Source of the DNA: a virus
Lineage: Duplodnaviria > Caudoviricetes
Length of the DNA: 64,000 nucleotides
Virus record (IMG/VR): IMGVR_UViG_3300038673_000510
Location: 32,001 to 96,000 of that record
Reading direction: 5' to 3' (one strand)
Notes under the pieces: generated by a model
What the model was told of the DNA's origin: nothing
Seen by the model: only the letters and a program-made list of their open reading frames with translations
The model's database searches: none
Translations under genes and position numbers: made by a program
Part shown: in pieces, positions 1-64,000 of the stretch
Layout: every line of letters starts with the position of its first letter
Numbering within the stretch: position 1 is the first letter of the stretch

Positions 1-182
1 TGGAATTAGCAAAAACATTATCACAATATCATAATAACGTTTGGATATATGATTTTAAGGGGATTAAACAAAAAGATTTTAATCAAATGGCACAAGAAGA
101 AATCGATTTTGATTTTGATAATCGATTAAATAAATATGGGTTAAAGGCACAATTAGCGAAACAGCTAAAAATAATTCAATGA
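1..182 (+). CDS. C-terminal end of probable DNA primase (partial, runs off window)
   Basis: Frame from nt 3 reads ELAKTLSQYHNNVWIYDFKGIKQKDFNQM...GLKAQLAKQLKIIQ*. KDFN resembles the KDxN motif at the end of Toprim primases; helicase is nearby. Confidence 0.45.
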   Translation, partial: ELAKTLSQYHNNVWIYDFKGIKQKDFNQMAQEEIDFDFDNRLNKYGLKAQLAKQLKIIQ

Positions 183-892
183 TAAAAAAAATACAAATAA
201 CACATCATAAAGTCTTTAAACATAATCTTCTTATAGTAAATCTTTTTAAAAAAAATGATTTTTCAAATACTTTTCTTCGCTTATTAGAATTTAAAAATTG
301 GAGAACACTTGATAAGACACTATTAAATAAAGACGAATTTTTAAAATGGTACAAAGTTATTATGCAAACAGAATATGATACAATGCTGTATGGACTTTAT
401 GTACCTAACGCTCTTATTAAAGATTTTTTAAAAACATATTATACAGATTTAACCGAAGATGAACAAGTTGTTTTTAATGAAGCAACAAAATATTTAAAAA
501 TCAAAGTAGATAATTCACAGATAAAATTTTCAGGAAATGTTAATATTATTGTTATTAATAATAACTTAGCAAAGTTTGATAGTTATAATCCTGAACATAT
601 TTTACTGCATGAATTATCTCATTTTATTTTTAATTATGTTAAAGACTATCGCGTGCTTGTTAGTGAAGCTTTTAATAGTCTCGAAAGAAAAACTGCAAAA
701 AAAATTGTAAAAGAGTACATGTTTAAAAAAGGCAATAGTACAATAGAACATATTGCAGATGAATGGGCAGCGCAACTTGTAAGTGTTTATAATAATAAAA
801 AGACAAAAAATAAAAACATAGTAGCTTTAAAAAAATATTTTAAGGATATATTGAAGATCGATGAAAATAACATATATCAACATCAGCCTTAA
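179..892 (+). CDS. HEXXH (zincin-like) hypothetical protein
   Basis: LLHELSH plus downstream DEWAA. Confidence 0.45.
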   Translation: MIKKIQITHHKVFKHNLLIVNLFKKNDFSNTFLRLLEFKNWRTLDKTLLNKDEFLKWYKVIMQTEYDTMLYGLYVPNALIKDFLKTYYTDLTEDEQVVFNEATKYLKIKVDNSQIKFSGNVNIIVINNNLAKFDSYNPEHILLHELSHFIFNYVKDYRVLVSEAFNSLERKTAKKIVKEYMFKKGNSTIEHIADEWAAQLVSVYNNKKTKNKNIVALKKYFKDILKIDENNIYQHQP

Positions 893-1502
893 ATTTTTAC
901 TGGTTTTGTTAGCGTTTGTTATTATTGCCAATATAGGAGTAGGTTGTAAAACAATACAGAATAATCAAACATTTATTGAACCAAAAACAATTCAGCAAAT
1001 CAAACCCAAAATATCTATTACATTTGAAATTAAACAAACCATTCAAAAAGCTCTTGATATGAAAAATAGAAAATGGACAAAAGTAAATTTAAACAAAGTA
1101 TCAAGACTGTTACAAATTGGTGAAACACAATTTGATTATAATCATAAAGATATTGTTGCTCTTATGCTACTTGAAAGTGAAATGAATATTCATGCAACGG
1201 GTCGCAATGAAGATTCTATAGATTATGGATTACTTCAACATAATAGTAATTCAATTTCAGATCGCTACAAAGAAGCTGCAAAATATTTAGATGAATATCA
1301 TATATCATATAATATACACAATAAATATGATATAGCTTTAAATATTATTTCATGTTTTCTATATCTTGATATGATACGTAAAAATTATCCAGATGATTAT
1401 GATAAAATGATACGAGGATATAACGCTGGCATTAGAGGAGCTTCTTTAGGAAGAGGAAAGATGTATTATAATAATTTTATTGCTTATAGGGAGAAATTAT
1501 AA
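861..1502 (+). CDS. Lytic transglycosylase (SLT-like) with N-terminal membrane anchor or lipobox
   Basis: ALMLLESEMN (catalytic ES), DYGLLQ, GYNAG motifs; hydrophobic N-terminus ending IGVGC. Confidence 0.75.
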   Translation: MKITYINISLKFLLVLLAFVIIANIGVGCKTIQNNQTFIEPKTIQQIKPKISITFEIKQTIQKALDMKNRKWTKVNLNKVSRLLQIGETQFDYNHKDIVALMLLESEMNIHATGRNEDSIDYGLLQHNSNSISDRYKEAAKYLDEYHISYNIHNKYDIALNIISCFLYLDMIRKNYPDDYDKMIRGYNAGIRGASLGRGKMYYNNFIAYREKL

Positions 1503-1834
1503 TGGACGCAAGAATATCAGATATGCTGCAAGAATTATTTCATGAATTAGAAGACAGACATCGTAGTTTTGAAGTTGCTTATAGAGATTATACTAACACA
1601 ACAAATGTGGAAGATAAAACAGATTGTGTTGAAGAAATGATGGATATTTATGATGGAATGGAACCACGCTTTAATATGATAACAACTTATGTAGATAGAA
1701 TAAAATCTGATATGATTCATCCATCCGCCACATTATTGGAAAAAGAAAAGTATCAACGGTATCTTGAATCATATCAGAATTTAAAAATTACTATGGAGCA
1801 ACTTAATGGTACAATAAGAGAGCTACTACATTAA
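1502..1834 (+). CDS. hypothetical protein
   Basis: Coupled ORF with upstream GGGAG. Confidence 0.6.
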   Translation: MDARISDMLQELFHELEDRHRSFEVAYRDYTNTTNVEDKTDCVEEMMDIYDGMEPRFNMITTYVDRIKSDMIHPSATLLEKEKYQRYLESYQNLKITMEQLNGTIRELLH

Positions 1835-1835
1835 A

Positions 1836-2102
1836 TTATTGTCTCGAAAGATTATCTACCAATAGTGATACAGCCAATTGTATTCCAGCGCTTCTTATAT
1901 CATAACCATCTTTTTCCAACACAGCAAGTACATCATCTTGTACTTTTTTTAATGCTGCTTTTTGTTTTGGTTTAAATGGTGATGACTCTGTTTCATAATT
2001 ATTTAATGTTTTTAGTGCATCAATTGCTTTATCTCTTGCGTCTGATGGTAGTGGTTTAAGATCCTCATCATTTGGCATATTATCAATATCTTTTTCTGTC
2101 AT
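1836..2102 (-). CDS. hypothetical protein
   Basis: ORF with AGGAG SD on minus strand, divergent from helicase. Confidence 0.65.
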   Translation of the reverse strand: MTEKDIDNMPNDEDLKPLPSDARDKAIDALKTLNNYETESSPFKPKQKAALKKVQDDVLAVLEKDGYDIRSAGIQLAVSLLVDNLSRQ

Positions 2103-2204
2103 AAAAATTCTCCTTGTTTTATTTATTATATCCTCGGAGATTTTATTTTTAACTTATTTGCATTTTTAATATAATAAATAAAAAAGAATATAAAGGAATA
2201 TATA

Positions 2205-3539
2205 ATGAATACTGAAACTTTTCCATTTGTAGATGCTATTGAAGCAGAGTTGTTACCTGCGCTTATAAATAATCGTACTATGTGGGTTGATTTAAAAGAT
2301 CATATACTTCAACAATATTGGACCAAAAAAGAGCGCGCAATTATATATAAGCTCTTTAATGTGTTCTTTGAAAGATATAAGAATTTTCCAACAAGAGCAC
2401 AAGCACTTGATATTGCAACACGCAAAAATTATGGCGACAAAGTACTTTCTGAAATTGAATTAGTTTATAATAAAGTTACTGGAGATACACTTCCAGAAGT
2501 GCAACAATATGTATATGATGAAGCGCTTAACTTTATTAGAAACAATAAAATTAAAACAGCTCTTCTTGAATCAGTTGATCTTCTTGAAAAAAGAGATTTT
2601 CTTAATATTGAAAGTAAAATGAAAGATGCTGTTAACTGGAATCCGGATATCAAGCTTGGAACAGATATTCAAGATGTTGAAACTCGTTTCGCCGCATTAG
2701 AGAATCTTTCTAATAACATTATTCCTTCTCCTTGGAAAGTACTTAATATGCTTATTGGTGGAGGATTCTATGGAAAAGAATTAGCTTTATTCGCTGGAAC
2801 AAGTTCTGTAGGAAAATCAATTGCACTTGATAATATTGCATATCACGCTTGGGATCAAGGCTATAATGTTGTTATGATTACATTGGAACTTAGCGAAGTA
2901 AGAAAAGCACAAAGAATTGATTCATCTGCTGTGCGTATTCCATTGAACGAAGTTAAAGCAAGAAAAGATGATGTTATTAAATTTTTTGAAAATAAACGTA
3001 AGAACAATAAACTTTATATAAAAGAATTTCCAACAAGCAGTGTAAGTGCTAAAAATATTCTTAATTATTTATATCAGCTTGAATTATATAATGGACTTAA
3101 AATGAGAGGAGGTGGCAAACACGGACTCAATCTTCTTATTGTAGATTATCTTGAACTGATGCTACCAAATCAGAAAAAAGCCAACGAATATGAATCACAG
3201 GGAGCGGTTGGAGCAGAACTTCGTGGAATAGGACAAGAACTTGATATTCCAGTTGTTAGTGCATGTCTTGATCCTAATACAGAAGTAATTACTTTTAAGG
3301 GAAAAATAAAATTGTCTGAATTAAAAGTTGGTGATTTTATACGTTCAAAATCACAATATAATTTTGTACAGAAAATTCAAATTAATAAAAATACAAAAAA
3401 ATATAAAATTAAAACAAAATCAGGCAAAGAAATTATTTGTAGCGCTAATCATTTATTCCCTGTAGTAAATAAAAACGAAGAATTGTCTATAAATACAGGT
3501 TTAAAAATTGGTCAACAATTATATATCAAAGAGGTGTGA
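2205..3539 (+). CDS. dnaB: gp41/DnaB-like replicative helicase, N-terminal 353 aa fused to N-part of a split intein
   Basis: Walker A GTSSVGKS, ITLELS, YIKEFPT, LIVDYLELM, ELRGIGQELDIPVVSA, then intein start CLDPNT. Confidence 0.93.
   Translation: MNTETFPFVDAIEAELLPALINNRTMWVDLKDHILQQYWTKKERAIIYKLFNVFFERYKNFPTRAQALDIATRKNYGDKVLSEIELVYNKVTGDTLPEVQQYVYDEALNFIRNNKIKTALLESVDLLEKRDFLNIESKMKDAVNWNPDIKLGTDIQDVETRFAALENLSNNIIPSPWKVLNMLIGGGFYGKELALFAGTSSVGKSIALDNIAYHAWDQGYNVVMITLELSEVRKAQRIDSSAVRIPLNEVKARKDDVIKFFENKRKNNKLYIKEFPTSSVSAKNILNYLYQLELYNGLKMRGGGKHGLNLLIVDYLELMLPNQKKANEYESQGAVGAELRGIGQELDIPVVSACLDPNTEVITFKGKIKLSELKVGDFIRSKSQYNFVQKIQINKNTKKYKIKTKSGKEIICSANHLFPVVNKNEELSINTGLKIGQQLYIKEV
3264..3536 (+). 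mobile_element. Split intein N-fragment (IntN, 91 aa), gp41-1-like
   Basis: CLDPNTEV...ELKVGDFI (block A) and KEIICSANHLFP (block B); ends GLKIGQQLYIKEV at the stop. Confidence 0.92.
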
Positions 3540-4090
3540 TAGTGAATCCTAAAGTGTATATTTGTATTGGTATGATAGGAAGTGGCAAAAGCACGTTTGC
3601 TAATAAAATGGCAATCACGTCACCAACACTTGTTGTTTCAAAAGATAAAATTCGAGAAATGTTACTCGGACAATATCGTTATGAAGAGACAGTAGAACAG
3701 TTGATAAATAAAATCACTGATGATACAATTGCAAATTGTGCGTCAGAAATTATACTTGGAATTGCTCCATATCAATCAATTATAATCGACGAATGTAATT
3801 TGACCAGAAAAGATAGAAATGCTTATATTGATTTAATTATGCGTGTAGAAGATACATTTGATAAAGAAAACTTTTTTGAAATTGAATATGTTTATTTTCC
3901 TGATTTTGATGGAGATGGTTTAACACGACGCATGAATGAACATCGTGGACTTGGCGAAGATCATTGGGAAAATGTTTGGAATTGGCAACTTAGAAAAATT
4001 GAAGCGCCTACTCACAAAGAAATGTCAGAAAACAATGTCATTAATATGATAACTATTAATTCTTTTAAAGCGAATAATTATCTTAAATAG
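3536..4090 (+). CDS. P-loop kinase (AAA_33/polynucleotide-kinase-like)
   Basis: GMIGSGKSTFA, VSKDKIREML, IIIDECNL. Confidence 0.8.
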   Translation: MIVNPKVYICIGMIGSGKSTFANKMAITSPTLVVSKDKIREMLLGQYRYEETVEQLINKITDDTIANCASEIILGIAPYQSIIIDECNLTRKDRNAYIDLIMRVEDTFDKENFFEIEYVYFPDFDGDGLTRRMNEHRGLGEDHWENVWNWQLRKIEAPTHKEMSENNVINMITINSFKANNYLK

Positions 4091-4091
4091 G

Positions 4092-4120
4092 TTGACAAAA
4101 ATAAGGATTAATACTATAAT
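4092..4120 (+). promoter_or_regulatory. sigma70-type early promoter
   Basis: TTGACA-17-TATAAT. Confidence 0.85.
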
Positions 4121-4368
4121 AATAGTATAAGGAGAATAAACAATGAATGAAATAAATACTTGGAAAGATTTTTGAGTTTTTATATTTTCCTTTAAAGGAA
4201 AAGTTTTTAAAATAAAAATTGATAACATTCTTGATGGATCTTTTAATCTTATTGTCGCGCCCTTTATATTTATTTTTAATATTTTACTTTTAATAAAAGA
4301 GATAGTGGTTTTTCCAAAACAAATTATTTGTTGTGTTTATATCTTTTATAAAGAAAAACTTATAAGGG

Positions 4369-4397
4369 TTGACAAGATTTAAAATTAATGTTATAAT
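4369..4397 (+). promoter_or_regulatory. sigma70-type early promoter
   Basis: cttataaggg-TTGACA-17-TATAAT. Confidence 0.85.
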
Positions 4398-4458
4398 AAT
4401 AGTATAAGCAAACAACAAAAGAAACTAAAAAAAACTAAAAACTACAGAGGACAAAATA

Positions 4459-4911
4459 ATGGCTAAAGCAAAAATTGACACTACTGGTTTTCTTGAAGCT
4501 CGTATTCCCGAAGGTTACAAAACTACTACTGCCGCTGCACGTGCTCTTGAGCGTTCACAGGAAAGGGCTCGCCTTTCCAAAGAAAAGCTTGCAAAGCTCG
4601 AAGCAAAAGAACTAAAAGCAAAAGAGCGTGAAGAAGCTGCTGCTAAGGTTCGTGCCGAAAAGCTTGAAAAGGCAAAAGAACGTGCTGCTATCTCCGAAGC
4701 TCGTGCCGCTGAAAAGGCTGAAAAGCTTGAAGCAAAGAAAGCTGAAAAGCTTGAAAAGGCAGCTGAAACACTTGAAGCCCTTGAACTTAAGCTTGCTAAG
4801 CAGATTGAAGCAGTTACCAAAACTCAGACTGCAATCGCTGAACTGAAGGCTATGGTTGAAGCTGCAAAGGCCGCCGAAGTTTCTGAACTTGCTGAAGTAG
4901 CAGAAGCTTGA
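4459..4911 (+). CDS. Ala/Glu/Lys-rich coiled-coil early protein
   Basis: AEKLE repeats, strongly biased codons, GAGGA SD. Confidence 0.75.
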   Translation: MAKAKIDTTGFLEARIPEGYKTTTAAARALERSQERARLSKEKLAKLEAKELKAKEREEAAAKVRAEKLEKAKERAAISEARAAEKAEKLEAKKAEKLEKAAETLEALELKLAKQIEAVTKTQTAIAELKAMVEAAKAAEVSELAEVAEA

Positions 4912-4936
4912 TCTAAAAACAATATAGAACGATAAA

Positions 4937-4961
4937 TATGGGAAGATATAATCTTCCCATA
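4937..4961 (+). terminator. hairpin/terminator
   Basis: tatgggaagat-ata-atcttcccata. Confidence 0.6.
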
Positions 4962-4984
4962 ATTTTATAATAGAGGTTACAAAT

Positions 4985-5200
4985 ATGGACGAAAAAATGA
5001 TTGCAGTTGAATCAAGTGTAATTAAACGTATTGGCTACGATGAAGAAACTCAGATTCTTGCTGTTGAATTTAAAAATAACAAGACATATTGTTATGCCGA
5101 TGTTCCTAAAGATATGTTTGACGCGTTTGTCAACGCTGGATCCATTGGTATGTTTTTCTCTGAAAACATCAAAGATGAATATGATGTTATTCCAGCTTAA
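4985..5200 (+). CDS. KTSC domain protein
   Basis: VESSVIKRIGYD...LAVEFKN..TY.Y.DVP...AGSIG.FF...IK. Confidence 0.85.
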   Translation: MDEKMIAVESSVIKRIGYDEETQILAVEFKNNKTYCYADVPKDMFDAFVNAGSIGMFFSENIKDEYDVIPA

Positions 5201-5233
5201 TTACCAATAGTCCTCTAAAATTTTTTAGTTTTT

Positions 5234-5265
5234 GAAAACTCCCACAATAAAATGTGGGAGTTTTC
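5234..5265 (+). terminator. intrinsic terminator-like hairpin
   Basis: gaaaactcccaca-ataaaa-tgtgggagttttc. Confidence 0.7.
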
Positions 5266-5300
5266 TTGTATTTAGACAATATAATATAAATAGAGGACTT

Positions 5301-5759
5301 ATGAAAAAATATATAATTTTATTTGTTATTGCTTTTGGTCTTGGATGGATTCTTTCATATAAATTTAGAACCCCAACAGAAGTTGTGATTACTAAAGATA
5401 AAATTGTTGCCAATACAATAAACAAAAATATTGGTAATATGACAGACGAAGAAAAAGTTAAAGATTTACAATGCTTTTATACTGCTACACCAGGACTTGA
5501 TATCAGACATATTCAAGACGATGAATATGATTTGACGGCTTATTTATGTGAAAGAGAATGGAGTAGAAAAGTAAAGATTGAAACTATCGCAAAACAATAT
5601 CGCAATCTTATTATATTAAATACTTTTTTTGATTCAAATTTTAAAATTGGACTAAATACTCAATATTACAAAATGTTCGGGCGTTTTGGTGTGGGTGGAG
5701 GTGTTTCATTTACACAAGGATATGCTGCAATTCAAGCTGGAGTATTAATGCAGTGGTAA
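5301..5759 (+). CDS. Membrane-anchored hypothetical protein (possibly lysis/envelope related)
   Basis: Start reassigned to ATG 5301 (GAGGA SD); N-terminal TM segment; beta-rich C-terminus ending in W. Confidence 0.55.
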   Translation: MKKYIILFVIAFGLGWILSYKFRTPTEVVITKDKIVANTINKNIGNMTDEEKVKDLQCFYTATPGLDIRHIQDDEYDLTAYLCEREWSRKVKIETIAKQYRNLIILNTFFDSNFKIGLNTQYYKMFGRFGVGGGVSFTQGYAAIQAGVLMQW

Positions 5760-5780
5760 AAAATAACAAAGGAAAACACA

Positions 5781-6449
5781 ATGAGAATTATTTCTAAATA
5801 TCGTGATTATTATGATACTATAATGTCTTTTGGAATTGATAATGAATGTGTTTATTTACGTAATCCAGAACCAATTTCGTTAAATAAAAATAACGATCCA
5901 TTTTCTTCGTATATACATCATAGAGATAAAAAAGATCACACTAAGGGTGATTTGTATGATATTGGTGTTTATACAAATTATAGTCAAAACCGTAAAGAAG
6001 AAACATTGATAATTGGCTTTTGTGGAAAAATATATCCTTGTTTTATTGACACTACTGCTCATTATGAACCAACCGAAGAACAAATTTATGATGCAAAAAA
6101 TAATCGTTGGGGTCTCAATCGTAATTATGTAGATTTTTTCAATAAAAATTGGGATGATTTTAATAAAATATTTACAGATTATATGGTTCCAATTTTTACT
6201 ATTCGTGGGCCTAATGGTTCAGATGGCTGGAAAACTCTAACATTAAACGATGATCTTAAACAATTTAATTTTGTTACACAGAAAGATCCTTATACTGCTT
6301 TTCAAGATATATATCAGTATCTTTCTGGTGTGCTTGGTATTAACAATAAGCCAATGATAAAAATATCAGATAAAGATATGGCCATTAAAAAAGGATTTTC
6401 ACATAAATATGCTTTTCGCAAAGAACCTACTAAGAGGAAAATTTCATGA
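5781..6449 (+). CDS. conserved phage hypothetical protein
   Basis: MRIISKYRDYYD...IGFCGKIYP...DPYTAFQDI, recognisable as a common phage family. Confidence 0.6.
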   Translation: MRIISKYRDYYDTIMSFGIDNECVYLRNPEPISLNKNNDPFSSYIHHRDKKDHTKGDLYDIGVYTNYSQNRKEETLIIGFCGKIYPCFIDTTAHYEPTEEQIYDAKNNRWGLNRNYVDFFNKNWDDFNKIFTDYMVPIFTIRGPNGSDGWKTLTLNDDLKQFNFVTQKDPYTAFQDIYQYLSGVLGINNKPMIKISDKDMAIKKGFSHKYAFRKEPTKRKIS

Positions 6450-7120
6450 ATTTAAAAGAATATATTGTTGAGTGGCTGACTGCTTCAGAGCGACAACGTG
6501 CTGCACAAAATGGACAAACAAATCTTAAACAAGATATTAAATTGGATGATGTACGTATTCCACCATCGCGTCGAGGTTATAATTTTCCCGAATGGTTAAG
6601 AAATTATAAATGGCCTATTGAAGGAGAATTCAAAGACAGTCAAACTATATATACTAAAAAAGTATTAAAACAAATAAACGCAAAAGACAATATAAGAACT
6701 AACTCAATTATTAGTAAGGGTAGTAGAATTGTTATATTTCCGGATGGAACCTTTTTAAGTGGCGATCCATCACGATTAATACACGTGGATTTAATTATTT
6801 ATGCAATGTATAAAGGCAAAATTTCTTTAGATGAAAATCAGTATAATACATTTTTTAAAAATCCTAAATCATTAAATAATTTTTTAATGATAATGGGGAG
6901 TCCATATTATAATGAATATTATGGATTAAGTGAAAGTTATAGTATTAATTCGTTTTATAAAAAAATTAACACAGCTGAAACACAAGCACAAATAGCAAAA
7001 TATGCTAAAATGGCATACCAATATGGATTGAAGATACTTCCATTACATTATAGAAAAATACAGCAAATGAATGAAGAACAGTTAGAAAGAGCATACAAGA
7101 AATTTGCGTTTTGGGTATAA
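6446..7120 (+). CDS. NGQTNL paralog family protein (putative internal head protein)
   Basis: ERQRAAQNGQTNL, PEW, IH, SESY shared with 39565, 44906, 45996. Confidence 0.7.
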   Translation: MNLKEYIVEWLTASERQRAAQNGQTNLKQDIKLDDVRIPPSRRGYNFPEWLRNYKWPIEGEFKDSQTIYTKKVLKQINAKDNIRTNSIISKGSRIVIFPDGTFLSGDPSRLIHVDLIIYAMYKGKISLDENQYNTFFKNPKSLNNFLMIMGSPYYNEYYGLSESYSINSFYKKINTAETQAQIAKYAKMAYQYGLKILPLHYRKIQQMNEEQLERAYKKFAFWV

Positions 7121-7155
7121 TAAATAAAAAAGGATAAAATATAAAATATAAAATT

Positions 7156-7602
7156 ATGACAGAAAGTATTAAAGAAGCTAAGATTAATGAATTTTCTAAT
7201 GATGCTACTATGCTTATGGCAAAATCATATGAACGAATGATAGTATCACAAGGAAATTTTTCAAACATTGCTGTATCTCGGGCGATTGAAATAGCAAAAA
7301 TGCAAAACATTAATTTGGATAGTTCACACATCATTGGCGTTAGTTTTGCCCCACAATTTGCTGTTGTAGCAGTACTTTATAAACCAGTAATACTCGCTCC
7401 TGGTGATGATGGAAATCCAAAACAAGTAAATATTCCGGTGCCAGTAGAATGTTTATTCCCAACAAACGATTCATGGAAAGATATTTATAATAAAATTCTT
7501 GAAGATGCAACTGAGGCAATCAAAAAAGATAAAGAAGCTGGAAAACTTGAAGAAGCTTTTGGTAATTTTGAGAACTTAGGACCAGATTCAGTAGAGGGTT
7601 AA
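7156..7602 (+). CDS. hypothetical protein
   Basis: ORF track. Confidence 0.6.
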   Translation: MTESIKEAKINEFSNDATMLMAKSYERMIVSQGNFSNIAVSRAIEIAKMQNINLDSSHIIGVSFAPQFAVVAVLYKPVILAPGDDGNPKQVNIPVPVECLFPTNDSWKDIYNKILEDATEAIKKDKEAGKLEEAFGNFENLGPDSVEG

Positions 7603-7956
7603 TTGAAAGTATCTATAACAGGTTCAAGAGAATATAATGATTATTTTTCTTTTAAGTCATGTTTAAACGATTATATAAAAGCAAATAAAATTTTTGTTAC
7701 AGAAATTATTTCTGGTGGAGCTAAAGGTACAGACACAATGGCTCACACATTTGCAATAGAATATAATGTTCCTATTAAATTGCATTTACCTGAATGGGAT
7801 AAGTATGGTAAATCAGCTGGATTTATAAGAAACAAATTAATACTTGATGATGCAGAAATGAATTTTATTTTCTGGAATAATGTTAGTAAGGGAGCACAAT
7901 GGAATATAAGTTATTGTTTAAAACACAATAGACCATTTAAAGTTTTCAATATATAA
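7603..7956 (+). CDS. SLOG-superfamily (YspA/DUF2493-like) protein
   Basis: ITGSREY, ISGGAKGTD, WDKYGKSAGFIRN. Confidence 0.85.
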   Translation: MKVSITGSREYNDYFSFKSCLNDYIKANKIFVTEIISGGAKGTDTMAHTFAIEYNVPIKLHLPEWDKYGKSAGFIRNKLILDDAEMNFIFWNNVSKGAQWNISYCLKHNRPFKVFNI

Positions 7957-7963
7957 GGTAAAA

Positions 7964-8557
7964 ATGTTTGACAAATTATTAAATAAATTGTATCAGACGT
8001 TAGATACACCAGAAAGAAAGGAACGATTAAGATTAAAAGTAAAAGAAGCGTTAGAAGAAGCTTATAATAATGGATATAAAACAGCCGAAGAAATTGGACA
8101 AGAAGCAATAAAAGCAAAAGAAAACGATTTAATTGATGAGTATAGTATTTTGTTAGCTACAAAAAATTCCGAGTTGATACAAGCTCGTAAGATGATAAAA
8201 GATTATCAAGATCAACTTAGAAACGCTAAGCGAGCATATAAATCATATTATCATGATGCTGTTGCAAATAAAAAACTTATTGCTGAGGTTGCTGTACAAA
8301 TTCAAAGATTGTTTGATGCATCAGGAGATATTTATAAAAGCTTTATTTCAATTCAAGATAGTGCTCAAGATCATTTTGATTTGATGCTGAAAAAAGATCC
8401 ATTAAATAGAAACTTACTTGGTATTACACAAATTCCAGATAATGGAATTGAAAATAAAACTATATTATCGGAGCAAGAACTAAACGAAACATTGGAAGCC
8501 ATAAATAATATGTCACCAAAATCGTTAAAAGAAAAAAACAATGAAAATAACAATTAA
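7964..8557 (+). CDS. coiled-coil hypothetical protein
   Basis: ORF track. Confidence 0.6.
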   Translation: MFDKLLNKLYQTLDTPERKERLRLKVKEALEEAYNNGYKTAEEIGQEAIKAKENDLIDEYSILLATKNSELIQARKMIKDYQDQLRNAKRAYKSYYHDAVANKKLIAEVAVQIQRLFDASGDIYKSFISIQDSAQDHFDLMLKKDPLNRNLLGITQIPDNGIENKTILSEQELNETLEAINNMSPKSLKEKNNENNN

Positions 8558-8735
8558 CACTGAACCGAACGATAATCTTTCTATTTATTCAGAAAACAAA
8601 CAACTTGGAATAATAAATGTCGATACTTTTCTATCTATATTAGATTCTTTTCAAGTGGATGCATATGAAGATGGAGAGGTTAAATTTAGTGTAAATGAGG
8701 TAAAACTATTCAATAAATTAAAGTGAGGTAATTAT

Positions 8736-8960
8736 ATGAGTAGAACGTTCCGAGCAAAAGATTCTTATTACACATGTGAAGAATCATTTAAGGCAACAAT
8801 GGATAAAAAAAGATGGTCCAAACCTCCAAAGTGGTTTAAAAGAATGCGTCGACAAGTAGAACGAGCGCGCACAAAGGATGCAATGCGACATATTCTTGAT
8901 GATATAGAAACAACAAATATTCCTATTATTAAACATTCAGATATATTTAATTGGAATTAA
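8736..8960 (+). CDS. small basic hypothetical protein
   Basis: GAGGT SD; MSRTFR...PPKWFKR. Confidence 0.55.
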   Translation: MSRTFRAKDSYYTCEESFKATMDKKRWSKPPKWFKRMRRQVERARTKDAMRHILDDIETTNIPIIKHSDIFNWN

Positions 8961-9049
8961 AAAAAACAAAAAATTTGCGAAATATATAATAAATAAAAAC
9001 CAACTTATATCTCTTTAGGTTGGTTTTTTACTTTACAGTGGAGAAAAGA

Positions 9050-9673
9050 ATGACGGACAAAAAAGAAGTAGGTATGAAGTTTGATGGAGAAAAAGAAAGA
9101 TGGGATCTTTTACCTATGGATGCTTTAAATGAAGTCGCTAAGGTTCTTACATTCGGTGCAAAAAAATATAAAGCTTGGAATTGGGAACATGTTGATGACG
9201 CGGAAAACAGATATTATGCAGCAGCAGAAAGACACCTGCGTGATATTCAAAACGCAAAACGGGGTTTAGAAGGTGCTTCTGAATTTGATTCAGAGTCTAA
9301 TTTGCTTCATGCTGCACATGCTGCATGCTGCTGTTTATTTGTAGCTTCATTAGCTCTTCAACGTAAACAAAAAGAAAAAGAAATTGAAAATCAGAAAGAT
9401 CCAATATTTGTTCCACATTTTGATTTTGAACTTATGAAGTATGGTGAAACTAATTTAAATAAATCTGTTTGTGCTGAAGAAGCTATTAAAAAAGCTGCAA
9501 CACAATTTAATAAATTTTGCGCAGAAATTATAGTAGATCAAGATGGAAATCTTGTTGGCACAAAACAATTAAAAAATGAAGATTTTAAAAAAATCTCAAG
9601 TAGTACAAAAAAGCATTGGCATAATGCAATAACAAAATATTTTACAAGGAAAAAAGAAGATGCAAATAACTAA
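9050..9673 (+). CDS. dATP/dGTP diphosphohydrolase domain protein (DUF5664-like)
   Basis: KFDGEKERWDLLP..AL.EVAKVLTFGAKKY..WNW, AAERH, DSESNLLHAAHAAC. Confidence 0.85.
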   Translation: MTDKKEVGMKFDGEKERWDLLPMDALNEVAKVLTFGAKKYKAWNWEHVDDAENRYYAAAERHLRDIQNAKRGLEGASEFDSESNLLHAAHAACCCLFVASLALQRKQKEKEIENQKDPIFVPHFDFELMKYGETNLNKSVCAEEAIKKAATQFNKFCAEIIVDQDGNLVGTKQLKNEDFKKISSSTKKHWHNAITKYFTRKKEDANN

Positions 9674-10412
9674 AATATACATGAATCAAGGAATGCGTAT
9701 TACACGTATTATGACTTCAGGTTGGGAAAATGCAATCCTTGGCATGAGACTTCCAATGAACTCAGAACATTTATCTGATAGCACTTATAATATTCCTCTG
9801 GGATCAGATAAAGATCAATTTATATTACTTGATTCTGGGTATGATATTGGACCAAAAGATCAAGATCTTATAATCAGACTTGCAAAAGCAGGAACAGATC
9901 ATAGTAAGGTTCTCAGAATGATTCATGTGTCAGCTCTTGTAAAAATGCCTATGACATTTTTTAAACATTATGATACTTATAAGGTTGCAACAACCGCAAT
10001 CTCAAGAAGTACGATGCACAAAGGAGTTGGTAAAGAATTACTTACTAAAGATGATTTTTATGTTGAAGAATGGAACAATGAACAAGATATTATGTTAGAA
10101 ACACTTAATAAGTTACAAATTCAGCACAATAATGCAACAGACCAAACTGAAAAAAGAAAAATTTGGCGTAGATTAATAGACGCTCTTCCAATGTGTTATT
10201 GTCAGGAGAGGCTGATAGATTTAGATTATCAGACACTTCTTGCTATTCTTGGTTCCAGGTATCAAGTAGAAAAATTATCACCGGAATGGAATTTCTTTTG
10301 TGAAGCGTTTCTCAAAGACTGTCCTATGCTTGAAAGACTTTATGAAGCAACAAAGCATAAAAGAACAATGACCACAGAAGAGTTTACTGCGATATCAAAG
10401 GGAAATAAATAA
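9660..10412 (+). CDS. divergent ThyX-like (flavin-dependent thymidylate synthase fold) protein
   Basis: GTDHSKVLRMIHV, DTYKVATTAISRSTMHK, LPMCY, DYQTL; canonical RHRxxS motif absent. Confidence 0.55.
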   Translation: MQITKIYMNQGMRITRIMTSGWENAILGMRLPMNSEHLSDSTYNIPLGSDKDQFILLDSGYDIGPKDQDLIIRLAKAGTDHSKVLRMIHVSALVKMPMTFFKHYDTYKVATTAISRSTMHKGVGKELLTKDDFYVEEWNNEQDIMLETLNKLQIQHNNATDQTEKRKIWRRLIDALPMCYCQERLIDLDYQTLLAILGSRYQVEKLSPEWNFFCEAFLKDCPMLERLYEATKHKRTMTTEEFTAISKGNK

Positions 10413-10759
10413 TGAAAAAATTGCATGTATATGTAGCAAGTCCATATTCAAATCCAGATCCAATAAAAATTGAAGCTAATGTACATAGATCTATGCTGGC
10501 TTGTGAACAGTTAATGGTAGCAGGCTTTGTTCCATTTCTTACATTAGCTTCTCATTATTATGATGTTAATCATTATAGTCACACTTGGGAAGAATGGATG
10601 GAATTTGATATTGCTTGGTTGTCAAAATGTGATGCATTGCTTCGTCTTGAAGGTGCTTCTAAGGGCGCAGATAGAGAAGTAGATTATGCAGTAAAAAATA
10701 ACATTCCAGTTTTTTACACAATTGAATCATTAAAAATGTATGCTGAAAATTTAAAATAA
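10412..10759 (+). CDS. nucleoside 2-deoxyribosyltransferase-like (DUF1937/DUF4406-type) protein
   Basis: VYVASPYS, WLSKCDALLRL, SKGADREVDYA. Confidence 0.8.
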   Translation: MKKLHVYVASPYSNPDPIKIEANVHRSMLACEQLMVAGFVPFLTLASHYYDVNHYSHTWEEWMEFDIAWLSKCDALLRLEGASKGADREVDYAVKNNIPVFYTIESLKMYAENLK

Positions 10760-11007
10760 TATATTTATTTCCTTCATTAAATATTAATATATAATGCTTA
10801 ATGGAGGTATTATGATACAAGAAAAACTAAATATTATTTTGATTCTTAGAAAATATATTAGCGATGCTATAATGATGCATAAAGATTTAAAACGATTTTG
10901 TAAATATTGTAATGCTAAAGAACAATATAGATGTGAAACATGGACAATAGAACATAAAGCTAAATGTCCAATATTAGAAGCAAAAAAATTATTGAGTAGA
11001 TTAGAAA

Positions 11008-11619
11008 ATGAAAAATGAACATAGTATTTTTATGAATATTGCTAAAGAAATTTCAAGAGCTTCTACTTGTTGCAAACGGCAAGTAGGAGTCGTTATTATT
11101 TCTCCAGACAACAGAATAATTTCTACTGGTTATAATGGTGTTGTTAGTGGTGCAGCGCATTGTACTACTACGTTGAAAACTATTATAGGCCATTATGTTG
11201 ATTCTGATTATGATAATTTTAAAAATAGAATTTTTGTTATCAGTCTCGGCAATGAAAGATTCAGATATGAAATACCAAACGATATTCCACTTAGTGAATC
11301 TATGTTTATTGATTATGTTTATAATGATATGATTGAAAAAGATTATATTAAAAGATGGCATTCTGAATGGTCAAAACAAAATGAAATTCATGCTGAAATT
11401 AACGCACTTCTTAATGCAACAATTCCTTCCTTAAAAAATTGTTCAATGTATGTTACATTAAGTCCTTGTATTGATTGTGCAAAAGCAATAGTTGCTGCAG
11501 GAATTAAAAATGTTTACTATCTTGGAGATAGAAGCAACAAATCAGACGATGGTATAGAATATCTTAAAAAAATAAGAACAATTCAATTAGATCATGAACA
11601 TTATAAAAAAATCTTATGA
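11008..11619 (+). CDS. dCMP deaminase
   Basis: STC.KRQVG, STGYNG, HAEINAL, SPCIDC. Confidence 0.92.
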   Translation: MKNEHSIFMNIAKEISRASTCCKRQVGVVIISPDNRIISTGYNGVVSGAAHCTTTLKTIIGHYVDSDYDNFKNRIFVISLGNERFRYEIPNDIPLSESMFIDYVYNDMIEKDYIKRWHSEWSKQNEIHAEINALLNATIPSLKNCSMYVTLSPCIDCAKAIVAAGIKNVYYLGDRSNKSDDGIEYLKKIRTIQLDHEHYKKIL

Positions 11620-11622
11620 GGA

Positions 11623-11651
11623 TTGACAAGAATTAAAATAAAGATTATAAT
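11623..11651 (+). promoter_or_regulatory. sigma70-type early promoter
   Basis: cttatgagga-TTGACA-17-TATAAT. Confidence 0.85.
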
Positions 11652-11685
11652 AATATCATAAAGGAAAACACAAAAGAAAATAAAA

Positions 11686-13624
11686 ATGAAAGCAATCATA
11701 AAAATAAAAAAGAATGAATCTAATTTCTGCTGTCTGACTTGTCCAGCAAATCATGATGCAGCGGTTGGAAGTATAGGGTGTATGATGTGTAATTTTTATG
11801 ATAAAAAGGCTTCAACTCAAATATTTGTGCATTGTACATCTCCGGTTGCTGTTGTATTTTTACAAAGTTTAAGAGGATAATTATGATTTGTAAAGAATGC
11901 GGAAATGAAATAAAGATGGTTAATATTCCTTTTGTTGATAATAATATTCGTGCCAATGGAATATGTCTTGAATGTGAAAGGTGGCTTAATCTGTTTGATG
12001 AGATTCAGATTAATAAGGGTCATTTTACCATGAATGGAAAATATTGGATAATTGATCCGAAGTCAAAAAACGAAGTTTATTCTTCAAATAAATTTTGTTT
12101 CAAAAAAGATGGCGTCGATGAAATTCTTTATTCCAATACTATAGTTTGTGTCGGTAAAATTCCAGCAAGATTTTCGAATCTTTTTCCAACAGATTGTGGG
12201 CGATCAGTAGGTGAGTAATACTAAAAGATTAGTAATAATATTATTATTTAGCAAAAGGTGAGTTTTTATGACAGATGAAGAAATTGTAATTCTGAAACGA
12301 TTAAGCAAAAAACTTAAACGTAAAGCTTCAATTGAAATGAAGAAAGTGAAAAATGACATAACTCATTATGAAGGTATGTGCAAAGGTATGTGGATTGGCT
12401 ACAACGAATCTGCTACTGAAATTGATAAAATACTAAGAGAAATAAAATGACGATAAAGGTAACAAAAACAATAGAAACACCTAAAATTGTTTTCAAGCAT
12501 TAAAACTAAAAAAAAATATTTATTCATTTTGAGAGGAAAAATGGAACAGTCAGAAGTAATTGCTAAATTGATTCTTACAGCAAGTGTGTTTGTAAGTATT
12601 GGTGGTCATACAGTGATGTGGCTCATGAATAAAACGCCGTTTTCAAAATTTCTTGGTAGTCTTCTTGGTGTTGGTTTTAATGCCGCATTACTTTATTATG
12701 CTAAAGTTTTTAACTTTATTAAGTTCTGAGGCAATGTATGACAAAGTGTATTTGCGGATATGTAGATAATGGTGGATTTAATGAAGAGCCGTTTATAGAA
12801 ACAGGTTGGGTTGTCGGAAAGAATTATGATCGTATCCCAGTTGTGGTTTGTCCTAAGTGTGGAACATTAAAAGCAAACGTGAGGAATTAAAATGATTATT
12901 GATAATACGGAAATTTTTGCTCGTTTTTCTTATTATACAGATTTTAAGGCTCGTGCATTGTATTTTATTGATGAGTATAATAATCCGTATTGTGTTATGA
13001 CAGTAAATATTCCTGATGTTATACTTAAAGATGATGAACTCCTTATAAAAACTTGGGGAGAATGTGAAGATATGTATGATTCACTTGTTAAAATGGGCGC
13101 ATTAATACCGACCGGAGATGTTGTGCCAACCGGTTTTGTGTGCGCTGCAATTTGCAAATATAACCCGGAGATATTAATGAAATGAAAAAAATCATATTAT
13201 TTTTGCTTATATTTGCAATTGCAGTGGGAACGGTATCTGCACAAAAGCCTAAAGTGAAAATAACATTGAAATGTTATTACATTGGCAACGATCAATATCG
13301 TTGGTATGTTCACAGTAGATATTCTCTTCCATATCTTAAAGACGGAAAGAATGTTGCATGTTCAAAAAAGGATATTAAATGATAGAATATAAAAGCTTAG
13401 AGCATGGAAGTACAGTTGTAGTAGTAAACAATAAAGTAGAATTAAATAAAGTTTTAAACTGGTGTAAAGAAAAAGATAAAATAATAATTGATTGGTTTAA
13501 TAAAGTTGAAAAATTTCCATTGTGTATTTCTGTTGCAAGCGATATTGTCGGATGGACAGACAAAATGGATAGAGCTTTATATTATAAACCATTTGAAGAT
13601 TTTTTAAAGGATATTGGTGAATAA
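11686..13624 (+). other. run of small early hypothetical ORFs (several Cys-rich or membrane-anchored)
   Basis: Tightly packed ORFs near 11686, 11883, 12268, 12541, 12892, 13182 and 13379. Confidence 0.6.
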
Positions 13625-14673
13625 TGGAATTTAAATTGCAAGATTTTCTTGAATTGACAAAGATTAAAGAAGAAATTAGAATGAAAGAAGAAATTGTTAA
13701 TGGTGTTCGCGTTGGAATTTTTTCTTATATGGTTTCTATGCCCGATACTTTTGATTCGGATCTCGCAAAAGAATGTCGTGGTATTACATTTAATCTTGAA
13801 ACTGGTGAATGTATCTGCCGTCCATTCCCTAAATTTTTTAACGTCAATGAAAAACCAGGTTGGCTTGAACATGAATTAGATTGGAAAAATATTACTTATG
13901 TTGGTGAAAAGTTTGATGGTTCAATGATTACTCCAGTTCTTGTTAATGGAAAAGTTTTTCTGAAAACCAAAAAAAGTTTTTATTCTGATGTTGCAATTCA
14001 GGCAACTCAATATATGAATAAGAACAATATTGTGTTTGACTTCAAGAAAGATGAAACATTACTTCTGGAATATATCGGACCTGATAATAAAATCGTTATT
14101 GATTATCCACAAGAAAAATTTGTATCTCTTGCTGTACGTAATATCAATTCTGGTAAAATTACCTTCACAACTAATATTTTTGATGAATGTAAAAATTTAA
14201 TTCAAGATGGATTGTTTATTGAATATGTTAGAACATTAGTTGGTAAAGAAGGTTTTGTATGTTATGATGCAACTAATGATAAACTATTCAAAGTAAAATC
14301 TCAATGGTATATGGATCTTCATAGATTGATTGATAAAATTTCAGGACGTGATGTTTTAGTAATGATCCTGGATGAAACTATTGACGACTATTCGTCTGCA
14401 ATTGCTGAAAACAAACGTAAATATAATGCAATCGCAGAACTTACAAAAGAAGTTAATCAGTTTAAACTTCAGTTAATCAAACGAGTTGAAAAAACATATA
14501 TGGAAAATTGTGCACTATCTAAAAAAGAATTTGCACAACACATATTTGCTAATGGTCATAAAGATATTAGCGGAATATTGTTTGCATTATATGACCAGAA
14601 AGATTATATGATTCAGATCAATGGTTTTGTAAACAATGTTTATAGAGAAAAATTAAGTGGGGTTATTTTTTAA
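13624..14673 (+). CDS. T4 Rnl1-like RNA ligase
   Basis: ECRGITF, RPFPKFFNVNE, motif I EKFDGS, EGFV, FKVKSQWY. Confidence 0.92.
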   Translation: MEFKLQDFLELTKIKEEIRMKEEIVNGVRVGIFSYMVSMPDTFDSDLAKECRGITFNLETGECICRPFPKFFNVNEKPGWLEHELDWKNITYVGEKFDGSMITPVLVNGKVFLKTKKSFYSDVAIQATQYMNKNNIVFDFKKDETLLLEYIGPDNKIVIDYPQEKFVSLAVRNINSGKITFTTNIFDECKNLIQDGLFIEYVRTLVGKEGFVCYDATNDKLFKVKSQWYMDLHRLIDKISGRDVLVMILDETIDDYSSAIAENKRKYNAIAELTKEVNQFKLQLIKRVEKTYMENCALSKKEFAQHIFANGHKDISGILFALYDQKDYMIQINGFVNNVYREKLSGVIF

Positions 14674-15202
14674 CCCCACTATTTTTATGAGACATGATAT
14701 GAAGAAAGTAACTATTGATTTTAATTGTAATGAAACTGTTGAAATTACATTAAACGAAAATGGCGCAAAAATTTATAATGATTATTATAAACAATTTGAT
14801 ACTTATTTTAATGAAAATCGACGTCATAAAAATATTCAGCCAGGAGTGCGCAGTATGCAATTATGGGATGTGATGAATATTTTTGGGCCACATTTAGGTC
14901 TTGGTAAAACTGCGCCATTTGAAAAATTTGAAATTAGATTTACAGTTGAGGTACCCGATGAGAGTTAAAGCACTCATTCAATCTGGAGAAATTCCGGCGG
15001 GATCAATTATTGACGTTGAAAAAGAAGTATATGGAAATTTTTTTGGAATTTGGCGTTCACACTTCGGAACATTCAATGTAAGTATTTCTATTAAAGATTG
15101 TGAAATTATTAAAGAATAGTGGATTGATATATGGCCCAATGATTGAAGTAATTAATGATATAAATTTTATTGAAATAAAGTAAGTAGGTAGGTAAGTAAT
15201 TA

Positions 15203-16114
15203 ATGATTAAAGTAATTTTTGCGCGTGGGCTTATTGCGTCAGGAAAATCCACGTGGGCCAAAGAATTTGTAGCAAATAATCAGAATTATAAAAGAGTATC
15301 TCGTGATGATTTTCGTCATATGACCAACTCTTATATTTATACTGATGAAAATGAAAAAATGGTAACTAAGTTATGGGATGTTACTGTTGCCAGTCTTATT
15401 GCACAAGGATACAATCTTGTTATTGATGAGCAGAATCTTAATAGTAAGTATCTTGAAGATCATAAGAGTTTTATTAAAACTGTTTGTGACCATGAAAACA
15501 AGACTGTAGAATTTTTAGTTAAAGATTTTCCAATTACTCTCGGCGAAGCAATTACCAGAGATAAACAAAGAGATTTTTCAATTGGTGAAAAAATTATAAA
15601 AAAGACTTGGCATAAGTATGAACTTACTTTGCGTAAGATGCTTGAAGATTCACGCAAAACAAAAGTTTATCCTTTTGATCCTAATCTTCCATATTGTATA
15701 ATTTGCGATATTGATGGGACTCTTAGTCGTCCAAATGACCGAGGAATTTTTGATTATTCAAAAGTTGATAATGATTATGTTATAGAACAAGTTGCTTTTA
15801 TGATTAAGAAACTTAAAGAAAGTACAAATATGATTATTGTCATGATGTCTGGTCGTGAGGAACAAGCTCGTGAAAAAACTATTAAATGGTTTGAACAAGC
15901 TAAGATTCCTTATGACTTCTTTTACATGAGAAAAGACAAGGATTCTCGTGCTGATAATATTGTTAAACTTGAATTGTTTGATAATCATATTAGAAACAAA
16001 TTTAATCCTTTCTGTGTATTCGACGATAGAATCCAGGTTCTTAAAATGTGGCAAGATCTTGGAATTTTTACTTTTGATGTTCGTCAAGACGCAGAAGGAA
16101 AAAATATTTTTTAA
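15203..16114 (+). CDS. pseT: polynucleotide 5'-kinase/3'-phosphatase (T4 PseT-like)
   Basis: GLIASGKSTWA, SRDDFR kinase domain; HAD DIDGTL, SGR, FDDR phosphatase domain. Confidence 0.93.
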   Translation: MIKVIFARGLIASGKSTWAKEFVANNQNYKRVSRDDFRHMTNSYIYTDENEKMVTKLWDVTVASLIAQGYNLVIDEQNLNSKYLEDHKSFIKTVCDHENKTVEFLVKDFPITLGEAITRDKQRDFSIGEKIIKKTWHKYELTLRKMLEDSRKTKVYPFDPNLPYCIICDIDGTLSRPNDRGIFDYSKVDNDYVIEQVAFMIKKLKESTNMIIVMMSGREEQAREKTIKWFEQAKIPYDFFYMRKDKDSRADNIVKLELFDNHIRNKFNPFCVFDDRIQVLKMWQDLGIFTFDVRQDAEGKNIF

Positions 16115-16295
16115 GGATAATATAATACATGAAACAAAACGTTCATATTCATCGGATGATTCTTTTAACCCTATAGGATTGAGCATAGGTGGTGGAGATT
16201 TTTCTTCATCGCCTATTTCTTTTTTTAACAATGATAATGATTTTTCTGGTGGAGGTGGTGATTTTGGAGGAGGTGGCGCATCTGGAGATTGGTAA
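16115..16295 (+). pseudogene. start-less remnant ending FSGGGGDFGGGGASGDW
   Basis: Characteristic Gly-rich C-terminus with no in-frame ATG outside pseT. Confidence 0.4.
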
Positions 16296-16890
16296 ACAAA
16301 ATAAATGTATCCATGAATAGAAGGACATCAGTACTTTCCATTCTCGTTATCAGCTTAAATGTATTAAGTGTAGTAAAACGAAATTAGATAAGGATAAAAT
16401 AAAAAATGAAAAATAAAGTTTTGATTGTGTTTTTAATTATTGTTGCAATATTTATAACTTCGTTGATGATAAAAATTGAAAAAACAAACAAGCAAATTAA
16501 TAGCCTTAATAAAAATATACAATTTTTAAACAATGAAGTTGAAGCAATTAATAGACGTTTAAGTCTTGATTCAACGGTAGATTAATATGGAAAAAATTGA
16601 ATGCACATGTAATAAAGGGCTCATAGAAAAATTGCATACAATGAAACTTGGAGATGGAAAAGAAATCTCAGTAAAAACACAAAAAGTATGTTCAGTTTGT
16701 CATGGAACCGGTTTTATAGAAAAATAAAACAACTTATTTGCGTTTTAAATATAATAATTAAAAGGAGAAAATTTATGTCTATGTGTGATGCAACATTTGC
16801 GAGAAAATCAATAGAATTAAATAAAGAACGTTTTCATATAGATGATTGTTTAATAAATGTTTTAATTAATACCATTGAGGTTGTTGATAA

Positions 16891-17175
16891 ATGAAAGAAA
16901 AATTTTTTATACAATATGGAATGAATGCACCAGTAGCAATAGAAAAAGTTAAAACATTTAAACGCACCGGCGGAAATATAGAATTTTTTTTTGACAGTGG
17001 AGTTGTGACATGGCAATTTGGTACTGTTGCTGAAGCTGAATATGCGCATAATATTTTAATAAAAACATATGTTTATAAAATGGACACATTACTTCAAAAA
17101 GAAGCAAAAGAAACAATGAAAAAACTTAAAGTAGAAGATAGTAATGAAAATGAGCCAAAACCCGATATGCTTTAA
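16891..17175 (+). CDS. hypothetical protein
   Basis: ORF track. Confidence 0.55.
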   Translation: MKEKFFIQYGMNAPVAIEKVKTFKRTGGNIEFFFDSGVVTWQFGTVAEAEYAHNILIKTYVYKMDTLLQKEAKETMKKLKVEDSNENEPKPDML

Positions 17176-17187
17176 TTCTTATAAGGG

Positions 17188-17216
17188 TTGACAAAAAAAA
17201 GACAAAATGTTATAAT
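17188..17216 (+). promoter_or_regulatory. sigma70-type early promoter
   Basis: cttataaggg-TTGACA-17-TATAAT. Confidence 0.85.
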
Positions 17217-17254
17217 ATTAACAACGAACAAACAAAAGTACAAAGGGAAAAAGT

Positions 17255-17574
17255 ATGCAGAAAGATGTTATTACTCTCGTAACAAAACACATGGATAAAA
17301 ATCATGCTGTTGAGTTATGGAGTGATGACAAACAAAAAGTGAATAGGCTGGAAATAATTTTCAATCATATTCATTTTATGAAAACAAATTACCTATATAA
17401 TCCCGAAACATTATTTGAAAAAAAATAAATAGTTTTATTCCTTTAAATTTGTTTCTACAGAGCAGATCAGATACTTTTATTATGTTAGAAACATGGTCAG
17501 ATAAAGAAGATTTAATGCTTGAGTTTGCTGAGTTTTGCGCAAAAGAATTAAACCTTTCATTTAATATTATATAA
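17255..17574 (+). pseudogene. frameshifted ORF (A8 run at 17418-17425)
   Basis: MQKDVITL...LFEKK stops; one extra A gives a 106-aa ORF filling the gap to TAA at 17574. Confidence 0.5.
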
Positions 17575-17586
17575 AGGAAAATACAA

Positions 17587-17843
17587 ATGCACGGAAAAAT
17601 TATTAAAATTCATAATCATGAAATTCTTAAACAAAAAAGACATAAGATTTTTGATTATATAAGTGTTGATATGGTGATGGCGCAGTTCAAATGGTTGTTA
17701 TGACTATTGATGCATACAATCTTTATATGTTTAAGGATTCTCTACTTGCAAAGGGTATGTTATACGATGACATCGAAAAACTTTGCAATCTTCAAATTGA
17801 AGTCTGTCAAAATGATGAAGCTCGTAATTTTTGTGAGGGTTAA
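17587..17843 (+). pseudogene. frameshifted ORF (one base missing near 17670)
   Basis: MHGKIIKI...SVD continues in another frame as YGDGAVQMVVMT...FCEG*. Confidence 0.4.
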
Positions 17844-17844
17844 T

Positions 17845-18042
17845 ATGGAAAAGAAAATATTTGAAGTATCATATGAAGGTTGGGATGGTGGTTCTGAAAT
17901 GTGTACTCACTACCTCCTTGTTGAAGCTGAAAACGAAGAACAAGCGAGAGACAAAGCTAATCTTTATTTGATAGATACTGTTACTCCTAAGCACATGTTC
18001 CGTTCAGTCGATAGAGTTTGGGAAGCCAAAATAATAAGATAA
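17845..18042 (+). CDS. hypothetical protein
   Basis: GAGGG SD; MEKKIFEVSYEGW..LLVEAENEEQA. Confidence 0.55.
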   Translation: MEKKIFEVSYEGWDGGSEMCTHYLLVEAENEEQARDKANLYLIDTVTPKHMFRSVDRVWEAKIIR

Positions 18043-18488
18043 AAACATGGAAACTGAAAATGTTGATAAAGAAGAATTACTTCAATTAGCATATAAAAGC
18101 CTTTGTGAATATTGTCAACGTAGTTATCCTTGTGCGGTTTGTAGGTACAAGAGCATAAAAGAATATGTAAAAAAAAATTAAATTGGAAATAAAAATATGA
18201 AAAATATAATTCCAGCTTGGAAGCTTCATAAGACTCGTACTATGATTCAACAGAAAAGTAAAGTACAAACAAATCGCAGAGTTTATAAACGCGATAAAAA
18301 ATCATGGAAGAACATGGTATGAAAGCCGAAGTAAAACATATTGACAATTTGTTTTCAAATATCATAGATTATATAACTATCAACACTGTACTTGATGATG
18401 GTGATTATGATTTTATTGAAAACAGATTAAAAGCGGTATCTGCTGCAATTACAAGAAAAAAAATTGATATAAAAAGAGGAAAATCAGT

Positions 18489-19229
18489 TTGAATAACTTC
18501 AAGTCAAAAGATGGCATTACAATTGCAGAGGTTCGCGCTGAACTTAAAAAGCAGAATGCTGTAATTGAAAGAGATAAGGCATACACTTGTCGTAGATGGA
18601 TTGTTACAGTTGATAAAAATACTTCTTTTCATATTCGTTATATTCCCACTATGGGAGAAATGCTGAACGAACTAAAAACTAAAAAAGTAATGGCTTTCTG
18701 TAAAGAACATGAAGCCAATTCAGATGGTAAAACCACAAAAGTACGTAAAGAAAAGAAGCTCAGAACAAAAGAAGTGAGAATGCTGAAAAAGCAGAAAAAA
18801 GTAAATAATCCCAGAATTCAAGAACTTCAGGAACAGCATATAAATCTTGTTCTTGAAAGAATGCGTCTGACAAATACCAAAGAAAGAAAAGCAGAACTTG
18901 CTATTCAATTAAAAGCTCTTCGTGCAGAAATTATTGAGCTTGGTGGTGATCCCACTATAGGTAATTCAAATGAAAAAACTTCTGTATCACGTGAAGATAT
19001 GGAAGAAGCTCGTAAACGTGGTATAGCAAAGCGCGCCGAAAAGAAAGACAAAAAAACTGCTGGTAAAAATGCTTCACCTCGTCTTAAGAAAACTGCATCT
19101 AAAAAAGCAAAAGATGAAGACTATGAAGACGAAATTGAAGAAGATGAATTCGATCTTGAAGAAGAAGAAGAAGAAATGAAACCAGCTAAAAAAGCAAAAA
19201 CTAAAGCTGTTAAAAAGGGTAAAAAATAA
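18489..19229 (+). CDS. putative nucleic-acid-binding protein with acidic and Lys/Ala-rich tail; carries a domain shared with 19229 and 47209
   Basis: VIERDKAYTCRRWIVT...IRYIPTMGEM; tail EDEIEEDEFDLEEEEEEMKPAKKAKTKAVKKGKK. Confidence 0.65.
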   Translation: MNNFKSKDGITIAEVRAELKKQNAVIERDKAYTCRRWIVTVDKNTSFHIRYIPTMGEMLNELKTKKVMAFCKEHEANSDGKTTKVRKEKKLRTKEVRMLKKQKKVNNPRIQELQEQHINLVLERMRLTNTKERKAELAIQLKALRAEIIELGGDPTIGNSNEKTSVSREDMEEARKRGIAKRAEKKDKKTAGKNASPRLKKTASKKAKDEDYEDEIEEDEFDLEEEEEEMKPAKKAKTKAVKKGKK

Positions 19230-19714
19230 TGGGACTTTGTAAGGGTATTTACACAAGACGACAGCACGGTGAAAATATCACTGTTCCAGATTTTATGGAA
19301 GGGCATCATATGAAAGACGATAAAAAAACCATGGTTCCCGATGGCGCAGTAATTACAAAAATCCCAGAGGGTGTTCTTGATATTACTGAAATTGATAAAC
19401 CGGAAAAGAAAAAAAAAGTAAACGTCAAGAAGCAAGAACAGACAATTAAGCAGCTTGAAAAAATCATTAAACGCAAAAGTCGCGGTGCAATGATTAAAAC
19501 AGCTTCAATCAAAGAAGTTCAAAAAGCACTTGGATCGCGGTATGTTATTGAAAGAGATAGATCATATAAATGTCGTAGATGGATTGTGACATCAAAAGAC
19601 AAAGAATGGTTTATCCGTTTTAATGATCCATTATGTATAGCGGTGGATTATATTAATAAACATGGTGCAGCAAAATTTCTTAAAGAGTTTTCGTTAAAAA
19701 GCAAATACAATTAA
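19229..19714 (+). CDS. paralog of the 18489 domain
   Basis: VIERDRSYKCRRWIVT. Confidence 0.65.
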   Translation: MGLCKGIYTRRQHGENITVPDFMEGHHMKDDKKTMVPDGAVITKIPEGVLDITEIDKPEKKKKVNVKKQEQTIKQLEKIIKRKSRGAMIKTASIKEVQKALGSRYVIERDRSYKCRRWIVTSKDKEWFIRFNDPLCIAVDYINKHGAAKFLKEFSLKSKYN

Positions 19715-19900
19715 GAGGTTAATATGCTTGGATGTGGAGATTATGCAATAACTAAATTATGGAAAGGATATACTGAGCCTCAAGTAATTGAATATGCAGA
19801 ATCTTATGAAGAATGTCTTAAATATATTTCCACTCAAAAACATAGCATTGCTTTTGATTGGGAAATAATGAAATTTCAATAAAAAACAAGAGGTAATAGT

Positions 19901-20149
19901 ATGGACGCAGTAACCGAAATTTCTTCAATCGTAGTTGATGAACTTGAATTTTTTCCTGGAGATTATTTTCAGGGAAGAGATAGAGAACGAAAAAATTTCA
20001 CGCTCAAATATGAAAGAATAACAAACGGTATGGCAATCATCAAGCAGATGGGCAGAAATACTACACATTTTTTTCGAATACCTCTTGCTGATGCTGGCGA
20101 TCAGCTTGGTATGATGTTCAGAAAAATTGAACGTGTATATAAATTTTAA
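19901..20149 (+). CDS. hypothetical protein
   Basis: GAGGT SD. Confidence 0.6.
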   Translation: MDAVTEISSIVVDELEFFPGDYFQGRDRERKNFTLKYERITNGMAIIKQMGRNTTHFFRIPLADAGDQLGMMFRKIERVYKF

Positions 20150-20155
20150 TGTTTG

Positions 20156-20181
20156 AGCTGGAGGATGAAAATTCTCCAGCT
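20156..20181 (+). terminator. hairpin immediately upstream of the IntC-helicase gene
   Basis: agctggag-gatgaaaatt-ctccagct; no U-tract. Confidence 0.45.
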
Positions 20182-20200
20182 ATTGTAATTTGGAGATAAT

Positions 20201-20308
20201 ATGATAGATGAAATAATTAGCATTGAAGAAGTGGAATCAGGGGACACAATTGATATAGAAGTTTCGGGAGATCATTTGTTTTTTGCAAATGATATTTTAA
20301 CACATAAT
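20201..20308 (+). mobile_element. Split intein C-fragment (IntC)
   Basis: Blocks F/G DIEVSGDHLFFAN..THN followed by Ser+1. Confidence 0.92.
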
Positions 20309-20557
20309 TCGCAGTTAAGTCGTGGTAATCTTCTTGTAAGTATTGAGGATTTGACTGAAGGCTTTATGGCGGATAGTTGGAGAAAAGTAAGTATATCGGA
20401 CTTGATTGTTGGTATGGCTGCAACTCCTGAAGAACGAGCTGCAAATAGAATAAATTTTAAAACACTCAAATCTCGAAATGGAATTAAAGACGAAATTTTT
20501 CCATTGAAGATTGAATACGAAAAAATGACTATTTCAGATTTAGCTAAAAAAGGATAA
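20201..20557 (+). CDS. dnaB: Split intein C-part (36 aa) fused to C-terminal 82 aa of the gp41/DnaB helicase
   Basis: TIDIEVSGDHLFFANDILTHN|SQLSRG...MADSWRKVSISDLIVGM...LKSRNG; GGAG SD. Confidence 0.93.
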   Translation: MIDEIISIEEVESGDTIDIEVSGDHLFFANDILTHNSQLSRGNLLVSIEDLTEGFMADSWRKVSISDLIVGMAATPEERAANRINFKTLKSRNGIKDEIFPLKIEYEKMTISDLAKKG

Positions 20558-20728
20558 TAACATGAAAGTTCAAACAAAAATACTAATGGAAATGTCACTT
20601 AAAGAAGCAGCAGTTCTTCAACGTTTTCTTGCAAATGTTTCAGATGAGATACTTGAAACATGTAATATAACTGAGACAGGAGATCAGAATATTATTTATG
20701 ACATATACAACGAACTTGAGAAACATGC

Positions 20729-21238
20729 ATGAAAAATACAACATATCTTGATAAGTTAAAAGCTAAGGGTCCACAATTTATATTTGTGGCAAAACCAGCT
20801 ACAATACTTTCAACTAAATATCCAACAGTATATATTGATGGTAGTTATGATACTACTAAGAAAATTTCTGGGTGGGGATTTGTGGTTGTTGAAAATGGAA
20901 AACAAATTCATGAAGAATGCGGACATGTTGATGATAGTCCCTTTGGTTCAAGAAATATTACCGGTGAAATCATGAGTTCAGTATTCGCCTTAAAATGGGC
21001 AGATAAAAACAATATTCCGATGGTTGTTATATATCATGATTATATAGGACTTGGACAGTGGGCAGCTGGACATTGGAAAACAAAAGCGCCAATCTCAATA
21101 AAATATAAAGAGTTGCTTGGCAAAATAAAATGTAAAGCAGAATTCAGACACGTAAAAGGTCATACTGGAAATGTATGGAATGAAGCGGTTGATAAACTTG
21201 CTGAACAAGGAAAGTTTAGAAAACTATGGAAAATATAA
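20729..21238 (+). CDS. ribonuclease HI-like protein
   Basis: YIDGSY, RNITGEI, IYHDYIG, HVKGHTG..WNEAVDKLA. Confidence 0.9.
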   Translation: MKNTTYLDKLKAKGPQFIFVAKPATILSTKYPTVYIDGSYDTTKKISGWGFVVVENGKQIHEECGHVDDSPFGSRNITGEIMSSVFALKWADKNNIPMVVIYHDYIGLGQWAAGHWKTKAPISIKYKELLGKIKCKAEFRHVKGHTGNVWNEAVDKLAEQGKFRKLWKI

Positions 21239-21372
21239 AAAACTTTCTTAATTTATTTAAGAAAAAACAATGCAATCATGTTTTTATGAAACGATATGCG
21301 TATTTACACACTCCTTATAAAATACGTTTTGAAGAATGTATTAAGTGCGGAAGATTATAAAGGATAATAACA

Positions 21373-21960
21373 ATGGAAAATAAAAATTTTTTTGAAGAAT
21401 ATCACAAAATTAATTCAGTTTATAAAAGAGATCCAAAAACTAAAAAAATAATCATCGGAGATTATTCAACTCCGGAAATCGAATTCCTTAAAAACAATCA
21501 GTGGACTGCTGATGAAAAAATCGATGGAACAAATATTCGTATCGGATGGGATTGTGAAAAAGTTATTATCGGTGGAAGGACTAAGGATGCTCAGCTGAGT
21601 ATGGAATTAATACAGTCACTTCAGAAGATATTTACAGTTGAAAAATTCAAAAGTATTTATCCTGAAACTCCAATGACACTTTATGGACAAGCATTTGGTA
21701 TTCAAGGAAAAACTTTTGGTATTCCTACTGTAGATGCTTCTGTAAAAAGATCTATACCATTATATAAAATTGAATATTATGTTGAAAGGTTTATTGATTA
21801 TGCCAAAGAACATCCTGAACTGACTTTCCTTGTTACTGAAATAGGTTGTGGGCTTGCAGGGTTTAAAGTAAAAGACATTGCTCCTTTATTTGTCAAAGCA
21901 ATTGATGTAGAGAACATTCATTTGCCATCTAAATTCTGGCACAAGCTGGAGAACATATGA
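21373..21960 (+). pseudogene. in-frame chimera of an RNA ligase N-half and the C-half of an A1S_2505-like (macro-like) phage protein
   Basis: EKIDGTN and GGRT ligase motifs stop at TLYG; then QAFGIQGKTFGIPT...AKEHPELTFLVTEIGCGLAG. Confidence 0.65.
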
Positions 21961-22209
21961 GCTGCAAAAGAGCAGAAGATTATGAGAAGATAAGAAAATC
22001 ATTGATAATGACAAATGAAAAATACCACCAGAAGTTTGATATATAAGGAAATAATTATATGAATAATGAACAAATGTTTTGGATTCTATATGGTATGTTA
22101 GCTGGTATCTTTCTGCAATTAGTATTTATAAATAATAAACTCAGAGATATTAGAGATAACTCTCATAAAAAATAATTAAACGTGGCATAGATTGTGACAG
22201 AGGAGTAAA

Positions 22210-22932
22210 ATGAAACATCCCATAATAATTGAAAAATATAATGGAACAATGGAAGAATTAGTTAATGATTTATCACAACTGAATTACACCTCTCTTAAAT
22301 ATATTTTTGATATGCTTGCTGTGAAAATAGCAAAAGATGCACAAGAAGACTTTTCAAAAGGAAGAGTTCAACTCAGTAAGGGACTTATGGATTTAGCTGA
22401 AAAATTATCAGACTGTGCTATACTAATTAACCCCATATGGAAAATATGTAAAAATCATATGGACTTGGGGAAAAAATAATTGTTGACGAAAATGAAAAGG
22501 TATAATTATGAAATTGTCAGAAGTATTAGAAAGTTTAAGATTGAAATTCACAAGTGGTAATGCTGTTCCAGTAGAACGTGCATTTATTCTTAAAGAAGAG
22601 TATGAAGTTATTCTTAATGTAATAAATACATATCAAACGGCACTGGAAGATATTCGCAATTTTGCAGATTATTATCCAGGTTGTGGTGAATATTCTTGTG
22701 GACAAAAAGCAATAGAAGCTTTGGAGAAAATAAAATGAAAAACCAAATAACTGAAATCGTTCTTATTAAAGATATGAGCGCCGGCAATGAAACAGTAGGC
22801 GAATCATGGCAAGAAACAAAAATTTTTAGTGTTGATGAACCTATTACAAATCTTTTAAAATGGGCTTTTCCGGATTGCGATTATGAAAGAAAATCAAGAA
22901 AAAGAGTAACTATTACTATTCCTGAGCAATAA
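22210..22932 (+). other. three small hypothetical ORFs (starts about 22210, 22508, 22735)
   Basis: ORF track, SD motifs. Confidence 0.5.
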
Positions 22933-22951
22933 GAAAAAAATCACATAAGGG

Positions 22952-22980
22952 TTGACAATAATGCAAATATAAGATATAAT
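22952..22980 (+). promoter_or_regulatory. sigma70-type early promoter
   Basis: cataaggg-TTGACA-17-TATAAT. Confidence 0.85.
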
Positions 22981-23004
22981 TAATATATAACGAGGTTAAT
23001 AAAA

Positions 23005-23862
23005 ATGAATAAAAATCTAATTAGTTTCTCAATGACAATTCTTGTCATTCTCTCAATGATCGGTTGTCAAGTTGACACCGATAAATCTGGTAAACGTAAT
23101 GTTATTGTTAATAAGGCTTTTGGTTCGACAGCTGCTCCCACAAAGTCTTCACGAACAGCTGCTTCCACAAAGTCTGCACGAACAGTGTCTATTTTCAATG
23201 CTGAACGGGGCAACGACACTTTTGAGATTGTACGTGATATTAATAAAGCGAATAATATTACAAAAATGACCACCACCTCTTCAAATCATTCAATATATAC
23301 TTTTGAATATGATGAGAATAATCGTATGGTATGTATGAAAAATTATGATAACATTGACGGTGACAGCGAGGGTGATACACTAAATGCTACATTAAAATTT
23401 TCATATTCACCAAATACTATGACAGTTGATTATATTGTTGGTACCAATCCCGATGCAATCCCTACAAGCAGCATTGTTTATACTTATGATGTTAATGATA
23501 GTACAAAAGTTATAAGTAAAGAGGTTGATGGTACAAATTATACTTATGTATATTCAGAAGATGGGACACTTGATAAAATTATAGACACTAATGGTTTAAC
23601 ATATCTTGATTATACTTATGATGGTTCTGAAGTTTCTTGTTTTTCATCATCATCTGGCATAAATTTTAAAAATAGATATAATGCAGATGGTAATATTGAA
23701 TATGCATATTGCAACGCTGGTCCATCAACAGTATATTATACTTATGAAGTAACCGAAGTAGAAACGCTTCCCGAAAATTTTCTACCTTTTAATAATTATC
23801 TTGTGCTTATTGATGTTACTTATGGCTCGTTTGATGGCTTTAATGGATTTGAATACAAATAG
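23005..23862 (+). CDS. predicted lipoprotein with YD-like beta repeats
   Basis: Signal peptide ending LSMIG-C; FEYDENN, YTYD, YTYDGS repeats. Confidence 0.7.
   Translation: MNKNLISFSMTILVILSMIGCQVDTDKSGKRNVIVNKAFGSTAAPTKSSRTAASTKSARTVSIFNAERGNDTFEIVRDINKANNITKMTTTSSNHSIYTFEYDENNRMVCMKNYDNIDGDSEGDTLNATLKFSYSPNTMTVDYIVGTNPDAIPTSSIVYTYDVNDSTKVISKEVDGTNYTYVYSEDGTLDKIIDTNGLTYLDYTYDGSEVSCFSSSSGINFKNRYNADGNIEYAYCNAGPSTVYYTYEVTEVETLPENFLPFNNYLVLIDVTYGSFDGFNGFEYK
23128..23181 (+). repeat. 27-bp tandem duplication inside the lipoprotein gene
   Basis: acagctgctcccacaaagtcttcacga / acagctgcttccacaaagtctgcacga. Confidence 0.85.
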
Positions 23863-23885
23863 TTAAATTTAAAAAAGAAATATAT

Positions 23886-23916
23886 AAGAACTCCAGCTTT
23901 TGCTGGAGTTCTTTTT
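23886..23916 (+). terminator. intrinsic terminator
   Basis: aagaactccagc-tttt-gctggagttctt followed by T run. Confidence 0.85.
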
Positions 23917-24034
23917 ATATTACAATGGAGAATAAAATGATAAGACAAGCAACTTGCGAAATAATAGTTTTGAGGACATTAAACAAATTTTTTAATTGGT
24001 TTGGTAATATCAAATTATTTGAGAGGAAAAAATA

Positions 24035-24649
24035 ATGGCAACTGGATATACGTATATGATTATTAAAGACAAAAAAGAGCCAACATTTCAGGAGTTTGCA
24101 TTTAAATGTATGCAAGCTTTTTCATGGGTATTCAGAGATAATAATCTAACAATAGAAGAAGTAATAGCAAAAGAGGGTAATTTGGAAAAAATGACAGATG
24201 ATAATTATTATTCAAATGAACTTAAGGCAACACAAAAGGAACTGAAAAAACTTTTAAAAATGACCGATAAGCAGTTTGCTAATCTTGTCGATAAAGAATA
24301 TAAGCAAAAAATTAAAGTTTATAATGAAAAGATGGCTGAACAAACAGAAAACATTAGACGGCTTAATGTTAAAATTAAAGAAGTGGAAGCTTGGAATCCT
24401 CCAACAGAAAATCATGTTGCAATTAAGGAATTTATGCTTGAGCAATTAAAAATGACTATAGATAGTGAAACTTATGATATTAATAAACCAATAGCTATAT
24501 CTGTTGATGAATATAAAAAAACAGAAATTGACAAATGTACCGCTGAAATAAAATATTATCAAGAAAAAATTGAAGCAGAACATGATAGAATAAATCATAA
24601 TAATTTGTGGACAAGAACATTTTTACAGAGCATTGGTCTCTTAAAATAA
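24035..24649 (+). CDS. conserved phage hypothetical coiled-coil protein
   Basis: MATGYT...TFQEFAFKC..AF...WNPPTENH..IKEFMLEQL. Confidence 0.65.
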   Translation: MATGYTYMIIKDKKEPTFQEFAFKCMQAFSWVFRDNNLTIEEVIAKEGNLEKMTDDNYYSNELKATQKELKKLLKMTDKQFANLVDKEYKQKIKVYNEKMAEQTENIRRLNVKIKEVEAWNPPTENHVAIKEFMLEQLKMTIDSETYDINKPIAISVDEYKKTEIDKCTAEIKYYQEKIEAEHDRINHNNLWTRTFLQSIGLLK

Positions 24650-24699
24650 AATTACTGGAGTATAATTAAGAAAAGACTAAAAACATACGGAGTAAATTA

Positions 24700-25647
24700 A
24701 TGACTGGAAAAACTATAAAAAGTTTAACTGTTGAAGAAATTGAGAACGCAGAAGAAAAAGAACATATTGCCAGTGAGAGTGTTCGCAAAGTAAATGTTGT
24801 TAAAGAAGAAACTGTTGCTGCTAAAAAATATGATTGTAAAATGAAAGAGGAAGTTGTATCTATTTTTGAGCCACAACCAGTACCTTTTATGCTTCCGACA
24901 AAAACAAAGGTTTATCATGGACCTGGTATTTCTAAGGATGGTAATATTTATATTCGTAGATTTACCACAAAAGAAGAGAATTCTATTCAAACATCATTAT
25001 CAAAGAATCAAAAAGACAATGATCTTTCTATTAATGGTTTTCTAAAAATACTGAATACTGCAATTGATAATTGTATTAAGTCTGATGTAAGTATTTATGA
25101 AATTCCTATTATTGATAAGGTTCCATTATTAATAAAACTTATTTCTTTATCTTATGGCAACAAACTTAAAATTGCTATTCCATGTGATGGCTGTGGGAAA
25201 GAACATGTTGTAGAGATTAATCTTGATAAAGATTTTGTTGTTAATTATGTAACCGATGAATTTGAAGTACCAAAAACTATTGCGTTAACTGGATTTTCTT
25301 TTCCAGTATCTGTTGATGTATCAATTCCTACTATAGAATTTGAAGATGCATTTGGAGGGGAAAAAGCTGAGTTGCTGAGACAATTTGAAGCGTTAATTGT
25401 GGATGCACATGGACAAAAGCCAGATGGTTCAGAAATTACTATAGAAGATATTCCATTGATTGTAGAAAATATCGAAAAAGAAGACAAAGATAAAATCAAA
25501 GACTATATTAGTAGTTTTGAAGACATAGGAACAAATCTGCAATTAAAGCCTATGGTATTGTGTAAAGAAAAAACATGTTCATTAAAGAACAAAAAAGTAC
25601 AGCCTTTTATAGAATTAAAATTCTTATTAAATCAATTATTAGTGTAA
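24700..25647 (+). CDS. T4 gp26-like baseplate hub protein
   Basis: LPTKTKVY, IRRFTTKEE, LSYG..L...CDGC. Confidence 0.65.
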   Translation: MTGKTIKSLTVEEIENAEEKEHIASESVRKVNVVKEETVAAKKYDCKMKEEVVSIFEPQPVPFMLPTKTKVYHGPGISKDGNIYIRRFTTKEENSIQTSLSKNQKDNDLSINGFLKILNTAIDNCIKSDVSIYEIPIIDKVPLLIKLISLSYGNKLKIAIPCDGCGKEHVVEINLDKDFVVNYVTDEFEVPKTIALTGFSFPVSVDVSIPTIEFEDAFGGEKAELLRQFEALIVDAHGQKPDGSEITIEDIPLIVENIEKEDKDKIKDYISSFEDIGTNLQLKPMVLCKEKTCSLKNKKVQPFIELKFLLNQLLV

Positions 25648-25648
25648 T

Positions 25649-26566
25649 ATGCAATATATTCCAAAGACATTATATCTTCCATCTGGCGGATTATTATATC
25701 CGCCAGTGGCTTATATACATAAACTTGATGCTTCGTATTATCTCGCCGAATTAGATGCAAATATTTATGATACAAATTTTGATAAAATTCAAAGTATCAT
25801 AAAACGTTTTTGCTTACTTCCAATCGACATAAACAATATGTTATTAAGTGATATATACTATATTTATAGTTATATATTAACTACTGATATAGTGGAAGAT
25901 ATTTATTTATTGAAAACAGCATATTGTTCTTCATGTGATACATTTAATAAAGTTTCTGTATCTGCGGCTAATTTCAATATACAAGTTTATAATCCTTATG
26001 ATCCAATATGTTTTAATAATGAATATGTTACACTACATAATACTAAAATAAAAATACGTCATAGAATAGTACAAGATAATTTGCAATATGTGGCATTAAT
26101 ATCATTAGAAGAGAACGAATATGATGAATTACACATTATAAAAATGATGGTATATTTTGTTATGACGCAAATTGAAGAAATTATATATAACAATAAGTTA
26201 GTTCATAAAAAACACTGGAAAGAAGTTTTGGAGAATTTGGTTACCAGAGATTTATTTCAATTATTTAATCAGACGCTTGAGTTTAATAAAACAATTGGTA
26301 TTTATGATAAATTTAAGTTTGTTTGTAAGAATTGTGGGGCTAAAAATTACTTTTGGTTTTTTGATGATATAATTGATAATAAAGTTATTACTCAAAGAAC
26401 AATTAATAGAGAACAATTACTTATAATAATAAAAAGTTTTATTAGTGAAAGTAGACTTCCTTGTTTTACATTAAGCGATGTAATGAATAGACCATTACAT
26501 TATCAAGAAATTTACAAGGAGGCCATTGATAGTTTGGATTTTAAAATCGGACAGGTAATGGTTTGA
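25649..26566 (+). CDS. second baseplate hub-like protein
   Basis: LPSGGLLY, CSSC and CKNCG motifs. Confidence 0.55.
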   Translation: MQYIPKTLYLPSGGLLYPPVAYIHKLDASYYLAELDANIYDTNFDKIQSIIKRFCLLPIDINNMLLSDIYYIYSYILTTDIVEDIYLLKTAYCSSCDTFNKVSVSAANFNIQVYNPYDPICFNNEYVTLHNTKIKIRHRIVQDNLQYVALISLEENEYDELHIIKMMVYFVMTQIEEIIYNNKLVHKKHWKEVLENLVTRDLFQLFNQTLEFNKTIGIYDKFKFVCKNCGAKNYFWFFDDIIDNKVITQRTINREQLLIIIKSFISESRLPCFTLSDVMNRPLHYQEIYKEAIDSLDFKIGQVMV

Positions 26567-27051
26567 AAATAACAATAACAGCTACAAGAATTAAAAAACA
26601 ACAAAACATACAAGAAATATTTACATGGAATCCTATTACAAGATTTGCAATTGATAATACCAGAGGATTACCAGTAAAGTTAAGAATACAAATAGCAAAA
26701 ATGTCATTACACAATAAAATAACAGATATAAAATTGATTGATATAAATTATTTTGATAATAGTATTATGTATTTATATAATATAATAGATACAGATTTTT
26801 TTAATATACCAATTATCGAAACATGTATGATTGATTATAATCCTACATTAAGAAATAAAGACTGTAAAAATTGCCAGCATCTTAAATTTTGGAACAACCA
26901 GTTTGTCTGTTATTTACGAATGTTTCCTACGGATAAATTAGAAGGTTGTTTAGACTGGTTTGAAACAGAAACAAATAACTTGATAGAGATAAGGAAAAGA
27001 CATGTATATAACCGCAAAACAGCAAGACGAAATGGTATGTTTAATAAATGA
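26563..27051 (+). CDS. Cys-containing hypothetical protein
   Basis: CKNCQH...C...C. Confidence 0.5.
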   Translation: MKITITATRIKKQQNIQEIFTWNPITRFAIDNTRGLPVKLRIQIAKMSLHNKITDIKLIDINYFDNSIMYLYNIIDTDFFNIPIIETCMIDYNPTLRNKDCKNCQHLKFWNNQFVCYLRMFPTDKLEGCLDWFETETNNLIEIRKRHVYNRKTARRNGMFNK

Positions 27052-27691
27052 ATTTAATTTAGAAACAAACTATGGACAAAACATCACTCGTAAAAGTAAT
27101 GCCATAATGAACAATCTATATACAAATTATATGGATAAAATCATTACTGGCATTATATTCACTCCGCAATATAGCTTTTGGCGTTATGCTGAGGCATCTG
27201 ATTTGATTCAAGAAGCACGAACAGCAATATATTTATCTATATTAAAACAACAATACAATAATGCAAAAGGAACACCATTTAATTTCTTTTCAACAGTAGT
27301 AAGTAACACATTAAAAAATTTTACAACTAAAGGCAACAGATATTATGAAAAAAAATCCAATGCTGATATTTCTAAGTTGTATAATAATCCTTCCTTAATG
27401 TACAATCAAAACCTCGACAAAAACATTCTCTTCGATAATATAATAGAAATGTTAATAGTGTATTTCGAAGATAAACCCAAATTTCAGGATTTAACAATTT
27501 TATTAGCTCAACATGTACATGTGAATAATTGTAGTAATAGTAAATTCATTAAAAAGCATTTTATTCAATATGTTAAGGCGCATAATTATTCGCCCGCAAT
27601 TGCTAATACATTTTTTAATTATTTAAAACGTTTCGCAACAAATCGTCAAATAAAAGAATTGCTTTATTTGATAGACCATGAGTATATATAG
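27002..27691 (+). CDS. phage sigma factor (gp55-like late sigma candidate)
   Basis: DLIQEA...YNNAKGTPFNFFSTVVSN (sigma region 2-like). Confidence 0.7.
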   Translation: MYITAKQQDEMVCLINEFNLETNYGQNITRKSNAIMNNLYTNYMDKIITGIIFTPQYSFWRYAEASDLIQEARTAIYLSILKQQYNNAKGTPFNFFSTVVSNTLKNFTTKGNRYYEKKSNADISKLYNNPSLMYNQNLDKNILFDNIIEMLIVYFEDKPKFQDLTILLAQHVHVNNCSNSKFIKKHFIQYVKAHNYSPAIANTFFNYLKRFATNRQIKELLYLIDHEYI

Positions 27692-27697
27692 GATATT

Positions 27698-28066
27698 ATG
27701 GAAAATTTAGAAGAACTTACAAAACTATTACGTGAATCAATAAATATGTGCAGAGAAGACAGAAAAGCCGCTAAAGCTAATTATGAAGCTTTACGTAAAC
27801 AGCTTGATGATATTCTTGAACGTGGAATGGAGAGTTCCGAGGATGGACGTGTAGAACAAGAAGTAAATAAATCACTTAAACTTGTTTTTGAAGCTGCACA
27901 AAGAGCTGATAAAGTAATTGATAGCATCACCAAAATTCTTGTTGTTCAGTTGAATAACGAAAGTAGAGAACGTGTTGCTAATAGTCTTATAGGCGGGAAT
28001 TTCCCGGGTAGTAAACAAATTGTTACTGGACCAGTTGATATTAAAATGCTTATTGATGAAGATTGA
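27698..28066 (+). CDS. helical hypothetical protein (possible small terminase)
   Basis: Convergent with and adjacent to TerL; size and helical character only. Confidence 0.3.
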   Translation: MENLEELTKLLRESINMCREDRKAAKANYEALRKQLDDILERGMESSEDGRVEQEVNKSLKLVFEAAQRADKVIDSITKILVVQLNNESRERVANSLIGGNFPGSKQIVTGPVDIKMLIDED

Positions 28067-28077
28067 GGATAGAGGGA

Positions 28078-31056
28078 TTAATCATCCCTCCACGATCCTA
28101 TTATACTGTTTATATCAAGTCCTTCCATTGTACATCCCATTGCATCTCCAAGTTCAATCAATTCTTTAGTTTCGTCATCAATTTCAAAGTCATTAGCTTC
28201 CCAATATTTAATTGTCTTACTTTTTGTTTGTTGTTCTTCAAGATCATTCATAGATTGAACAACATCACCAAAAAGTAAATGAGAAGTTACCATTTTATCT
28301 GTTGCCGCCCAACCAATATTATTAAGAAAGCAATATTGAACTAATGTCATTACTAAGTCATCATGACCAGCAAGCGCTTCAAGTTTACCAGATTTTGAAT
28401 AGCCAAATCCACGAAGTTCATTTATCATACGAACGCTTCTTATTTTAACTTCTTCTTTAACAATCATAGTTTGCATAATAGCAATTCCATTCGCTCTATT
28501 TGTTGTACTCATAGGGAAACCGGGCGTTAATTCTTTTTTAGATTTCCTGTGCCAATATAAACCTTGATACATAGTTGTTGATGCAAAATATTCAGTTACT
28601 GGACCACCAAGACCAGTACTTTCTATAGATAACTTTGCCGTATTATAATAATTACAAATCAATTCTATGATTTGTTTAAATTTTTCTGTATCAACTTTCC
28701 CCCAATACTCGGCCACTTGTGTGCTTGTTTCTGGGTCAAATACAACTGCAGTACTAAAGTCATTTGCACGTCCAGTAGCAACGTCACAATTATGTGTCGG
28801 TATATAATTACAACAATATGTATGATCTTCTGTTTCAAAGTTATAAACTGTTCCAGTATATTGTTGTTTTGTAACTTCGCTAATTTTTAAATATATAAAT
28901 TTATTATCATCAGACAAATGACAGCATCCAATAGATTTACGAATTTTAGGATTAGGTTTAATAGTAATATCTATGTTTAATAAATTCATAAATTTAATAT
29001 TTTCATGAGTTTCTATATTTAGACAATATGTTTCCTTCTGATTTACTATTCTATCTCTGATTGTAACTTGTGAATCCGCCTTACGTAATAATTTTAAATT
29101 AGAGACAACTCCTAATGAAAATAAAATATCTTGTATATCTTGTAATAATTTTAAACTAATTGAAACAAAAGATGAACGAAAATACTTCTTTTTCGCATCT
29201 TTATCATAGTTATTCATTATTGACCCATCACCCAACAAATAACCCTTTACTAATTGAACTTTGTATTTATTAGGAAGAAACTTTACCCACTCTGGAATTT
29301 GTTTGTTGCCAGCCCCCTTACCAAACGTTGAAATTAAAAAATCTGTAAATTGTCTTGACGACCAATGAATTTGCATAGTATTTGTTTCGGCATTTTTAGT
29401 TGAATAAACCTTTCTATTATATTTGTTTAACAAGTTATATATTTTGTCTATTAAATATAATTCTGAAGTTAAATTATGTGATGTTGTAATTCGACAATTA
29501 TATTTTGCATGAAATGATGTATGTCCTTCCGCCAACCATAATCCAATATACCACCATATTTCTTCATCTAATATAATATTAGAATTTAAATTAAAATCTT
29601 TTCGTTTAGATTGATATTGTTCAAAATATTTTATCATATCTAATTCTGTTGTTTTTTCATTATTATATATGTTAGGATAACACAGCCAATCTCCTATATT
29701 AAGTTCTTGAATAGGGTAAAATTTAAAATCATGTTTCCATATTCTTGGATTATAATTTAATTTTCCGGGTCTAATTGTTTTACTTTTTGATGCAAAAACA
29801 GGATGTTCTTCTGTAAATGTTGTGGTGTTATATATATTTTCTACTCTCACAGTATAAATATTTTTATCTTTTACTTTATGATTTATTGTTTTTATTATTT
29901 TTGTTTCTTTTCCATCAATAGAATATAAAACGTCGTTTAATGTAATATCCTCAATTTTTTTTAATCCACTTGTTGTTAAAACTTTTTCACCTGTAGGTAA
30001 ACACACAACTACATATTGTTTCCCCGGCGCAGGTTCTTCCCATATCCAAAATCCCTTTATATAATTAAAGCGTTCATCAAAGTCATCTTTCATTTCCAGC
30101 ATTTTATCAAAATCCTTATAATATCCTTCTGCATCAACATCATCTGGATAAAGAAAATCACATCTAATTGGAGATACTGGTGTCATTTTTTCAAGAATAT
30201 AATTTGGTATAAGTGAGTTTTCCAAATCATAAACTTCTACACCTAAAATTTCTATTTTGTATATACGTTCGCCAAGAGTTTCCCTCATAGCTTTATGCCA
30301 TTCAGCATCTTGATATTGTTCAATATCTGATGTATCTACATCAATTAAGTGAAATTTACTTTCTTGTGGATTTTCTTGTACACCATGTAATAGAGTAAGA
30401 TAGTGATTATTAATTGGATTTTGTGGAAGAGTACTAATAATAAATAATTGTGATGGCATAGTTCTGTTTGTAAATGGCGTTCCTTGTCCTACAGCAAGAG
30501 TAGGAATTGCTGATGCCATTAAACCGCTCTGATTGTCCATCGCTGCAAACTCATCAAGTATTAAAAGTGAAATAGATCCACCTCGACCAGCGTCGCTTCC
30601 TCTTGGAATGGCGGTTACTTTACTGTTATTATGTTTAAAACTCATTGTTGTTTTTGCGAATTCATCTGTTTGTTGTTTGAGCCACAATGGAAGATGATCG
30701 TATATAAACTTTACACGACCAAGCAAATCGGTACTTTCTCTTTGGGTTAATGATACTATTACTACATTTTGTGCTTCAAAAAATAAAGCTCTATATAAAG
30801 CATAACATGCTGTTAACGTAGAGAATCCAGTCTGACGAGTTTTCTTTGATATTATTTGTTTTTTTGATATAAATTCTTTTGCGGCTTTTTTCTGCCATCG
30901 ATACATATTATCTGATAATGCAACTGCGCCTTTAGAGGGGTGAGATACTTTTACATAATTTTCACAAAAATATAAAAAGCCGGTTTTACCCTCGACATCA
31001 GTTAATTTTTTTAATTCGATTTTTATTTCGTCGATTGTTAATTGCGATTTGTTCAT
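28078..31056 (-). CDS. terL: terminase large subunit with intein
   Basis: YFCENYVKV.HP, KTRQTGFS (Walker A), LLILDEFA (Walker B), DVATGRANDFS, GHDDLVM. Confidence 0.95.
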   Translation of the reverse strand: MNKSQLTIDEIKIELKKLTDVEGKTGFLYFCENYVKVSHPSKGAVALSDNMYRWQKKAAKEFISKKQIISKKTRQTGFSTLTACYALYRALFFEAQNVVIVSLTQRESTDLLGRVKFIYDHLPLWLKQQTDEFAKTTMSFKHNNSKVTAIPRGSDAGRGGSISLLILDEFAAMDNQSGLMASAIPTLAVGQGTPFTNRTMPSQLFIISTLPQNPINNHYLTLLHGVQENPQESKFHLIDVDTSDIEQYQDAEWHKAMRETLGERIYKIEILGVEVYDLENSLIPNYILEKMTPVSPIRCDFLYPDDVDAEGYYKDFDKMLEMKDDFDERFNYIKGFWIWEEPAPGKQYVVVCLPTGEKVLTTSGLKKIEDITLNDVLYSIDGKETKIIKTINHKVKDKNIYTVRVENIYNTTTFTEEHPVFASKSKTIRPGKLNYNPRIWKHDFKFYPIQELNIGDWLCYPNIYNNEKTTELDMIKYFEQYQSKRKDFNLNSNIILDEEIWWYIGLWLAEGHTSFHAKYNCRITTSHNLTSELYLIDKIYNLLNKYNRKVYSTKNAETNTMQIHWSSRQFTDFLISTFGKGAGNKQIPEWVKFLPNKYKVQLVKGYLLGDGSIMNNYDKDAKKKYFRSSFVSISLKLLQDIQDILFSLGVVSNLKLLRKADSQVTIRDRIVNQKETYCLNIETHENIKFMNLLNIDITIKPNPKIRKSIGCCHLSDDNKFIYLKISEVTKQQYTGTVYNFETEDHTYCCNYIPTHNCDVATGRANDFSTAVVFDPETSTQVAEYWGKVDTEKFKQIIELICNYYNTAKLSIESTGLGGPVTEYFASTTMYQGLYWHRKSKKELTPGFPMSTTNRANGIAIMQTMIVKEEVKIRSVRMINELRGFGYSKSGKLEALAGHDDLVMTLVQYCFLNNIGWAATDKMVTSHLLFGDVVQSMNDLEEQQTKSKTIKYWEANDFEIDDETKELIELGDAMGCTMEGLDINSIIGSWRDD
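28789..30003 (-). mobile_element. intein (405 aa) with LAGLIDADG homing endonuclease in TerL
   Basis: YVVV|CLPTGEKV...TEEHP...IGLWLAEG...KGYLLGDG...VYNFETEDHTY..THN|CDVATG. Confidence 0.93.
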
Positions 31057-31161
31057 AATTCCTACCTTTATCTTATTATATTATGTTTATAAAGAAAAAA
31101 GATCGCGCTTTTTCGATCAATACGACAATATAATAAGTAAATACTATTTTGAGGAAAGCGC

Positions 31162-33285
31162 ATGGCAGATACATTAAACGGTAATGATTTTAGAGAATAT
31201 CGAGACCTCTTTGGAAGTCCCATTCAACAGCAAGCAACCGCTTCAGATGGAACAAAAGCAGAAATAGATATTCTACTTAAAAAAATTGATCGTAAGTTAA
31301 AACGTTTTACACAATCTGATAGTGAACTTATTGGTCAACCAGATTATACAATAAGTCCAAGAGAACTAATTCCTATATCTATTTTTAATAATGATGATGA
31401 TTTAAACGCATTAGGCGGTTCTTCGTCTAAAAAACTAATGAATGACCTGGCTAAAATAGAACAGGAAAAAGCATTCAGATTAACTCGTTATAAAAGACTT
31501 CATAAAACTATTGAATCACCTGAAGCAGAAGGTATTCTAATGGTTTATGCTGATGAAGCAACAACAGAAGATCAGCAAGGAAGTATAATTCATATTCTCC
31601 ATCCAGATAAAACAATTAAAGAAACCATTGAAGATTTATTTAGACGTTGTGATCTTGAGGATCGTTGCTGGTCTATGGTTTATAATATGTGTGGTTTTGG
31701 AGATGAGTTCTATGATGTTATTCCAGCTTTGTCAGCTGATAGAATTGCAAAAATAGAATGGATTCCAAGAGATCAAATTGAACGTGTCGAAATAAACAAT
31801 ATTCTTCAGGGCTTTAGAACTGTTGATAAAAATTTAGATAATCAAGAACAAAGCGCTCTTTATACTACTTATAAATATGTAAATACTGATCAAGACACAG
31901 AAGAAAATGATCCAGTTAAAAATGCTGAAGGATTAATACACCCATTTAGAATTTTACATTTTAGAATACCATCCGATAAATATAAACCATATGGAAAGTC
32001 TGTTCTTGATAGCATTATATCTCCAGTAGAACAATTAAATCTTATGATAAAAGCTATGTTAATTGCTCGTGTAAGTAGAGCACCAGAACGTAGAATATTT
32101 CATATTGATGTTGGCAATTTACAAGGAGAACCTGCTATTAAGTATGCTTATGATGCGGTAAATTTTCTTAAAAAGAAAAAACAACTAAGCGCAGTTGGAA
32201 ATAGCGGTGGAACTACGCCAGATATGGTTCGTGATAGTTTTGGGGCCACTGAAGATATAGTAATTCCTAAGCGTGCAGGAACAGAGGGAAATTCAATTGA
32301 TACACTTCCATCTGCAAACGGCTTAGATCAAATCGGTGACATTGAATTCTTAAATAATAGAATTTTTCCATCAACAGGAGTACCAAGAGAATATCTTTAT
32401 GATACACAATTTGCATTTGCAAATACCACTCTTAGTTCTAAATCTGTTATTTTCGCTAAACGTGTAAGACGTGTTCAGCGTTTCTTTTTAAGTCAACTAT
32501 ATAAGCTGGTTGCTATAGAATTAAAACTTCGTGGTTTTTCTAATGAACAAATAAACGATGTTACTCTTATGATGAATAATCCATCTAATATTGATGATAA
32601 AGAAAAAAATGAAGTTGACACGGGAATGTGGTCACTTATTAGTACCATAAAAGGAAGCAACACTGATGGTATTTTTTATCCAGATTACTTAATTTATAAA
32701 AATTATATGAAAATGGATGATGAAGAAATTGTAGAACTTCTTAAACTTGCGCAATTACAAGCCGCTGGAGAAAATATATTTAAGTTTCTTCCTGAAGAAG
32801 ATAGACCCGAAAGTGCAAAAGATCTTGGTAATAATCCTGGAACTAATGTAAATATGGGAGGGCCAGGTGGTGGTGGTGGCGGCGGAATTCCTATGGGAGG
32901 AGGAGCGCCATTAGGCGGTACCGAAAATCCAGAAGGCGGAGAAGGAACCGAAGGCGGAGAAGGAGAATTACCACCAGAGGCTAAAGGTGCTCTTGGTGAG
33001 CCAGAAGAATCAGTTGTTGATGATATTAATCCATTAAAAAATCAAGATTTATTTCTTGAGGCAATTGAGAATAAAGTAAAACTAATTAAAAAATTTCAAG
33101 AAGAACAAGCAAAAATTTTTGAAGAAGTTCAAAAGACCAGTGAAGCTCATATGTATAAGAAAAAAAGAACTATTCTGCATAATATGAATCTTTCTTATCT
33201 TGAAGAAACTGGTGAGCTTGATGGAATTGAAAATATTTTGGCTGTTAAAAACGATGCTTTTTTAGAAAGTGAAGAAGAAAAATAA
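31162..33285 (+). CDS. portal protein (T4 gp20-like)
   Basis: YADEAT, PYGKSVLD, ARVSRAPERRIFHIDVGNL, EDIVIP, IDTLP. Confidence 0.93.
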   Translation: MADTLNGNDFREYRDLFGSPIQQQATASDGTKAEIDILLKKIDRKLKRFTQSDSELIGQPDYTISPRELIPISIFNNDDDLNALGGSSSKKLMNDLAKIEQEKAFRLTRYKRLHKTIESPEAEGILMVYADEATTEDQQGSIIHILHPDKTIKETIEDLFRRCDLEDRCWSMVYNMCGFGDEFYDVIPALSADRIAKIEWIPRDQIERVEINNILQGFRTVDKNLDNQEQSALYTTYKYVNTDQDTEENDPVKNAEGLIHPFRILHFRIPSDKYKPYGKSVLDSIISPVEQLNLMIKAMLIARVSRAPERRIFHIDVGNLQGEPAIKYAYDAVNFLKKKKQLSAVGNSGGTTPDMVRDSFGATEDIVIPKRAGTEGNSIDTLPSANGLDQIGDIEFLNNRIFPSTGVPREYLYDTQFAFANTTLSSKSVIFAKRVRRVQRFFLSQLYKLVAIELKLRGFSNEQINDVTLMMNNPSNIDDKEKNEVDTGMWSLISTIKGSNTDGIFYPDYLIYKNYMKMDDEEIVELLKLAQLQAAGENIFKFLPEEDRPESAKDLGNNPGTNVNMGGPGGGGGGGIPMGGGAPLGGTENPEGGEGTEGGEGELPPEAKGALGEPEESVVDDINPLKNQDLFLEAIENKVKLIKKFQEEQAKIFEEVQKTSEAHMYKKKRTILHNMNLSYLEETGELDGIENILAVKNDAFLESEEEK

Positions 33286-33344
33286 TTATTTTTTTACTAA
33301 AAAAGTAATATATAAGTAATGACAATTCGGAGGAATATATATTC

Positions 33345-34604
33345 ATGAACGCAATAAAAAAAGTAACTACTATAAAAAATACTATAAATGAACTTGGCGG
33401 AACATTTGTATCATTAGTTAATGAAAACGAAGTTCTTGTTAAAGATAAAAACAATGCTGTTTGGCAAATTCCATTTATAGAATCTACAGAGAGTTATGTT
33501 TTTGATGGTACAAAAGCAACCAAAGTTCAGAAAGGAAGAATACAGCAAGATCCAATTAAAACTAATACCGCTAAACTTCGTAAAGGTATTACTAACATTT
33601 TTAAAACAGATAATTATGATGAAGCTATTTCTACTTTAAAATCTGTAATTAAAAATCTGCCTTATATAGAAGCTGAACAACCTCAAAAATGTGAAGAAAC
33701 TCTTGAAGGTGGAAAAAAATGTACTGGAACTATTATAGCTGGCAAATGTACAAACGCTAATTGTCCAAGTAATGCAAAAGATAAAAAAGTATTAGAAAAA
33801 AATGAATTTAATTCTGTTACTGACGGTGCAAAAAAAATGGACGAAATGTTTGCTGAATTCAATAAATCAAGTTATCTGTTTGATGAATCCGGCGATATTA
33901 ATCTTAATGCTGCAATTACTCCAATGACAACTTTTTCAAGAGCATTTTTAATGAACGATACAGATGTGTTCTTAGAAAAAATTGGACAATACAAAAAAAT
34001 TAAACAATTAGTATCAAGTACATTAGAATCAGCCGTAACTGATGAAATTTTTTCGGTATTAGATTGGTCGGAAAATTTTGATACTGCTCTTGCAAAGGCA
34101 CTTACAATTATAAAAACACGTAAAGAAAGCATTAATATTCTTGAAACTCGTAAAGTAATTACAGATGCAATTAAGGCAGTTTATAACGAAGAAGTTGATA
34201 TGACAAAAGCTGCTCCATGGATTTATAATTTGGTGACACCAAATGAAACAGATAATAGTGTTCCATTTTTAAAATTTAGAACTGGTGCTTATACATATGA
34301 ATCTTTAAAACTTATGTCTGCTGAATTAGACAAAGCTCTTGGTGCTAAAGATTTAACAGTTGAAGAACTTGAAAAACTTGGAAATTATAGAATGATTGTA
34401 GAATATATGTTACAATCGAAACAAATAAACGATCATGTGCTTACATCGATGGTTGAAGAATTTAATAAATTGTTTGTTAAAACTGATGAACAATATAAAG
34501 AATGTCCACTTGGCTGGAGAAGTAGAGACGAACAAATGCAAGGATGGACGAAAGGTTTTGCAAGTGCAATTGACAGGAATTTAACGGCAACAAAGGGAGC
34601 ATAA
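33345..34604 (+). CDS. hypothetical head-module protein with a Cys4 insert
   Basis: GGAGG SD; position between portal and protease. Confidence 0.6.
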   Translation: MNAIKKVTTIKNTINELGGTFVSLVNENEVLVKDKNNAVWQIPFIESTESYVFDGTKATKVQKGRIQQDPIKTNTAKLRKGITNIFKTDNYDEAISTLKSVIKNLPYIEAEQPQKCEETLEGGKKCTGTIIAGKCTNANCPSNAKDKKVLEKNEFNSVTDGAKKMDEMFAEFNKSSYLFDESGDINLNAAITPMTTFSRAFLMNDTDVFLEKIGQYKKIKQLVSSTLESAVTDEIFSVLDWSENFDTALAKALTIIKTRKESINILETRKVITDAIKAVYNEEVDMTKAAPWIYNLVTPNETDNSVPFLKFRTGAYTYESLKLMSAELDKALGAKDLTVEELEKLGNYRMIVEYMLQSKQINDHVLTSMVEEFNKLFVKTDEQYKECPLGWRSRDEQMQGWTKGFASAIDRNLTATKGA

Positions 34605-34841
34605 AAATGGCGGTCAGATTTCCAAACCATTATATTTAGATTATAACGTTCCCAATAAACTACATGCAGATCAATCGCTGGTAACAGCGATTGAAGCGTT
34701 AAATAATATTGTTGAAATCAATAATGCTACTTATAATATCTTCAAAGAAATAGATGACATAATCGATATGAAACATCAATTACAAAAATTCGTTATACTA
34801 CTATGATATAAGGAAATTTTATAATTTAGGGATATTAAATT

Positions 34842-35069
34842 ATGAATCGCAATGACGAACAAAAAGAAAAGCGTCGTCATCAATATGTGTACGGAGATAG
34901 TATAGAAGAAATATATACTAATTTACAAAATGCTCGTGATGCTGTATTAAATGCAATTGCTGGTGGGAAAGATTTATTAGAAATTACAGAACTCAGAAAT
35001 ATTCGTAACAAATTAGATAGAATATTGGAAATTTATAGAGATGGACGCAACAATAAAATTGAGGATTAA
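34842..35069 (+). CDS. hypothetical protein
   Basis: ORF track. Confidence 0.55.
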   Translation: MNRNDEQKEKRRHQYVYGDSIEEIYTNLQNARDAVLNAIAGGKDLLEITELRNIRNKLDRILEIYRDGRNNKIED

Positions 35070-35071
35070 TT

Positions 35072-35740
35072 ATGGAACAGTTTAAAACAATATATATATC
35101 AGAAGCTTTTGTACCTGACAAATTTGGGTTTACAGAAGAAATTATTGGAGAAGATGCTACCGGTCCTATTAAAGCTCTTATTCTTGAGGGAGAATTCCAG
35201 CGTGCTGAAGCACCTAATCGAAATAAAAGAGTTTATTCTGAAAGTCTTCTTTCACGTGAAACAAACAAACTACAGCAGTTTATTAAAGAGAGAAATGGAC
35301 TTTTAATGGGCATGGACCATCCACTTCCAGGTGATAATGAACAAGCTATGACGCTTATTCAAAGAATGGGTATGTCTGAAAGTTGTGGATTATGTAAACA
35401 TCTTGAAATGGCTAATAAAGTTGTTTATGGTAAAGCACAAATTCTTGAAGGCGACCATGGTCATGGTGATAAACTTGCTGCTATGATAAGAGCAAAATTT
35501 AAGCCTGGAGTAAGTTCTCGCGGTATTGGTGGTAAAGCTTCATATCATACTTCTGAAGGATATGTGTATGTTCCTGAAGATTATAATATGATTACATATG
35601 ACTTTGTATCTCAACCAAGTACATATAACGCTATTCTTTCACAAAGATTTAATGAAGAACTTCAGTATTTTGAAAATTCTTTAAAACAATACACAAGAAC
35701 TATGTGGTCTGTATTAACAGATATAAAAAGTAAATATTAA
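35072..35740 (+). CDS. prohead core protease (T4 gp21-like)
   Basis: EGEFQRAE.PNRNKRVYS, GMDHP, GVSSRGIG, YDFVSQPS. Confidence 0.93.
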   Translation: MEQFKTIYISEAFVPDKFGFTEEIIGEDATGPIKALILEGEFQRAEAPNRNKRVYSESLLSRETNKLQQFIKERNGLLMGMDHPLPGDNEQAMTLIQRMGMSESCGLCKHLEMANKVVYGKAQILEGDHGHGDKLAAMIRAKFKPGVSSRGIGGKASYHTSEGYVYVPEDYNMITYDFVSQPSTYNAILSQRFNEELQYFENSLKQYTRTMWSVLTDIKSKY

Positions 35741-36148
35741 TTGGAGTATAATATGCAAACCAAATATACTGATGAACAAATAAAAAGATTATTCGCTCGT
35801 AATGATATTTCTATTCTTGAACAAGCTGCGCATATTGCTGCTTCTAAATCAAATAAAAAAGCAATTAATGAAGAAGATGAACAATCAGATAAAGAAACCG
35901 ATGATTTTGATAATGATGATGATCTCGATAGTATAGTTGATGCTGCAGCAACATTAATGGATCAGTTAAGAGAACCTTGTGGTGAAATAGCAGATATATT
36001 AGTATCACAAGACTCAAGTGTTATTAATGCTTTAATCGATCATCTTGAAGATACAGGTAGTGGTTTTGAAGATACCGACGAACCACGTGATAGTGAAGCA
36101 TTTAGGTTAATGAAAATCGTTTTAAAATCTTTTTATTCAAGAAATTAA
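35741..36148 (+). CDS. acidic hypothetical head-module protein
   Basis: ILEQ, INEEDE; position. Confidence 0.55.
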   Translation: MEYNMQTKYTDEQIKRLFARNDISILEQAAHIAASKSNKKAINEEDEQSDKETDDFDNDDDLDSIVDAAATLMDQLREPCGEIADILVSQDSSVINALIDHLEDTGSGFEDTDEPRDSEAFRLMKIVLKSFYSRN

Positions 36149-36185
36149 AAAAAGTTAAAAAAAAGTAAAAAAAATTTTATTTTTA

Positions 36186-36194
36186 TGTAATATA
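36186..36194 (+). promoter_or_regulatory. candidate late-promoter motif TGTAATATA
   Basis: Same 9-mer in intergenic DNA at 39522, 47164, 53612, 56331. Confidence 0.5.
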
Positions 36195-36219
36195 AAAGTG
36201 TTATGAAATTGGAGGAACA

Positions 36220-37137
36220 ATGAAAATTCCAGAAATATTAAGCCAGATAAATCTTAATGAAGAACAAATACAAGCTCTTGACACATTCTTTAAAGAGTGG
36301 ACTGAAGAAATTAAGACTTCTGTTATAAATGAAGGTGCAATCCCTGAAGGCTATATAAAGAAAGAAGATGGTGAAAAAGCATTTAATCTTTATACACAAG
36401 ATGCTGAAAAGGCTTTTGAACTTTTTAAAGAAGACAGTGAGAAGGCTTTTGAGCTTGCTAAACAAGATTGGCAAGAAGAGTTTAATGGTATTCTTGAAGC
36501 TAAACAGAATCAGTATACCGAAGCTATGGCAAAGGCAATGCAAGATATATATGAAGAAATAGAAGTTAGAGTAAAAAATGACTTTATGGTTTCTGAAGAA
36601 TATAAAGCATTCCAAAAAGTAAAAGATGCTATTGTTCCTGTTGTTATTTCTGAGAGTCAAAAAGAAATACTCGATAAAATAAAAACAGTAGAAGAAAAAG
36701 AAGCTGTTCTTGAGGCTAATGAAAGAGAACTTTCTAAGAATGTAGCTATTAATACTTTACTTCAAGATTTTCCACAGGAATATGTAGAAACTGTTAAAAA
36801 GTTTATTTCTAAGGCAAGTACTGAAGCTGAAGTATATGAAAGATTTAATACAATTGTAGAAATGGTAGATAAGGGACTTATCAATAAAAATGGTAAAGCT
36901 ACAACTGTAAATGAAGATGTTGAGCCTGCTACTAAAGCGACGTTCAGACGTAAAGTACAGCAATCACAGCAAGCTGCGAAAGAAGTAAAAGCAAACAAGC
37001 AAACTGCGCAGCCTGTTTTTGAATCTGCAACTGGAAAAGAAACTAAACCTGCTCCTGATAAATCTAAGGGAAAACCTGGATTAACCGATTGGGAACGCAC
37101 AGTAATTGGTTTAGCGTTTCCTCAGCAGACTATATAA
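36220..37137 (+). CDS. prohead scaffold (T4 gp22-like)
   Basis: Glu-rich coiled coil directly upstream of the MCP. Confidence 0.75.
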   Translation: MKIPEILSQINLNEEQIQALDTFFKEWTEEIKTSVINEGAIPEGYIKKEDGEKAFNLYTQDAEKAFELFKEDSEKAFELAKQDWQEEFNGILEAKQNQYTEAMAKAMQDIYEEIEVRVKNDFMVSEEYKAFQKVKDAIVPVVISESQKEILDKIKTVEEKEAVLEANERELSKNVAINTLLQDFPQEYVETVKKFISKASTEAEVYERFNTIVEMVDKGLINKNGKATTVNEDVEPATKATFRRKVQQSQQAAKEVKANKQTAQPVFESATGKETKPAPDKSKGKPGLTDWERTVIGLAFPQQTI

Positions 37138-37168
37138 ATAAAATAAACGGAATTGGAGGATTAAGTTC

Positions 37169-38749
37169 ATGTATTATAATGAAGCTTATGAATTAAGAAA
37201 ACAAGAAGAAGATAAGCTCTTCAAAAAATGGGAAGAAGCTCTGAACATAGATGGTGGTGTAAGAGACGAACACATGGCTCGTACTACAGCTATATGTCTC
37301 GAAAACTATATGTCATATCTTCATGGAAACCCACATTTAGTGGCTGAAGATCAGATTCAGACAAACGCATTCACAGGAGTTAACCTTGCTCTATTAGGTC
37401 TTATTGCTCGTGTTATTCCTACTCTTGTTGGTGCTGAACTTGTAGGTATTCAAGCGCTTCCTACACCTAAGTCTCCTATCTTCACAATGAGATGGTATTA
37501 CTCAAATAACAAAGGTCAGACACGTAAAGGTGATGAACTTTGGAAATCTCCTACAGATTTCTCAAGATTCCCAGTAGGTCTTGATGCAAATTACTCTTCA
37601 CAGATTATCGTTGAAGACGTTGCTACTGGTGCAGCAGAACACTTACTTGAATTTGGTAACACTAATGATAACATTCGTGCGACTAAGCCTTTCATCTTTG
37701 CTGGTTCTATGTACATCACTGCTTTTAATGCAGAAACAAAAGATGTTGTTATCGAAGGTTATGTACCTGGTGCTTATATGACAGCTGGTACTTCAGTTGC
37801 TTTCTCAGTTGTTCGTGCAGTTGAAACTGGACATGACGCTCTTATTACAGGTCTTACATTCGCAAACACAGGTGGCGTTCTTGGAATTACTGGAACACGT
37901 GCTGCTTCTGTAACTATTGGCGGTTCAACAGTTGCTCTTAACTGGCGCCTAAAATATGAATACAAAGGTGAAGCTGATCCTAACGCTCCTGAACTTAACT
38001 TTGAAATCACAGATGAAACTGTTGAAGTTATCAGACGTCAGTTAAGAGGAAAATATACAATGGACGCAGCTTATGACCTACAGAAGTTACATGGTCTTAA
38101 TGTTGATGCTGAGCTTACTAACATGATGAAAATCGAGTTACAAGCTGAGATCAACCGCGAAATTGTTGCTGACCTTCGTGCTATGGCTGCAATCGTTAAA
38201 ACTCTTGACTTCAATACTGTTGGTGATGGTGCTACTGGTATAACAATCCGTGGAAACTACGATGATGCTCACAAGATTCTTCTTGATAGTATCAACACAA
38301 TGTCTGCTGAAGTATTCAACATTGGTCGTTTAGGAAAAGCTAACTTCGTACTTGGAAATCCAACTACTCTTGCTTTCCTTGATCGTGTACCTGGATTCGT
38401 TGGTGCTGGTGTAAATTACAACGGTAAAGAACTTGGTTATGCTGGTTCACTTGGTGGAAAAATGAAATTCTACATCGATCCTAACTATCCTAAGAATGAA
38501 CTTCTTATAGGTTACAAAGGACCAGGTGCTCTTGATACTGGATATATCCATGCTCCTTATCTTCCTATCATTGCTACTCCTACGATGATTAACCAGGAAA
38601 CTGGAGACCCATCGAAGATCTTCTACACAAGATATGGTAAAACATATAATATGTATGGACCTACAGGACCAAGTAATAAAATTTTGATGGGGGAATATCA
38701 ATATGCTCGTCTTATCCTCAAGAATTTCCCAACAAGTTTAACATTCTAA
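37169..38749 (+). CDS. major capsid protein (T4 gp23-like)
   Basis: ELVGIQALPTP, RRQLRGKYT..AAYDLQKLHGLN..AEL, AEINREI, GYIHAPY, TRYG; strong codon bias. Confidence 0.96.
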   Translation: MYYNEAYELRKQEEDKLFKKWEEALNIDGGVRDEHMARTTAICLENYMSYLHGNPHLVAEDQIQTNAFTGVNLALLGLIARVIPTLVGAELVGIQALPTPKSPIFTMRWYYSNNKGQTRKGDELWKSPTDFSRFPVGLDANYSSQIIVEDVATGAAEHLLEFGNTNDNIRATKPFIFAGSMYITAFNAETKDVVIEGYVPGAYMTAGTSVAFSVVRAVETGHDALITGLTFANTGGVLGITGTRAASVTIGGSTVALNWRLKYEYKGEADPNAPELNFEITDETVEVIRRQLRGKYTMDAAYDLQKLHGLNVDAELTNMMKIELQAEINREIVADLRAMAAIVKTLDFNTVGDGATGITIRGNYDDAHKILLDSINTMSAEVFNIGRLGKANFVLGNPTTLAFLDRVPGFVGAGVNYNGKELGYAGSLGGKMKFYIDPNYPKNELLIGYKGPGALDTGYIHAPYLPIIATPTMINQETGDPSKIFYTRYGKTYNMYGPTGPSNKILMGEYQYARLILKNFPTSLTF

Positions 38750-38775
38750 TAGAAGCTTAAAATAGAAATAATAAG

Positions 38776-38808
38776 AAATGGAACCAATTTTTTGGTTCCA
38801 TTTTTTTT
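38776..38808 (+). terminator. intrinsic terminator after MCP
   Basis: aaatggaaccaa-tttt-ttggttccattt followed by T run. Confidence 0.85.
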
Positions 38809-38843
38809 GCTTTTTTAGTATAATAAATTAAAGAGGCAAAAAA

Positions 38844-39455
38844 ATGGAATATATAGTATATAAAATAACAAATAAAGTAAACAATAAAATTTATATAGGG
38901 CTTACAAATAATTTTCAAAAAAGAAAACAAGGACACCTAAGTGATTGTTTTAATGAAAAATCTAAACGATACAATCATTTAATATATAGAGCAATAAGAA
39001 AGTATGGATTAGAAAATTTTCAGTGGGATATATTAAAAACTTATCCAGATAGAAAATCTATGGAACTTGGAGAAAAGTATTATATAGCTTATTATGAAAG
39101 TAACAATAAAAATAATGGATATAACTGTACTATAGGTGGTGACGGTGGACCAATTCGATTAGGTATGAAAACTTCCGAAGAAACTAAAAAGAAAATTAGT
39201 CTATCATGTAAAGGTAAAGTAATATCTGAAGAACAGAAGAAACAAATTTCTGAAACATTAAAAGGTAGAAAGCCATCAAATAATACTATTATAGCAAATA
39301 GTAGACCTATTAAAAATATAGTTACTGGTGAAATGTTTATATCAGTAAAAGAAGCTTATGAAAAAGACCAAGTTAGCAAAAGTACTATTTTTAGAATTTT
39401 AAATGGTAAACAAGATAAAGATTATAAGCACAATTATGTGTATCAATATATGTAG
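38844..39455 (+). CDS. free-standing GIY-YIG homing endonuclease (NUMOD-type tail)
   Basis: IVYKITNKVNNKIYIG, GYNCTIGG, SEETKKKIS. Confidence 0.9.
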   Translation: MEYIVYKITNKVNNKIYIGLTNNFQKRKQGHLSDCFNEKSKRYNHLIYRAIRKYGLENFQWDILKTYPDRKSMELGEKYYIAYYESNNKNNGYNCTIGGDGGPIRLGMKTSEETKKKISLSCKGKVISEEQKKQISETLKGRKPSNNTIIANSRPIKNIVTGEMFISVKEAYEKDQVSKSTIFRILNGKQDKDYKHNYVYQYM

Positions 39456-39481
39456 AAATTAACGTAGAATAAAATAAAAAG

Positions 39482-39511
39482 AAAAGGACCTAAAAAATTA
39501 GGTCCTTTTTT
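39482..39511 (+). terminator. intrinsic terminator
   Basis: aaaaggacctaa-aaaa-ttaggtcctttt followed by T run. Confidence 0.85.
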
Positions 39512-39564
39512 ATTTGTTCTCTGTAATATAATAGCATATATTATAGATGAGGATTTATTTGATT

Positions 39565-40242
39565 ATGTTTAAAACTTACCTTGAATATTTGACACGTAAA
39601 GAAAGAAGTATTGCTGCTAATAATGGACAGACCAACCTTACTCAAATAAATAAAGTGACCGCGAGAGAGGATGATAAGCTTCCAGAATGGTGGTATAGTA
39701 ATTTTTATACTACTCCCGAACATGTGACAACTAAAAAAGAATATATAGATTATTATTCAGATAAAATTAGTGAGGTTACTCCCAATACTGATTATAAAAA
39801 AATAAGAAAGAGAGTAATAGTCGTTCCACAGGGTAAAGCTTATTGTGGGGATTCAAATGAAGTAATACATAATCCTATAATTGGATATATGATGTGCCTT
39901 GGATTAATTCCTATGACTATTGATCTTTCAGATTATCAATGGACTTATGAGCCGGTTGAGGCTAAAAATCTTTTAGCACTTGAAATTGCAGCCTATGGGT
40001 CATATCAATCAGAAATATATTTTTCGGAAAGTTATAATCCTTATACTTTGAAAGATATTAAAAAAATTATTAATCGACACTATAATGAAGTTTTAAAAAA
40101 ATTATTTAATATCACTACAGATGATATTCAGTTTATGGATCACCATTTAGAAGAATTAGAAAATGATGATGAAGATGATCCAGCTTACGATGACGATGAC
40201 GATGTTTTTGCTTATTATGATAATCCATTTGAAGAGAGTTAA
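39565..40242 (+). CDS. NGQTNL paralog family, YLE-leader protein with acidic tail
   Basis: MFKTYLEYLTRKERSIAANNGQTNL; GAGGA SD supports start 39565. Confidence 0.7.
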   Translation: MFKTYLEYLTRKERSIAANNGQTNLTQINKVTAREDDKLPEWWYSNFYTTPEHVTTKKEYIDYYSDKISEVTPNTDYKKIRKRVIVVPQGKAYCGDSNEVIHNPIIGYMMCLGLIPMTIDLSDYQWTYEPVEAKNLLALEIAAYGSYQSEIYFSESYNPYTLKDIKKIINRHYNEVLKKLFNITTDDIQFMDHHLEELENDDEDDPAYDDDDDVFAYYDNPFEES

Positions 40243-40276
40243 ATTATGAAAAAAACATTAGATTTTTATTTAGAGA
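39978..40276 (+). repeat. Block A, copy 1 (copy 2 at 43311-43610)
   Basis: About 300 bp near-identical; one substitution and A7 vs A8 seen. Confidence 0.95.
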
Positions 40277-40641
40277 TGATATTTCAAAAAGATAATAAAG
40301 ATTTTACTAAAAATTTTAAGTATTCGGCAAAACTCGAGACAATAGAAAGACATTTATTTGGTGATTATCTTTATATATTGTCTGAAAAAGTTGAAAATAA
40401 AGTTCCATATAAATATAAATGGAAAAAAGCAAAATCAAGAAAAGATTCAGATAAATATAATCAGTATAGAATCATAGTTGACTCAGCAACTGGCGAACCT
40501 GTTGTAAGATACGAATGGGCTACTTCAATCTTTGAATCTGATATTCCTAAAGAACAATTTTTTAAAGAAATAAAAGATTTTGTACAAGAAGAAAAAATAA
40601 AATTAAAAAGGTTAATGGATACAATGTTTCCTAAATATTAA
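40246..40641 (+). CDS. YLE-leader hypothetical protein (copy 1)
   Basis: MKKTLDFYLE-MIFQKD... Confidence 0.7.
   Translation: MKKTLDFYLEMIFQKDNKDFTKNFKYSAKLETIERHLFGDYLYILSEKVENKVPYKYKWKKAKSRKDSDKYNQYRIIVDSATGEPVVRYEWATSIFESDIPKEQFFKEIKDFVQEEKIKLKRLMDTMFPKY
40267..40641 (+). repeat. Block B, copy 1 (copy 2 at 42937-43311)
   Basis: 375-bp direct repeat; translated products identical from YLE onward. Confidence 0.95.
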
Positions 40642-40642
40642 T

Positions 40643-41014
40643 ATGTTAAAAATATATTTAGAAAATATATCACAAGAACGTTGGCAGGAATATATAGAAA
40701 GAATACCGATGCTTAAAGCTGGTGTTGAGGTACTTCATAAACTTGAAAAATTTGGTGAAGCATATATAGTTGGTGGCGCAGTTCGTGATATAGTTTCAGG
40801 TACTAAAGAGCCACATGATATAGATATAGCAACTAATGTGCCAATGGAAGTAATTGCTAAAATTTTTGGTAATGATAAAATCAATGATATAGGTGCCTCA
40901 AAAGATTTTGGAATAATTACTTTACAGTATAAAGGCTTTAATTATGAAATAGCTCAATTTAGATCGGAATCTTATGTTGAACCAGATTATGTACAAAGAA
41001 TAATAGAGGAATAA
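40643..41014 (+). CDS. cca: CCA-adding tRNA nucleotidyltransferase, N-terminal fragment
   Basis: AYIVGGAVRD...HDIDIATN (motif A), KDFGII, YEIAQFRSE. Confidence 0.9.
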   Translation: MLKIYLENISQERWQEYIERIPMLKAGVEVLHKLEKFGEAYIVGGAVRDIVSGTKEPHDIDIATNVPMEVIAKIFGNDKINDIGASKDFGIITLQYKGFNYEIAQFRSESYVEPDYVQRIIEE

Positions 41015-41015
41015 A

Positions 41016-41768
41016 ATGTACGGATATGTTTATAAAACAACGAACTTGATAAATAATAAAATTTATATAGGACAAAAGGTTTCTTCGAAATTTTTGTTAT
41101 CATATTATGGTTCTGGTGTAATTTTGAAACGTGCACTTAAAAAATATGGAAAGGATAATTTTTTAATTGAAATGCTATGTGAATGTGATTCTCAAAATGA
41201 TTTAGATTCTAAGGAAATTTTATTTATTGATAAATATAAAAATGAACATAATGAACAATGTTATAATATTGCCTCCGGTTCTAAATTTGGTGGTAATCAA
41301 ATGAAATATGCTACTAACGAAAAAATTCAAGAAAAAAATCAAAAAATTAGTATTGCTAATAAAGGAAAAAAAGCTTGGAATAGGGGTTTAACCATTAATG
41401 ATCCAAGAGTTAAATTGTATGCCGATAAACATAAGGGTTTTACTTATTCAGAGGCATCTTTAGAAAAAATGTCTATAAGTGCAAAAATTAGAGCTAATAA
41501 ACCAGAAAATGTTAATAGGATGAAAAATAATAATCCGGCGCAAAATCCTATTATTGCAGAAAAAATTAGTAAATCATTACAAGGTAAAATGGTATTAGAT
41601 AAAAATCCTAACTGGAATACTTTAGATGAAAATAAAATTAAGGAAATGTATTTTGCTGGATATAAAATTAAAGATATAGCTAATTATTTTGAAGTTGGGA
41701 CTCAATCGATTACCAGAAGAATAAAAAAATTAAAATTAGCAAAAAGATTAAGGAGTTCTTTAATATGA
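41016..41768 (+). mobile_element. GIY-YIG (Seg-like) homing endonuclease inserted within cca
   Basis: GYVYKTTNLINNKIYIGQ, YYGSG, CYNIASG; C-terminal HTH-like segment. Confidence 0.92.
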
Positions 41769-42922
41769 AATTAGGCCCTATAGAAAAATTTAATCCTAAT
41801 AATCCAGAACATCTTGATCCCAAAAAATATAAAATAACTTATAAAAGTTCTGGTCGTAAACCAACAAGTGTTCAAATTGAAATGTCATTTAAAGAGGATG
41901 CTAAAAGAAGAGATTTCACTTTCAACGCTATGGCAATAGATAGTAAAGGAAATGTTATAGATTATTTTGATGGACAACAAGCTATTCAGAGTAAAATTCT
42001 TAAAACCGTTGGTGATCCAGAACAAAGGTTTACTGAAGATTATTTAAGAATGATGCGAGCAATTAGATTTGCAAGTAGACTTGGATTTAATATTGATCCT
42101 CAAACTGGTGAGGCTATTAAAAAGCATGCCACTAAAATTTCAGGAATATCATCAGAAAGAATCTTAAAAGAACTATTAAGTATGGCAGAACAGTCTGGAA
42201 GTAAATTTGCTGATGCTATTATTGGGTTAAATGATTTTGGATTACTTCAACATATTCTGCCAGAGATAGTTTCCATGGATGAATATGAGCATGATGAAGA
42301 AACTCACCCCGAAGGAAATGTATATCAACACACGCTTGCTGCATTAAGAGCAAACGGAATTGTTGATCCAATTATAAATCTTGCTATTTTATTACATGAT
42401 ATAGGGAAGACTACTACACGAACTTATAAAGATAATGGAAAGGTTCAATATCTTGGACATGCACAGGCGGGAATATCATTAATTGAAAAAATTGCAAATA
42501 GACTTAAGATGGACAATGATGCAAAAGACGCATTAATCTTTGCGGCCGAAAATCATATGAAAATGCACAATTTACTTAATATGAGCAATGCAAAGATATA
42601 CGCTTTAATTAAAAATAAGAATTGGAACGTATTGTATAATGTTGCTCTTGCGGACCAAAAAGCGCGGGGAAATCTCTTCCAAAAGGCCGATTGGGACAAG
42701 ACTGTAGAGCGAATTGAAGATGTAACAAATAAGTATGCTAATCAAGATTTTCAAAAAGCTATTAAGAAAGTTCTTAATGGTGAAATGGTTATGCAGTTAA
42801 AGGGATTAAAACCAGGTCCAGAAGTCGGTAAAATTATTAATCAAACTATGGATTGGATTTTAAATAAAAATATTGATATCAATGATATCGAAAAAATTAA
42901 GAGGTATATAATAAGCATATGA
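41765..42922 (+). CDS. cca: CCA-adding enzyme, C-terminal fragment with HD domain
   Basis: GRKP, EDAKRRDFTFNAMA, RFTEDYLRMMRAIRFASR, SERILKEL, HPEGNVYQHT, LLHDIGK, PGPEVG; AGGAG SD at 41751. Confidence 0.92.
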   Translation: MKLGPIEKFNPNNPEHLDPKKYKITYKSSGRKPTSVQIEMSFKEDAKRRDFTFNAMAIDSKGNVIDYFDGQQAIQSKILKTVGDPEQRFTEDYLRMMRAIRFASRLGFNIDPQTGEAIKKHATKISGISSERILKELLSMAEQSGSKFADAIIGLNDFGLLQHILPEIVSMDEYEHDEETHPEGNVYQHTLAALRANGIVDPIINLAILLHDIGKTTTRTYKDNGKVQYLGHAQAGISLIEKIANRLKMDNDAKDALIFAAENHMKMHNLLNMSNAKIYALIKNKNWNVLYNVALADQKARGNLFQKADWDKTVERIEDVTNKYANQDFQKAIKKVLNGEMVMQLKGLKPGPEVGKIINQTMDWILNKNIDINDIEKIKRYIISI

Positions 42923-43311
42923 CAACTTTAGAAATGTATTTAGAGATGATATTTCAAAAAGATAATAAAGATTTTACTAAAAATTTTAAGTATTCGGCAA
43001 AACTCGAGACAATAGAAAGACATTTATTTGGTGATTATCTTTATATATTGTCTGAAAAAGTTGAAAATAAAGTTCCATATAAATATAAATGGAAAAAAGC
43101 AAAATCAAGAAAAGATTCAGATAAATATAATCAGTATAGAATCATAGTTGACTCAGCAACTGGCGAACCTGTTGTAAGATACGAATGGGCTACTTCAATC
43201 TTTGAATCTGATATTCCTAAAGAACAATTTTTTAAAGAAATAAAAGATTTTGTACAAGAAGAAAAAATAAAATTAAAAAGGTTAATGGATACAATGTTTC
43301 CTAAATATTAA
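42919..43311 (+). CDS. YLE-leader hypothetical protein (copy 2, different leader)
   Basis: MTTLEMYLE-MIFQKD... Confidence 0.7.
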   Translation: MTTLEMYLEMIFQKDNKDFTKNFKYSAKLETIERHLFGDYLYILSEKVENKVPYKYKWKKAKSRKDSDKYNQYRIIVDSATGEPVVRYEWATSIFESDIPKEQFFKEIKDFVQEEKIKLKRLMDTMFPKY

Positions 43312-43575
43312 CTTGAAATTGCAGCCTATGGGTCATATCAATCAGAAATATATTTTTCGGAAAGTTATAATCCTTATACTTTGAAAGATATTAAAAAAAT
43401 TATTAATCGACACTATAATGAAGTTTTAAAAAAATTATTTAATATCACTACAGATGATATTCAGTTTATGGATCACCATTTAGAAGAATTAGAAAATGAT
43501 GATGAAGATGATCCAGCTTACGATGACGATGACGATGTTTTTGCTTATTATGATAATCCATTTGAAGAGAATTAA
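43311..43575 (+). pseudogene. duplicated 3' fragment of the 39565 gene
   Basis: Block A copy 2, begins mid-gene. Confidence 0.8.
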
Positions 43576-43578
43576 ATT

Positions 43579-44107
43579 ATGAAAAAAAACATTAGATTTT
43601 TATTTAGAGAGAGTACAAGATCAACAGATGATAAATGAAGGTTTTGTTGATAGATTAGGTGCTGGTGTTTTGACAGCATTAATCACACTTGGTAGTGTTG
43701 GTATTGGTGGCGGATTAGTTGTTGGTTTTAGTGCGTCACAAAAGAACGCTTTGTTAAATGGTGAGACAATAAATTTTGAACTTGACAAATCAACCTCACA
43801 TCTTGATTATACAAAAACAATGGCAAGACAGATGGCTTATCCAAATGGACACCCAATGAAAACTTTACCAATGAATCCAGCAACAGATTCTTCTCCGGAT
43901 GAAGTAATGTTTAAAATGAAAATTGATGATAATAAAGCGAATAGTGATTTTGCTTCAAATGGAGTTTATGTTGATATAAAGAATAAAATTATTTATGTTA
44001 GTAGAGATAGAGTAGAAAAACGTAGTCCATTTAAATTACATGGCGATGAAAAAGAAGCTAAACGATCAATTGAAAAACAACGTGGCAATATTGATAGTAT
44101 GAAGTAA
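43579..44107 (+). CDS. YLE-leader protein with hydrophobic segment; leader out of frame by one A
   Basis: With A7, ATG 43579 reads MKKTLDFYLERVQDQQ-MINEGFVD; the sequence has A8; downstream ATG 43628 is in frame. Confidence 0.6.
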
Positions 44108-44109
44108 TT

Positions 44110-44397
44110 ATGAAAAAAAGTTTACATGATTATATTGAAACACTTGATTCTCTTGAGAATGATGTTATTAGTATCAATTTATTTGATGATAAAATTATTC
44201 AAGCATTAAAAGATGCCAGAGATGGTGATATAATTTTTATGCCGGAATCTGATTATGGTTTTGGAGAAATATATAAAATTCACAATTGGTTAATTGTGTT
44301 TTTAATTCCTAATTTTGGCGGAATTCCAGAATTTCATAATGCCTATCGTTTATCTGATGTTGAAGATATGATTCAAGAATTAAGAAGTTTAACATAA
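44110..44397 (+). CDS. YIE-leader hypothetical protein
   Basis: MKKSLHDYIET. Confidence 0.65.
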   Translation: MKKSLHDYIETLDSLENDVISINLFDDKIIQALKDARDGDIIFMPESDYGFGEIYKIHNWLIVFLIPNFGGIPEFHNAYRLSDVEDMIQELRSLT

Positions 44398-44406
44398 TGG
44401 TATAAT

Positions 44407-44901
44407 ATGAGTTTAGCATTATATTTAGAAATTACTAACAATCATGATTTTGATCGCAATGCTTATTTGAAATGGAAAAGAAAAAATGTAACTTACCGTG
44501 GAATAAAATCTTTTGGTAAAGATAATGAAGTGTATGGTTCTTTTGGAAGAGGACTATACACTGTTCCATTATCAAATAAGTCTATGGCAAAACAATATGG
44601 AAAACTTTATTTCGTAGTTGGAGCTATACCAAAAAATCCCAAAATTGTACAGTCTATAAATGATGCTGAAATACTTTTACAAAAATTAATTATAGATTAT
44701 TGTAAAGGACAAAATCATACAAAGGATTATGATCCTTCTTTTTTTGAAAATCATACATCTATGGATAAAGAGCTTGTTAAACAAGGATATGATGGTTTTA
44801 TAATTAAAGGCAGAGAAATTGTTAATTATAAACCCAATAATATTCTTTACTTTCCAACGGAAGAAGAAGTAATACATCACTGGAAAAATATTGCGGAGTA
44901 A
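44407..44901 (+). CDS. ADP-ribosyltransferase-like (ART-PolyVal-type) protein with YLE leader
   Basis: TYRG, FGRGLYT, AKQYG, PKNP, GYDG, EIVNYKPNNI. Confidence 0.65.
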   Translation: MSLALYLEITNNHDFDRNAYLKWKRKNVTYRGIKSFGKDNEVYGSFGRGLYTVPLSNKSMAKQYGKLYFVVGAIPKNPKIVQSINDAEILLQKLIIDYCKGQNHTKDYDPSFFENHTSMDKELVKQGYDGFIIKGREIVNYKPNNILYFPTEEEVIHHWKNIAE

Positions 44902-44905
44902 TAAA

Positions 44906-45490
44906 ATGATATTTAGAGATTATCTTGAAATAATGACACGTCAAGAAATGCGACGTGCCGCTAACGCTGGTCAAACAAATCTTGAAAAAGTTGGTGAAGT
45001 ATTGTCACGTAGCGATAGTGGATTATTGCCAAGATGGTTTCTAATATTGTTAGAAGAACAACTCAATATGGAAAACATAAGATATAAATCAGATTTTATT
45101 GAAGTAATGAATGAAACAATATTTGATAATAAGATTAAACCATACCCACAAAACGCACCAGAAAGTATTAGATTTATAATAACAAAAAATGGAGAATGCT
45201 TCTGGTGTGTTGCTGATGATGCTATTCATGGATCCATTCTTGCTTATATGATGTGCAAAGGTAAACTTCAAATGTTTGAAGAATTATTAGATTATGGATC
45301 TTGGTCTGAAACAATTGCATCTACTGATTATTTTATAGCTTTTATATGGGATGCTGATGATAGTGAAACAAAATTAGCTGAAAGTTATGCTTATGAACTT
45401 GAAGAAATGGTTATGAGAAAATTATTTGTGCCACCATATAAAGATTATTTATTAAATATAACAGGGTCATTAGAAATAAGTCCAAGTTAA
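44906..45490 (+). CDS. NGQTNL paralog family, YLE-leader protein
   Basis: MIFRDYLEIMTRQEMRRAANAGQTNL. Confidence 0.7.
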   Translation: MIFRDYLEIMTRQEMRRAANAGQTNLEKVGEVLSRSDSGLLPRWFLILLEEQLNMENIRYKSDFIEVMNETIFDNKIKPYPQNAPESIRFIITKNGECFWCVADDAIHGSILAYMMCKGKLQMFEELLDYGSWSETIASTDYFIAFIWDADDSETKLAESYAYELEEMVMRKLFVPPYKDYLLNITGSLEISPS

Positions 45491-45501
45491 GAGAGAATAC
45501 A

Positions 45502-45999
45502 ATGAGAAATAATTTAGCGCTTTATTTAGAATACTTACAATACCCAGAACCAGTTGAATTAACTGATTTATATAATGAAGAAGATATTGTAAAGGGAAAA
45601 ACCAATAATGGAAAGGGATGGTTTTACGCTGGCAATGATGAACATAAAAGTGAATTCTTTATGCTTAAACCTGGAGAAAACCATTGGGATCCATCTGTAG
45701 CAAAAAAGATGCAAAGTGTTGGATGGATTGATAAACCTGATTCCAATACTATGGAAAAAATATTTGCTGAAAATAAAATTATAAGATTTATTATAAATAC
45801 TAATAATGAAAATGAACCAGTTACGGTTGAATCTGGTGGACAACTTGATAATTCAATTTATATTGGTATTATGAAATTAATGAAAAATAAAGTTGCTGGT
45901 CCTTTACAAAAAACAGCCAAAATAATTTGGGAATATGGAAAATCTGTTGGGCAAGCAATTAAAAAATCATTTTCTGCGCAGGAGTGGCAATTAGCATGA
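45502..45999 (+). CDS. YLE-leader hypothetical protein
   Basis: MRNNLALYLEY. Confidence 0.65.
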   Translation: MRNNLALYLEYLQYPEPVELTDLYNEEDIVKGKTNNGKGWFYAGNDEHKSEFFMLKPGENHWDPSVAKKMQSVGWIDKPDSNTMEKIFAENKIIRFIINTNNENEPVTVESGGQLDNSIYIGIMKLMKNKVAGPLQKTAKIIWEYGKSVGQAIKKSFSAQEWQLA

Positions 46000-46625
46000 T
46001 ATTTAAAGATTATTTAGAAATGATGACAAGAAGCGAAATGAGACAAGCTGCTCAAAATGGTCAAACAAATTTATTGCCTGGTCTTTCATCATTGAATAAA
46101 AAAGAAGTATTACTTCCCGAGTGGATGACAGATATGTTTGAAAATTGGGGAGCGGGAAATGTACATGGGATGAGGTATAAATCTGATGTAATTGATAGAT
46201 TTCAAAATGATGTTTTTAATGCCAAATTAAAACCTGTTCCATTTGATGTGCCAGAAAGTCTTACTAAAAGAATAAGAATTATTATTACTAAAAATGGCGA
46301 ATGTTTTTGGTGTCGAGGATATAATGGAATTCATGGAAGTATTCTTGTGTATATGATGTGTATCGGTAAACTCCCGATGAAGAAAAGTTTTATTGATTAT
46401 GATTATAAAGATGGATGGTGTTGGAATAATAATATAACTAAAACTTTTATAGCATTAGAAATGTTTTATGACCATAATAGAATAATTGTAAGAATGGCAG
46501 AAAGTTATCAAGAATTTTATGGAGCGCAGTTAAAACAATTATATCAAGATAAAACTTATGAAGCTTTAGTAATGAAGTTTCTTAATTATCCTATACAAGA
46601 TATAAAACTTAAATATCAATATTAA
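45996..46625 (+). CDS. NGQTNL paralog family, YLE-leader protein
   Basis: MIFKDYLEMMTRSEMRQAAQNGQTNL. Confidence 0.7.
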   Translation: MIFKDYLEMMTRSEMRQAAQNGQTNLLPGLSSLNKKEVLLPEWMTDMFENWGAGNVHGMRYKSDVIDRFQNDVFNAKLKPVPFDVPESLTKRIRIIITKNGECFWCRGYNGIHGSILVYMMCIGKLPMKKSFIDYDYKDGWCWNNNITKTFIALEMFYDHNRIIVRMAESYQEFYGAQLKQLYQDKTYEALVMKFLNYPIQDIKLKYQY

Positions 46626-47107
46626 ATATGTTTGACTTGTTTTTCAATTTGTTCTTTTACTAAATCAATATTATTTTTTATATCCTTTTCTTTAAATCTC
46701 AGAAGTGGTATTCCCAGTTCTTTTAACATATTGTTTTTGAATTTATCATTTCTGAGATTTTTACGTTGTATTTTAGTTAAATCAGAATATTTTTGATCGC
46801 CCTCTTGATATGCCGACGCATGATAGTAATCTCCATCGCATTCAATACAAAATGTATAATTAATCCCATCTGTAACATAAAAATCAAACTTCTTTGCTCT
46901 TCCTTTATATATAAAAATTTTTTCTTGAATATAATAGAGTCCCATAGAATCTAATAACACTCTTACGCGTCTTTCAATACTATTTTCTTTTTGTGTACCA
47001 TCAGCATTTTTATATTGTTGCAGATTTTTAATTGCCTTAGCTTTTGCTTTTTTATATCTGTCTTTATTTTGTTTTCGTATCTTCTTTGCTGTTAATCGGT
47101 CTACCAT
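46622..47107 (-). CDS. Vsr/DUF559-like PD-(D/E)xK endonuclease
   Basis: SIERRV, FDFY, IECDGDYYH, DKFKN...LLRFKE. Confidence 0.8.
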   Translation of the reverse strand: MVDRLTAKKIRKQNKDRYKKAKAKAIKNLQQYKNADGTQKENSIERRVRVLLDSMGLYYIQEKIFIYKGRAKKFDFYVTDGINYTFCIECDGDYYHASAYQEGDQKYSDLTKIQRKNLRNDKFKNNMLKELGIPLLRFKEKDIKNNIDLVKEQIEKQVKHI

Positions 47108-47208
47108 AAAATTCTCCTAATATATTTATTATACATTTTTTTTGGCGAAAAGTGTATACTATTTGTAATATAATTAAGAAATAAAACAAGTTGGGAGTAT
47201 AACCAAAT

Positions 47209-48837
47209 ATGATTAATATGAAGGCTTATTTTGAAGGTGCAGTTAGTGCTAAAAATTCTGGACGTGTTGTTGATATTCTTAAATCCAGAGTATCGCGTCA
47301 AGTAGGACAACAAATATATGCTACAACTGCAATGGATGTAGTTATTAAAGATGGTAAAAAAGTTTATGGTATTTTCTTAATGTTCGAAGATGGCCATCAT
47401 GCTATAAGATTAAACTGGATTTCTACTGATACATCTGCTTCAATTGATAGTATTGACTTTTGGATTCATGTGTCTAAAAATCCTCAATATTCTGCAGATA
47501 CAAAAGATATGAACATAGTTCAAATTGTTGAACTTATTGACGATGTTGTTAAGGGCGTAAATCTTAAAGAAGAAGATACAATTCAAGAAAGTATAAAACC
47601 GGTATTAGAAGCAGCAGGAAAAACATTTAAAGATGTAAAAAATCTTTTAGAGAATAAGGGATATATTATTGAAAAGGATCCCGCGTTTACTGTCCGTCGT
47701 TATCTTGTAACTGATAAAAAAACAAAAGAAGTAACACCAATTCGTTATATTCCAGTTATGGATGAAATGTATGGCGAAATAATGCAAATCGGTGTTCCTG
47801 CATTCTTAAATAAGTATAATGCTGCTGGGGGCGGAGCAAAAACTTCAGGTGGTCGTTTAAAAGCAGCATCACCAGAAACTCCAGTAGAAGTAAAAAGTTC
47901 TCCATTTGATTCATTATTTGAAGATCCACTAAATGAAAAAGAATTGTTTAAGTTACTTGAAACTGGAGTCGAAGAAGTTAAAGCTGGTTTATCAAAAACT
48001 ATGATTGTATCTGGAGACCCTGGAGTTGGAAAATCGTTTACAATATTACAAGGAATGGTTGGAACCAATTTTGAGGTTTTTAAAGGAACAATCACATCTG
48101 CTGCGGCTCTTTATAAGACCTTGTTTCTTAACAATGAATCAAAGAAAACTCTCATCTTTGATGACCTTGATACTCTTCTTGAAGATAGAGAATGTGTGAA
48201 TATTCTTAAAGGAGCCCTTGAAAGTGTACAAAATCCAGAAGTTAGTTATCTTAGCAATAACTGTGTTCATCCTACTTACTACAAAGTTCTTACAGGTGAA
48301 TACGACGCCAATGATCCTAAAGTACGTCAGTCTTTAAAATTACTAAAGATTGATCTTGATGCAATGAGCGAAAAACGTCTTGAGGCTATGCAGATGAGAG
48401 CATCTGATCCATATTCTGCAGCAGCTATATTGCCTAATAAATTTGTTTTCTTATCTCGTATTATATTCATTACAAATAAATATCTTGACGAACTTCCTTC
48501 TGCCATTAAGTCACGTGGTGGTACAAAAGTAGAAGTAAACCTTACTCTTGCTGAAATAGTAAAACGTATTGGTAGCGTTCTTGATAAACTTGATATTCCA
48601 GTAGAGCCAGGTACACCTCCAATTAGTATGGCAGCAAGAAAAGCTGCACTAAAATATTGTAACGATGTTCTTATTCCTTATGGAAAAATAAAGAAACTTG
48701 ATTTTAGAGGATTCTTTGAGATTTGTAAAAAAGCTTCCGGTGATGCACCACAAGAAGTTTGGTATCGTTGGGTATCTCGCATGCTTCAAGAAAGTTATGG
48801 TGAAAAAATGATTGTTGGCAAGAGGGAGAAAAGATAA
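47209..48837 (+). CDS. AAA+ ATPase with N-terminal YFE leader and an internal domain shared with 18489/19229
   Basis: SGDPGVGKS, LIFDDLD, NILKGALE, RIIFITN, AIKSRG. Confidence 0.8.
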   Translation: MINMKAYFEGAVSAKNSGRVVDILKSRVSRQVGQQIYATTAMDVVIKDGKKVYGIFLMFEDGHHAIRLNWISTDTSASIDSIDFWIHVSKNPQYSADTKDMNIVQIVELIDDVVKGVNLKEEDTIQESIKPVLEAAGKTFKDVKNLLENKGYIIEKDPAFTVRRYLVTDKKTKEVTPIRYIPVMDEMYGEIMQIGVPAFLNKYNAAGGGAKTSGGRLKAASPETPVEVKSSPFDSLFEDPLNEKELFKLLETGVEEVKAGLSKTMIVSGDPGVGKSFTILQGMVGTNFEVFKGTITSAAALYKTLFLNNESKKTLIFDDLDTLLEDRECVNILKGALESVQNPEVSYLSNNCVHPTYYKVLTGEYDANDPKVRQSLKLLKIDLDAMSEKRLEAMQMRASDPYSAAAILPNKFVFLSRIIFITNKYLDELPSAIKSRGGTKVEVNLTLAEIVKRIGSVLDKLDIPVEPGTPPISMAARKAALKYCNDVLIPYGKIKKLDFRGFFEICKKASGDAPQEVWYRWVSRMLQESYGEKMIVGKREKR

Positions 48838-49508
48838 TGACTGTTTGTGCTAATCATAATTGCAATAAAGAATTTAATAAAGGTAATATTAGACAAATAT
48901 ATTGTTCGAAAAAATGTGCACAAACAATGAGTACATTTTTTCGAACAAAAAGAAATACACTAAAACATATAAATAAAAAATGTTTAATTTGTGGGCAAGT
49001 TGTTATTTCAACAAAAAAGTATTGTTCTAATGAATGTGCAAAAATAGCTGTAAAAAAACAACGTAAAGATTGGCAACAGACCCATATTTTAGAAAGCAAA
49101 GAAAATAAAAAAAGATGGAATAATACACATAAAGATTATCTTAATAATTATGAAAAAAATAAAAAGAAAAGCAATATAAATTATAAAATTAGAAAAGTAT
49201 TGGGTTCAAGACTAACTAATGTTATTAAAAGATGTAATGGAGTGAAAAGCGCATCAAGTCTTAAACTTCTTGGGTGTTCAATTGAAGATGCAAGACAATA
49301 TTTGGAAAGTAAATTTCAACAAGGAATGACATGGAATAATCATGGTTTTGGTGATGATAAGTGGCATATTGACCATATAATCCCTTGTGATGCTTTTGAT
49401 TTAACAAAACCCGAAGAACAAACAAAATGCTTTCATTATACCAATCTTCAACCATTATGGCAATATGATAATTTAAGTAAAAGTAACAAAATAGGAGTTA
49501 AAATATGA
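48837..49508 (+). CDS. HNH homing endonuclease with Cys-rich N-terminus
   Basis: LLGCS..GMTWNNHG..WHIDHIIPC...CFHYTNLQPLW..DNLSKSN. Confidence 0.9.
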   Translation: MTVCANHNCNKEFNKGNIRQIYCSKKCAQTMSTFFRTKRNTLKHINKKCLICGQVVISTKKYCSNECAKIAVKKQRKDWQQTHILESKENKKRWNNTHKDYLNNYEKNKKKSNINYKIRKVLGSRLTNVIKRCNGVKSASSLKLLGCSIEDARQYLESKFQQGMTWNNHGFGDDKWHIDHIIPCDAFDLTKPEEQTKCFHYTNLQPLWQYDNLSKSNKIGVKI

Positions 49509-50707
49509 CTGTAATATATAATGAAGCAAATGTTCCGAAATTAAAATTAGGTAGTATTAAAAATATTGTTAATGCCGAAAATAAAAAATGGGGTAAAAAA
49601 TCTGCAGCATATCAAGTTATAAAAGAATTTACTGATTTAAATATGAGTGATATAGCTATTTATGCAGCAATTTATTTAAGTAGAATAAAACAAAAACCAA
49701 TGTGGACATTAGATGATTTAGTTGACCAGCTTACGCGAAAAGATTTTGTAGATGAAAATCTTGTGCACTTTTTAGAGAAGTCACCCAAGTTTGAAGGACT
49801 TGATGATAGCGAGAAAAAAGAAAAAGCACTTTTAATCGCACAAAGTATTGCTGATAGTGAAGCTGATATTATTAACATTGTTAATGAACACATCATGGCT
49901 TCATCAGCACAAACAAATAGAACATTAGCACATCAACTTACTCCTGGTCAATTAAAACAAATGTTGACCGTTATTACAAAAATTATTTCTACATTGCAAA
50001 AGATGTATGGAGATGATAAAGAAATAACCAAATTAGTTGATTCAATTGTTTGGTATACTGATTCTAAAAAAAGTACATCAGTTTGGTTTAATACATTTCT
50101 TAGAGATTTAGGTGCTCATCTTGGATTAGCACTTAGAGATATAAGAGACATGAAAAAAGAAAAAGGGACTTCTGAAAAAGAATTTGCTATTCTTAATTCA
50201 CTTCAAAAACAATTCGAAGGCTATCAAGTAGATTTTAATGAATATGAAGCAATGAATATTCTTTGGCCAGAAAGTGAAAATGACATCAAAGGTATCTCTG
50301 GACTTAAACAATATTTTGTTGAAATTGAAGCATATAGAACTAAAGCCAAAACAATTATTACAAAATATATGAAAATGAAAGATAAACTTATGAAAGTCGA
50401 ATCTGAAGATGAAGAAGATAATGTAGCCATTAAAGCTTCTGAATGGTCTGATATTCGCGTTAAGATGCTTGTTAAAAAAACAATTAAAGATAATTATAAT
50501 GAATTATTAACAGCTGATCTTGAAGATAGATCTAATTTTGTTAACAAGAAAGCTGCCGAATTATTACAAACACGAAAAGGACTTGAAGCATTTATGTCAC
50601 AAAATAATCATGATCCAGAAAGTGAACTTGCTGGATTGCTTGCTAAAGCAATTGTTAATCCAAATACCAACAAAGGACGTCCAGCGGATGTTAAAGAGGA
50701 AATATAA
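49505..50707 (+). CDS. hypothetical virion-module protein
   Basis: MTVIYNE leader; helical. Confidence 0.6.
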   Translation: MTVIYNEANVPKLKLGSIKNIVNAENKKWGKKSAAYQVIKEFTDLNMSDIAIYAAIYLSRIKQKPMWTLDDLVDQLTRKDFVDENLVHFLEKSPKFEGLDDSEKKEKALLIAQSIADSEADIINIVNEHIMASSAQTNRTLAHQLTPGQLKQMLTVITKIISTLQKMYGDDKEITKLVDSIVWYTDSKKSTSVWFNTFLRDLGAHLGLALRDIRDMKKEKGTSEKEFAILNSLQKQFEGYQVDFNEYEAMNILWPESENDIKGISGLKQYFVEIEAYRTKAKTIITKYMKMKDKLMKVESEDEEDNVAIKASEWSDIRVKMLVKKTIKDNYNELLTADLEDRSNFVNKKAAELLQTRKGLEAFMSQNNHDPESELAGLLAKAIVNPNTNKGRPADVKEEI

Positions 50708-50776
50708 TTATGTTTGATTTGCCAATTTGTATATTAGAATTTGGCTTCAAAAAAAACAAATTATTAAGGATATAAT

Positions 50777-51541
50777 ATGAGTTACGTAGAACAGAGAGTA
50801 GATGGTCCATCATATACTGGAAAATTTCAACCAATAAAAGATTATATTCTATTTAGTCTTGGTTATCCATTGGTGCGAATAGAATTGGAAGATAGACATC
50901 TTACATTAGCGATAATTGATGCTATTACATTATGGTATAAGAAAGCTGGAACCATAGAATATTCTTATAGAAAAGTTATTCCTAATGGAAACATAGTAAC
51001 TATTCCGGCTGATATACGTCCAGTAACTATTAAGGATGTTTTATTTCAACCTACGCTTGTTGATAGTTTTAATAGAGGACTTATAATGTCTGGTGACGAA
51101 GATGTATTAGGTAAATATGTTTTTCCTCAACAATCATTTAATAATCTTCTTGATAACTTTGATATGGTTGGATATTTTATGTTTACACAGCGACTTGAAG
51201 ATTTTAAAAAGATTGTTGGAATTGATAGATTCTGGGATATAATGAATGGACAGATTATACTTTATCCAGCTGAAGCTTCTTTTAGCGAAGTGGCAATTGT
51301 ATATCGCGCTCTCCCAGAAGAAATAGAAATTAACTCAGAACAGTGGATAAAAGAATATGCACTTGCCAAAGCAAAACACATGCTTGCTACTGTTCGTGGT
51401 AAAATGACCGGATTTCAAGCTGCTGGTGGTAATTTAGCTGGTGATGCAGACACATTAAGATCTGAAGCAAAAGAAGAAATGCAAAATCTTCGTCAGGAAC
51501 TTGATGGACTTCAGCGTCCTTTAGCGATATTCCAATGTTAA
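50777..51541 (+). CDS. neck protein (T4 gp13-like)
   Basis: IKDYILFSLGYPLVRIEL, WIKEYALAKAK.ML..VRGK, EAKEEM. Confidence 0.85.
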   Translation: MSYVEQRVDGPSYTGKFQPIKDYILFSLGYPLVRIELEDRHLTLAIIDAITLWYKKAGTIEYSYRKVIPNGNIVTIPADIRPVTIKDVLFQPTLVDSFNRGLIMSGDEDVLGKYVFPQQSFNNLLDNFDMVGYFMFTQRLEDFKKIVGIDRFWDIMNGQIILYPAEASFSEVAIVYRALPEEIEINSEQWIKEYALAKAKHMLATVRGKMTGFQAAGGNLAGDADTLRSEAKEEMQNLRQELDGLQRPLAIFQC

Positions 51542-53055
51542 AGAGGATTAATATTATGGATATATTTGAAGCACCACGTGTACGACAAACAGATACTGGC
51601 GCTGGAGTGAAAACTACTGCCAAACAGTTACGGCCTAATAATGCACCAGATACAACAGCGACAGATAATACAGCTAAACCAAAACAAGAAAAAACCAAGG
51701 TTGATTTATTATGGGGAGCTGAATTAAAAGCCATATTAAGTACACAAACTAACGACAACTATAATAATTATTTAAAAAGTATAGTTAATAATTTGGGAAG
51801 CCAAAAAGATCAATTAGTTGAACATATGGTTGATGCATATATTCGTGAAGCTTCCCGTGGAAATATTCCATATAAATATATAAACAATGGTGAACTTATA
51901 TCAAAAAAAGCAAAAGAGATAAGTCCACGTAATGAAGAAAATACTATAAAAAAATCAAAAGAATATGCGTCACAAAAATTACACGAGCAATTTGATAATA
52001 TTTTAAAAATGACACCAGAAGATTTTTTAAAAAGTTTTCTTGATAAATCTAAAGGTTATGATGTTAATCATATTGAAACAGCATGTCAGCATTGGGATAT
52101 TAATTTTTCTGATAAAATAACACGCGAAAGAGCAACATTTTTTCTTACTGCAGTTAATGATAATACTAATGGAAAGTATTTAAATGATTTACAAGCTTTA
52201 CATAAAGTTTTTGGTGAAGCTATAGAAAAAGAAGAAAACGGCGGAAGTTCAGGAGATTTTGTCTCTATTATACAAAATCTTGAATCCAAGTCTAAAGCCA
52301 ATTATGATGCGGTTGTAACCAGTACAAAAAATATTTTAACAACTGCACAGCCTAAGATTGATGAACAGATTAAGAATATTCAAGCTCAATTAGGTGCACA
52401 AGCTAACAATAAAATAAAAAATAGTCCAGATCAAAAAAAGAATAATCAAGCGGTTCAAAATGTTATTGGTGTGTTTGCTATGTATACTTTTTTAGCTATT
52501 ATTTCATCTGTATCAATGTATGAAACTCAGGCGCATACTGAAAGTTGGACCCGGCTTAATAGCGAAATGATAAAACTTTATAATGAGGGATTATCAGATG
52601 CTGCTAATGCTATTAAGAAAATTAAATATACTCAATTTCAACTTGGCAAACCTTATTTAACAATGGCAGATGCACTAAAAGATTTTGATAATATTATTAG
52701 AACTATTCTGACAAAACCAGAATTACTTAATAGTACATTAGAAACACTTAAGTCTCAAGGATTAGTGAATGATGCTGCAATACAAAAAGTAATTAATGAT
52801 AAGGGATTGCCTAAAAAGATTATGCCAAATAGTTTACAAAAAGCAATTGCTGATCTTAATAGAAACTTTACAAACGATAAAGTTATTAATGCGATAGTTC
52901 AAGATATATACAATAAAGCTGGAATTAAGCAAACTAAAGCAGCAAAGCTTGGCGAAAAATTAGGTAATGCCGCAAAAAATGTTGTTAATGTTCTTGCGGC
53001 TGCGGCGCCAAAACATAAAGCAGGAGGAAATACTGATGCCGTTCAGACCAACTAA
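51535..53055 (+). CDS. hypothetical virion-module protein (likely start 51556, MDIFE)
   Basis: Long ORF in structural operon. Confidence 0.6.
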   Translation: MLKRINIMDIFEAPRVRQTDTGAGVKTTAKQLRPNNAPDTTATDNTAKPKQEKTKVDLLWGAELKAILSTQTNDNYNNYLKSIVNNLGSQKDQLVEHMVDAYIREASRGNIPYKYINNGELISKKAKEISPRNEENTIKKSKEYASQKLHEQFDNILKMTPEDFLKSFLDKSKGYDVNHIETACQHWDINFSDKITRERATFFLTAVNDNTNGKYLNDLQALHKVFGEAIEKEENGGSSGDFVSIIQNLESKSKANYDAVVTSTKNILTTAQPKIDEQIKNIQAQLGAQANNKIKNSPDQKKNNQAVQNVIGVFAMYTFLAIISSVSMYETQAHTESWTRLNSEMIKLYNEGLSDAANAIKKIKYTQFQLGKPYLTMADALKDFDNIIRTILTKPELLNSTLETLKSQGLVNDAAIQKVINDKGLPKKIMPNSLQKAIADLNRNFTNDKVINAIVQDIYNKAGIKQTKAAKLGEKLGNAAKNVVNVLAAAAPKHKAGGNTDAVQTN

Positions 53056-53584
53056 AATAACAATGTTTGAACCTTCCAATCCGGAATATTCTCTTGTTGA
53101 TACTATGATGGCTGAAAAAATTACAGCTTATTCACCTGAAGTATATTGGTGGTCTCAAATAAGAGATGACGAAACTGGTGCGGCAACAAGAGATGAATTG
53201 GATAAGGTTTATGGAGAAAAGAGTTCTGGAGATGGTTATATAAATTATATAGGCCCAAAAGAAGTAAAATCAATTTTAGAACTTAATCCAATTGTGGCCG
53301 AATTTACAAGACTTGGACTTCAGCAAATAGAAGAAGTTGAAATTTATGTAAATATTGCGGCTATGGATTATTATCTTGATGGACGTTCGCCGAAGTCTGG
53401 TGATATATTAAGAGTATCATGGATTGTTACGGAAACACAAAGACGCTTTGTATTTTATAAAGTATCTAATGTAACTCCAGTTGATCCATATAATTTCAGA
53501 TATATAAATTGGCACATACATGCTGAGCAAGAAATGCTTCATGATGCGCCAGATAGCATTAAACAATTTGCACAAAGCATGTAA
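53036..53584 (+). CDS. neck/head-completion protein (T4 gp14-like)
   Basis: LDKVYGE, PKSGDIL, FYKVSNV; AGGAGG SD supports start 53036. Confidence 0.7.
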   Translation: MPFRPTKITMFEPSNPEYSLVDTMMAEKITAYSPEVYWWSQIRDDETGAATRDELDKVYGEKSSGDGYINYIGPKEVKSILELNPIVAEFTRLGLQQIEEVEIYVNIAAMDYYLDGRSPKSGDILRVSWIVTETQRRFVFYKVSNVTPVDPYNFRYINWHIHAEQEMLHDAPDSIKQFAQSM

Positions 53585-53650
53585 AAATTTATAAAACTTA
53601 TTATTGAGTTTTGTAATATACTATATAGCAATTAAACATGGAGAATAATA

Positions 53651-54538
53651 ATGAAACAATCCGAATTAAAACAAACAGTAGATCAGATGTATCTTGAAGG
53701 ACTTAGCAAGTCTATTAAAAGAAGTGGTATTAAAACATCTGCTCAACAACGCTATGAAGAAGCCAATGGAGAAAAACTTATAAGTAGTGCTGTATCTAAA
53801 ATAAAACAAACTAAACAAGTTCAAAGTTTTATTGAAGAACTTCAAAATGGTGGAGAAACTGTTATCAATAATTATAAAGCTGCTTTTGAGAGCGTTAAAC
53901 CCGCAAGAGGATCAATAGAAGAAATTGTTGGTAAAGTTATTAAGTCTGTTGGGAAACTTAATGATAGCATGATTGCTACATTAAACAAGCAACTTGATGT
54001 TATGTTTAAGCCATCTTTTCAATCTGTTGCTACATTTGAAAGTATGAACAAAGATAAATTTAAAAAACTTTGGGCAGAGGATGATAATGTAGATATGAAC
54101 ACTGGTGACACTTCTATGACTCAAGATGGCGATGGCGGCGCAGACGATCAAAAAGATTTTGATGATGAATCAGGCGAAGGAGATATTGATCCTGAGAATA
54201 AAGACGCTATGGATGAAGCCGATGAAATCCTTGGACAAATTGATCTTGTTTCTCTTTCTAATGGCGTTCGTCTTGAACTTATTGAAGCTATAATTGATAG
54301 CGCGCAGAACGCTCCAGACGATGCTATGGACAATGAAGCAAATGATGATGATTTCTCAAATTTTATGCAGTCAATTGCTGATCTTGTTGATAGTTTCCGC
54401 TATGAAGGAGAGGAAGAAGGAGAAGAAGGTTTTGATGACTTAGACGGAGATACTGGCGAAGGTTCTACCGACGATTTAGGTACTGACGATTTAGGTGCTG
54501 GAGATGAAGCAACTGGTACTGAAGAACCTCAGGTTTAA
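53651..54538 (+). CDS. very acidic hypothetical virion/prohead protein
   Basis: QMYLEG near N-terminus; D/E/G-rich C-half. Confidence 0.6.
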   Translation: MKQSELKQTVDQMYLEGLSKSIKRSGIKTSAQQRYEEANGEKLISSAVSKIKQTKQVQSFIEELQNGGETVINNYKAAFESVKPARGSIEEIVGKVIKSVGKLNDSMIATLNKQLDVMFKPSFQSVATFESMNKDKFKKLWAEDDNVDMNTGDTSMTQDGDGGADDQKDFDDESGEGDIDPENKDAMDEADEILGQIDLVSLSNGVRLELIEAIIDSAQNAPDDAMDNEANDDDFSNFMQSIADLVDSFRYEGEEEGEEGFDDLDGDTGEGSTDDLGTDDLGAGDEATGTEEPQV

Positions 54539-54540
54539 TT

Positions 54541-55500
54541 ATGTTAAAATTTGCAACTAAAGAAATACAAAGAGAGTTTGCTCCTTATGTTGAAGAAGTA
54601 TCAAGGGAGCAAATTCTTAATCAATTAGATGATATATCTAATTTTATGGCATTTGCCGCTGACTTCATAAAAAATAATGATATGGCGTCAGCGGAACGTG
54701 CATCTATGCAGGCAATTATGAAGATGCAAAGTTTAATGACTTCTCTGCGTGGTGGACAACAATAATGGAAATAAAAGATGGACCTGCTGGCGAAAAACAA
54801 ATAAATATTGCTATCGCCAATTTATTAGATAAAATTGCCAGTCAAAGTGTAAAAGAAAAAGTTGAACATATAGAAAAAGTTTATAATGAACAATATAAAA
54901 AAGATTTTGAAACTGCTACACTTATAAATGATGCTCCAAAGTCTGGGGAACTTTCTTATATTAAAACAAAAGTTAACGTAGAAATGAAAACTCAAGTGTA
55001 TAATAAAGAAGGACACATAGAGATTAAGGCAAAAACTCACGCAGATTTATTAACATTAAAATCTCAAGATATTGGAACTGGTGATATTGCTAACGAAGAA
55101 GTTCTTGACAAATTTGGTATTGAAACTAAAAAAGCCAAAAAGAATGAGTTATCAAAATGGTATATGAATCCACGATATCATTTAACTAATTTTAAAAGAT
55201 TTTTAAGGGGATAATATGACGGTGAAGTTTAATAATACAAAATCATTAAAACGAATTAATGAAGATAAAATTGGTGGTATAAAAAGTGGTGTAACAGAAA
55301 TTTTCAAATATGTTAATAAACTTACACATTTAAATCATCAAGAAATTATCACAGCCGCAAATAGACTAAGAGCTATCGTTAGTGAAACGAATGATGAACT
55401 TGAAATTAAAAAAGCAATAGAAAACTTTCAACGACAAATAGAGATTTCTTTAGATAACATAACCAACACAATAATTGCATTAAAGAAAGTTAGGGATTAA
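54541..55500 (+). other. three hypothetical ORFs (54541, 54765, 55216)
   Basis: ORF track, coupled stops/starts. Confidence 0.6.
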
Positions 55501-55506
55501 AATTAT

Positions 55507-56298
55507 ATGGCAGAAACTCAAACAACTTTTGGAGCTAAACAAGAACCATTATTTGAATATTTTTTGTTCGGCATATATATCATAGAATTAGGACGTTTTT
55601 TTAAAGGTATATTTAATAATTTTCAATTAACTCCGGATCATGATCCTCAAAGTGCACAAGTATATTTTGGAGCACCACGTGCTGCATTTAGATATTATAT
55701 GGAAGCATTTAATGGAATGATAAAACTTCCAATGATAAACTATAATATATCTAATGCTGAACGTAAACCGGATCAAGAAAAAATTGTTTATCTTTCTGCT
55801 CGTAGTAATGATTTAAGTAATCCATCATCTATGGGTTCTATCATGCGTTTTCCTTCCATTTACGAAATAACATATCAAGTAGATATATGGACCAACAATC
55901 TTCGCGAAAGAGATTTTATGATGCATAAACTAATCAATAAAATGCCGATGGGTGGAAACGCATGGTTAACATATTATCCCGATAAAATCAATTATCCTGA
56001 TGTATATTTACCTATGTCACATAGACTTGATTTAACTTTCAAAGATGAAACCGAATTGGATAATCTTGATATAAAAGAAAGTAGAGATAGAATCAGAACA
56101 TCATGTTCTATTGTATGTACAAGAGCTTTTGTTCCTTACGATGTATATAGTGTTCCAATGGTTGCTTGGGTTGGGTTTGAAAGTTATATCAATACTGTGA
56201 ATGGCAATCAGATGCCAGATTATGATGTTAAAGCTCAGGGCATGGCAGTTGAAACTGCTCTTATAGATATAGGATTAAGTGCAATAAATAACACTTAA
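55507..56298 (+). CDS. tail sheath stabiliser/terminator (T4 gp15-like)
   Basis: IKLPMINY, PSIYEITYQVDIWT; position before sheath. Confidence 0.7.
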   Translation: MAETQTTFGAKQEPLFEYFLFGIYIIELGRFFKGIFNNFQLTPDHDPQSAQVYFGAPRAAFRYYMEAFNGMIKLPMINYNISNAERKPDQEKIVYLSARSNDLSNPSSMGSIMRFPSIYEITYQVDIWTNNLRERDFMMHKLINKMPMGGNAWLTYYPDKINYPDVYLPMSHRLDLTFKDETELDNLDIKESRDRIRTSCSIVCTRAFVPYDVYSVPMVAWVGFESYINTVNGNQMPDYDVKAQGMAVETALIDIGLSAINNT

Positions 56299-56368
56299 AT
56301 AAAAAATTTTTATATTTTTTCAAGTCATTTTGTAATATAAATAATGATAATAATTCGGAGGAACGAAC

Positions 56369-56545
56369 GTGGCTAAATACAATATCATCGGAAACAGCTA
56401 TCAATCAATAAGTACAGTTGTAAATGAAAAGATGTTTTATACTCCTAAAAAAGGACAGAATAAAACTATCGAAGTTGATAGTCTGCCAAAGACACTAATC
56501 GATTTGAGAGACAAAAATCTCATTATCATTAAAGAAATAAAGTAA
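56369..56545 (+). CDS. small protein upstream of sheath (58 aa, absent from ORF track)
   Basis: GGAGGA SD + GTG; MAKYNIIGNSYQSIST...LIIIKEIK*. Confidence 0.6.
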   Translation: MAKYNIIGNSYQSISTVVNEKMFYTPKKGQNKTIEVDSLPKTLIDLRDKNLIIIKEIK

Positions 56546-56558
56546 AAGGAGATAAATC

Positions 56559-59504
56559 ATGGCTGAATCCTTAACAGGAATGATAGGTAAATCATTTGAA
56601 TATGAAGAAAGAGCCAAAGTAAAAACTGTTCAAGATACTATTACTGGAACAATTGGTGCTTTTATTGGATGCGCAACTTGGGGTCCAATAAATGTTCCCA
56701 CTCAAGTAACAGATTTTGAAAGCACATTTGGTACACCTCTTGTAAAGGCCGACGGAGTAGATTATTCTGGACAAGCAGCAGTACACACTCTTAGATATAC
56801 ACCGTTTTGTTGGTTCACTCGTGTGACTAACGGTCTTGAAAACAAAGCGCAATACAATATTATAAAAGCTGCAGTGCCAGCACAAATTGAAGGAACTAAA
56901 GATCTTCAAGACGTAAGTTATGTAGTATATGAAGCTGATACTAAAATATATGCAACTGATTATAATAAAAATAATTCGCTAAAATTTAACGTAATTACTC
57001 CAGCGGGAAGTTCACCTAAGGATGTTGTTCTGGATGGTACTGCTGGTTGTACATCAATTGTAAGTGAAGTAACACTTCCAACAGATCAAGATTATGTTAG
57101 TGGAAAATGTGGTAGTTCTACTGTTCGTGGAACATGGAATTATGCAATAGGTGATTCACTTACTTTTGTAATTGATGGTATCACTTATAAATATGTAGTA
57201 AAACAGGAACTCGCAGATGGTTCTATGGACCCAGATAAACCTGATTTTACAAATCTTTTAGTACCTGCTACTGGAGATTATGGATCAAAATATATTGGTT
57301 CTGTAGCTATAGCAGCTTCTTTCAATGGAACATTTTCTCTTCCTGATACGCCTGCAATTCCTGCTGCGTTTTCTGGAACGTTCCTTGTAGGTGGAGTTGC
57401 TGGTACATCTGTTGAAATTGAAGCTGATGTTGCTGGTGTTGCTGGAAATAAAACAGTAACCGGTAACGGCACTGACACTCTTACTGTTCTTGTTGGAGCT
57501 GGTTATACTATAGTTGGTGATGGTACTCAAATACCAGATAATGGAGTTCAAATCGCAATTGTTGGTGGTGCCGATATAGTTACAAATACATCAACATCTG
57601 TTTCGATTCTTGCTAACACAGCTGGTCTTGCTGGAAATAAAGTTGTAACAGGTAATGGTACCGATACTCTTGCTACTCTTGTTGGAGCTGGTTATACAAT
57701 TACTGGTGATGGCACTCAGATTGTAAAAAGTGGTTCTACGGTAAATATTGCTGGTGGAGCAGACGCTGCTTCTTTAACTTGGGATGCTTATGTAGCTGCA
57801 ACTGCAGTAAACACTTATAAGAAAAGATTTATATATGCAGTAAAAAATCATATTATAATTCCTAAACTTGTTTCTTATTTTGGAAGCAATTTAACAACTC
57901 AAGAAAGATCCGATATTGCAGATGATCTTATTACGATTGTTGGAAATAATATTTCTTTAAATAGTATCAAAAAAGGACTTAATTCTGAAATTAAAATTTT
58001 CAGTATTCCTAAAATATATACAGCTACAAGTTCTAATCCATTAACAAGTATTGGTGCTAATACAGAATTTGCTGCTATTCAGACAGCTATTAATACTTAT
58101 CTTGGTGCCGATGCTTCTGTTTCACTTGATGAAAGCACATACTTCTTTAATTTCTTAAGCGCTAAAGCTGGTGATACTTATGGAATTGAAATTGTGGAAT
58201 CAGATGATGGTGTTGATAGTCTTTATGCATCACTTGGAATTAGTGCTTCTGGTATAGTATATGGAACTGATGCTGTTGCCGACGCAGGAACATTTATTGC
58301 AAAATATACTGGTTCAGAGGGTAACACAATTACGCTTACAAAAACAAAAGAAAGCGATGGATATTCACTCGCAATTTATTTCCAAGGATATTTAGTATCT
58401 TCTTTTTATAACTATAGTTATAATGTTGCTGATGCAAATTTCTTAGGCAAACTGATTGCTTCTGATAGTTCTGCAAGTAAAGTAATTTCTCTTGAAGTTC
58501 CTGCTGGCGTTACAAGTATTCCTTCTCTTGCTTATGGAAGTTTTGTTCTTGGTGGCGGTACCGATGGTATTTCTCCAATGCCAGGTGAAACAAAATACAA
58601 TGGCGCAATTGAAGAATATAAAAACGTTGACCTTTATGTAATAGATATGATTGTTGTTAGTGGACATACTTCTCAGTCTGTTCAATCTAAATTACAAGAA
58701 ATATGTGAATATAGAAAAGACTGTTTTACTGTTGTTGATGCGCCTGAGACTGTTGGTGGTCCTCAGAGCGTTGGTGGTAGTGTTGCAGCAATGATTCAGT
58801 GGCATAATGGAACTGGTGGTTATGGAAGAACAAAAGCTCTTGATAGTAAATTTGTTTCTACATACTTCCCATGGATTTCAATTCCTGATGGAACTACTGA
58901 TGCGGATAGTACATGGTATGCACCTTCTGTTCGTGTTGTTGGAACAATTGCAGCTTGTGATAAATCAAAAGGACATAGATTTGCAGCTCCAGCTGGAAAC
59001 GTAAATGCTCCTATTTCTTCTATCAATCATCTTGCACATTATTTAAGAGAAGATGATAAAAAAAGATTATATGCAGATGAGCTTGACAATAATATAAATC
59101 CACTTGTTTATACTACGACTCGCGGATTCTTTATTGATGGTCAGAAAAACTGTTTAAAAGGTGGAGGAGCATCAAGTCGTCTTAATGTTCTTAGAACAAG
59201 CCTTTATATTAAGAAAAGAATTTATGAACTTACTCCTAACTTCTTCTGGAAACCTTTAACAAAAGGAACTATGGATGATTTAGCGTTTGTACTTAGAACA
59301 ATAGGAACTTACCTATCTTCTAATGAAGTTCAAGCTATTAAACCTGACTTTACAGTTACTGTTGACCAATCAGTAAATACAGATACTACTGAAGCTCAAA
59401 GAGGTCTTATTGGAGTTTTTGAATGGACACCAGTAAGAAGCATTGAAAAGATTAAGGTTATCTCAATCATCAATGACCTTAAAGTTACAGTAACATACGC
59501 TTAA
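56559..59504 (+). CDS. tail sheath protein (gp18-like) with inserted domains
   Basis: GAFIGCATWGPINVPT, FGTP, AKYTGSEGN, GGGTDG, RKDCFTVVDAP, FAAPAG, INPL, RLNVLR. Confidence 0.93.
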   Translation: MAESLTGMIGKSFEYEERAKVKTVQDTITGTIGAFIGCATWGPINVPTQVTDFESTFGTPLVKADGVDYSGQAAVHTLRYTPFCWFTRVTNGLENKAQYNIIKAAVPAQIEGTKDLQDVSYVVYEADTKIYATDYNKNNSLKFNVITPAGSSPKDVVLDGTAGCTSIVSEVTLPTDQDYVSGKCGSSTVRGTWNYAIGDSLTFVIDGITYKYVVKQELADGSMDPDKPDFTNLLVPATGDYGSKYIGSVAIAASFNGTFSLPDTPAIPAAFSGTFLVGGVAGTSVEIEADVAGVAGNKTVTGNGTDTLTVLVGAGYTIVGDGTQIPDNGVQIAIVGGADIVTNTSTSVSILANTAGLAGNKVVTGNGTDTLATLVGAGYTITGDGTQIVKSGSTVNIAGGADAASLTWDAYVAATAVNTYKKRFIYAVKNHIIIPKLVSYFGSNLTTQERSDIADDLITIVGNNISLNSIKKGLNSEIKIFSIPKIYTATSSNPLTSIGANTEFAAIQTAINTYLGADASVSLDESTYFFNFLSAKAGDTYGIEIVESDDGVDSLYASLGISASGIVYGTDAVADAGTFIAKYTGSEGNTITLTKTKESDGYSLAIYFQGYLVSSFYNYSYNVADANFLGKLIASDSSASKVISLEVPAGVTSIPSLAYGSFVLGGGTDGISPMPGETKYNGAIEEYKNVDLYVIDMIVVSGHTSQSVQSKLQEICEYRKDCFTVVDAPETVGGPQSVGGSVAAMIQWHNGTGGYGRTKALDSKFVSTYFPWISIPDGTTDADSTWYAPSVRVVGTIAACDKSKGHRFAAPAGNVNAPISSINHLAHYLREDDKKRLYADELDNNINPLVYTTTRGFFIDGQKNCLKGGGASSRLNVLRTSLYIKKRIYELTPNFFWKPLTKGTMDDLAFVLRTIGTYLSSNEVQAIKPDFTVTVDQSVNTDTTEAQRGLIGVFEWTPVRSIEKIKVISIINDLKVTVTYA

Positions 59505-59526
59505 TAAGGAAATAGGAGATATATAA

Positions 59527-60279
59527 ATGAATATTTTTCAAATAAGAAATATTAGAAATAAACAAACTCTTAACAAAAACAGATTCACCTTAAAAATCGA
59601 TGGTATCAATGATTTGGTGACTGCTGCTAAGAATAGTAAACTGCCATGGATCCGTCATAGATACCTGGCAGTACGTCAAGCTCTTGGTGATGATATTGGG
59701 CAGTCTCTTGAATTATCACTTAAGAAAGTTAGTTTGCCTTCTGTTAAAATTGAAACAGCTGATATTGGTCGTTTCAATGATAGCATCAAAGCTCTTACTA
59801 AATTCGGGGCCATGGACGAAATGAGCGTTTCATTCTATGACTATGTTGATGGTAGTGCTTCAGCTATTATGCAATTATGGCATGCGTTCGTAGGTGATAA
59901 AAGAACTGGTGCAATTGGATTCAAACAAGACTTCGTAAAGAATGCTCACTTCTATGTATATGGTCCTGATGCTCCTGGTTATGAAGTTGTTACTTCTGGC
60001 GCAGATGAAAATGAAGGTACAGTTCTTGAAGTTCCCTGGTTACAGAAATATGAAATTTGGAATCTATTTCCTAATAGCATAAGTCTTGGAGAACACTCAG
60101 ATGACGCTGGTCCTCGTGAAATAGAATGTACTTTTATTCTTGATAACATCTTCCCAGTTGGTATTAGAGGTTATGGCGCTAATAATACTTATTCAGCGAT
60201 TCCTGCAACAGCAGATACATCACTTTATAAGCCTGGTGCCGATGAAGTTAAGTCGCCAACAATCGACGATCTTAAGTAA
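59527..60279 (+). CDS. tail tube protein (gp19-like)
   Basis: KNRF, KVSLPS, SFYDYVD, WNLFPNSISLGE; follows sheath. Confidence 0.8.
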   Translation: MNIFQIRNIRNKQTLNKNRFTLKIDGINDLVTAAKNSKLPWIRHRYLAVRQALGDDIGQSLELSLKKVSLPSVKIETADIGRFNDSIKALTKFGAMDEMSVSFYDYVDGSASAIMQLWHAFVGDKRTGAIGFKQDFVKNAHFYVYGPDAPGYEVVTSGADENEGTVLEVPWLQKYEIWNLFPNSISLGEHSDDAGPREIECTFILDNIFPVGIRGYGANNTYSAIPATADTSLYKPGADEVKSPTIDDLK

Positions 60280-60288
60280 TATGAAAAT

Positions 60289-60318
60289 AAAAAAAGGGGA
60301 CCATTGGTCCCCTTTTTT
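60289..60318. terminator. bidirectional terminator between convergent modules
   Basis: A-run + ggggacc/ggtcccc stem + T-run. Confidence 0.8.
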
Positions 60319-60540
60319 ATTGTGTTTTAGTTGAATCTATTTTTATTTGGCAACTGCATCCTATAGGTTGTGTGTTTGCTGAACTATGAAACATAGTTAT
60401 AAGGAACAAAAATATAATCATTGCAAGTGCAAGATTTTCTACTGTTAAAAATTTTTTTATTTTATTCTACATAGTGTATTAATATCCCAACAAAAATTAT
60501 ACAACCTATAGCAAATCCAATCCCGAATAAAAACAAATCT

Positions 60541-60744
60541 TCAGTAAAAAACTTTTTCATTTTTTGTCCCCTTAGTTTTATATTCTCCACACCAATTGTG
60601 ATAATTGTTCATTACTTCCGGAAAACTTGATACATTATTACTATCAAGTTGTGGCGGATATCGTCTGCAGAAAAATTTCACATCATAAAAATCATTTTCT
60701 GTTTTTTTTACATATATACAATTTTGACATAATTCTTCATCCAT
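60541..60744 (-). CDS. small Cys-rich phage protein
   Basis: CQNC...CRRYPP...FP.V....WCGEY. Confidence 0.7.
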   Translation of the reverse strand: MDEELCQNCIYVKKTENDFYDVKFFCRRYPPQLDSNNVSSFPEVMNNYHNWCGEYKTKGTKNEKVFY

Positions 60745-60765
60745 TTATTGTGTCCTCTTCTCTGT

Positions 60766-62649
60766 TTATTTTACCTCTAACCTACTACTACCATTTTCCT
60801 TAATAATCGTTGTTATTGTTTCTGGTTGTAAAGCTTCTATAACTTCAGGCTGATGTGTTATATTATAAACGGCGCTCTCTTGTGCATATTTTGTTTTAAT
60901 CATTTCAGCAAAAGCATTAATAGATGGTAAATCTATATTAGTATAAACTTCATCTAAAATTATGATACCAGAATTCATGACATTAAGTCTCATTGCATCA
61001 AAAATAGCAAAGTTAAGAGATAGATTAACTTTTACTTTTTCACCAGTAGATAATTCATGATAATCATATTGTTCGCCATTAAAAATAATAGTTTCATTAA
61101 AAAGTAAATCAAGTATCAGCGTTAATTGATCATCAAATACTTGGTCAAGATTTTGTCTTACCAGTTCGTTAAATACCGGCATAATAGTTGAAACTGCATA
61201 TTGTTTTATACTGTTTTCGTTTTTAATGTTTAATATGTCATCAAGATAATCCAATTCATTAACAATTGTGGTCAATTTGATTTTTTCATCACTAAGCTTA
61301 TTAAGCTCTTTTGTTTTTGCTTTTAGATCAACCGTCATTCTTTTAAGATGTGTATCATCTTTATTTATTTGAGCTAATTGCGTTTCTTTAATTAAAATAT
61401 TTTCATTGATATTTTTTATTTCAGTTAATAAATCATCATTAGCATTTTCTTTGTATTCTTCTGGAATATCTATTTCTTCTAATTGTAACTTTAACTCTTT
61501 AAGCTTTTTTTCATATTCTAAAAGTTTTTCTGTTGCTTCTGCCCAAATTTTATGAGCGCCAGAACGTACAGCATTATTATCAACAATATGTTTATTTAAA
61601 GTATCAATATGTTGTTGAAGTTTACTTTTGTGTTTATTGTGTGTTTCTTCATCTTGAATAACTCCACAATTATGACATTTAATAGGTTCAAGTCCATCAA
61701 GCTGATCTTGTGTTTCCGCTATATCTTCAGTATGTGTTATATTTAACTTATCAATTTTTATAATACGTTGATTTGCAGATGATATTGCAAGTTTAAGATC
61801 AATTATTTTATCTTCTATTTCTTCAATATTTTCCGTAATATCTTTTGCTGTTTTTATGTTTTTTACAAATGAATCAACATCAATATTACCGAATAAAACC
61901 ATTTTCTTTTTAAGTTCATCAATTTCGTTTGTTAAATTTGTAACTTTAGTAGTCTTGTTATTTTCAAACGCTTGAATTTCTTTTTGAATATGATTAACAA
62001 GATTTGCGGCACTTACTAAATCCGCTGATATTACAGCAAGATCTTGTTGATATTGCTTTTTCTTTTTAAGTATTATATCTTGATATTTTTTTAGCTTGTC
62101 AAGTTGAATAATAGTTTCAAATATTCTCCAGCGTTCTGTTGGAGTATAATCTAAAAATTGTTTAAGGTCTTCTCTGCTTAATAAAACAGTTTTGAGAAAG
62201 GTTTCATCATTAATAAGAACAATTTCATTAATTGCTTGCTGAGTTGATGCAATATCTGATCGCGTAATGTCATGCCAATTTCCACCAACTGCTTCATATA
62301 AAAATAATCCGTTTTTCCCTTGTTTATGTTTTCTATATCGTTCAACACGATACTGATTATTATTAACTGAAAAATTAAGAGCAGCTTTTAAATCTTTACC
62401 AACTCTCTTGTTAATAATTCTATCCTTATTCATTTTTTTTGTAATATTTCCATACAAAGCGAAATAAGGAATCATAGTTAGTGTGCTTTTTCCACTACCA
62501 ACACTATACTTACCAGATAGAGCACTATCTCCCTCAAGGTCAAGATTTTGCGCTGTAATTAAATGAAGTCCTTTGTCGGCAAAATTAAAATTATGCTCTC
62601 CCTCAAAACTACCGAAGTTTGAAAAATCTGTAGATTGAAATCTTAGCAT
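60766..62649 (-). CDS. sbcC: SbcC/Rad50-like recombination ATPase (T4 gp46-like)
   Basis: NFGSF, GSGKSTL, zinc hook CHNCG, LSTGEK, ILDEV, ITH. Confidence 0.92.
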   Translation of the reverse strand: MLRFQSTDFSNFGSFEGEHNFNFADKGLHLITAQNLDLEGDSALSGKYSVGSGKSTLTMIPYFALYGNITKKMNKDRIINKRVGKDLKAALNFSVNNNQYRVERYRKHKQGKNGLFLYEAVGGNWHDITRSDIASTQQAINEIVLINDETFLKTVLLSREDLKQFLDYTPTERWRIFETIIQLDKLKKYQDIILKKKKQYQQDLAVISADLVSAANLVNHIQKEIQAFENNKTTKVTNLTNEIDELKKKMVLFGNIDVDSFVKNIKTAKDITENIEEIEDKIIDLKLAISSANQRIIKIDKLNITHTEDIAETQDQLDGLEPIKCHNCGVIQDEETHNKHKSKLQQHIDTLNKHIVDNNAVRSGAHKIWAEATEKLLEYEKKLKELKLQLEEIDIPEEYKENANDDLLTEIKNINENILIKETQLAQINKDDTHLKRMTVDLKAKTKELNKLSDEKIKLTTIVNELDYLDDILNIKNENSIKQYAVSTIMPVFNELVRQNLDQVFDDQLTLILDLLFNETIIFNGEQYDYHELSTGEKVKVNLSLNFAIFDAMRLNVMNSGIIILDEVYTNIDLPSINAFAEMIKTKYAQESAVYNITHQPEVIEALQPETITTIIKENGSSRLEVK

Positions 62650-62870
62650 TATTTTTTTCCTAAGTTAGATTTAGATGTATAATTATTTGCTGCATTCCCA
62701 CACTCACCTTCAGGAACAATCATCATGGGTGCTCTCTTACCAAAATATTTAGTAGATGGAGCGCCACACTTTTCGCATAGCACAACGTTATCTTTTATAC
62801 TTTCTTCATATGATAGTATATGATCTTCTTTGTGTTCGCATTTTGTACAAATATATGAATAATTAGGCAT
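62649..62870 (-). CDS. FmdB-type zinc ribbon protein
   Basis: MPNYSYICTKC...CEKCG. Confidence 0.85.
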   Translation of the reverse strand: MPNYSYICTKCEHKEDHILSYEESIKDNVVLCEKCGAPSTKYFGKRAPMMIVPEGECGNAANNYTSKSNLGKK

Positions 62871-63972
62871 TCATTTTCTCCTTTACTGTAATTTCTAAAT
62901 GTTCTAATAAATTATTTTTATTAAACGGTAGTCCGTTTTCTTGTTCAAGTTTATTTAAAAAATTTGTTATAAGGGTTTCATCATCCTGAAATGTAATCTC
63001 ACTCCAACCTTTAATACTCGCAAGTTTAATTTGATCAACTAAATCCATAATGATTTTTACTTCAAAATTTTTTTCCATAAGTTTTTGTCTAAGAGTAACC
63101 AATAATTCTTTAGATACTTTTTTAGTTACTCTTATTCTTATGTAATGATTTTCCAATGTTAACATTTCCATTGCATTAGTTTTATTAAGTTCATAAGTAA
63201 TAAATTTAGGTGTAATTTCATTATCAATAAACTTATGAGTATTTGTTGCCATATCATAAATTACAAAACCATGGCTCGATAATTCGTCGCCATGTTTTGA
63301 TTGAAGCGGAGATGAAACATAAGTAATGTTTTTATTTGACTGATAGCCATGATAATGTCCAAGATATACTTTATTAAATTTTTTTAAAGAAGTATTACTT
63401 ACTGGCGCATCATTTATCGATCCTCCAGCATATTCATGAACTTTAAATGTTGTTACACCAAAATGAGAAAATAAATTTACTTTACGTTTTTCAAAATCGC
63501 ATAACTTCATTATACCTTTTAATTTATCGCTTATATCATTGTAAAATGGAAGAAAAATAAAATGATAATCTTTGGTTTTATATTCCATAGGAGTATCTAC
63601 TACAATGATATTTTCATAGTATCGATAATTAGCTGGCAAATTTATTTCTGATTGATTAAAATATGCTAAATCATGATTTCCTGGTAATAACACCACTGGA
63701 CAAATTCGCGACATAGCATTAAACATATTATTAACTTTAATAAGTCCATCAGTATTAACGGTATTTTTTGTATCAAATATATCGCCAAGAATAAAAATAG
63801 CGTCTACTTGTTCTTTAATACATATGTCCATAAAATTTTGCATCATAGCTTCCATATGATAAAAGAATTTATTATTCTTTTGAAAAATATTAAAGTGCAT
63901 ATCAGCTATCATAGCAATTTTCGATTTATTGGTTAACTTCAACACATCTTTTTTATCTATAGTCTTCAACAC
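62863..63972 (-). CDS. sbcD: SbcD/Mre11-like nuclease (T4 gp47-like)
   Basis: ADMH, LGDIFD, PGNHD, SH, LGHYH. Confidence 0.92.
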   Translation of the reverse strand: MLKTIDKKDVLKLTNKSKIAMIADMHFNIFQKNNKFFYHMEAMMQNFMDICIKEQVDAIFILGDIFDTKNTVNTDGLIKVNNMFNAMSRICPVVLLPGNHDLAYFNQSEINLPANYRYYENIIVVDTPMEYKTKDYHFIFLPFYNDISDKLKGIMKLCDFEKRKVNLFSHFGVTTFKVHEYAGGSINDAPVSNTSLKKFNKVYLGHYHGYQSNKNITYVSSPLQSKHGDELSSHGFVIYDMATNTHKFIDNEITPKFITYELNKTNAMEMLTLENHYIRIRVTKKVSKELLVTLRQKLMEKNFEVKIIMDLVDQIKLASIKGWSEITFQDDETLITNFLNKLEQENGLPFNKNNLLEHLEITVKEKMNA

Positions 63973-64000
63973 AATTCTTTTCCTAAATAAAACATTTTTA

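Follow-up and report, generated by a model that had tools for sequence, protein, structure and literature searches.

Published fractured-gene loci carry, on the same strand, the N part of an essential phage replication gene with its intein half (IntN), a free-standing GIY-YIG or Vsr-like endonuclease gene, and the other intein half (IntC) with the C part, so that the break consists of 27-51 nt spacers and one gene. The gp41-1 to gp41-7 inteins share an integration point at position 356 of P-SSM2 gp41, with a C-extein that begins SSSDV (PMC2677866). At the gp41-7 locus the endonuclease has been lost (step III of the gene-breaking model) and the halves are still adjacent. The same model predicts a subsequent "dislocation" step (Dassa et al. 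2009, PMC2677866), for which the closest parallels (step IV) are cyanobacterial dnaE-n/dnaE-c and Nanoarchaeum equitans PolB, essential replication enzymes with halves encoded apart and joining by trans-splicing presumed. These are cellular genomes without surviving intermediates, and this last step has so far been inferred only from such end states.

Here we describe a gp41/DnaB-type helicase gene in two pieces, gp41N and gp41C, from an uncultured T4-like phage (~30% GC). The window, by which we mean the whole 64,000-nucleotide stretch analyzed, resembles the fractured-gene loci in its broken essential replication gene and single strand, but it lacks the endonuclease and instead carries about 45 unrelated genes with their own promoters in the break. 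In contrast to the cellular cases it belongs to a phage, with both pieces on one strand, the ancestral gene order preserved and intermediates present in sister lineages. We think it likely, with good confidence, that this is a genuine naturally split helicase gene that works and arose as proposed below. The locus is a new phage case of known split-intein gene-breaking, the predicted last step of the published model and not a new mechanism; in the part of the literature covered we came across no phage whose split-intein halves are described as dislocated. On re-reading the sequence, every position that the earlier note had given for the split helicase ORFs matched:

2205-3539, + strand: gp41N, ORF of 444 aa, the helicase N part (353 aa) followed by a 91-aa IntN
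2205-3263, + strand: N-extein of the gp41/DnaB-like helicase, 353 aa, including the predicted RecA-type ATPase core and ending ...DIPVVSA
3264-3539, + strand: IntN and TGA stop, 91 aa, being Cys1 (TGT 3264-3266) and then 90 residues, with block B CSANH
20156-20181, + strand: perfect 11-bp hairpin 5′ of gp41C, ending 10 nt ahead of its Shine-Dalgarno
20192-20195, + strand: GGAG Shine-Dalgarno of gp41C, about 5-6 nt ahead of the ATG at 20201, read directly from the sequence
20201-20557, + strand: gp41C, ORF of 118 aa, with IntC (36 aa) first and the C-terminal 82 aa of the helicase after it
20201-20308, + strand: IntC, 36 aa, with the C-terminal end ...NDILTHN
20309-20557, + strand: helicase C-extein and stop codon, 82 aa, +1 Ser first (SQLSRG...), with the conserved ...LKSRNG motif

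Intein halves and the predicted joined helicase

Both halves had been likened to the gp41-1 class, and the PDB match of each is the gp41-1 intein 6QAZ, with IntN matching residues 5-92 (E 6.4e-16) and IntC residues 93-128 (E 1.3e-8; both phmmer vs PDB). The split point thus falls at 6QAZ 92|93, where endonuclease insertion canonically divides such inteins into an IntN of about 88-91 aa and an IntC of about 36-37 aa. In the Pfam profile search that the earlier note had proposed, the N half matched positions 7-176 of the 255-position DnaB_C profile (E 7.5e-16), but Intein_splicing stayed below cut-off on both halves. The key splicing residues checked are all present, namely Cys1 (3264), the block B His (CSANH), the terminal His-Asn (THN) and the +1 Ser; Cys1 and the block B His are kept in 12 split relatives, and H35, N36 and S37 of IntC are invariant among 20 relatives.

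The pair shares with gp41-1, the split intein of a cyanophage-like gp41 helicase (PMC2677866; 6QAZ), the host enzyme family, the fold family by sequence, the split point, the Cys1, His-Asn and +1 Ser chemistry, and the pattern of a basic N half and an acidic C half. Identity to gp41-1, read by eye from alignments, is about two-thirds for IntC and about 45% for IntN. The extein alignment places the cut of the window's clade at ...SA|SQLSR, 9-10 residues upstream of that in gp41-1-type loci such as L063, which are cut ahead of SSSDV. The intein is therefore a homologue of gp41-1 located elsewhere in the helicase, not an allele of it. It further differs in having no endonuclease gene and in a separation of 16.7 kb, whereas the gp41-1 halves lie about 1 kb apart. 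The pair is a divergent relative of gp41-1 whose native +1 residue is Ser and whose flanking exteins differ (VVSA/SQLSR). It makes a reasonable fast-split-intein candidate and may be orthogonal to gp41-1.

The junction proposed from the sequence, VVSA|SQLSR in a 435-aa product, finds a counterpart in intact genes. In 9/9 intein-less orthologues (431-448 aa) no residue separates the parts that align with the two exteins (in P0079 they meet at 362|363), so splicing would yield a normal 435-aa enzyme. The N-extein is 45-60% and the C-extein 47-61% identical to these orthologues, and the joined exteins cover all nine end to end, so that joining would restore a complete DnaB_C ATPase domain. Going by the DnaB family, the ATPase core would lie in the N-extein, and the conserved Arg in ...LKSRNG of the C-extein is probably the arginine finger. 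We infer that the halves are joined by trans-splicing. Helicase polypeptides would be made from two same-strand genes 16.7 kb apart; the basic IntN (net charge +9) and acidic IntC (−10) would associate and together fold as a gp41-1-type HINT domain; and Cys1, the block B His, the terminal His-Asn and the +1 Ser would ligate ...PVVSA to SQLSR... to give the 435-aa helicase.

Splicing of this pair is a prediction, and the pieces might instead no longer splice, acting as two helicase subunits that the intein halves keep together non-covalently, or decaying as relics beside another helicase, of the host or elsewhere in the genome. Phage enzymes split by endonuclease genes can indeed assemble without splicing, as in Aeh1 NrdA (PMC2677866, PMC3045599). 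Nonetheless, the splicing residues above are kept in lineages only 60-75% identical, and between the window and L112, a 60%-identical phage, IntN (56% identity) is about as conserved as the extein (62%). Both helicase ORFs are intact in every assembly. As for the intact second helicase that the earlier note had named as evidence to the contrary, the 117-kb record holds a single DnaB_C match, a count that covers ~63% of the genome by the record's completeness (the longer contig has 194 kb). We consider a non-splicing pair unlikely.

The separation and the genes within it

The gap has a GC content of 30.2%, like its flanks and uniform across the joins. Its ORF calls are supported by gene calls on same-phage contigs, and it contains the following (domain names from Pfam/PHROGs):

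3540-20200, + strand: gap block, 16,661 bp from stop to start, about 45 same-strand ORFs
3536/3542-4090, + strand: AAA_33 kinase-like gene abutting the IntN stop
4985-5200, + strand: KTSC
7603-7956, + strand: YAcAr/SLOG
9020-9673, + strand: dATP/dGTP diphosphohydrolase
10412-10759, + strand: DUF7768
11008-11619, + strand: dCMP deaminase
13624-14673, + strand: RNA ligase 1
15203-16114, + strand: PNKP
18489-20149, + strand: four ORFs at the 3′ end of the gap (246, 161, 52 and 82 aa)

Contiguity of the halves is borne out by three further contigs from other assemblies, 99.9-100% identical to the window, that carry both halves at matching start-to-start spacing (17,996 bp in the JGI 194-kb contig and SRR24332389; 18,008 bp in SRR24332388). 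These contigs are probably from one study and therefore represent separate assemblies, not separate biology. All sequences are short-read metagenome assemblies, and with a sampling source possibly shared the distance could in principle reflect a chimeric join or collapsed repeat, the true halves being adjacent. The same spacing, however, comes from two pipelines (JGI, Logan) and several runs, and a single contig of L112, from another sample, carries both halves 7,425 bp apart, on either side of a collinear block. The flanking genes are also alike in two more lineages. Taken with the even GC content, this makes an assembly artefact extremely unlikely.

The ends of the gap have counterparts among relatives. 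An AAA_33 gene lies directly 3′ of IntN in L116, and in the wide-gap relatives L029 and L112 the genes immediately 5′ of gp41C include homologues of the 246-, 161- and 82-aa ORFs (tblastx collinearity); the gene-size pattern of the 3′ end is also present on contig ERZ1426827. The absence of an adjacent endonuclease, already noted from the letters alone, holds on closer search: Pfam and PHROGs identified no homing endonuclease among all 19 gap ORFs of ≥100 aa and seven shorter ones, a scan that leaves ~20 very small ORFs outside, and tblastn with the relatives' endonuclease ORFs detected no trace of them in the gap (E > 0.1).

Related loci and a proposed origin of the gap

The distance between the halves had been called unusual, and against related loci it is. 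Of 85 gp41-1-like loci, 81 have the N half 0-2,144 bp upstream, usually with room for an endonuclease gene, compared with 16,661 bp here; among the other four, two have too little upstream DNA and two have no N half in the 6-10 kb upstream. Gene order in related phages, which the earlier note had suggested comparing, agrees: the pieces are adjacent in almost all, and a wide gap recurs in the divergent L112. In L029 no N half occurs within the 6.2 kb or more that precede gp41C. A further locus with an IntC and a helicase-like C part (L104/G005) is not counted as a second dislocated case because its 290-kb record, in which the N half, IntN and DnaB_C were not found, is only 87% complete. Among deposited phage genomes (tblastn, 50,697 records, E 1e-5) the C half had no match and the N half matched only distant gp41 genes (≤28.6% identity), so this set offers no close cultured relative.

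Relatives that share the window's insertion point show other stages. L027 retains the fractured-gene layout, and the start of its gp41C is overlapped by an endonuclease-like ORF of 321 aa, a candidate Vsr-like endonuclease; the relatives' endonuclease ORFs have only a nuclease-like Pfam domain, at a weak match (E 5.6e-4). In L026 the halves are separated by a 118-bp gap, a state equivalent to gp41-7. In intein-less L115 and the P0084 contig, gp41 is followed directly by baseplate genes.

We propose that gp41 was ancestrally intact, with the baseplate genes directly after it, and that a mini-intein in helicase motif H4 would have been broken by a free-standing Vsr-like homing endonuclease gene that was subsequently lost. 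The break would then have taken in early-gene cassettes with strong sigma-70-type promoters, growing to 7.4 kb in one lineage and 16.7 kb in that of the window. Such insertion would be tolerated because trans-splicing does not require adjacent halves. The narrow-gap relatives, together with the helicase-baseplate order of intein-less relatives, suggest that early accessory genes and four consensus promoters came to fill the break. Read from sequence, the series corresponds to steps II to IV of the model of Dassa et al. 2009, all stages being seen among relatives with the same insertion point.

The shuffling of cassettes in hyperplastic regions of T4-like phages (PMC2839356, PMC4122927) offers a different route, in which the C half, or the block and the N half, moved by rearrangement from elsewhere in the genome and nothing was inserted into the break. 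The helicase tree requires at least four split/intact changes and does not fix the order of events in the clade to which the window belongs. The outer flanks argue against such a move: on one side primase is followed by a small minus-strand ORF and gp41N, on the other gp41C by baseplate genes, TerL and portal, an order shared by the narrow-gap and the intein-less relatives. An ancestral order on both sides is what insertion between the halves would leave, and we judge rearrangement very unlikely.

With insertion as the preferred reading, one phage clade offers a near-complete series from an intact gene, through split genes with and then without an endonuclease, to gaps of 7.4 and 16.7 kb. This is comparative evidence for the evolution of genes in pieces such as cyanobacterial dnaE, and it suggests that trans-splicing can open the inside of an essential gene to accessory genes.

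Promoters and hairpins

Perfect TTGACA-N17-TATAAT promoters occur five times in the window against 0.12 expected by chance, and four of them lie within the gap:

4092-4120, + strand: perfect sigma-70 consensus early promoter, intergenic
4369-4397, 11623-11651 and 17188-17216, + strand: three other perfect sigma-70 consensus matches

An extended upstream CTTATAAGGG element is common to all these promoters (alignment of five regions), and a terminator-like scan found several hairpins inside the gap. These consensus promoters and hairpins suggest that the two halves may belong to separate transcription units. One possibility is that the intein break has become a stable cassette landing site, or new hyperplastic region, and that trans-splicing of halves from different early or middle units serves as a timer or AND-gate for the start of replication, a suggestion that we regard as doubtful. 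The sequence TATAAATA, considered as a late promoter, is not enriched (23 matches vs 17 expected), and we dropped this idea.

PeSL cassettes of T4-like phages consist of a composite early promoter joined directly to a stem-loop terminator and repeated at cassette borders. We considered such shuffling cassettes for the gap and rejected them, as the terminator-like hairpins lie hundreds of bases away from the promoters and are not joined to them. We likewise found no support for the hairpin before gp41C being a relic of the upstream hairpin of an endonuclease cassette, as it is strong here, absent in L026 and L027, and only weak in L112. At −17.9 kcal/mol (z −3.98) it is more stable than any of 200 shuffles (0/200 as stable), also appears in the terminator-like scan, and may be a partial terminator or an RNA-stability element.

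A replicative helicase divided between two genes

The window, part of a 116,958-bp IMG/VR virus record with an estimated completeness of 63%, has a gp41/DnaB-type helicase interrupted, at a new insertion point, by a split intein of the gp41-1 class; the arrangement is the predicted "dislocated" one. The overall interpretation of the earlier note is supported: the finding is real, with ORFs, junction and gap as described there.

Features of the divided helicase (window coordinates)
2205..3539, + strand: gp41N ORF, 444 aa; the first 353 aa are the helicase part, ending ...DIPVVSA
Cys codon at 3264 to the TGA stop, + strand: IntN, the 91-aa tail of gp41N
5 nt before the gp41C ATG, + strand: GGAG
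20201..20557, + strand: gp41C ORF; 36-aa IntC with ...DILTHN at its end, followed by 82 aa that begin SQLSRG

A profile check of the ORFs finds DnaB_C in the first 353 aa of gp41N (Pfam, E 7.5e-16, profile positions 7-176 of 255), in keeping with its earlier assignment as a helicase. The proposed resemblance to gp41-1-class split inteins is borne out by sequence searches of the PDB, which align IntN with residues 5-92 (E 6e-16) and IntC with residues 93-128 (E 1e-8) of the gp41-1 structure 6QAZ; by sequence, both halves are assigned to this class, with a split point identical to that of gp41-1. Cys1, the block B His (CSANH), the terminal His-Asn and the +1 Ser are present in the window pair and kept in relatives. 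IntN is basic (net charge +9) and IntC acidic (-10), the polarity found in split inteins whose halves assemble via electrostatic capture (PMC11923092).

Searching proteins with the N half recovered intein-less helicases of 431-448 aa, which match it over the extein part only. Among the orthologues tested, the N-extein alignment ends at one residue and the C-extein begins at the next in 9/9 cases (e.g., 362/363 in P0079 and 350/351 in P0087), so splicing would yield a 435-aa helicase of normal form, without loss or duplication of residues, as the earlier note had proposed from the conserved junction. From conservation we infer protein trans-splicing of the window halves. Going by knowledge of the DnaB family, the arginine finger is probably the conserved ...LKSRNG Arg of the C-extein, and the ATPase core presumably lies in the N-extein.

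The gap between the halves

The 16,661-bp gap is real. Misassembly of the intervening block had been raised as an alternative, but separately assembled contigs give matching spacing: exact-sequence look-ups located the two halves together on three more contigs, which share 99.9-100% identity with the window, at start-to-start spacings of 17,996 bp (JGI 194-kb contig Ga0496409_0000093 and Logan SRR24332389_52) and 18,008 bp (SRR24332388_3903). These contigs are the same phage and not independent biology; independent support for a wide gap comes from diverged relatives. In L112 (N half 60% identical) a single 11.5-kb contig holds the two halves with 7,425 bp between them, and this intervening block is collinear with that of the window, with an AAA_33 kinase-like gene first and homologues of the window 246-, 161- and 82-aa ORFs last. 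L116 (63% identical) likewise has the AAA_33 gene directly 3′ of IntN, and L029 (C half 75% identical) is collinear with window 11.9-20.1 kb over at least 6.2 kb upstream of its C half, a stretch from which the N half is absent. GC content is uniform (~30%) over gap and flanks.

Gene calls on same-phage contigs place ~45 ORFs in the gap, all on the same strand, including genes for an AAA_33 kinase-like protein, KTSC, a SLOG/YAcAr protein, dATP/dGTP diphosphohydrolase, DUF7768, dCMP deaminase, RNA ligase 1 and polynucleotide kinase-phosphatase (Pfam, PHROGs). The last two lie near each other at window 13624-16114 and are the T4-type tRNA-repair pair. Consistent with the earlier statement that no endonuclease is adjacent, Pfam and PHROGs detected no homing endonuclease in 19/19 gap ORFs of at least 100 aa plus seven shorter ones, a scan covering all but ~20 very small ORFs, and the endonuclease-like ORFs of relatives had no tblastn match in the gap (E > 0.1).

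Perfect TTGACA-N17-TATAAT promoters occur five times in the window against 0.12 expected, four of them in intergenic DNA of the gap. Upstream of all five lies a common extended element, CTTATAAGGG, and the combination is probably the early-promoter signature of the phage.

Perfect sigma-70 promoter regions with upstream element CTTATAAGGGTTGACAA (window coordinates)
4040-4120
4317-4397
11571-11651
17136-17216
22900-22980

Terminator-like hairpins occur at several gap positions, and a strong 11-bp hairpin upstream of gp41C (-17.9 kcal/mol, z -4) has its 3′ end 10 nt before the Shine-Dalgarno. Because the gap holds both perfect promoters and terminator-like hairpins, separate transcription of the two helicase halves is plausible.

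Such a distance is unusual, as the earlier note had supposed. We surveyed 85 loci, 80 with a gp41-1-like IntC from an IMG/VR profile scan and five added. The N half lies nearby upstream (at most 2,144 bp) in 81, versus 16,661 bp in the window; the intein is contiguous in three of these 81 and the gap is 20-2,144 bp in the other 78 (median over all 81, 806 bp). Two of the remaining four have too little upstream DNA to judge, and the others are L029 and L104. Halves are adjacent in every locus of Dassa et al. (PMC2677866). L104 (IMGVR_UViG_3300026521_000003, 290 kb) has at 10007-10603 a gp41-1-like IntC joined to a C part resembling that of a helicase. An N half is absent from the 10 kb upstream, and neither IntN nor DnaB_C nor any related N half was detected anywhere in this 87%-complete record; L104 may represent another dislocated case, or else an orphan.

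Insertion points and the proposed gene-breaking series

The C-extein of gp41-1-type loci begins SSSDV (L063), whereas the window intein is inserted at a different point. L006 and L044 are cut after SQ(L/V)NR, L007 before S(M/F)G(V/L)PA, and the window clade five residues before the SQxNR site; a stretch of ~25 residues in helicase motif H4 thus hosts homologous inteins at four or more positions. When L006, L007, L044 and L063 were compared with window 3240-3266 and 20300-20330, the window clade's cut, between ...SA and SQLSR, was found in no locus other than the window, L026, L027, L029 and L112. The L007 IntC (9983-10396) ends ...DILTKN, with Lys replacing the usual penultimate His.

Relatives sharing the window insertion point (between ...SA and SQxxR) and intein-less relatives
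L115 and P0084 contig: intein-less; gp41, then directly baseplate genes
L027: split; a 321-aa ORF separates the halves and overlaps the start of gp41C
L026: split; 118-bp gap without a gene
L112: split; halves 7,425 bp apart
Window: split; halves 16,661 bp apart

The L027 ORF matched no Pfam family itself. It shares homology with the ORFs that lie between the halves at other loci, of which the L006 ORF weakly matches a restriction-endonuclease-like domain (Pfam, E 5.6e-4), and is a candidate Vsr-like homing endonuclease. The ancestral gene order survives on either side of the window's divided gene: gp41N is preceded by primase and a small minus-strand ORF, and gp41C is followed by baseplate genes, TerL and portal. 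This argues that the block accumulated inside the break. In its proposed order, the series matches the Dassa model at steps II, III and IV, and sister lineages preserve intermediates of dislocation. This arrangement was previously predicted and is apparently undocumented in phage: we found no description of dislocated halves in the part of the literature covered.

The helicase tree places intein-less P0084 within the window's own clade (support 100/99) and requires at least four split/intact changes, and it allows more than one branching order within that clade. Contiguous, unsplit mini-inteins homologous to gp41-1 occur in intact gp41 genes of L044 (2588-4342), L085 (2561-4351) and L102 (444-2213), presumed to be the pre-fracture state.

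Other inteins occur in this phage. Its large terminase (TerL ATPase domain; window 28078-31056, - strand, 992 aa) includes a contiguous intein that bears a LAGLIDADG endonuclease domain; the L026 orthologue is 621 aa and intein-less. NrdD (anaerobic ribonucleotide reductase; L002:1-3414, corresponding to ~99.2-102.6 kb of contig C1 of the phage's own genome record G000, outside the window) carries a third intein, likewise contiguous and equipped with a LAGLIDADG domain (Intein_splicing E 6.9e-16). The inteins of the phage thus number at least three, of which that of the helicase alone is split.

Follow-up and report, generated by a model that had tools for sequence, protein, structure and literature searches.

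The closest described system to the locus reported here is the capsid-targeting sequence of phage T4, in which targeting requires residues 4 and 7 and processing requires residues 8 and 10 (PMC9026906). In the T4 internal proteins IPII and IPIII these positions hold Y4, F7, I8 and E10, and the T-even internal proteins have already been reviewed as a diverse set with only the targeting sequence in common (PMC3012670). In the giant phages phiKZ, 201phi2-1 and SPN3US, a gp21-related protease has a three-residue cleavage motif and cuts behind its Glu, and dozens of head proteins, including enzymes, are processed, many of them being ejected (PMC9026906). Among cyanophages, six ORFs of the S-CREM2 region ORF1-23 were detected in virions by MS (PMC10665884), and the virions of S-CRM01 are reported there, with reference to Dreher 2011, to contain putative Ser/Thr kinases (PMC10665884).

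The window analyzed here is a 64,000-nt stretch of a phage genome (positions 32,001 to 96,000 of record IMGVR_UViG_3300038673_000510); coordinates refer to the window unless given as genome positions, and all features lie on the + strand unless noted. The phage is a distant relative of T4. Between 39565 and 48837, ten ORFs start with M-x(1-6)-[L/F/M]-x-x-Y-[L/I/F]-E (39565, 40246, 40643, 42919, 44110, 44407, 44906, 45502, 45996 and 47209); the Glu is residue 6-11 in each, all fit the core [L/F/M]-x-x-Y-[L/I/F]-E, and every N-terminus listed in a preliminary description of this DNA was found in place. Over 19 leaders, P6 is L/F/M and P3 is Tyr in all 19, P2 is L/I/M/F and P1 is Glu, while the distance from Met to motif differs. 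Genome-wide, 17 of 177 ORFs have Y-L-E among their first 16 residues, where the internal frequency of the motif predicts 0.56, and the six-residue pattern occurs 21 times at ORF N-termini against 1.3 expected, a strong enrichment. Synonymous codons at the leader Tyr, Leu and Glu follow ordinary genome usage, a sign that the peptide is under selection rather than a DNA word. About twenty otherwise different proteins share one short N-terminal tag that closely resembles the leader of T4. With a probability of about 0.7, this shared N-terminus is the form that the T4 capsid-targeting sequence takes in this phage clade: a short amphipathic propeptide that ends in Glu and marks packaged cargo. The reading had been put forward in the preliminary description, and it is the best supported by head machinery, leader layout, orthologs and S-CREM2, once it is no longer tied to the cassette or to about 11 unrelated genes.

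The machinery that such a leader would depend on is encoded upstream of the cassette. A prohead protease of the T4 gp21 family (35072..35740; Pfam Peptidase_S77, E 5e-17; PHROG head maturation protease, E 1e-31) is presumed to be the leader-removing enzyme; its own N-terminus reads Y-I-S-E from residue 8 to residue 11. Between the protease and capsid genes, as in T4, lies a scaffold gene that is gp22-like by position (36220..37137); its product is rich in Glu, contains hydrophobic-[LIF]-E at five sites, gave no family match in profile searches, and is presumed to be the docking partner of the leader. The gp23-like major capsid protein (37169..38749; tblastn 27% identity to T4-like capsid proteins) could be cleaved in maturation at either of two candidate sites, which end in Glu45 (I-C-L-E) and Glu60 (L-V-A-E). 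In alignment A1 the T4 gp23 cleavage site Glu65, which ends a 65-residue propeptide, corresponds to Leu44-Glu45 here, both invariant, and the capsid protein of the relative L006 (58% identity) reads I-V-L-E at the first site and L-I-A-E at the second. Since L-V-A-E60 fits the T4 rule, the argument for a shifted specificity is not unique. A GIY-YIG homing endonuclease gene without leader follows (38844..39455; the identical gene of L024 matches PF01541), with T4 segD at the same place, so that the order portal-protease-scaffold-capsid-GIY-YIG is that of T4.

As the tag is very like the capsid-targeting, protease-cleaved leader of T4, the tagged proteins probably travel inside the head and are delivered along with the DNA. 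In the proposed mechanism, the propeptide would dock the new protein onto the scaffolding core during prohead assembly, the gp21-family (S77) protease would then remove it by cutting after the Glu, and the mature protein would lie loose inside the head and exit with the DNA at infection. From the sequence we infer that the split CCA-adding enzyme may be packaged, that delivery may precede phage gene expression, and that the cargo may have an anti-defence role.

The cassette begins, as had been described, at a late-type promoter motif, GTAATATAA (39523..39531), which directly follows a hairpin and T-run and lies 42 nt ahead of the 39565 start. Fourteen copies of the motif are on the + strand and two on the - strand, and it stands in the intergenic space before the scaffold gene and other structural genes; sigma-70-like early promoters are confined to genome positions 7-57 kb. 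The first tagged gene (39565..40242, 225 aa) is member 1 of the P family; its product gave no match in Pfam and PHROG searches, and its AF2 model (pLDDT 69) none in fold comparison. It is followed by a tagged 131-aa protein, copy B (40246..40641), and by the tagged N-terminal piece of a CCA-adding enzyme (40643..41014, 123 aa; the head of Pfam PolyA_pol, 1-74 of 126). A GIY-YIG-like endonuclease gene without leader (41016..41768), its product similar to that of 38844 at the N-terminus, interrupts the CCA-adding enzyme gene, and an Rfam search found no group I intron there; the untagged C-terminal piece follows (41765..42922, 385 aa; PolyA_pol 69-125 of 126, PolyA_pol_RNAbd, HD), so that the enzyme is split in two with the tag on the N-terminal piece only. 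Copy B' (42919..43311, 130 aa) is a duplicate of 40246 with its own leader.

Downstream lie a repeat of the 3' fragment of the 39565 gene (43311..43610) and a 159-aa ORF with a hydrophobic N-terminal segment (43628..44107). The tagged genes then resume with a 95-aa protein of Y-I-E form (44110..44397), an ADP-ribosyltransferase (ART)-like protein (44407..44901, 164 aa), P family member 2 (44906..45490, 194 aa), a 165-aa protein (45502..45999) and P family member 3 (45996..46625, 209 aa). The AF2 model of the ART-like protein has pLDDT 90 and all of its leading fold matches are ARTs (Z 4.5-5.9). A nuclease-like 161-aa gene without leader lies on the opposite strand (46622..47107, -; weak DUF2726 on the identical gene in L016), a second GTAATATAA (47165..47173) precedes a tagged (Y-F-E) P-loop ATPase gene (47209..48837, 542 aa; phrog_1250, E 1e-23), and an untagged HNH-like endonuclease gene (48837..49508; treble-clef match, with an HNH-type motif read near the C-terminus) closes the insert. 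Four endonuclease-like genes (38844, 41016, 46622 on the minus strand and 48837) lack the leader, in agreement with the preliminary description. In the relatives L006 and L007, a gene roughly as large as window gene 49505, the next one after the insert, directly follows the capsid gene. The stretch 39523-48837 is best explained as an insert that is transcribed late and separates the capsid gene from the neck genes, with homing endonuclease genes interspersed.

The tag is not special to the cassette as had been proposed, for about ten further tagged genes are present, some in early or replication regions: the leader recurs at genome positions 5947, 6473, 6739, 22823, 106692, 107882, 111191, 111478 and 113828, with Y-[LI]-x-E variants at 5372 and 38446. 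Nor is the motif equally common among early genes, an outcome named earlier as counting against packaging, as tagged ORFs make up 10/38 of the structural block versus 6/110 of the early block (p 0.001). Among the outlying genes are a kinase, an HD_4 hydrolase and a DUF6267 protein from non-structural regions, whose Pfam matches all start downstream of the leader; the DUF6267 protein, in which a KxDG ligase-like motif is present, adjoins helicase or primase genes in several phages. Such genes lend some weight to the most serious alternative, which is nonetheless improbable, that the tag is a signal for another co-evolving partner, in degradation, chaperone/localisation or a replication/repair complex, with no head packaging; DUF6267 keeps its replication-gene neighborhood across phages, and the N-termini of T4 ligase and RnlA are similar without known packaging. 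The RNA ligase of the window phage itself starts F-L-E, and the likeness to T4 RnlA means that this start may be intrinsic. In a 93-ORF T4 sample the loose motif also matches gp30 ligase, segE, pseT.1, vs.5 and e.5, which are not known to be packaged.

Set against a different partner are the location of the cassette inside the late head operon, the match of layout and terminal Glu to the T4 targeting sequence, and the virion proteome of S-CREM2, which includes leader-bearing enzymes from a non-structural region. The leader stands on S-CREM2 ORFs 6, 12, 13, 14 and 15, five of the six virion-detected ORFs, and on 0/17 other ORFs of ORF1-23 (Fisher p 1.8e-4); the leader is likewise present on the virion cytidylyltransferase ORF154, and ORF6 has the spacer-less F-L-E form. 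The S-CRM01 Ser/Thr kinase annotated as g130 bears the leader and is taken to be the kinase reported in virions. The terms 'capsid targeting' and 'internal' do not occur in PMC10665884, where the virion enzymes are not tied to a targeting sequence.

Four of the tagged families (CCA-adding enzyme, ART-like, AAA ATPase and DUF6267) have homologs in other phages that also carry T4-type leaders, which read hydrophobic-[LI]-x-E outside the phage's own clade and Y-L-E or Y-F-E within it. ATPase homologs show Y-F-E or Y-I-E in close relatives and Y-L-I-E or F-L-N-E in distant ones, and homologs of the 44407 protein, one with PF18760, have such leaders as well. Ordinary CCA-adding enzymes lack the tag and have about 20 residues ahead of GGxVRD; a phage subfamily has a ~25-residue N-terminal extension with leader, which the 40643 piece shares. 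In L006 and L007, this Y-L-E tag recurs on series of small genes.

It is also conceivable, though at long odds, that the tagged proteins reach the prohead core and lose the leader there, yet serve as core or scaffold filler, being degraded or expelled before DNA packaging like T4 gp22, gp67 and gp68, so that nothing functional is injected. Most T4 core proteins are indeed cut to peptides that leave the head (PMC9026906), and of the seven cargo families in the cassette four have no recognizable enzymatic fold; the remaining three are the ART-like enzyme, the P-loop ATPase and the N-terminal piece of the split CCA-adding enzyme, folded enzymes that would make odd filler, and the S-CREM2 equivalents were found in mature virions.

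The repeats within the cassette suggest a further alternative, slightly less credible again, in which the shared start is a functionless by-product of recombination at a common translation-start module. The 39565, 44906 and 45996 genes are paralogs, and 40246 and 42919 are duplicates (99-100% nucleotide identity over 40254-40641), so that ten leaders stand on seven families. The 40246 gene is a chimera of the 43579 leader and the 42919 body with its crossover inside the Y-L-E codons, and a permuted 664-bp duplication flanks the CCA gene; in the capsid-targeting reading, too, the leader-coding bases double as a recombination joint between cargo genes. The 43311..43610 segment is a 100% repeat of 39978-40276 save one extra A, and the run at 43579 is A8 in this assembly and in two others, L016 and L017; the leader suggested there for an A7 run is consequently out of frame with the 43628 ORF, which would gain it only by a one-base frame change. 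Of the roughly 11 unrelated genes claimed earlier, the sharing of a leader by differing families holds, and the count reduces to seven families with one member frame-shifted. A functionless by-product is opposed by leader residues that stay fixed while synonymous codons vary as genome-wide, by the variable Met-to-motif distance and the tagging of unrelated families, and by orthologs in distant clades that keep the tag in a clade-specific form. A motif arisen by chance from AT-rich codon bias at N-termini, in a genome of about 30% GC where Lys, Asn, Ile, Tyr, Leu and Glu have AT-rich codons, is rejected by the observed excesses (17 versus 0.56 and 21 versus 1.3).

The capsid-targeting reading can finally be placed beside the known systems. 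Like T4 IPI, IPII and IPIII, the tagged proteins are otherwise unrelated and share a short N-terminal propeptide with hydrophobic residues at i/i+3/i+4 and a terminal Glu, and a gp21-type protease, gp22-type scaffold and gp23-type capsid are present in both phages. They differ in that T4 has F-I-A-E and this phage Y-L-E, with Glu directly after the hydrophobic pair; where the T4 rule calls for L/I at P3, the window phage always has Tyr at P3 and Leu at P2, which implies a different specificity or a tolerance of Tyr. T4 Alt, an ART-type enzyme that is packaged in the head and injected, likewise has at its N-terminus a short propeptide with Glu as the last residue; the tagged 44407 protein is ART-like but has 164 aa in place of 682 and a moderate ART fold match (Z 5-6), and no sequence similarity of it to Alt was found. 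The giant phages use S/A/G-x-E on long, varied propeptides, with no common 6-11-residue N-terminal tag such as that seen here. The virion enzymes of S-CREM2 and S-CRM01 (SAM hydrolase, APH-like kinase, Cas9-like nuclease, cytidylyltransferase), found by MS and encoded outside the structural module, all start with a T4-type leader, although these phages belong to the Kyanoviridae, with another host and other cargo. About twenty genes are tagged here versus three in T4, and the cargo, whose packaging is predicted, includes enzymes of 400-540 aa; the system would thus be a known T4 trick with an unusually large, enzyme-rich cargo.

As judged from its genes, the phage is a distant member of the T4 superfamily. 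The contig spans 116,958 bp at ~30% GC (the window taking bases 32001-96000) and carries a T4-type head set of S77 prohead protease, gp22-like scaffold and gp23-like capsid protein. The protease (window 35072) matches Pfam Peptidase_S77 (E 5e-17) and a PHROG protease, and the capsid protein (37169-38749) holds 27% identity to gp23 of many T4-like phages; the scaffold, lying between these two genes, is assigned by position alone. The order portal, small core genes, protease, scaffold, capsid, GIY-YIG endonuclease is the same as in T4, and neck, sheath and tube genes follow from window 49505 onward. JGI contig Ga0496409_0000093 (194,212 bp) has the same genes and an identical 664-bp segment at each end; because these ends match, the data suggest a true genome of ~193.5 kb, circular or circularly permuted, of which the 117-kb contig would be only a part. 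The large terminase gene (window 28078-31056, minus strand) encodes 992 aa, with terminase matches split between residues 28-292 and 781-905; the unrelated ~450-residue block between them may be an intein or other insert.

A leader of the form [L/F/M]-x-x-Y-[L/I/F]-E heads ten ORFs in a putatively late cassette between the capsid and neck genes, and the N-termini read in the preliminary description were all found in place. The genes had been called unrelated, which holds between families but not throughout: the ten leaders sit on seven mutually unrelated families, with 39565, 44906 and 45996 being paralogs (the P family), 40246 and 42919 near-identical copies, and the others being 40643 (part of a CCA-adding enzyme), 44110, 44407 (ART-like), 45502 and 47209 (ATPase). 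Nor is the leader a mark of the cassette only, as it also heads an AAA_33 kinase at genome position 5947, two small proteins at 6473 and 6739, genes at 22823 and 106692, a DUF6267 protein (107882-109135), a DUF5661 protein at 111191 and genes at 111478 and 113828, while an HD_4 hydrolase at 5372 carries a Y-[LI]-x-E variant. Only the leader is common to these proteins; their mature parts match different Pfam families or none, across the seven cassette families and more elsewhere. The prospect that the tag might be equally common on early genes was not borne out, since it was found on 6/110 early-block ORFs vs 10/38 structural-block ORFs (p 0.001).

Aligned on the terminal Glu (P1), the leaders counted genome-wide have E at P1 and Y at P3 in 19/19 and L, F or M at P6 in 19/19, with L at P2 in 15/19 and I, M or F in the remaining ones; all 19 place the Glu between residues 6 and 11, T4-type propeptides being ~7-19 residues long. 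Leader-like N-termini occur on other proteins too: an RNA ligase at window 13624 was left out of the count because the N-terminus of T4 RnlA is itself much like a leader, and a loose motif that finds IPII, IPIII, gp24, Alt, gp21, gp22, gp68 and Inh in a 93-ORF T4 sample also matches gp30 ligase, segE, pseT.1, vs.5 and e.5. Against chance stand the counts in the present genome, where Y-L-E lies within the first 16 residues of 17/177 ORFs vs 0.56 expected from its internal frequency, and the six-residue pattern is observed 21 times vs 1.3 expected in the same 177 ORFs. The Y, L and E codons (TAT/TAC, TTA/CTT, GAA/GAG) show synonymous choice at the usual genome proportions, and the constraint is therefore on the peptide rather than on a DNA or RNA word.

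The propeptide of T4 IPII and IPIII comprises 10 residues, of which residues 4 and 7 target the protein to the head core and residues 8 and 10 direct gp21 cleavage at L/I-x-E (PMC9026906). The leaders described here retain the terminal Glu of this capsid-targeting sequence and the i, i+3, i+4 placement of its hydrophobic residues, with P6 (L, F or M) and P3 (Y) occupying the i/i+3 targeting positions in 19/19; they differ in that the residue between the hydrophobic pair and Glu is missing. Relative to the canonical L/I-x-E site, Tyr thus stands at P3 and Leu at P2. As T4 gp21 itself contains an L-I-E site (PMC9026906), a hydrophobic P2 is tolerated, and Y-L-E fits a general rule of hydrophobic P3, any P2 and Glu P1, as far as the sequences can be read. 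Three proteins only have the canonical Y-[LI]-x-E: the 35072 protease, the HD_4 hydrolase and a P-family paralog. The last, a fourth P-family copy in the early region (window 6446-7120), has the spacer leader Y-I-V-E in contrast to the Y-L-E of the cassette copies, so that one genome holds both forms.

The capsid protein offers a further view of the protease. The T4 gp23 propeptide has 65 residues, and MAFFT places its cleavage site on I-C-L-E45 of the present capsid protein, the equivalent being I-V-L-E in L006, a relative whose capsid protein is 58% identical; no [LI]-x-E site was found in the first 60 residues. A second candidate, L-V-A-E60, lies 15 residues downstream of E45 and reads L-I-A-E in the same relative. 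With two candidate sites the capsid alone cannot decide for a changed protease rule, and a shifted protease specificity, considered as proof, was dropped once L-V-A-E60 was found. The density of hydrophobic-L-E in head-core proteins is ~2x the genome average, a figure confounded by their Glu richness and not used as evidence.

Two putative promoter classes are present in the genome. Sigma-70-like promoters (TTGACA, 17 nt, TATAAT) are confined to genome positions 7-57 kb, and no early-type promoter was seen in the late head block. The whole contig has 14 copies of the motif GTAATATAA on the + strand and 2 on the - strand; intergenic copies precede the post-portal, scaffold and ATPase genes, the cassette and several downstream genes (e.g. 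window 36187, 47165 before the ATPase gene, and 53613); its copy at 39523 bears out the late-type motif previously noted at the cassette head. The T4 late promoter TATAAATA, tried as the late motif, fits less well, being not enriched (22 vs 14 on the two strands); one copy precedes the capsid gene start by 36 nt, and the capsid gene alone has such a site. This differs from T4, as GTAATATAA takes the place of TATAAATA upstream of structural and some other genes. The tagged cassette genes would on this arrangement be made late, during prohead assembly, with some tagged genes in the early block. In two relatives of the phage (L006, L007) a gene approximately the size of that at window 49505, judged by size and order, directly follows the capsid gene; the cassette therefore looks inserted into the late head-neck block.

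Among the cargo, 44407 could be modelled with confidence. Its AF2 model (pLDDT 90) has leading fold matches that are all ADP-ribosyltransferases (diphtheria toxin, cholix, PARPs, tankyrases, MbcT and a cyanophage pre-ejectosome chain), at moderate scores (Z 4.5-5.9; Foldseek E 5e-3 or worse). An ART core carries a conserved Arg, a strand with Ser/Thr and a catalytic Glu; across 51 homologs, R31, Y51/T52 and R136-E137 vary little or not at all. One homolog matches PF18760, and 44407 itself has no Pfam match. The 47209 protein is a P-loop ATPase of phrog_1250. No Pfam, PHROG, usable Atlas or fold match was obtained for the P family (AF2 pLDDT 69), and no recognisable family or fold for 40246/42919, 44110 and 45502.

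By their domains, 40643 and 41765 together are a member of the class II CCA-adding enzyme / poly(A) polymerase family. A GIY-YIG-like gene splits the enzyme within its PolyA_pol head, of which Pfam positions 1-74 are in 40643 and 69-125 in 41765; PolyA_pol_RNAbd and HD are in the second ORF, and only the first piece bears the leader. Rfam found no group I intron in the split gene. Many database homologs are stand-alone N-terminal pieces of ~100-128 aa (e.g. P0282, P0283, P0287, P0297), and the split may be widespread rather than a local accident. Virion delivery of a CCA-adding enzyme was not reported in the literature searched.

The DUF6267 protein holds K-x-D-G, a motif characteristic of ligase and capping nucleotidyltransferases. 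In the present phage, S-CRM01 and Melnitz alike, its gene is a neighbour of helicase or primase genes. The protein may represent a ligase that has gone unrecognised in T4-like marine phages; no solved relative was found by sequence and no mention of it in the literature searched. For this protein the motif and the replication neighbourhood are no less compatible with a function in the cytoplasm than with packaging. A targeting-like leader is found on almost all of its homologs, whose main sources are T4-like cyanophages, pelagiphages and a Methylophilales phage.

The form of the leader on homologs varies with the phage. The DUF6267 leaders end F-L-T-E, Y-L-I-E or F-I-T-E, and Y-L-E in the copies nearest the present phage. 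Close relatives of the 47209 ATPase have Y-F-E, Y-I-E or L-L-E, and distant ones Y-L-I-E, F-L-N-E or F-V-S-E. The ART-like homologs have a common core from approximately residue 17, preceded by variable N-termini ending Y-I-N-E, Y-L-N-E, F-I-N-E or Y-F-E. Ordinary CCA-adding enzymes have ~20 residues before GGxVRD and no tag, whereas a phage subfamily with a ~25-residue extension carries T4-type leaders ending Y-F-T-E, Y-L-I-E or Y-I-N-E, or F-L-E and Y-L-E in the two members nearest the present phage; the loose pattern is found in 24/47 long-N-terminus homologs vs 11/85 short ones. L006 and L007 have runs of small genes bearing the identical Y-L-E tag. As the form differs by clade across homologs, the tag is a portable module that changes with the phage clade, as would be expected if a partner encoded by the phage reads the signal. 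In searches of cultured phages, the cassette gave no match by near-identity DNA search and the ART-like protein none by tblastn, and the ATPase and CCA enzyme matched in their core domains only, thus giving no proteome link.

A proteome link is available for cyanophage S-CREM2 (OR473000), whose virion proteome has been published (PMC10665884, Table 3). Its ORF6 and ORFs 12-15 (3837-13331) form a leader-tagged cluster, all members of which are in that proteome. The leader ends F-L-E in ORF6 (SAM hydrolase), F-L-T-E in ORF13 and ORF14 (APH-like kinase) and F-N-E in ORF15, and ORF12 (Cas9-like nuclease) has F-M-A-E near residue 25, like the long IPI propeptide; ORF154, a virion cytidylyltransferase, ends F-L-T-E. 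N-termini were scored for ORFs 1-23 and 145-180, 59 ORFs in all. Within ORF1-23 the five leader ORFs are 5/6 of those detected in virions, and the leader is in 0/17 others (Fisher p 1.8e-4); over all 59 the leader-vs-virion table is 6/1 vs 9/43 (p 7e-4). PMC10665884 makes no mention of targeting sequences for these virion proteins. The genes for these leader-tagged virion enzymes lie amid repair and methylase genes, so such a non-structural location is no argument against packaging. In S-CRM01, the Ser/Thr kinase annotated g130 has a leader, and we take it to be the virion kinase, putative Ser/Thr kinases being placed in S-CRM01 virions by Dreher 2011 as cited in PMC10665884. Because the leaders match the published S-CREM2 virion proteome, the leader rule is suggested to extend well beyond T-even phages, and that proteome lends indirect support to the idea that the tagged proteins of the present phage end up in its virions.

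The leader is also a site of recombination. The CCA gene is flanked, at 39978-40641 and 42924-43610, by a permuted direct duplication (S1-S2 ... S2'-S1', 99-100% identical), in which 39978-40276 recurs at 43311-43610 and 40254-40641 at 42924-43311. The switch point between the repeats falls inside the Y-L-E codons, and 40246 is therefore the leader of 43579 joined to the body of 42919. At 43579 an ATG with A8 after it opens a leader that matches that of 40246 exactly, but the frame closes after 19 codons. Had the run been A7, as was entertained earlier, the frame would continue into the 43628 ORF (window 43579-43640); the present assembly and two others have A8, leaving that ORF out of frame, and a recent frameshift, slippage on the A-run and a leaderless start at 43628 are the possibilities. 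Independent assemblies break in the repeat, and the 194-kb JGI contig ends there on both sides; a mixture of variants is therefore possible. It is an old idea that conserved leader-coding bases aid the shuffling of internal-protein genes, and the permuted duplication would fit it.

Taken together, the leader is best read as a prohead-targeting propeptide cleaved by the phage protease, at a probability of about 0.7. The alternatives, being another recognition system, core filler that is not delivered, a by-product of recombination, or chance, are unlikely even when combined. Since the leader was copied with the repeats, part of the similarity among leaders is recent copying, which favors the by-product; the constraint on the peptide and the retention of leaders on orthologs across distant clades argue against it, and chance fails on the excess over expectation. 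If the leader is a targeting propeptide, we infer that particular cargo proteins may be packaged, injected and functional. A further proposal is put forward only tentatively and is rather doubtful as a whole: that a leader-tagged kit of tRNA CCA-adding enzyme, polynucleotide-kinase-like kinase, HD phosphohydrolase, ART and AAA ATPase is injected with the DNA and counters tRNA-cleaving and other abortive-infection defences of the host before phage expression, and that the N-terminal leader alone predicts injected proteins from sequence across the T4 superfamily. If true, such use may be common to many uncultured T4-like phages.

Proteins injected with phage DNA act ahead of phage gene expression and are the first line against host defences; to our knowledge, few examples have been described beyond T4, N4, P22 and the giant phages. 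Should the leader prove reliable, sequences of uncultured T4-like phages could reveal injected cargo directly, and the cargo seen here (ART-like enzyme, ATPase and CCA piece, with a kinase and HD hydrolase elsewhere) would extend virion-delivered functions to RNA repair. The wider point perhaps outweighs the locus, as T4-type leaders occur on CCA-adding enzymes, ART-like proteins, ATPases and virion-detected enzymes, a spread that covers uncultured and cyanobacterial T4-like phages. That proteins diverse in all else share a capsid-targeting sequence is established T4 biology (PMC3012670; PMC9026906), and the finding is a clade-specific variant of this known mechanism. What differs is the spacer-less Y-L-E form, its presence on approximately twenty genes with ten in one putatively late cassette, and an enzyme-rich cargo that includes a piece of a CCA-adding enzyme; the value lies in this breadth of use and new cargo, with the mechanism being that of textbook T4 and adding no new principle.

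Follow-up and report, generated by a model that had tools for sequence, protein, structure and literature searches.

gp43 is split in some T4-related phages. The T4 topoisomerase gp39/gp60 is split by mobA (PMC3045599), and in Aeh1 the series nrdA-a/mobE/nrdA-b forms "genes in pieces," in which activity requires the NrdA tails that arose when mobE inserted (Crona et al. 2011, PMC3045599). Crona et al. expected such tails to be specific to each case (PMC3045599). Here, we describe a tRNA CCA-adding enzyme that a T4-like phage encodes as two proteins, because an apparently mobile endonuclease cassette occupies the catalytic loop of its gene. gp39/gp60 and split gp43 are essential phage enzymes that function as separate polypeptides, and like them it is encoded in pieces beside a free-standing endonuclease gene. 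To our knowledge, neither gp39/gp60 nor split gp43 has been reported to have a tail module that is shared and portable. We likewise know of only one experimental case, Aeh1 NrdA, in which insert-borne peptides rescue a gene cut by a free-standing endonuclease.

Aeh1 nrdA/mobE is thus the closest precedent. At both loci, a free-standing endonuclease gene cuts the catalytic region of an enzyme, the halves are translated separately and carry tails born of the insertion, and there is no splicing of RNA or protein. Unlike in Aeh1, the interrupted gene here is a tRNA nucleotidyltransferase gene and the endonuclease belongs to the GIY-YIG rather than the HNH family, and one conserved tail module recurs across dozens of lineages: it occurs at two positions within this gene, accompanies several endonuclease families, and exists fused in frame as well. 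The Aeh1 tails were tested by experiment, whereas the cca tails are known here from sequence and models. Split inteins are also genes in two pieces brought together by complementary end-peptides. In contrast to them, cca has no splicing residues, the tails stay in the product, and the module has about 36 to 39 aa instead of at least 130 aa. CCA synthesis is shared by two polypeptides in the bacterial pairs of CC-adding and A-adding enzymes as well, between which the flexible loop discriminates (PMC2910056, PMC7014341). These pairs are two complete paralogous enzymes, however, whereas here one enzyme is cut within that loop.

The window, a stretch of 64,000 nt of phage DNA, contains the interrupted cca gene as cca-N, a GIY-YIG endonuclease gene, and cca-C in series (Table 1), and this is the only cca copy in the genome. 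The initial annotation had placed motif A in a 123-aa ORF with a GIY-YIG gene right after it and had given the C-half its own Shine-Dalgarno sequence and a start at the endonuclease stop; the ORFs match this description exactly, as does the overlapping ATG. cca-N matches PF01743 over positions 1 to 74 (E value of 6e-14) and has both class II motif A sequences, GGAVRD and DIDIA. cca-C matches PF01743 over positions 69 to 125, PF12627, and PF01966 (the HD domain), with motif B (RRDFTFNA) and motif D (EDYLR) intact. Between the cca-N stop and the endonuclease start, there is a gap of 1 nt; the cca-C ATG overlaps the endonuclease stop (−4 nt) and is preceded by AGGAG 9 nt upstream. All relatives examined have GGAG/AAGG-type sites 7 to 12 nt ahead of the C-half ATG.

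Table 1. Features of the split cca locus and its surroundings (positions in the window)
Feature	Position	Strand	Basis or remark
Left copy of flanking direct repeats (3' end of ORF 39547-40242, leader, 131-aa ORF)	39978..40641	+	
cca-N, N-terminal piece of class II tRNA nucleotidyltransferase (motif A, BxA motif), 123 aa	40643..41014	+	PF01743 and 1MIV matches
N-terminal Y-L-E leader, first 7 codons, candidate capsid-targeting/propeptide sequence	40643..40663	+	common to 9-10 neighbouring ORFs
Putative mobile cassette (tails, endonuclease gene, short exon flanks)	40940..41836	+	near-identity to L014
N-tail, 12 extra codons closing the N-half (proposed clasp strand 1)	40976..41011	+	conserved in split alleles, absent from intact ones
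Free-standing GIY-YIG (Seg-like) homing endonuclease gene, C-terminal helix-turn-helix region, 250 aa	41016..41768	+	PHROG 314
Shine-Dalgarno AGGAG of the C-half, within the 3' end of the endonuclease gene	41751..41755	+	sequence read
C-head, 27 extra codons opening the C-half (proposed strand 2, conserved P-N-N-P-E-H loop, strand 3)	41765..41845	+	conserved in 22 split relatives
cca-C, 385 aa: rest of head domain (motifs B, C, D), RNA-binding neck/body, HD, C-terminal domain	41765..42922	+	PF01743, PF12627, PF01966
Second insertion site, HD domain between HPEG and NV..H, unoccupied in the window	42314..42319	+	window reads straight through
Right repeat copies, order B'-A' (130-aa ORF, then 3' end of 231-aa ORF and leader)	42919..43610	+	

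Together, the two halves cover solved CCA-adding enzymes end to end, except for 12 and 27 residues at the break. N-half residues 26 to 113 correspond to 1MIV residues 7 to 90 and C-half residues 30 to 151 to 1MIV residues 92 to 210; since these 1MIV segments abut, the extra residues are only the approximately 12 of the N-tail and the approximately 27 of the C-head. The chain is interrupted after the BxA motif (R-S-E) and before motif B (RRD), in the region that is the flexible loop of class II enzymes (PMC2910056). The claim of a break within this loop, with extra residues on both sides, is thus upheld by the 1MIV mapping. The loop is continuous in class II enzymes; here, it is cut and holds 12 plus 27 foreign residues, and G-R-K-P is kept directly after the C-head.

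We consider it likely that the locus specifies a CCA-adding enzyme that reassembles from two chains, its flexible loop cut by a homing cassette and its tails serving as a portable clasp. The cassette would comprise 12 codons and a stop, the free-standing GIY-YIG gene, a Shine-Dalgarno sequence, a start codon, and 27 further codons. The cca pieces would be translated separately and would assemble into one nucleotidyltransferase whose active site is composite, the N-half contributing motif A and the C-half motifs B to D; the predicted activity of this enzyme, judging from the sequence, is CCA addition. Most likely, the tails would pair as an intermolecular three-stranded β-meander, with strand 1 supplied by the N-tail and strand 2, a loop, and strand 3 by the C-head. 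The cassette would spread from one cca allele to another through homing, co-converting its flanks, and the clasp at the HD site would serve other endonuclease families as a landing pad, giving three-piece enzymes.

A-addition depends on the flexible loop, which tolerates replacement poorly (PMC2910056), so that inserting 39 residues and breaking the chain there could alter this step or eliminate it. The two chains might then form an enzyme of changed specificity, CC-adding or otherwise restricted, with the host enzyme giving the terminal A. It has been demonstrated that mutation or replacement of the loop limits class II enzymes to CC-addition (PMC2910056), and in the split alleles L003, L013, P0006, and P0008, G-K-G-A replaces G-R-R-P after the C-head. 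However, the window keeps G-R-K-P at this place together with an intact EDYLR, and the split form is maintained in many phage lineages. Moreover, none of the 17 phage tRNA genes has an encoded CCA end, which points to a need for a CCA-adding enzyme. We regard a changed specificity as unlikely.

The reassembling enzyme would depend on its tails, and these are conserved. The same loop split with the same conserved tails was found in 22 of the 120 closest relatives; the C-head is present in all 22 split alleles, and the tails at this site are missing from the intact alleles P0002 to P0005 and L008. A test of selection, which the initial annotation had proposed for both halves, gave a pN of 0.20 versus a pS of 0.59 for the C-head, compared with a pN of 0.24 for the catalytic core. 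The C-head is under purifying selection and is constrained like the catalytic core. The C-head region also matches Pfam DUF5643 at an E value of 0.004, below the cutoff.

A profile search with the C-head located the same bipartite module in the HD domain of related cca genes. At this second site, the module is fused in frame in L008/P0004, P0087, and P0125, and the gene is split in L014, L015, L016, L018, and L026. Eight clusters of middle pieces of 192 to 195 aa have the C-head at their start and the N-tail motif at their end, and the presence of the module at both sites of related cca genes implies three-piece enzymes. The inserts at the HD site include a DUF559/Vsr-like gene with NUMOD3 (L014) and one with NUMOD3 only (L015), and in L016 and L026, the split at this site occurs without any endonuclease gene. 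An Rfam scan of the RtcB interruption in L016 gave no match. By homology, then, the tails are a portable module, common to a second break point and to other endonuclease families, a point which goes beyond the initial annotation.

The predicted structure of P0004 (mean pLDDT of 81.7) places the fused module in strands 269 to 273, 278 to 283, and 297 to 301, with pLDDT values of 84 to 90, so that the module is confidently predicted to fold as a three-stranded β-meander. The N-tail is homologous to strand 269 to 273. No site-1 allele with an in-frame fused module was found, and the β-meander at site 1 is therefore read from homology to site 2. A two-chain model of cca-N and cca-C scored 0.75, versus 0.01 for the best control; 58 of 80 solved complexes but only 2 of 110 mismatched pairs reach that mark. 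At least 94% of contacts are shared among the model runs, with a partner pLDDT of at least 78. As the halves resemble a solved single-chain enzyme, the model passes partly for that reason and speaks for likeness rather than binding. The joint prediction that had been suggested as a check returned a confident interface, and this interface takes in both tails (N-half residues 105 to 123; C-half residues 1 to 9, 11, 16, and 20 to 30). Conservation and models together suggest that the tails are required.

If the tails were instead neutral insertion scars, the halves would rejoin by the native β-sheet of the head domain alone. The model contacts with the least error are indeed core contacts (C-half residues 56 to 60 with N-half residues 41 to 47), and in Aeh1, heterodimers of NrdA-a and NrdA-b form without the tails. 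Several features of the C-head are hard to reconcile with neutrality, however: its conservation equals that of the catalytic core, it persists despite decay or absence of the endonuclease gene, and it is reused at a second site, where it is predicted to fold confidently when fused. To us, this alternative is as improbable as a changed specificity.

The initial annotation had also named decay in relatives as evidence against a working two-chain enzyme. The arrangement N-half, endonuclease, C-half was found in contexts L003, L005, L006, L011 to L015, and L023, and L024 has an N-half, an inserted ORF, and then a C-head match. L005 has a truncated GIY-YIG gene and L006/L007 one interrupted by IS605, and both cca halves persist there, outliving the decay of the endonuclease. 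A cca gene broken and decaying after a selfish insertion might be suspected from the physical interruption of the catalytic domain and from a region rich in mobile elements and repeats. It is very improbable given that the halves are full length with all motifs present, that the Shine-Dalgarno sequence and ATG are conserved, and that many lineages, at 42 to 79% identity, keep the same split while pN stays well below pS. Four lines of evidence speak for the earlier proposal that the tails zip two chains into one enzyme: the recurrence in relatives, the selection on the tails, the survival of both halves after endonuclease decay, and the two-chain model.

Searches for near relatives of the locus returned little: megablast of 39500-44200 against INPHARED found no near relative, tblastn against phage collections found only relatives at ≤33% identity, single-protein scans of IMG/VR gave no match, and a word-indexed search with C-half residues 1 to 40 gave only two candidates. 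Compared with L014, the window shows 98 to 100% identity in 60-nt bins over the cassette, grading to 60 to 75% on both sides, which in a diverged relative looks like a homing co-conversion tract. L008 and L014 are 100% identical downstream of site 1 and 61 to 70% identical upstream of it. Split alleles are dispersed over the cca tree, where well-supported branches force at least 12 changes. The gradient and the patchy tree distribution suggest horizontal spread of the cassette by homing, with putative cleavage by its endonuclease.

The window endonuclease matches PHROG 314 ("homing endonuclease") at an E value of 8e-30, and its Pfam GIY-YIG and SegE matches are weak, below the cutoff. It is 98% identical to the L014 endonuclease and 25 to 36% identical to the same-site endonucleases of L003, L012, L013, L015, and L011. 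It has GYVY and IYIG, and in the alignment, Glu E67 is invariant and Asn N84 nearly invariant; the R-x3-H of relatives is absent. Because of this absence and the weak Pfam GIY-YIG scores, its activity is uncertain, and we call it a putative endonuclease. The T4 late promoter TATAAATA was not enriched in the window, with none ahead of the window endonuclease gene; in L003, L012, and L013, TATAAATA does lie in the interval from the stop of the N-half to the start of the endonuclease gene.

The absence of room for a group I core and of intein ends, as read earlier, was confirmed. An Rfam scan of 40000-43500 at E values up to 10 found no intron family and only two chance snoRNA matches, and the endonuclease, a separate ORF in a frame differing from that of cca, leaves no noncoding DNA around it. 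On inspection, the junctions read Y|V and K|S, with no Cys/Ser/Thr and no His-Asn, and no Hint/Intein Pfam match was found at the locus. Intron, intein, and translational bypass were rejected on the Rfam result, the filled interval, and the junction residues. Although inteins occur in the same phage (in the terminase and as a split intein in DnaB, the latter in the same window), a single chain restored by RNA splicing, protein splicing, or bypass is scarcely credible, since in addition fused alleles carry the tails as in-frame, translated sequence and the frames of the halves differ in relatives (e.g., L003, starts 2796 and 4001).

The surroundings suggest a further role. The pattern [YF][LI]E occurs within the first 16 residues of 21 of the 218 genome ORFs, 9 to 10 of which are contiguous at 39547-46625, just after gp23. 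As in T4-type internal-protein leaders, a short conserved N terminus stands on otherwise unrelated ORFs, including cca-N, and there is a T4 precedent for capsid-targeted internal proteins (PMC3012670). A prohead protease S77 gene lies at 35072-35740. No PHROG family was found for the leader-bearing neighbors. The bodies of the flanking repeats are 100% identical, with joints within leader codons. Packaging into the head via the Y-L-E leader is our hypothesis; the C-half, as the initial annotation had proposed, would then enter the head by binding to the N-half that bears the leader. Rnl1 and Pnkp genes are present in the phage.

A wider reading of the reassembling enzyme is possible but has, in our view, somewhat less than an even chance: the 36- to 39-residue bipartite β-meander would be a portable "split-and-clasp" adaptor that allows homing endonucleases of several families to reside within coding sequence with no need for splicing. 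Having left the HD domain for the catalytic loop in company with an endonuclease gene, it would now support two- and three-piece enzymes in many phages, and the N-half leader would take the enzyme into the capsid for injection as part of a tRNA-repair kit.

The cca case makes the idea of rescue by insert-borne peptides more broadly testable, with dozens of lineages, two enzyme positions, at least three kinds of inserted gene, and a confidently folding fused form. The cut falls exactly in the loop by which CCA enzymes switch from C to A, and the split therefore amounts to a natural experiment on the switching mechanism. If our reading is true, the clasp would be a natural, transferable protein-fragment complementation tag and, beside introns and inteins, would offer a third route by which selfish nucleases are made harmless inside genes.

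The CCA-adding enzyme gene (cca) of this phage is split into two genes where the initial annotation had placed them, and ORF anatomy and domain matches are as it described. The first gene, cca-N (123 aa), holds motif A and the BxA motif, and the second, cca-C (385 aa), holds motifs B to D, the RNA-binding domain and the HD domain. Between them lies a 250-aa GIY-YIG/Seg-like endonuclease ORF, which begins 1 nt past cca-N, gives weak Pfam scores and is missing the R-x3-H segment. The cca-C ATG overlaps the endonuclease stop, and the AGGAG proposed as its own Shine-Dalgarno sequence is found 9 nt ahead of it. In alignments to 1MIV, a Bacillus enzyme, the N-half spans residues 7 to 90 and the C-half picks up at residue 92; no residues are missing, and the sole extra ones are 12 ending cca-N (N-tail) and 27 opening cca-C (C-head), which agrees with the tails and the flexible-loop break claimed earlier. 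The break (site 1) falls between BxA and motif B, in a loop that class II enzymes require for the switch from C to A addition and that is sensitive to change (PMC2910056). The G-R-R-P stretch after the C-head is lost in some split lineages. An intron was rejected because the locus has no Rfam intron match and no non-coding DNA remains, and an intein because the junction residues are not of intein type; the initial annotation had likewise seen no sign of either. The closest known system is nrdA-a/mobE/nrdA-b of phage Aeh1, in which the tails are essential for activity but dispensable for heterodimer formation (PMC3045599). Our literature search turned up no publication describing a split cca in a phage.

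The cca split recurs in relatives and is not a sign of decay. Of the 120 closest proteins, 96 are intact enzymes (about 460 to 500 aa, identity up to 71%) and 22 are C-halves of about 383 to 417 aa, all opening with the same conserved C-head. The order N-half, endonuclease gene, C-half recurs on contigs L003 (264 kb), L011 to L015, and L023. On L024, the N-half is followed by a 295-aa Cys-rich ORF in place of the GIY-YIG gene and then by a C-head match. Decay in relatives, which would have spoken against a working two-chain enzyme, was not what we saw: both halves are whole in L005, where the endonuclease gene is truncated, and in L006 and L007, despite an IS605 TnpA/TnpB insertion at that gene. 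N-tail and C-head are both conserved among split alleles. In the proposed dN/dS comparison, made over six loci, the C-head had pN of 0.20 and pS of 0.59, while pN was 0.24 for the catalytic core and 0.37 for the remainder of the C-half.

The two chains of the window were also predicted together, as had been suggested. The prediction scored 0.75, versus 0.01 for the best control. Of 80 solved complexes, 58 attain this mark, as do 2 of 110 mismatched pairs; these counts are a rough guide here, custom alignments having been used. Contact agreement across runs was at least 94% and partner pLDDT at least 78. The confident interface comprises residues 105 to 123 of the N-half and 1 to 9, 11, 16, and 20 to 30 of the C-half, which are the tails, plus the core sheet. 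The two halves are similar to a solved single-chain enzyme, and the result therefore indicates likeness rather than binding.

The N-tail/C-head pair is a portable module. In P0004, the enzyme of contig L008, the loop is intact, and the HD domain has a 36-residue in-frame insert between HPEG and NV..H (site 2) that consists of the N-tail followed by the C-head. AlphaFold2, run on P0004 from 19 sequences (mean pLDDT, 81.7), predicted the fused module as three strands (269 to 273, 278 to 283, and 297 to 301; pLDDT, 84 to 90) and gave the unoccupied loop, residues 105 to 123, a pLDDT below 50. In this model the endonuclease insertion point is the turn between module strands 1 and 2. A 32-position C-head profile searched against 1.84 billion representatives had 13 matches, including site 1 C-halves, module-initial HD pieces of 226 to 262 aa (P0124, P0126 to P0128, P0130, and P0131), and in-frame fused copies (P0125 and P0129).

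Gene contexts confirm that the HD domain has a break point too. L014 and L015 encode a three-piece enzyme: N piece, GIY-YIG gene, 192-aa middle piece, second inserted gene, and HD piece. Domain matches of the second inserted gene are DUF559/Vsr-like, NUMOD3, and Myb in L014 and NUMOD3 alone in L015. L016 and L026 have the HD-site split and both tails but lack an endonuclease gene, and L018 retains a NUMOD3-bearing remnant of 128 aa. In eight clusters of middle pieces (192 to 195 aa), the C-head opens the sequence and the N-tail motif closes it. Comparison of L008 and L014 at the HD site shows a clean insertion within the module, and the left flank is identical up to the joint; therefore, the site 2 module occurs with or without an endonuclease gene. 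Site 1 of intact alleles is wholly free of the module. We infer that the module resided in the HD domain first and that endonuclease genes came to use its first turn as a landing pad; one of them would then have relocated to the catalytic loop with both module halves, making a self-sufficient cassette.

The cca cassette is mobile. The L014 endonuclease is 98% identical to that of the window, and in 60-nt bins the two loci are 98 to 100% identical from about 40940 to 41836, a tract that begins 75 nt before the N-half ends, takes in the endonuclease gene, and runs 70 nt into the C-half. Outside it, identity declines by a gradient to 60 to 75% on both flanks, a profile with the pattern of a putative homing co-conversion tract. 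L008, which is close to L014, is 100% identical to it downstream of site 1 but only 61 to 70% upstream, and the L014 left flank therefore arrived with the cassette. Just upstream of its intact cca, L008 has a GIY-YIG gene 31% identical to that of the window, which parallels mobE, a gene that lies between genes in most T-even phages and inside one in Aeh1 (PMC3045599). A FastTree phylogeny of the cca core, built solely from sequence past motif B, disperses the 22 split alleles among intact ones, and its well-supported branches require at least 12 intact/split changes.

Near split cca loci, Thg1 (114 and 89 aa) and AdoMet decarboxylase (133 and 120 aa) each occur as two adjacent ORFs and are candidate splits. 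In L016, about 240 nt interrupt RtcB at a precise point of a conserved motif, between G-G-G and N-H; the interruption had no Rfam match and is possibly an unclassified intron.

The N-half opens with a Y-L-E leader that recurs in a contiguous set of 9 to 10 ORFs, unrelated in other respects, directly downstream of gp23; genome-wide, 21 of 218 ORFs have a leader-type motif, and the closest intact cca relatives retain it. No PHROG or Pfam family was found for the small leader ORFs. The array resembles the T4 internal proteins, which have only a capsid-targeting sequence in common (PMC3012670), and its products are candidate head-packaged (injected) proteins. In L011, the split cca has the portal gene on one side and the prohead protease gene on the other. 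Packaging of the enzyme in the head, with the C-half included through binding to the N-half, is a tentative idea. Nested direct repeats bracket the cassette in the order A-B-[cca]-B'-A', with joints in the Y-L-E codons; the arrangement may reflect recombination between leaders, or else a fault in assembly. At 43579-43630, a run of 8 A (the other copy, at 40246, has 7) shifts the leader out of the frame of ORF 43628-44107; 7 A would put it in frame. The extra A is a homopolymer sequencing error or else a genuine frameshift.

Features of the window and of related contigs (window coordinates unless a locus is named)
Feature	Coordinates	Remark
cca-N; GIY-YIG gene; cca-C	40643-41014; 41016-41768; 41765-42922	split cca
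Portal gene	31162-33285	head gene
Prohead protease S77	35072-35740	head gene
gp23-type capsid protein	37169-38749	TATAAATA 29 nt upstream
Another free-standing GIY-YIG/NUMOD3 endonuclease gene	38844-39455	between capsid gene and leader-ORF array; flanked by hairpins 38766-38813 and 39473-39518
Leader-ORF array	39547-46625	9-10 small unrelated ORFs opening M-x(1-8)-Y-L-E, directly after capsid gene
Nested direct repeats	39978-40641 and 42919-43610	bracket cca
131-aa ORF body	about 40265 to 40641	repeated 100% identical at about 42935-43311
Final 265 nt of ORF 39547-40242 plus next leader		repeated 100% identical at 43311-43610
Rnl1-type RNA ligase; Pnkp (kinase plus phosphatase)	13624-14673; 15203-16114	tRNA-repair genes
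DnaB-like helicase ORF; downstream ORF	2205-3539; 20201-20557	first ends in N-terminal intein fragment; second, 16.7 kb downstream, opens with C-terminal fragment (T-H-N, then S)
Large terminase	28078-31056 (-)	intein bearing LAGLIDADG endonuclease domain
17 tRNA genes and tmRNA gene	G000:C1:7381-25926	whole viral record, upstream of window
IS605-type element (Y1 TnpA plus TnpB)	L006:2362-3836; L007:2168-3642	behind truncated GIY-YIG gene, within cassette
N-half with 344-aa N-terminal extension	L011:1271-2680	extension of no known family
RtcB	L016:4659-6189	interrupted
Thg1	L012:4940-5498	two ORFs
AdoMet decarboxylase	L008:126-894; L014:679-1447	two ORFs

The source virus is a T4-like phage, and the window covers bases 32001 to 96000 of its 117-kb record (rated 63% complete, 30% G+C). 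Its DnaB-like pieces probably form a split intein, i.e., a trans-spliced helicase. The Rnl1-type ligase, Pnkp, and cca make up a T4-style tRNA healing-and-sealing set, and the 117-kb record has no second cca. None of the 17 phage tRNA genes encodes its CCA end, so that CCA must be added during infection.
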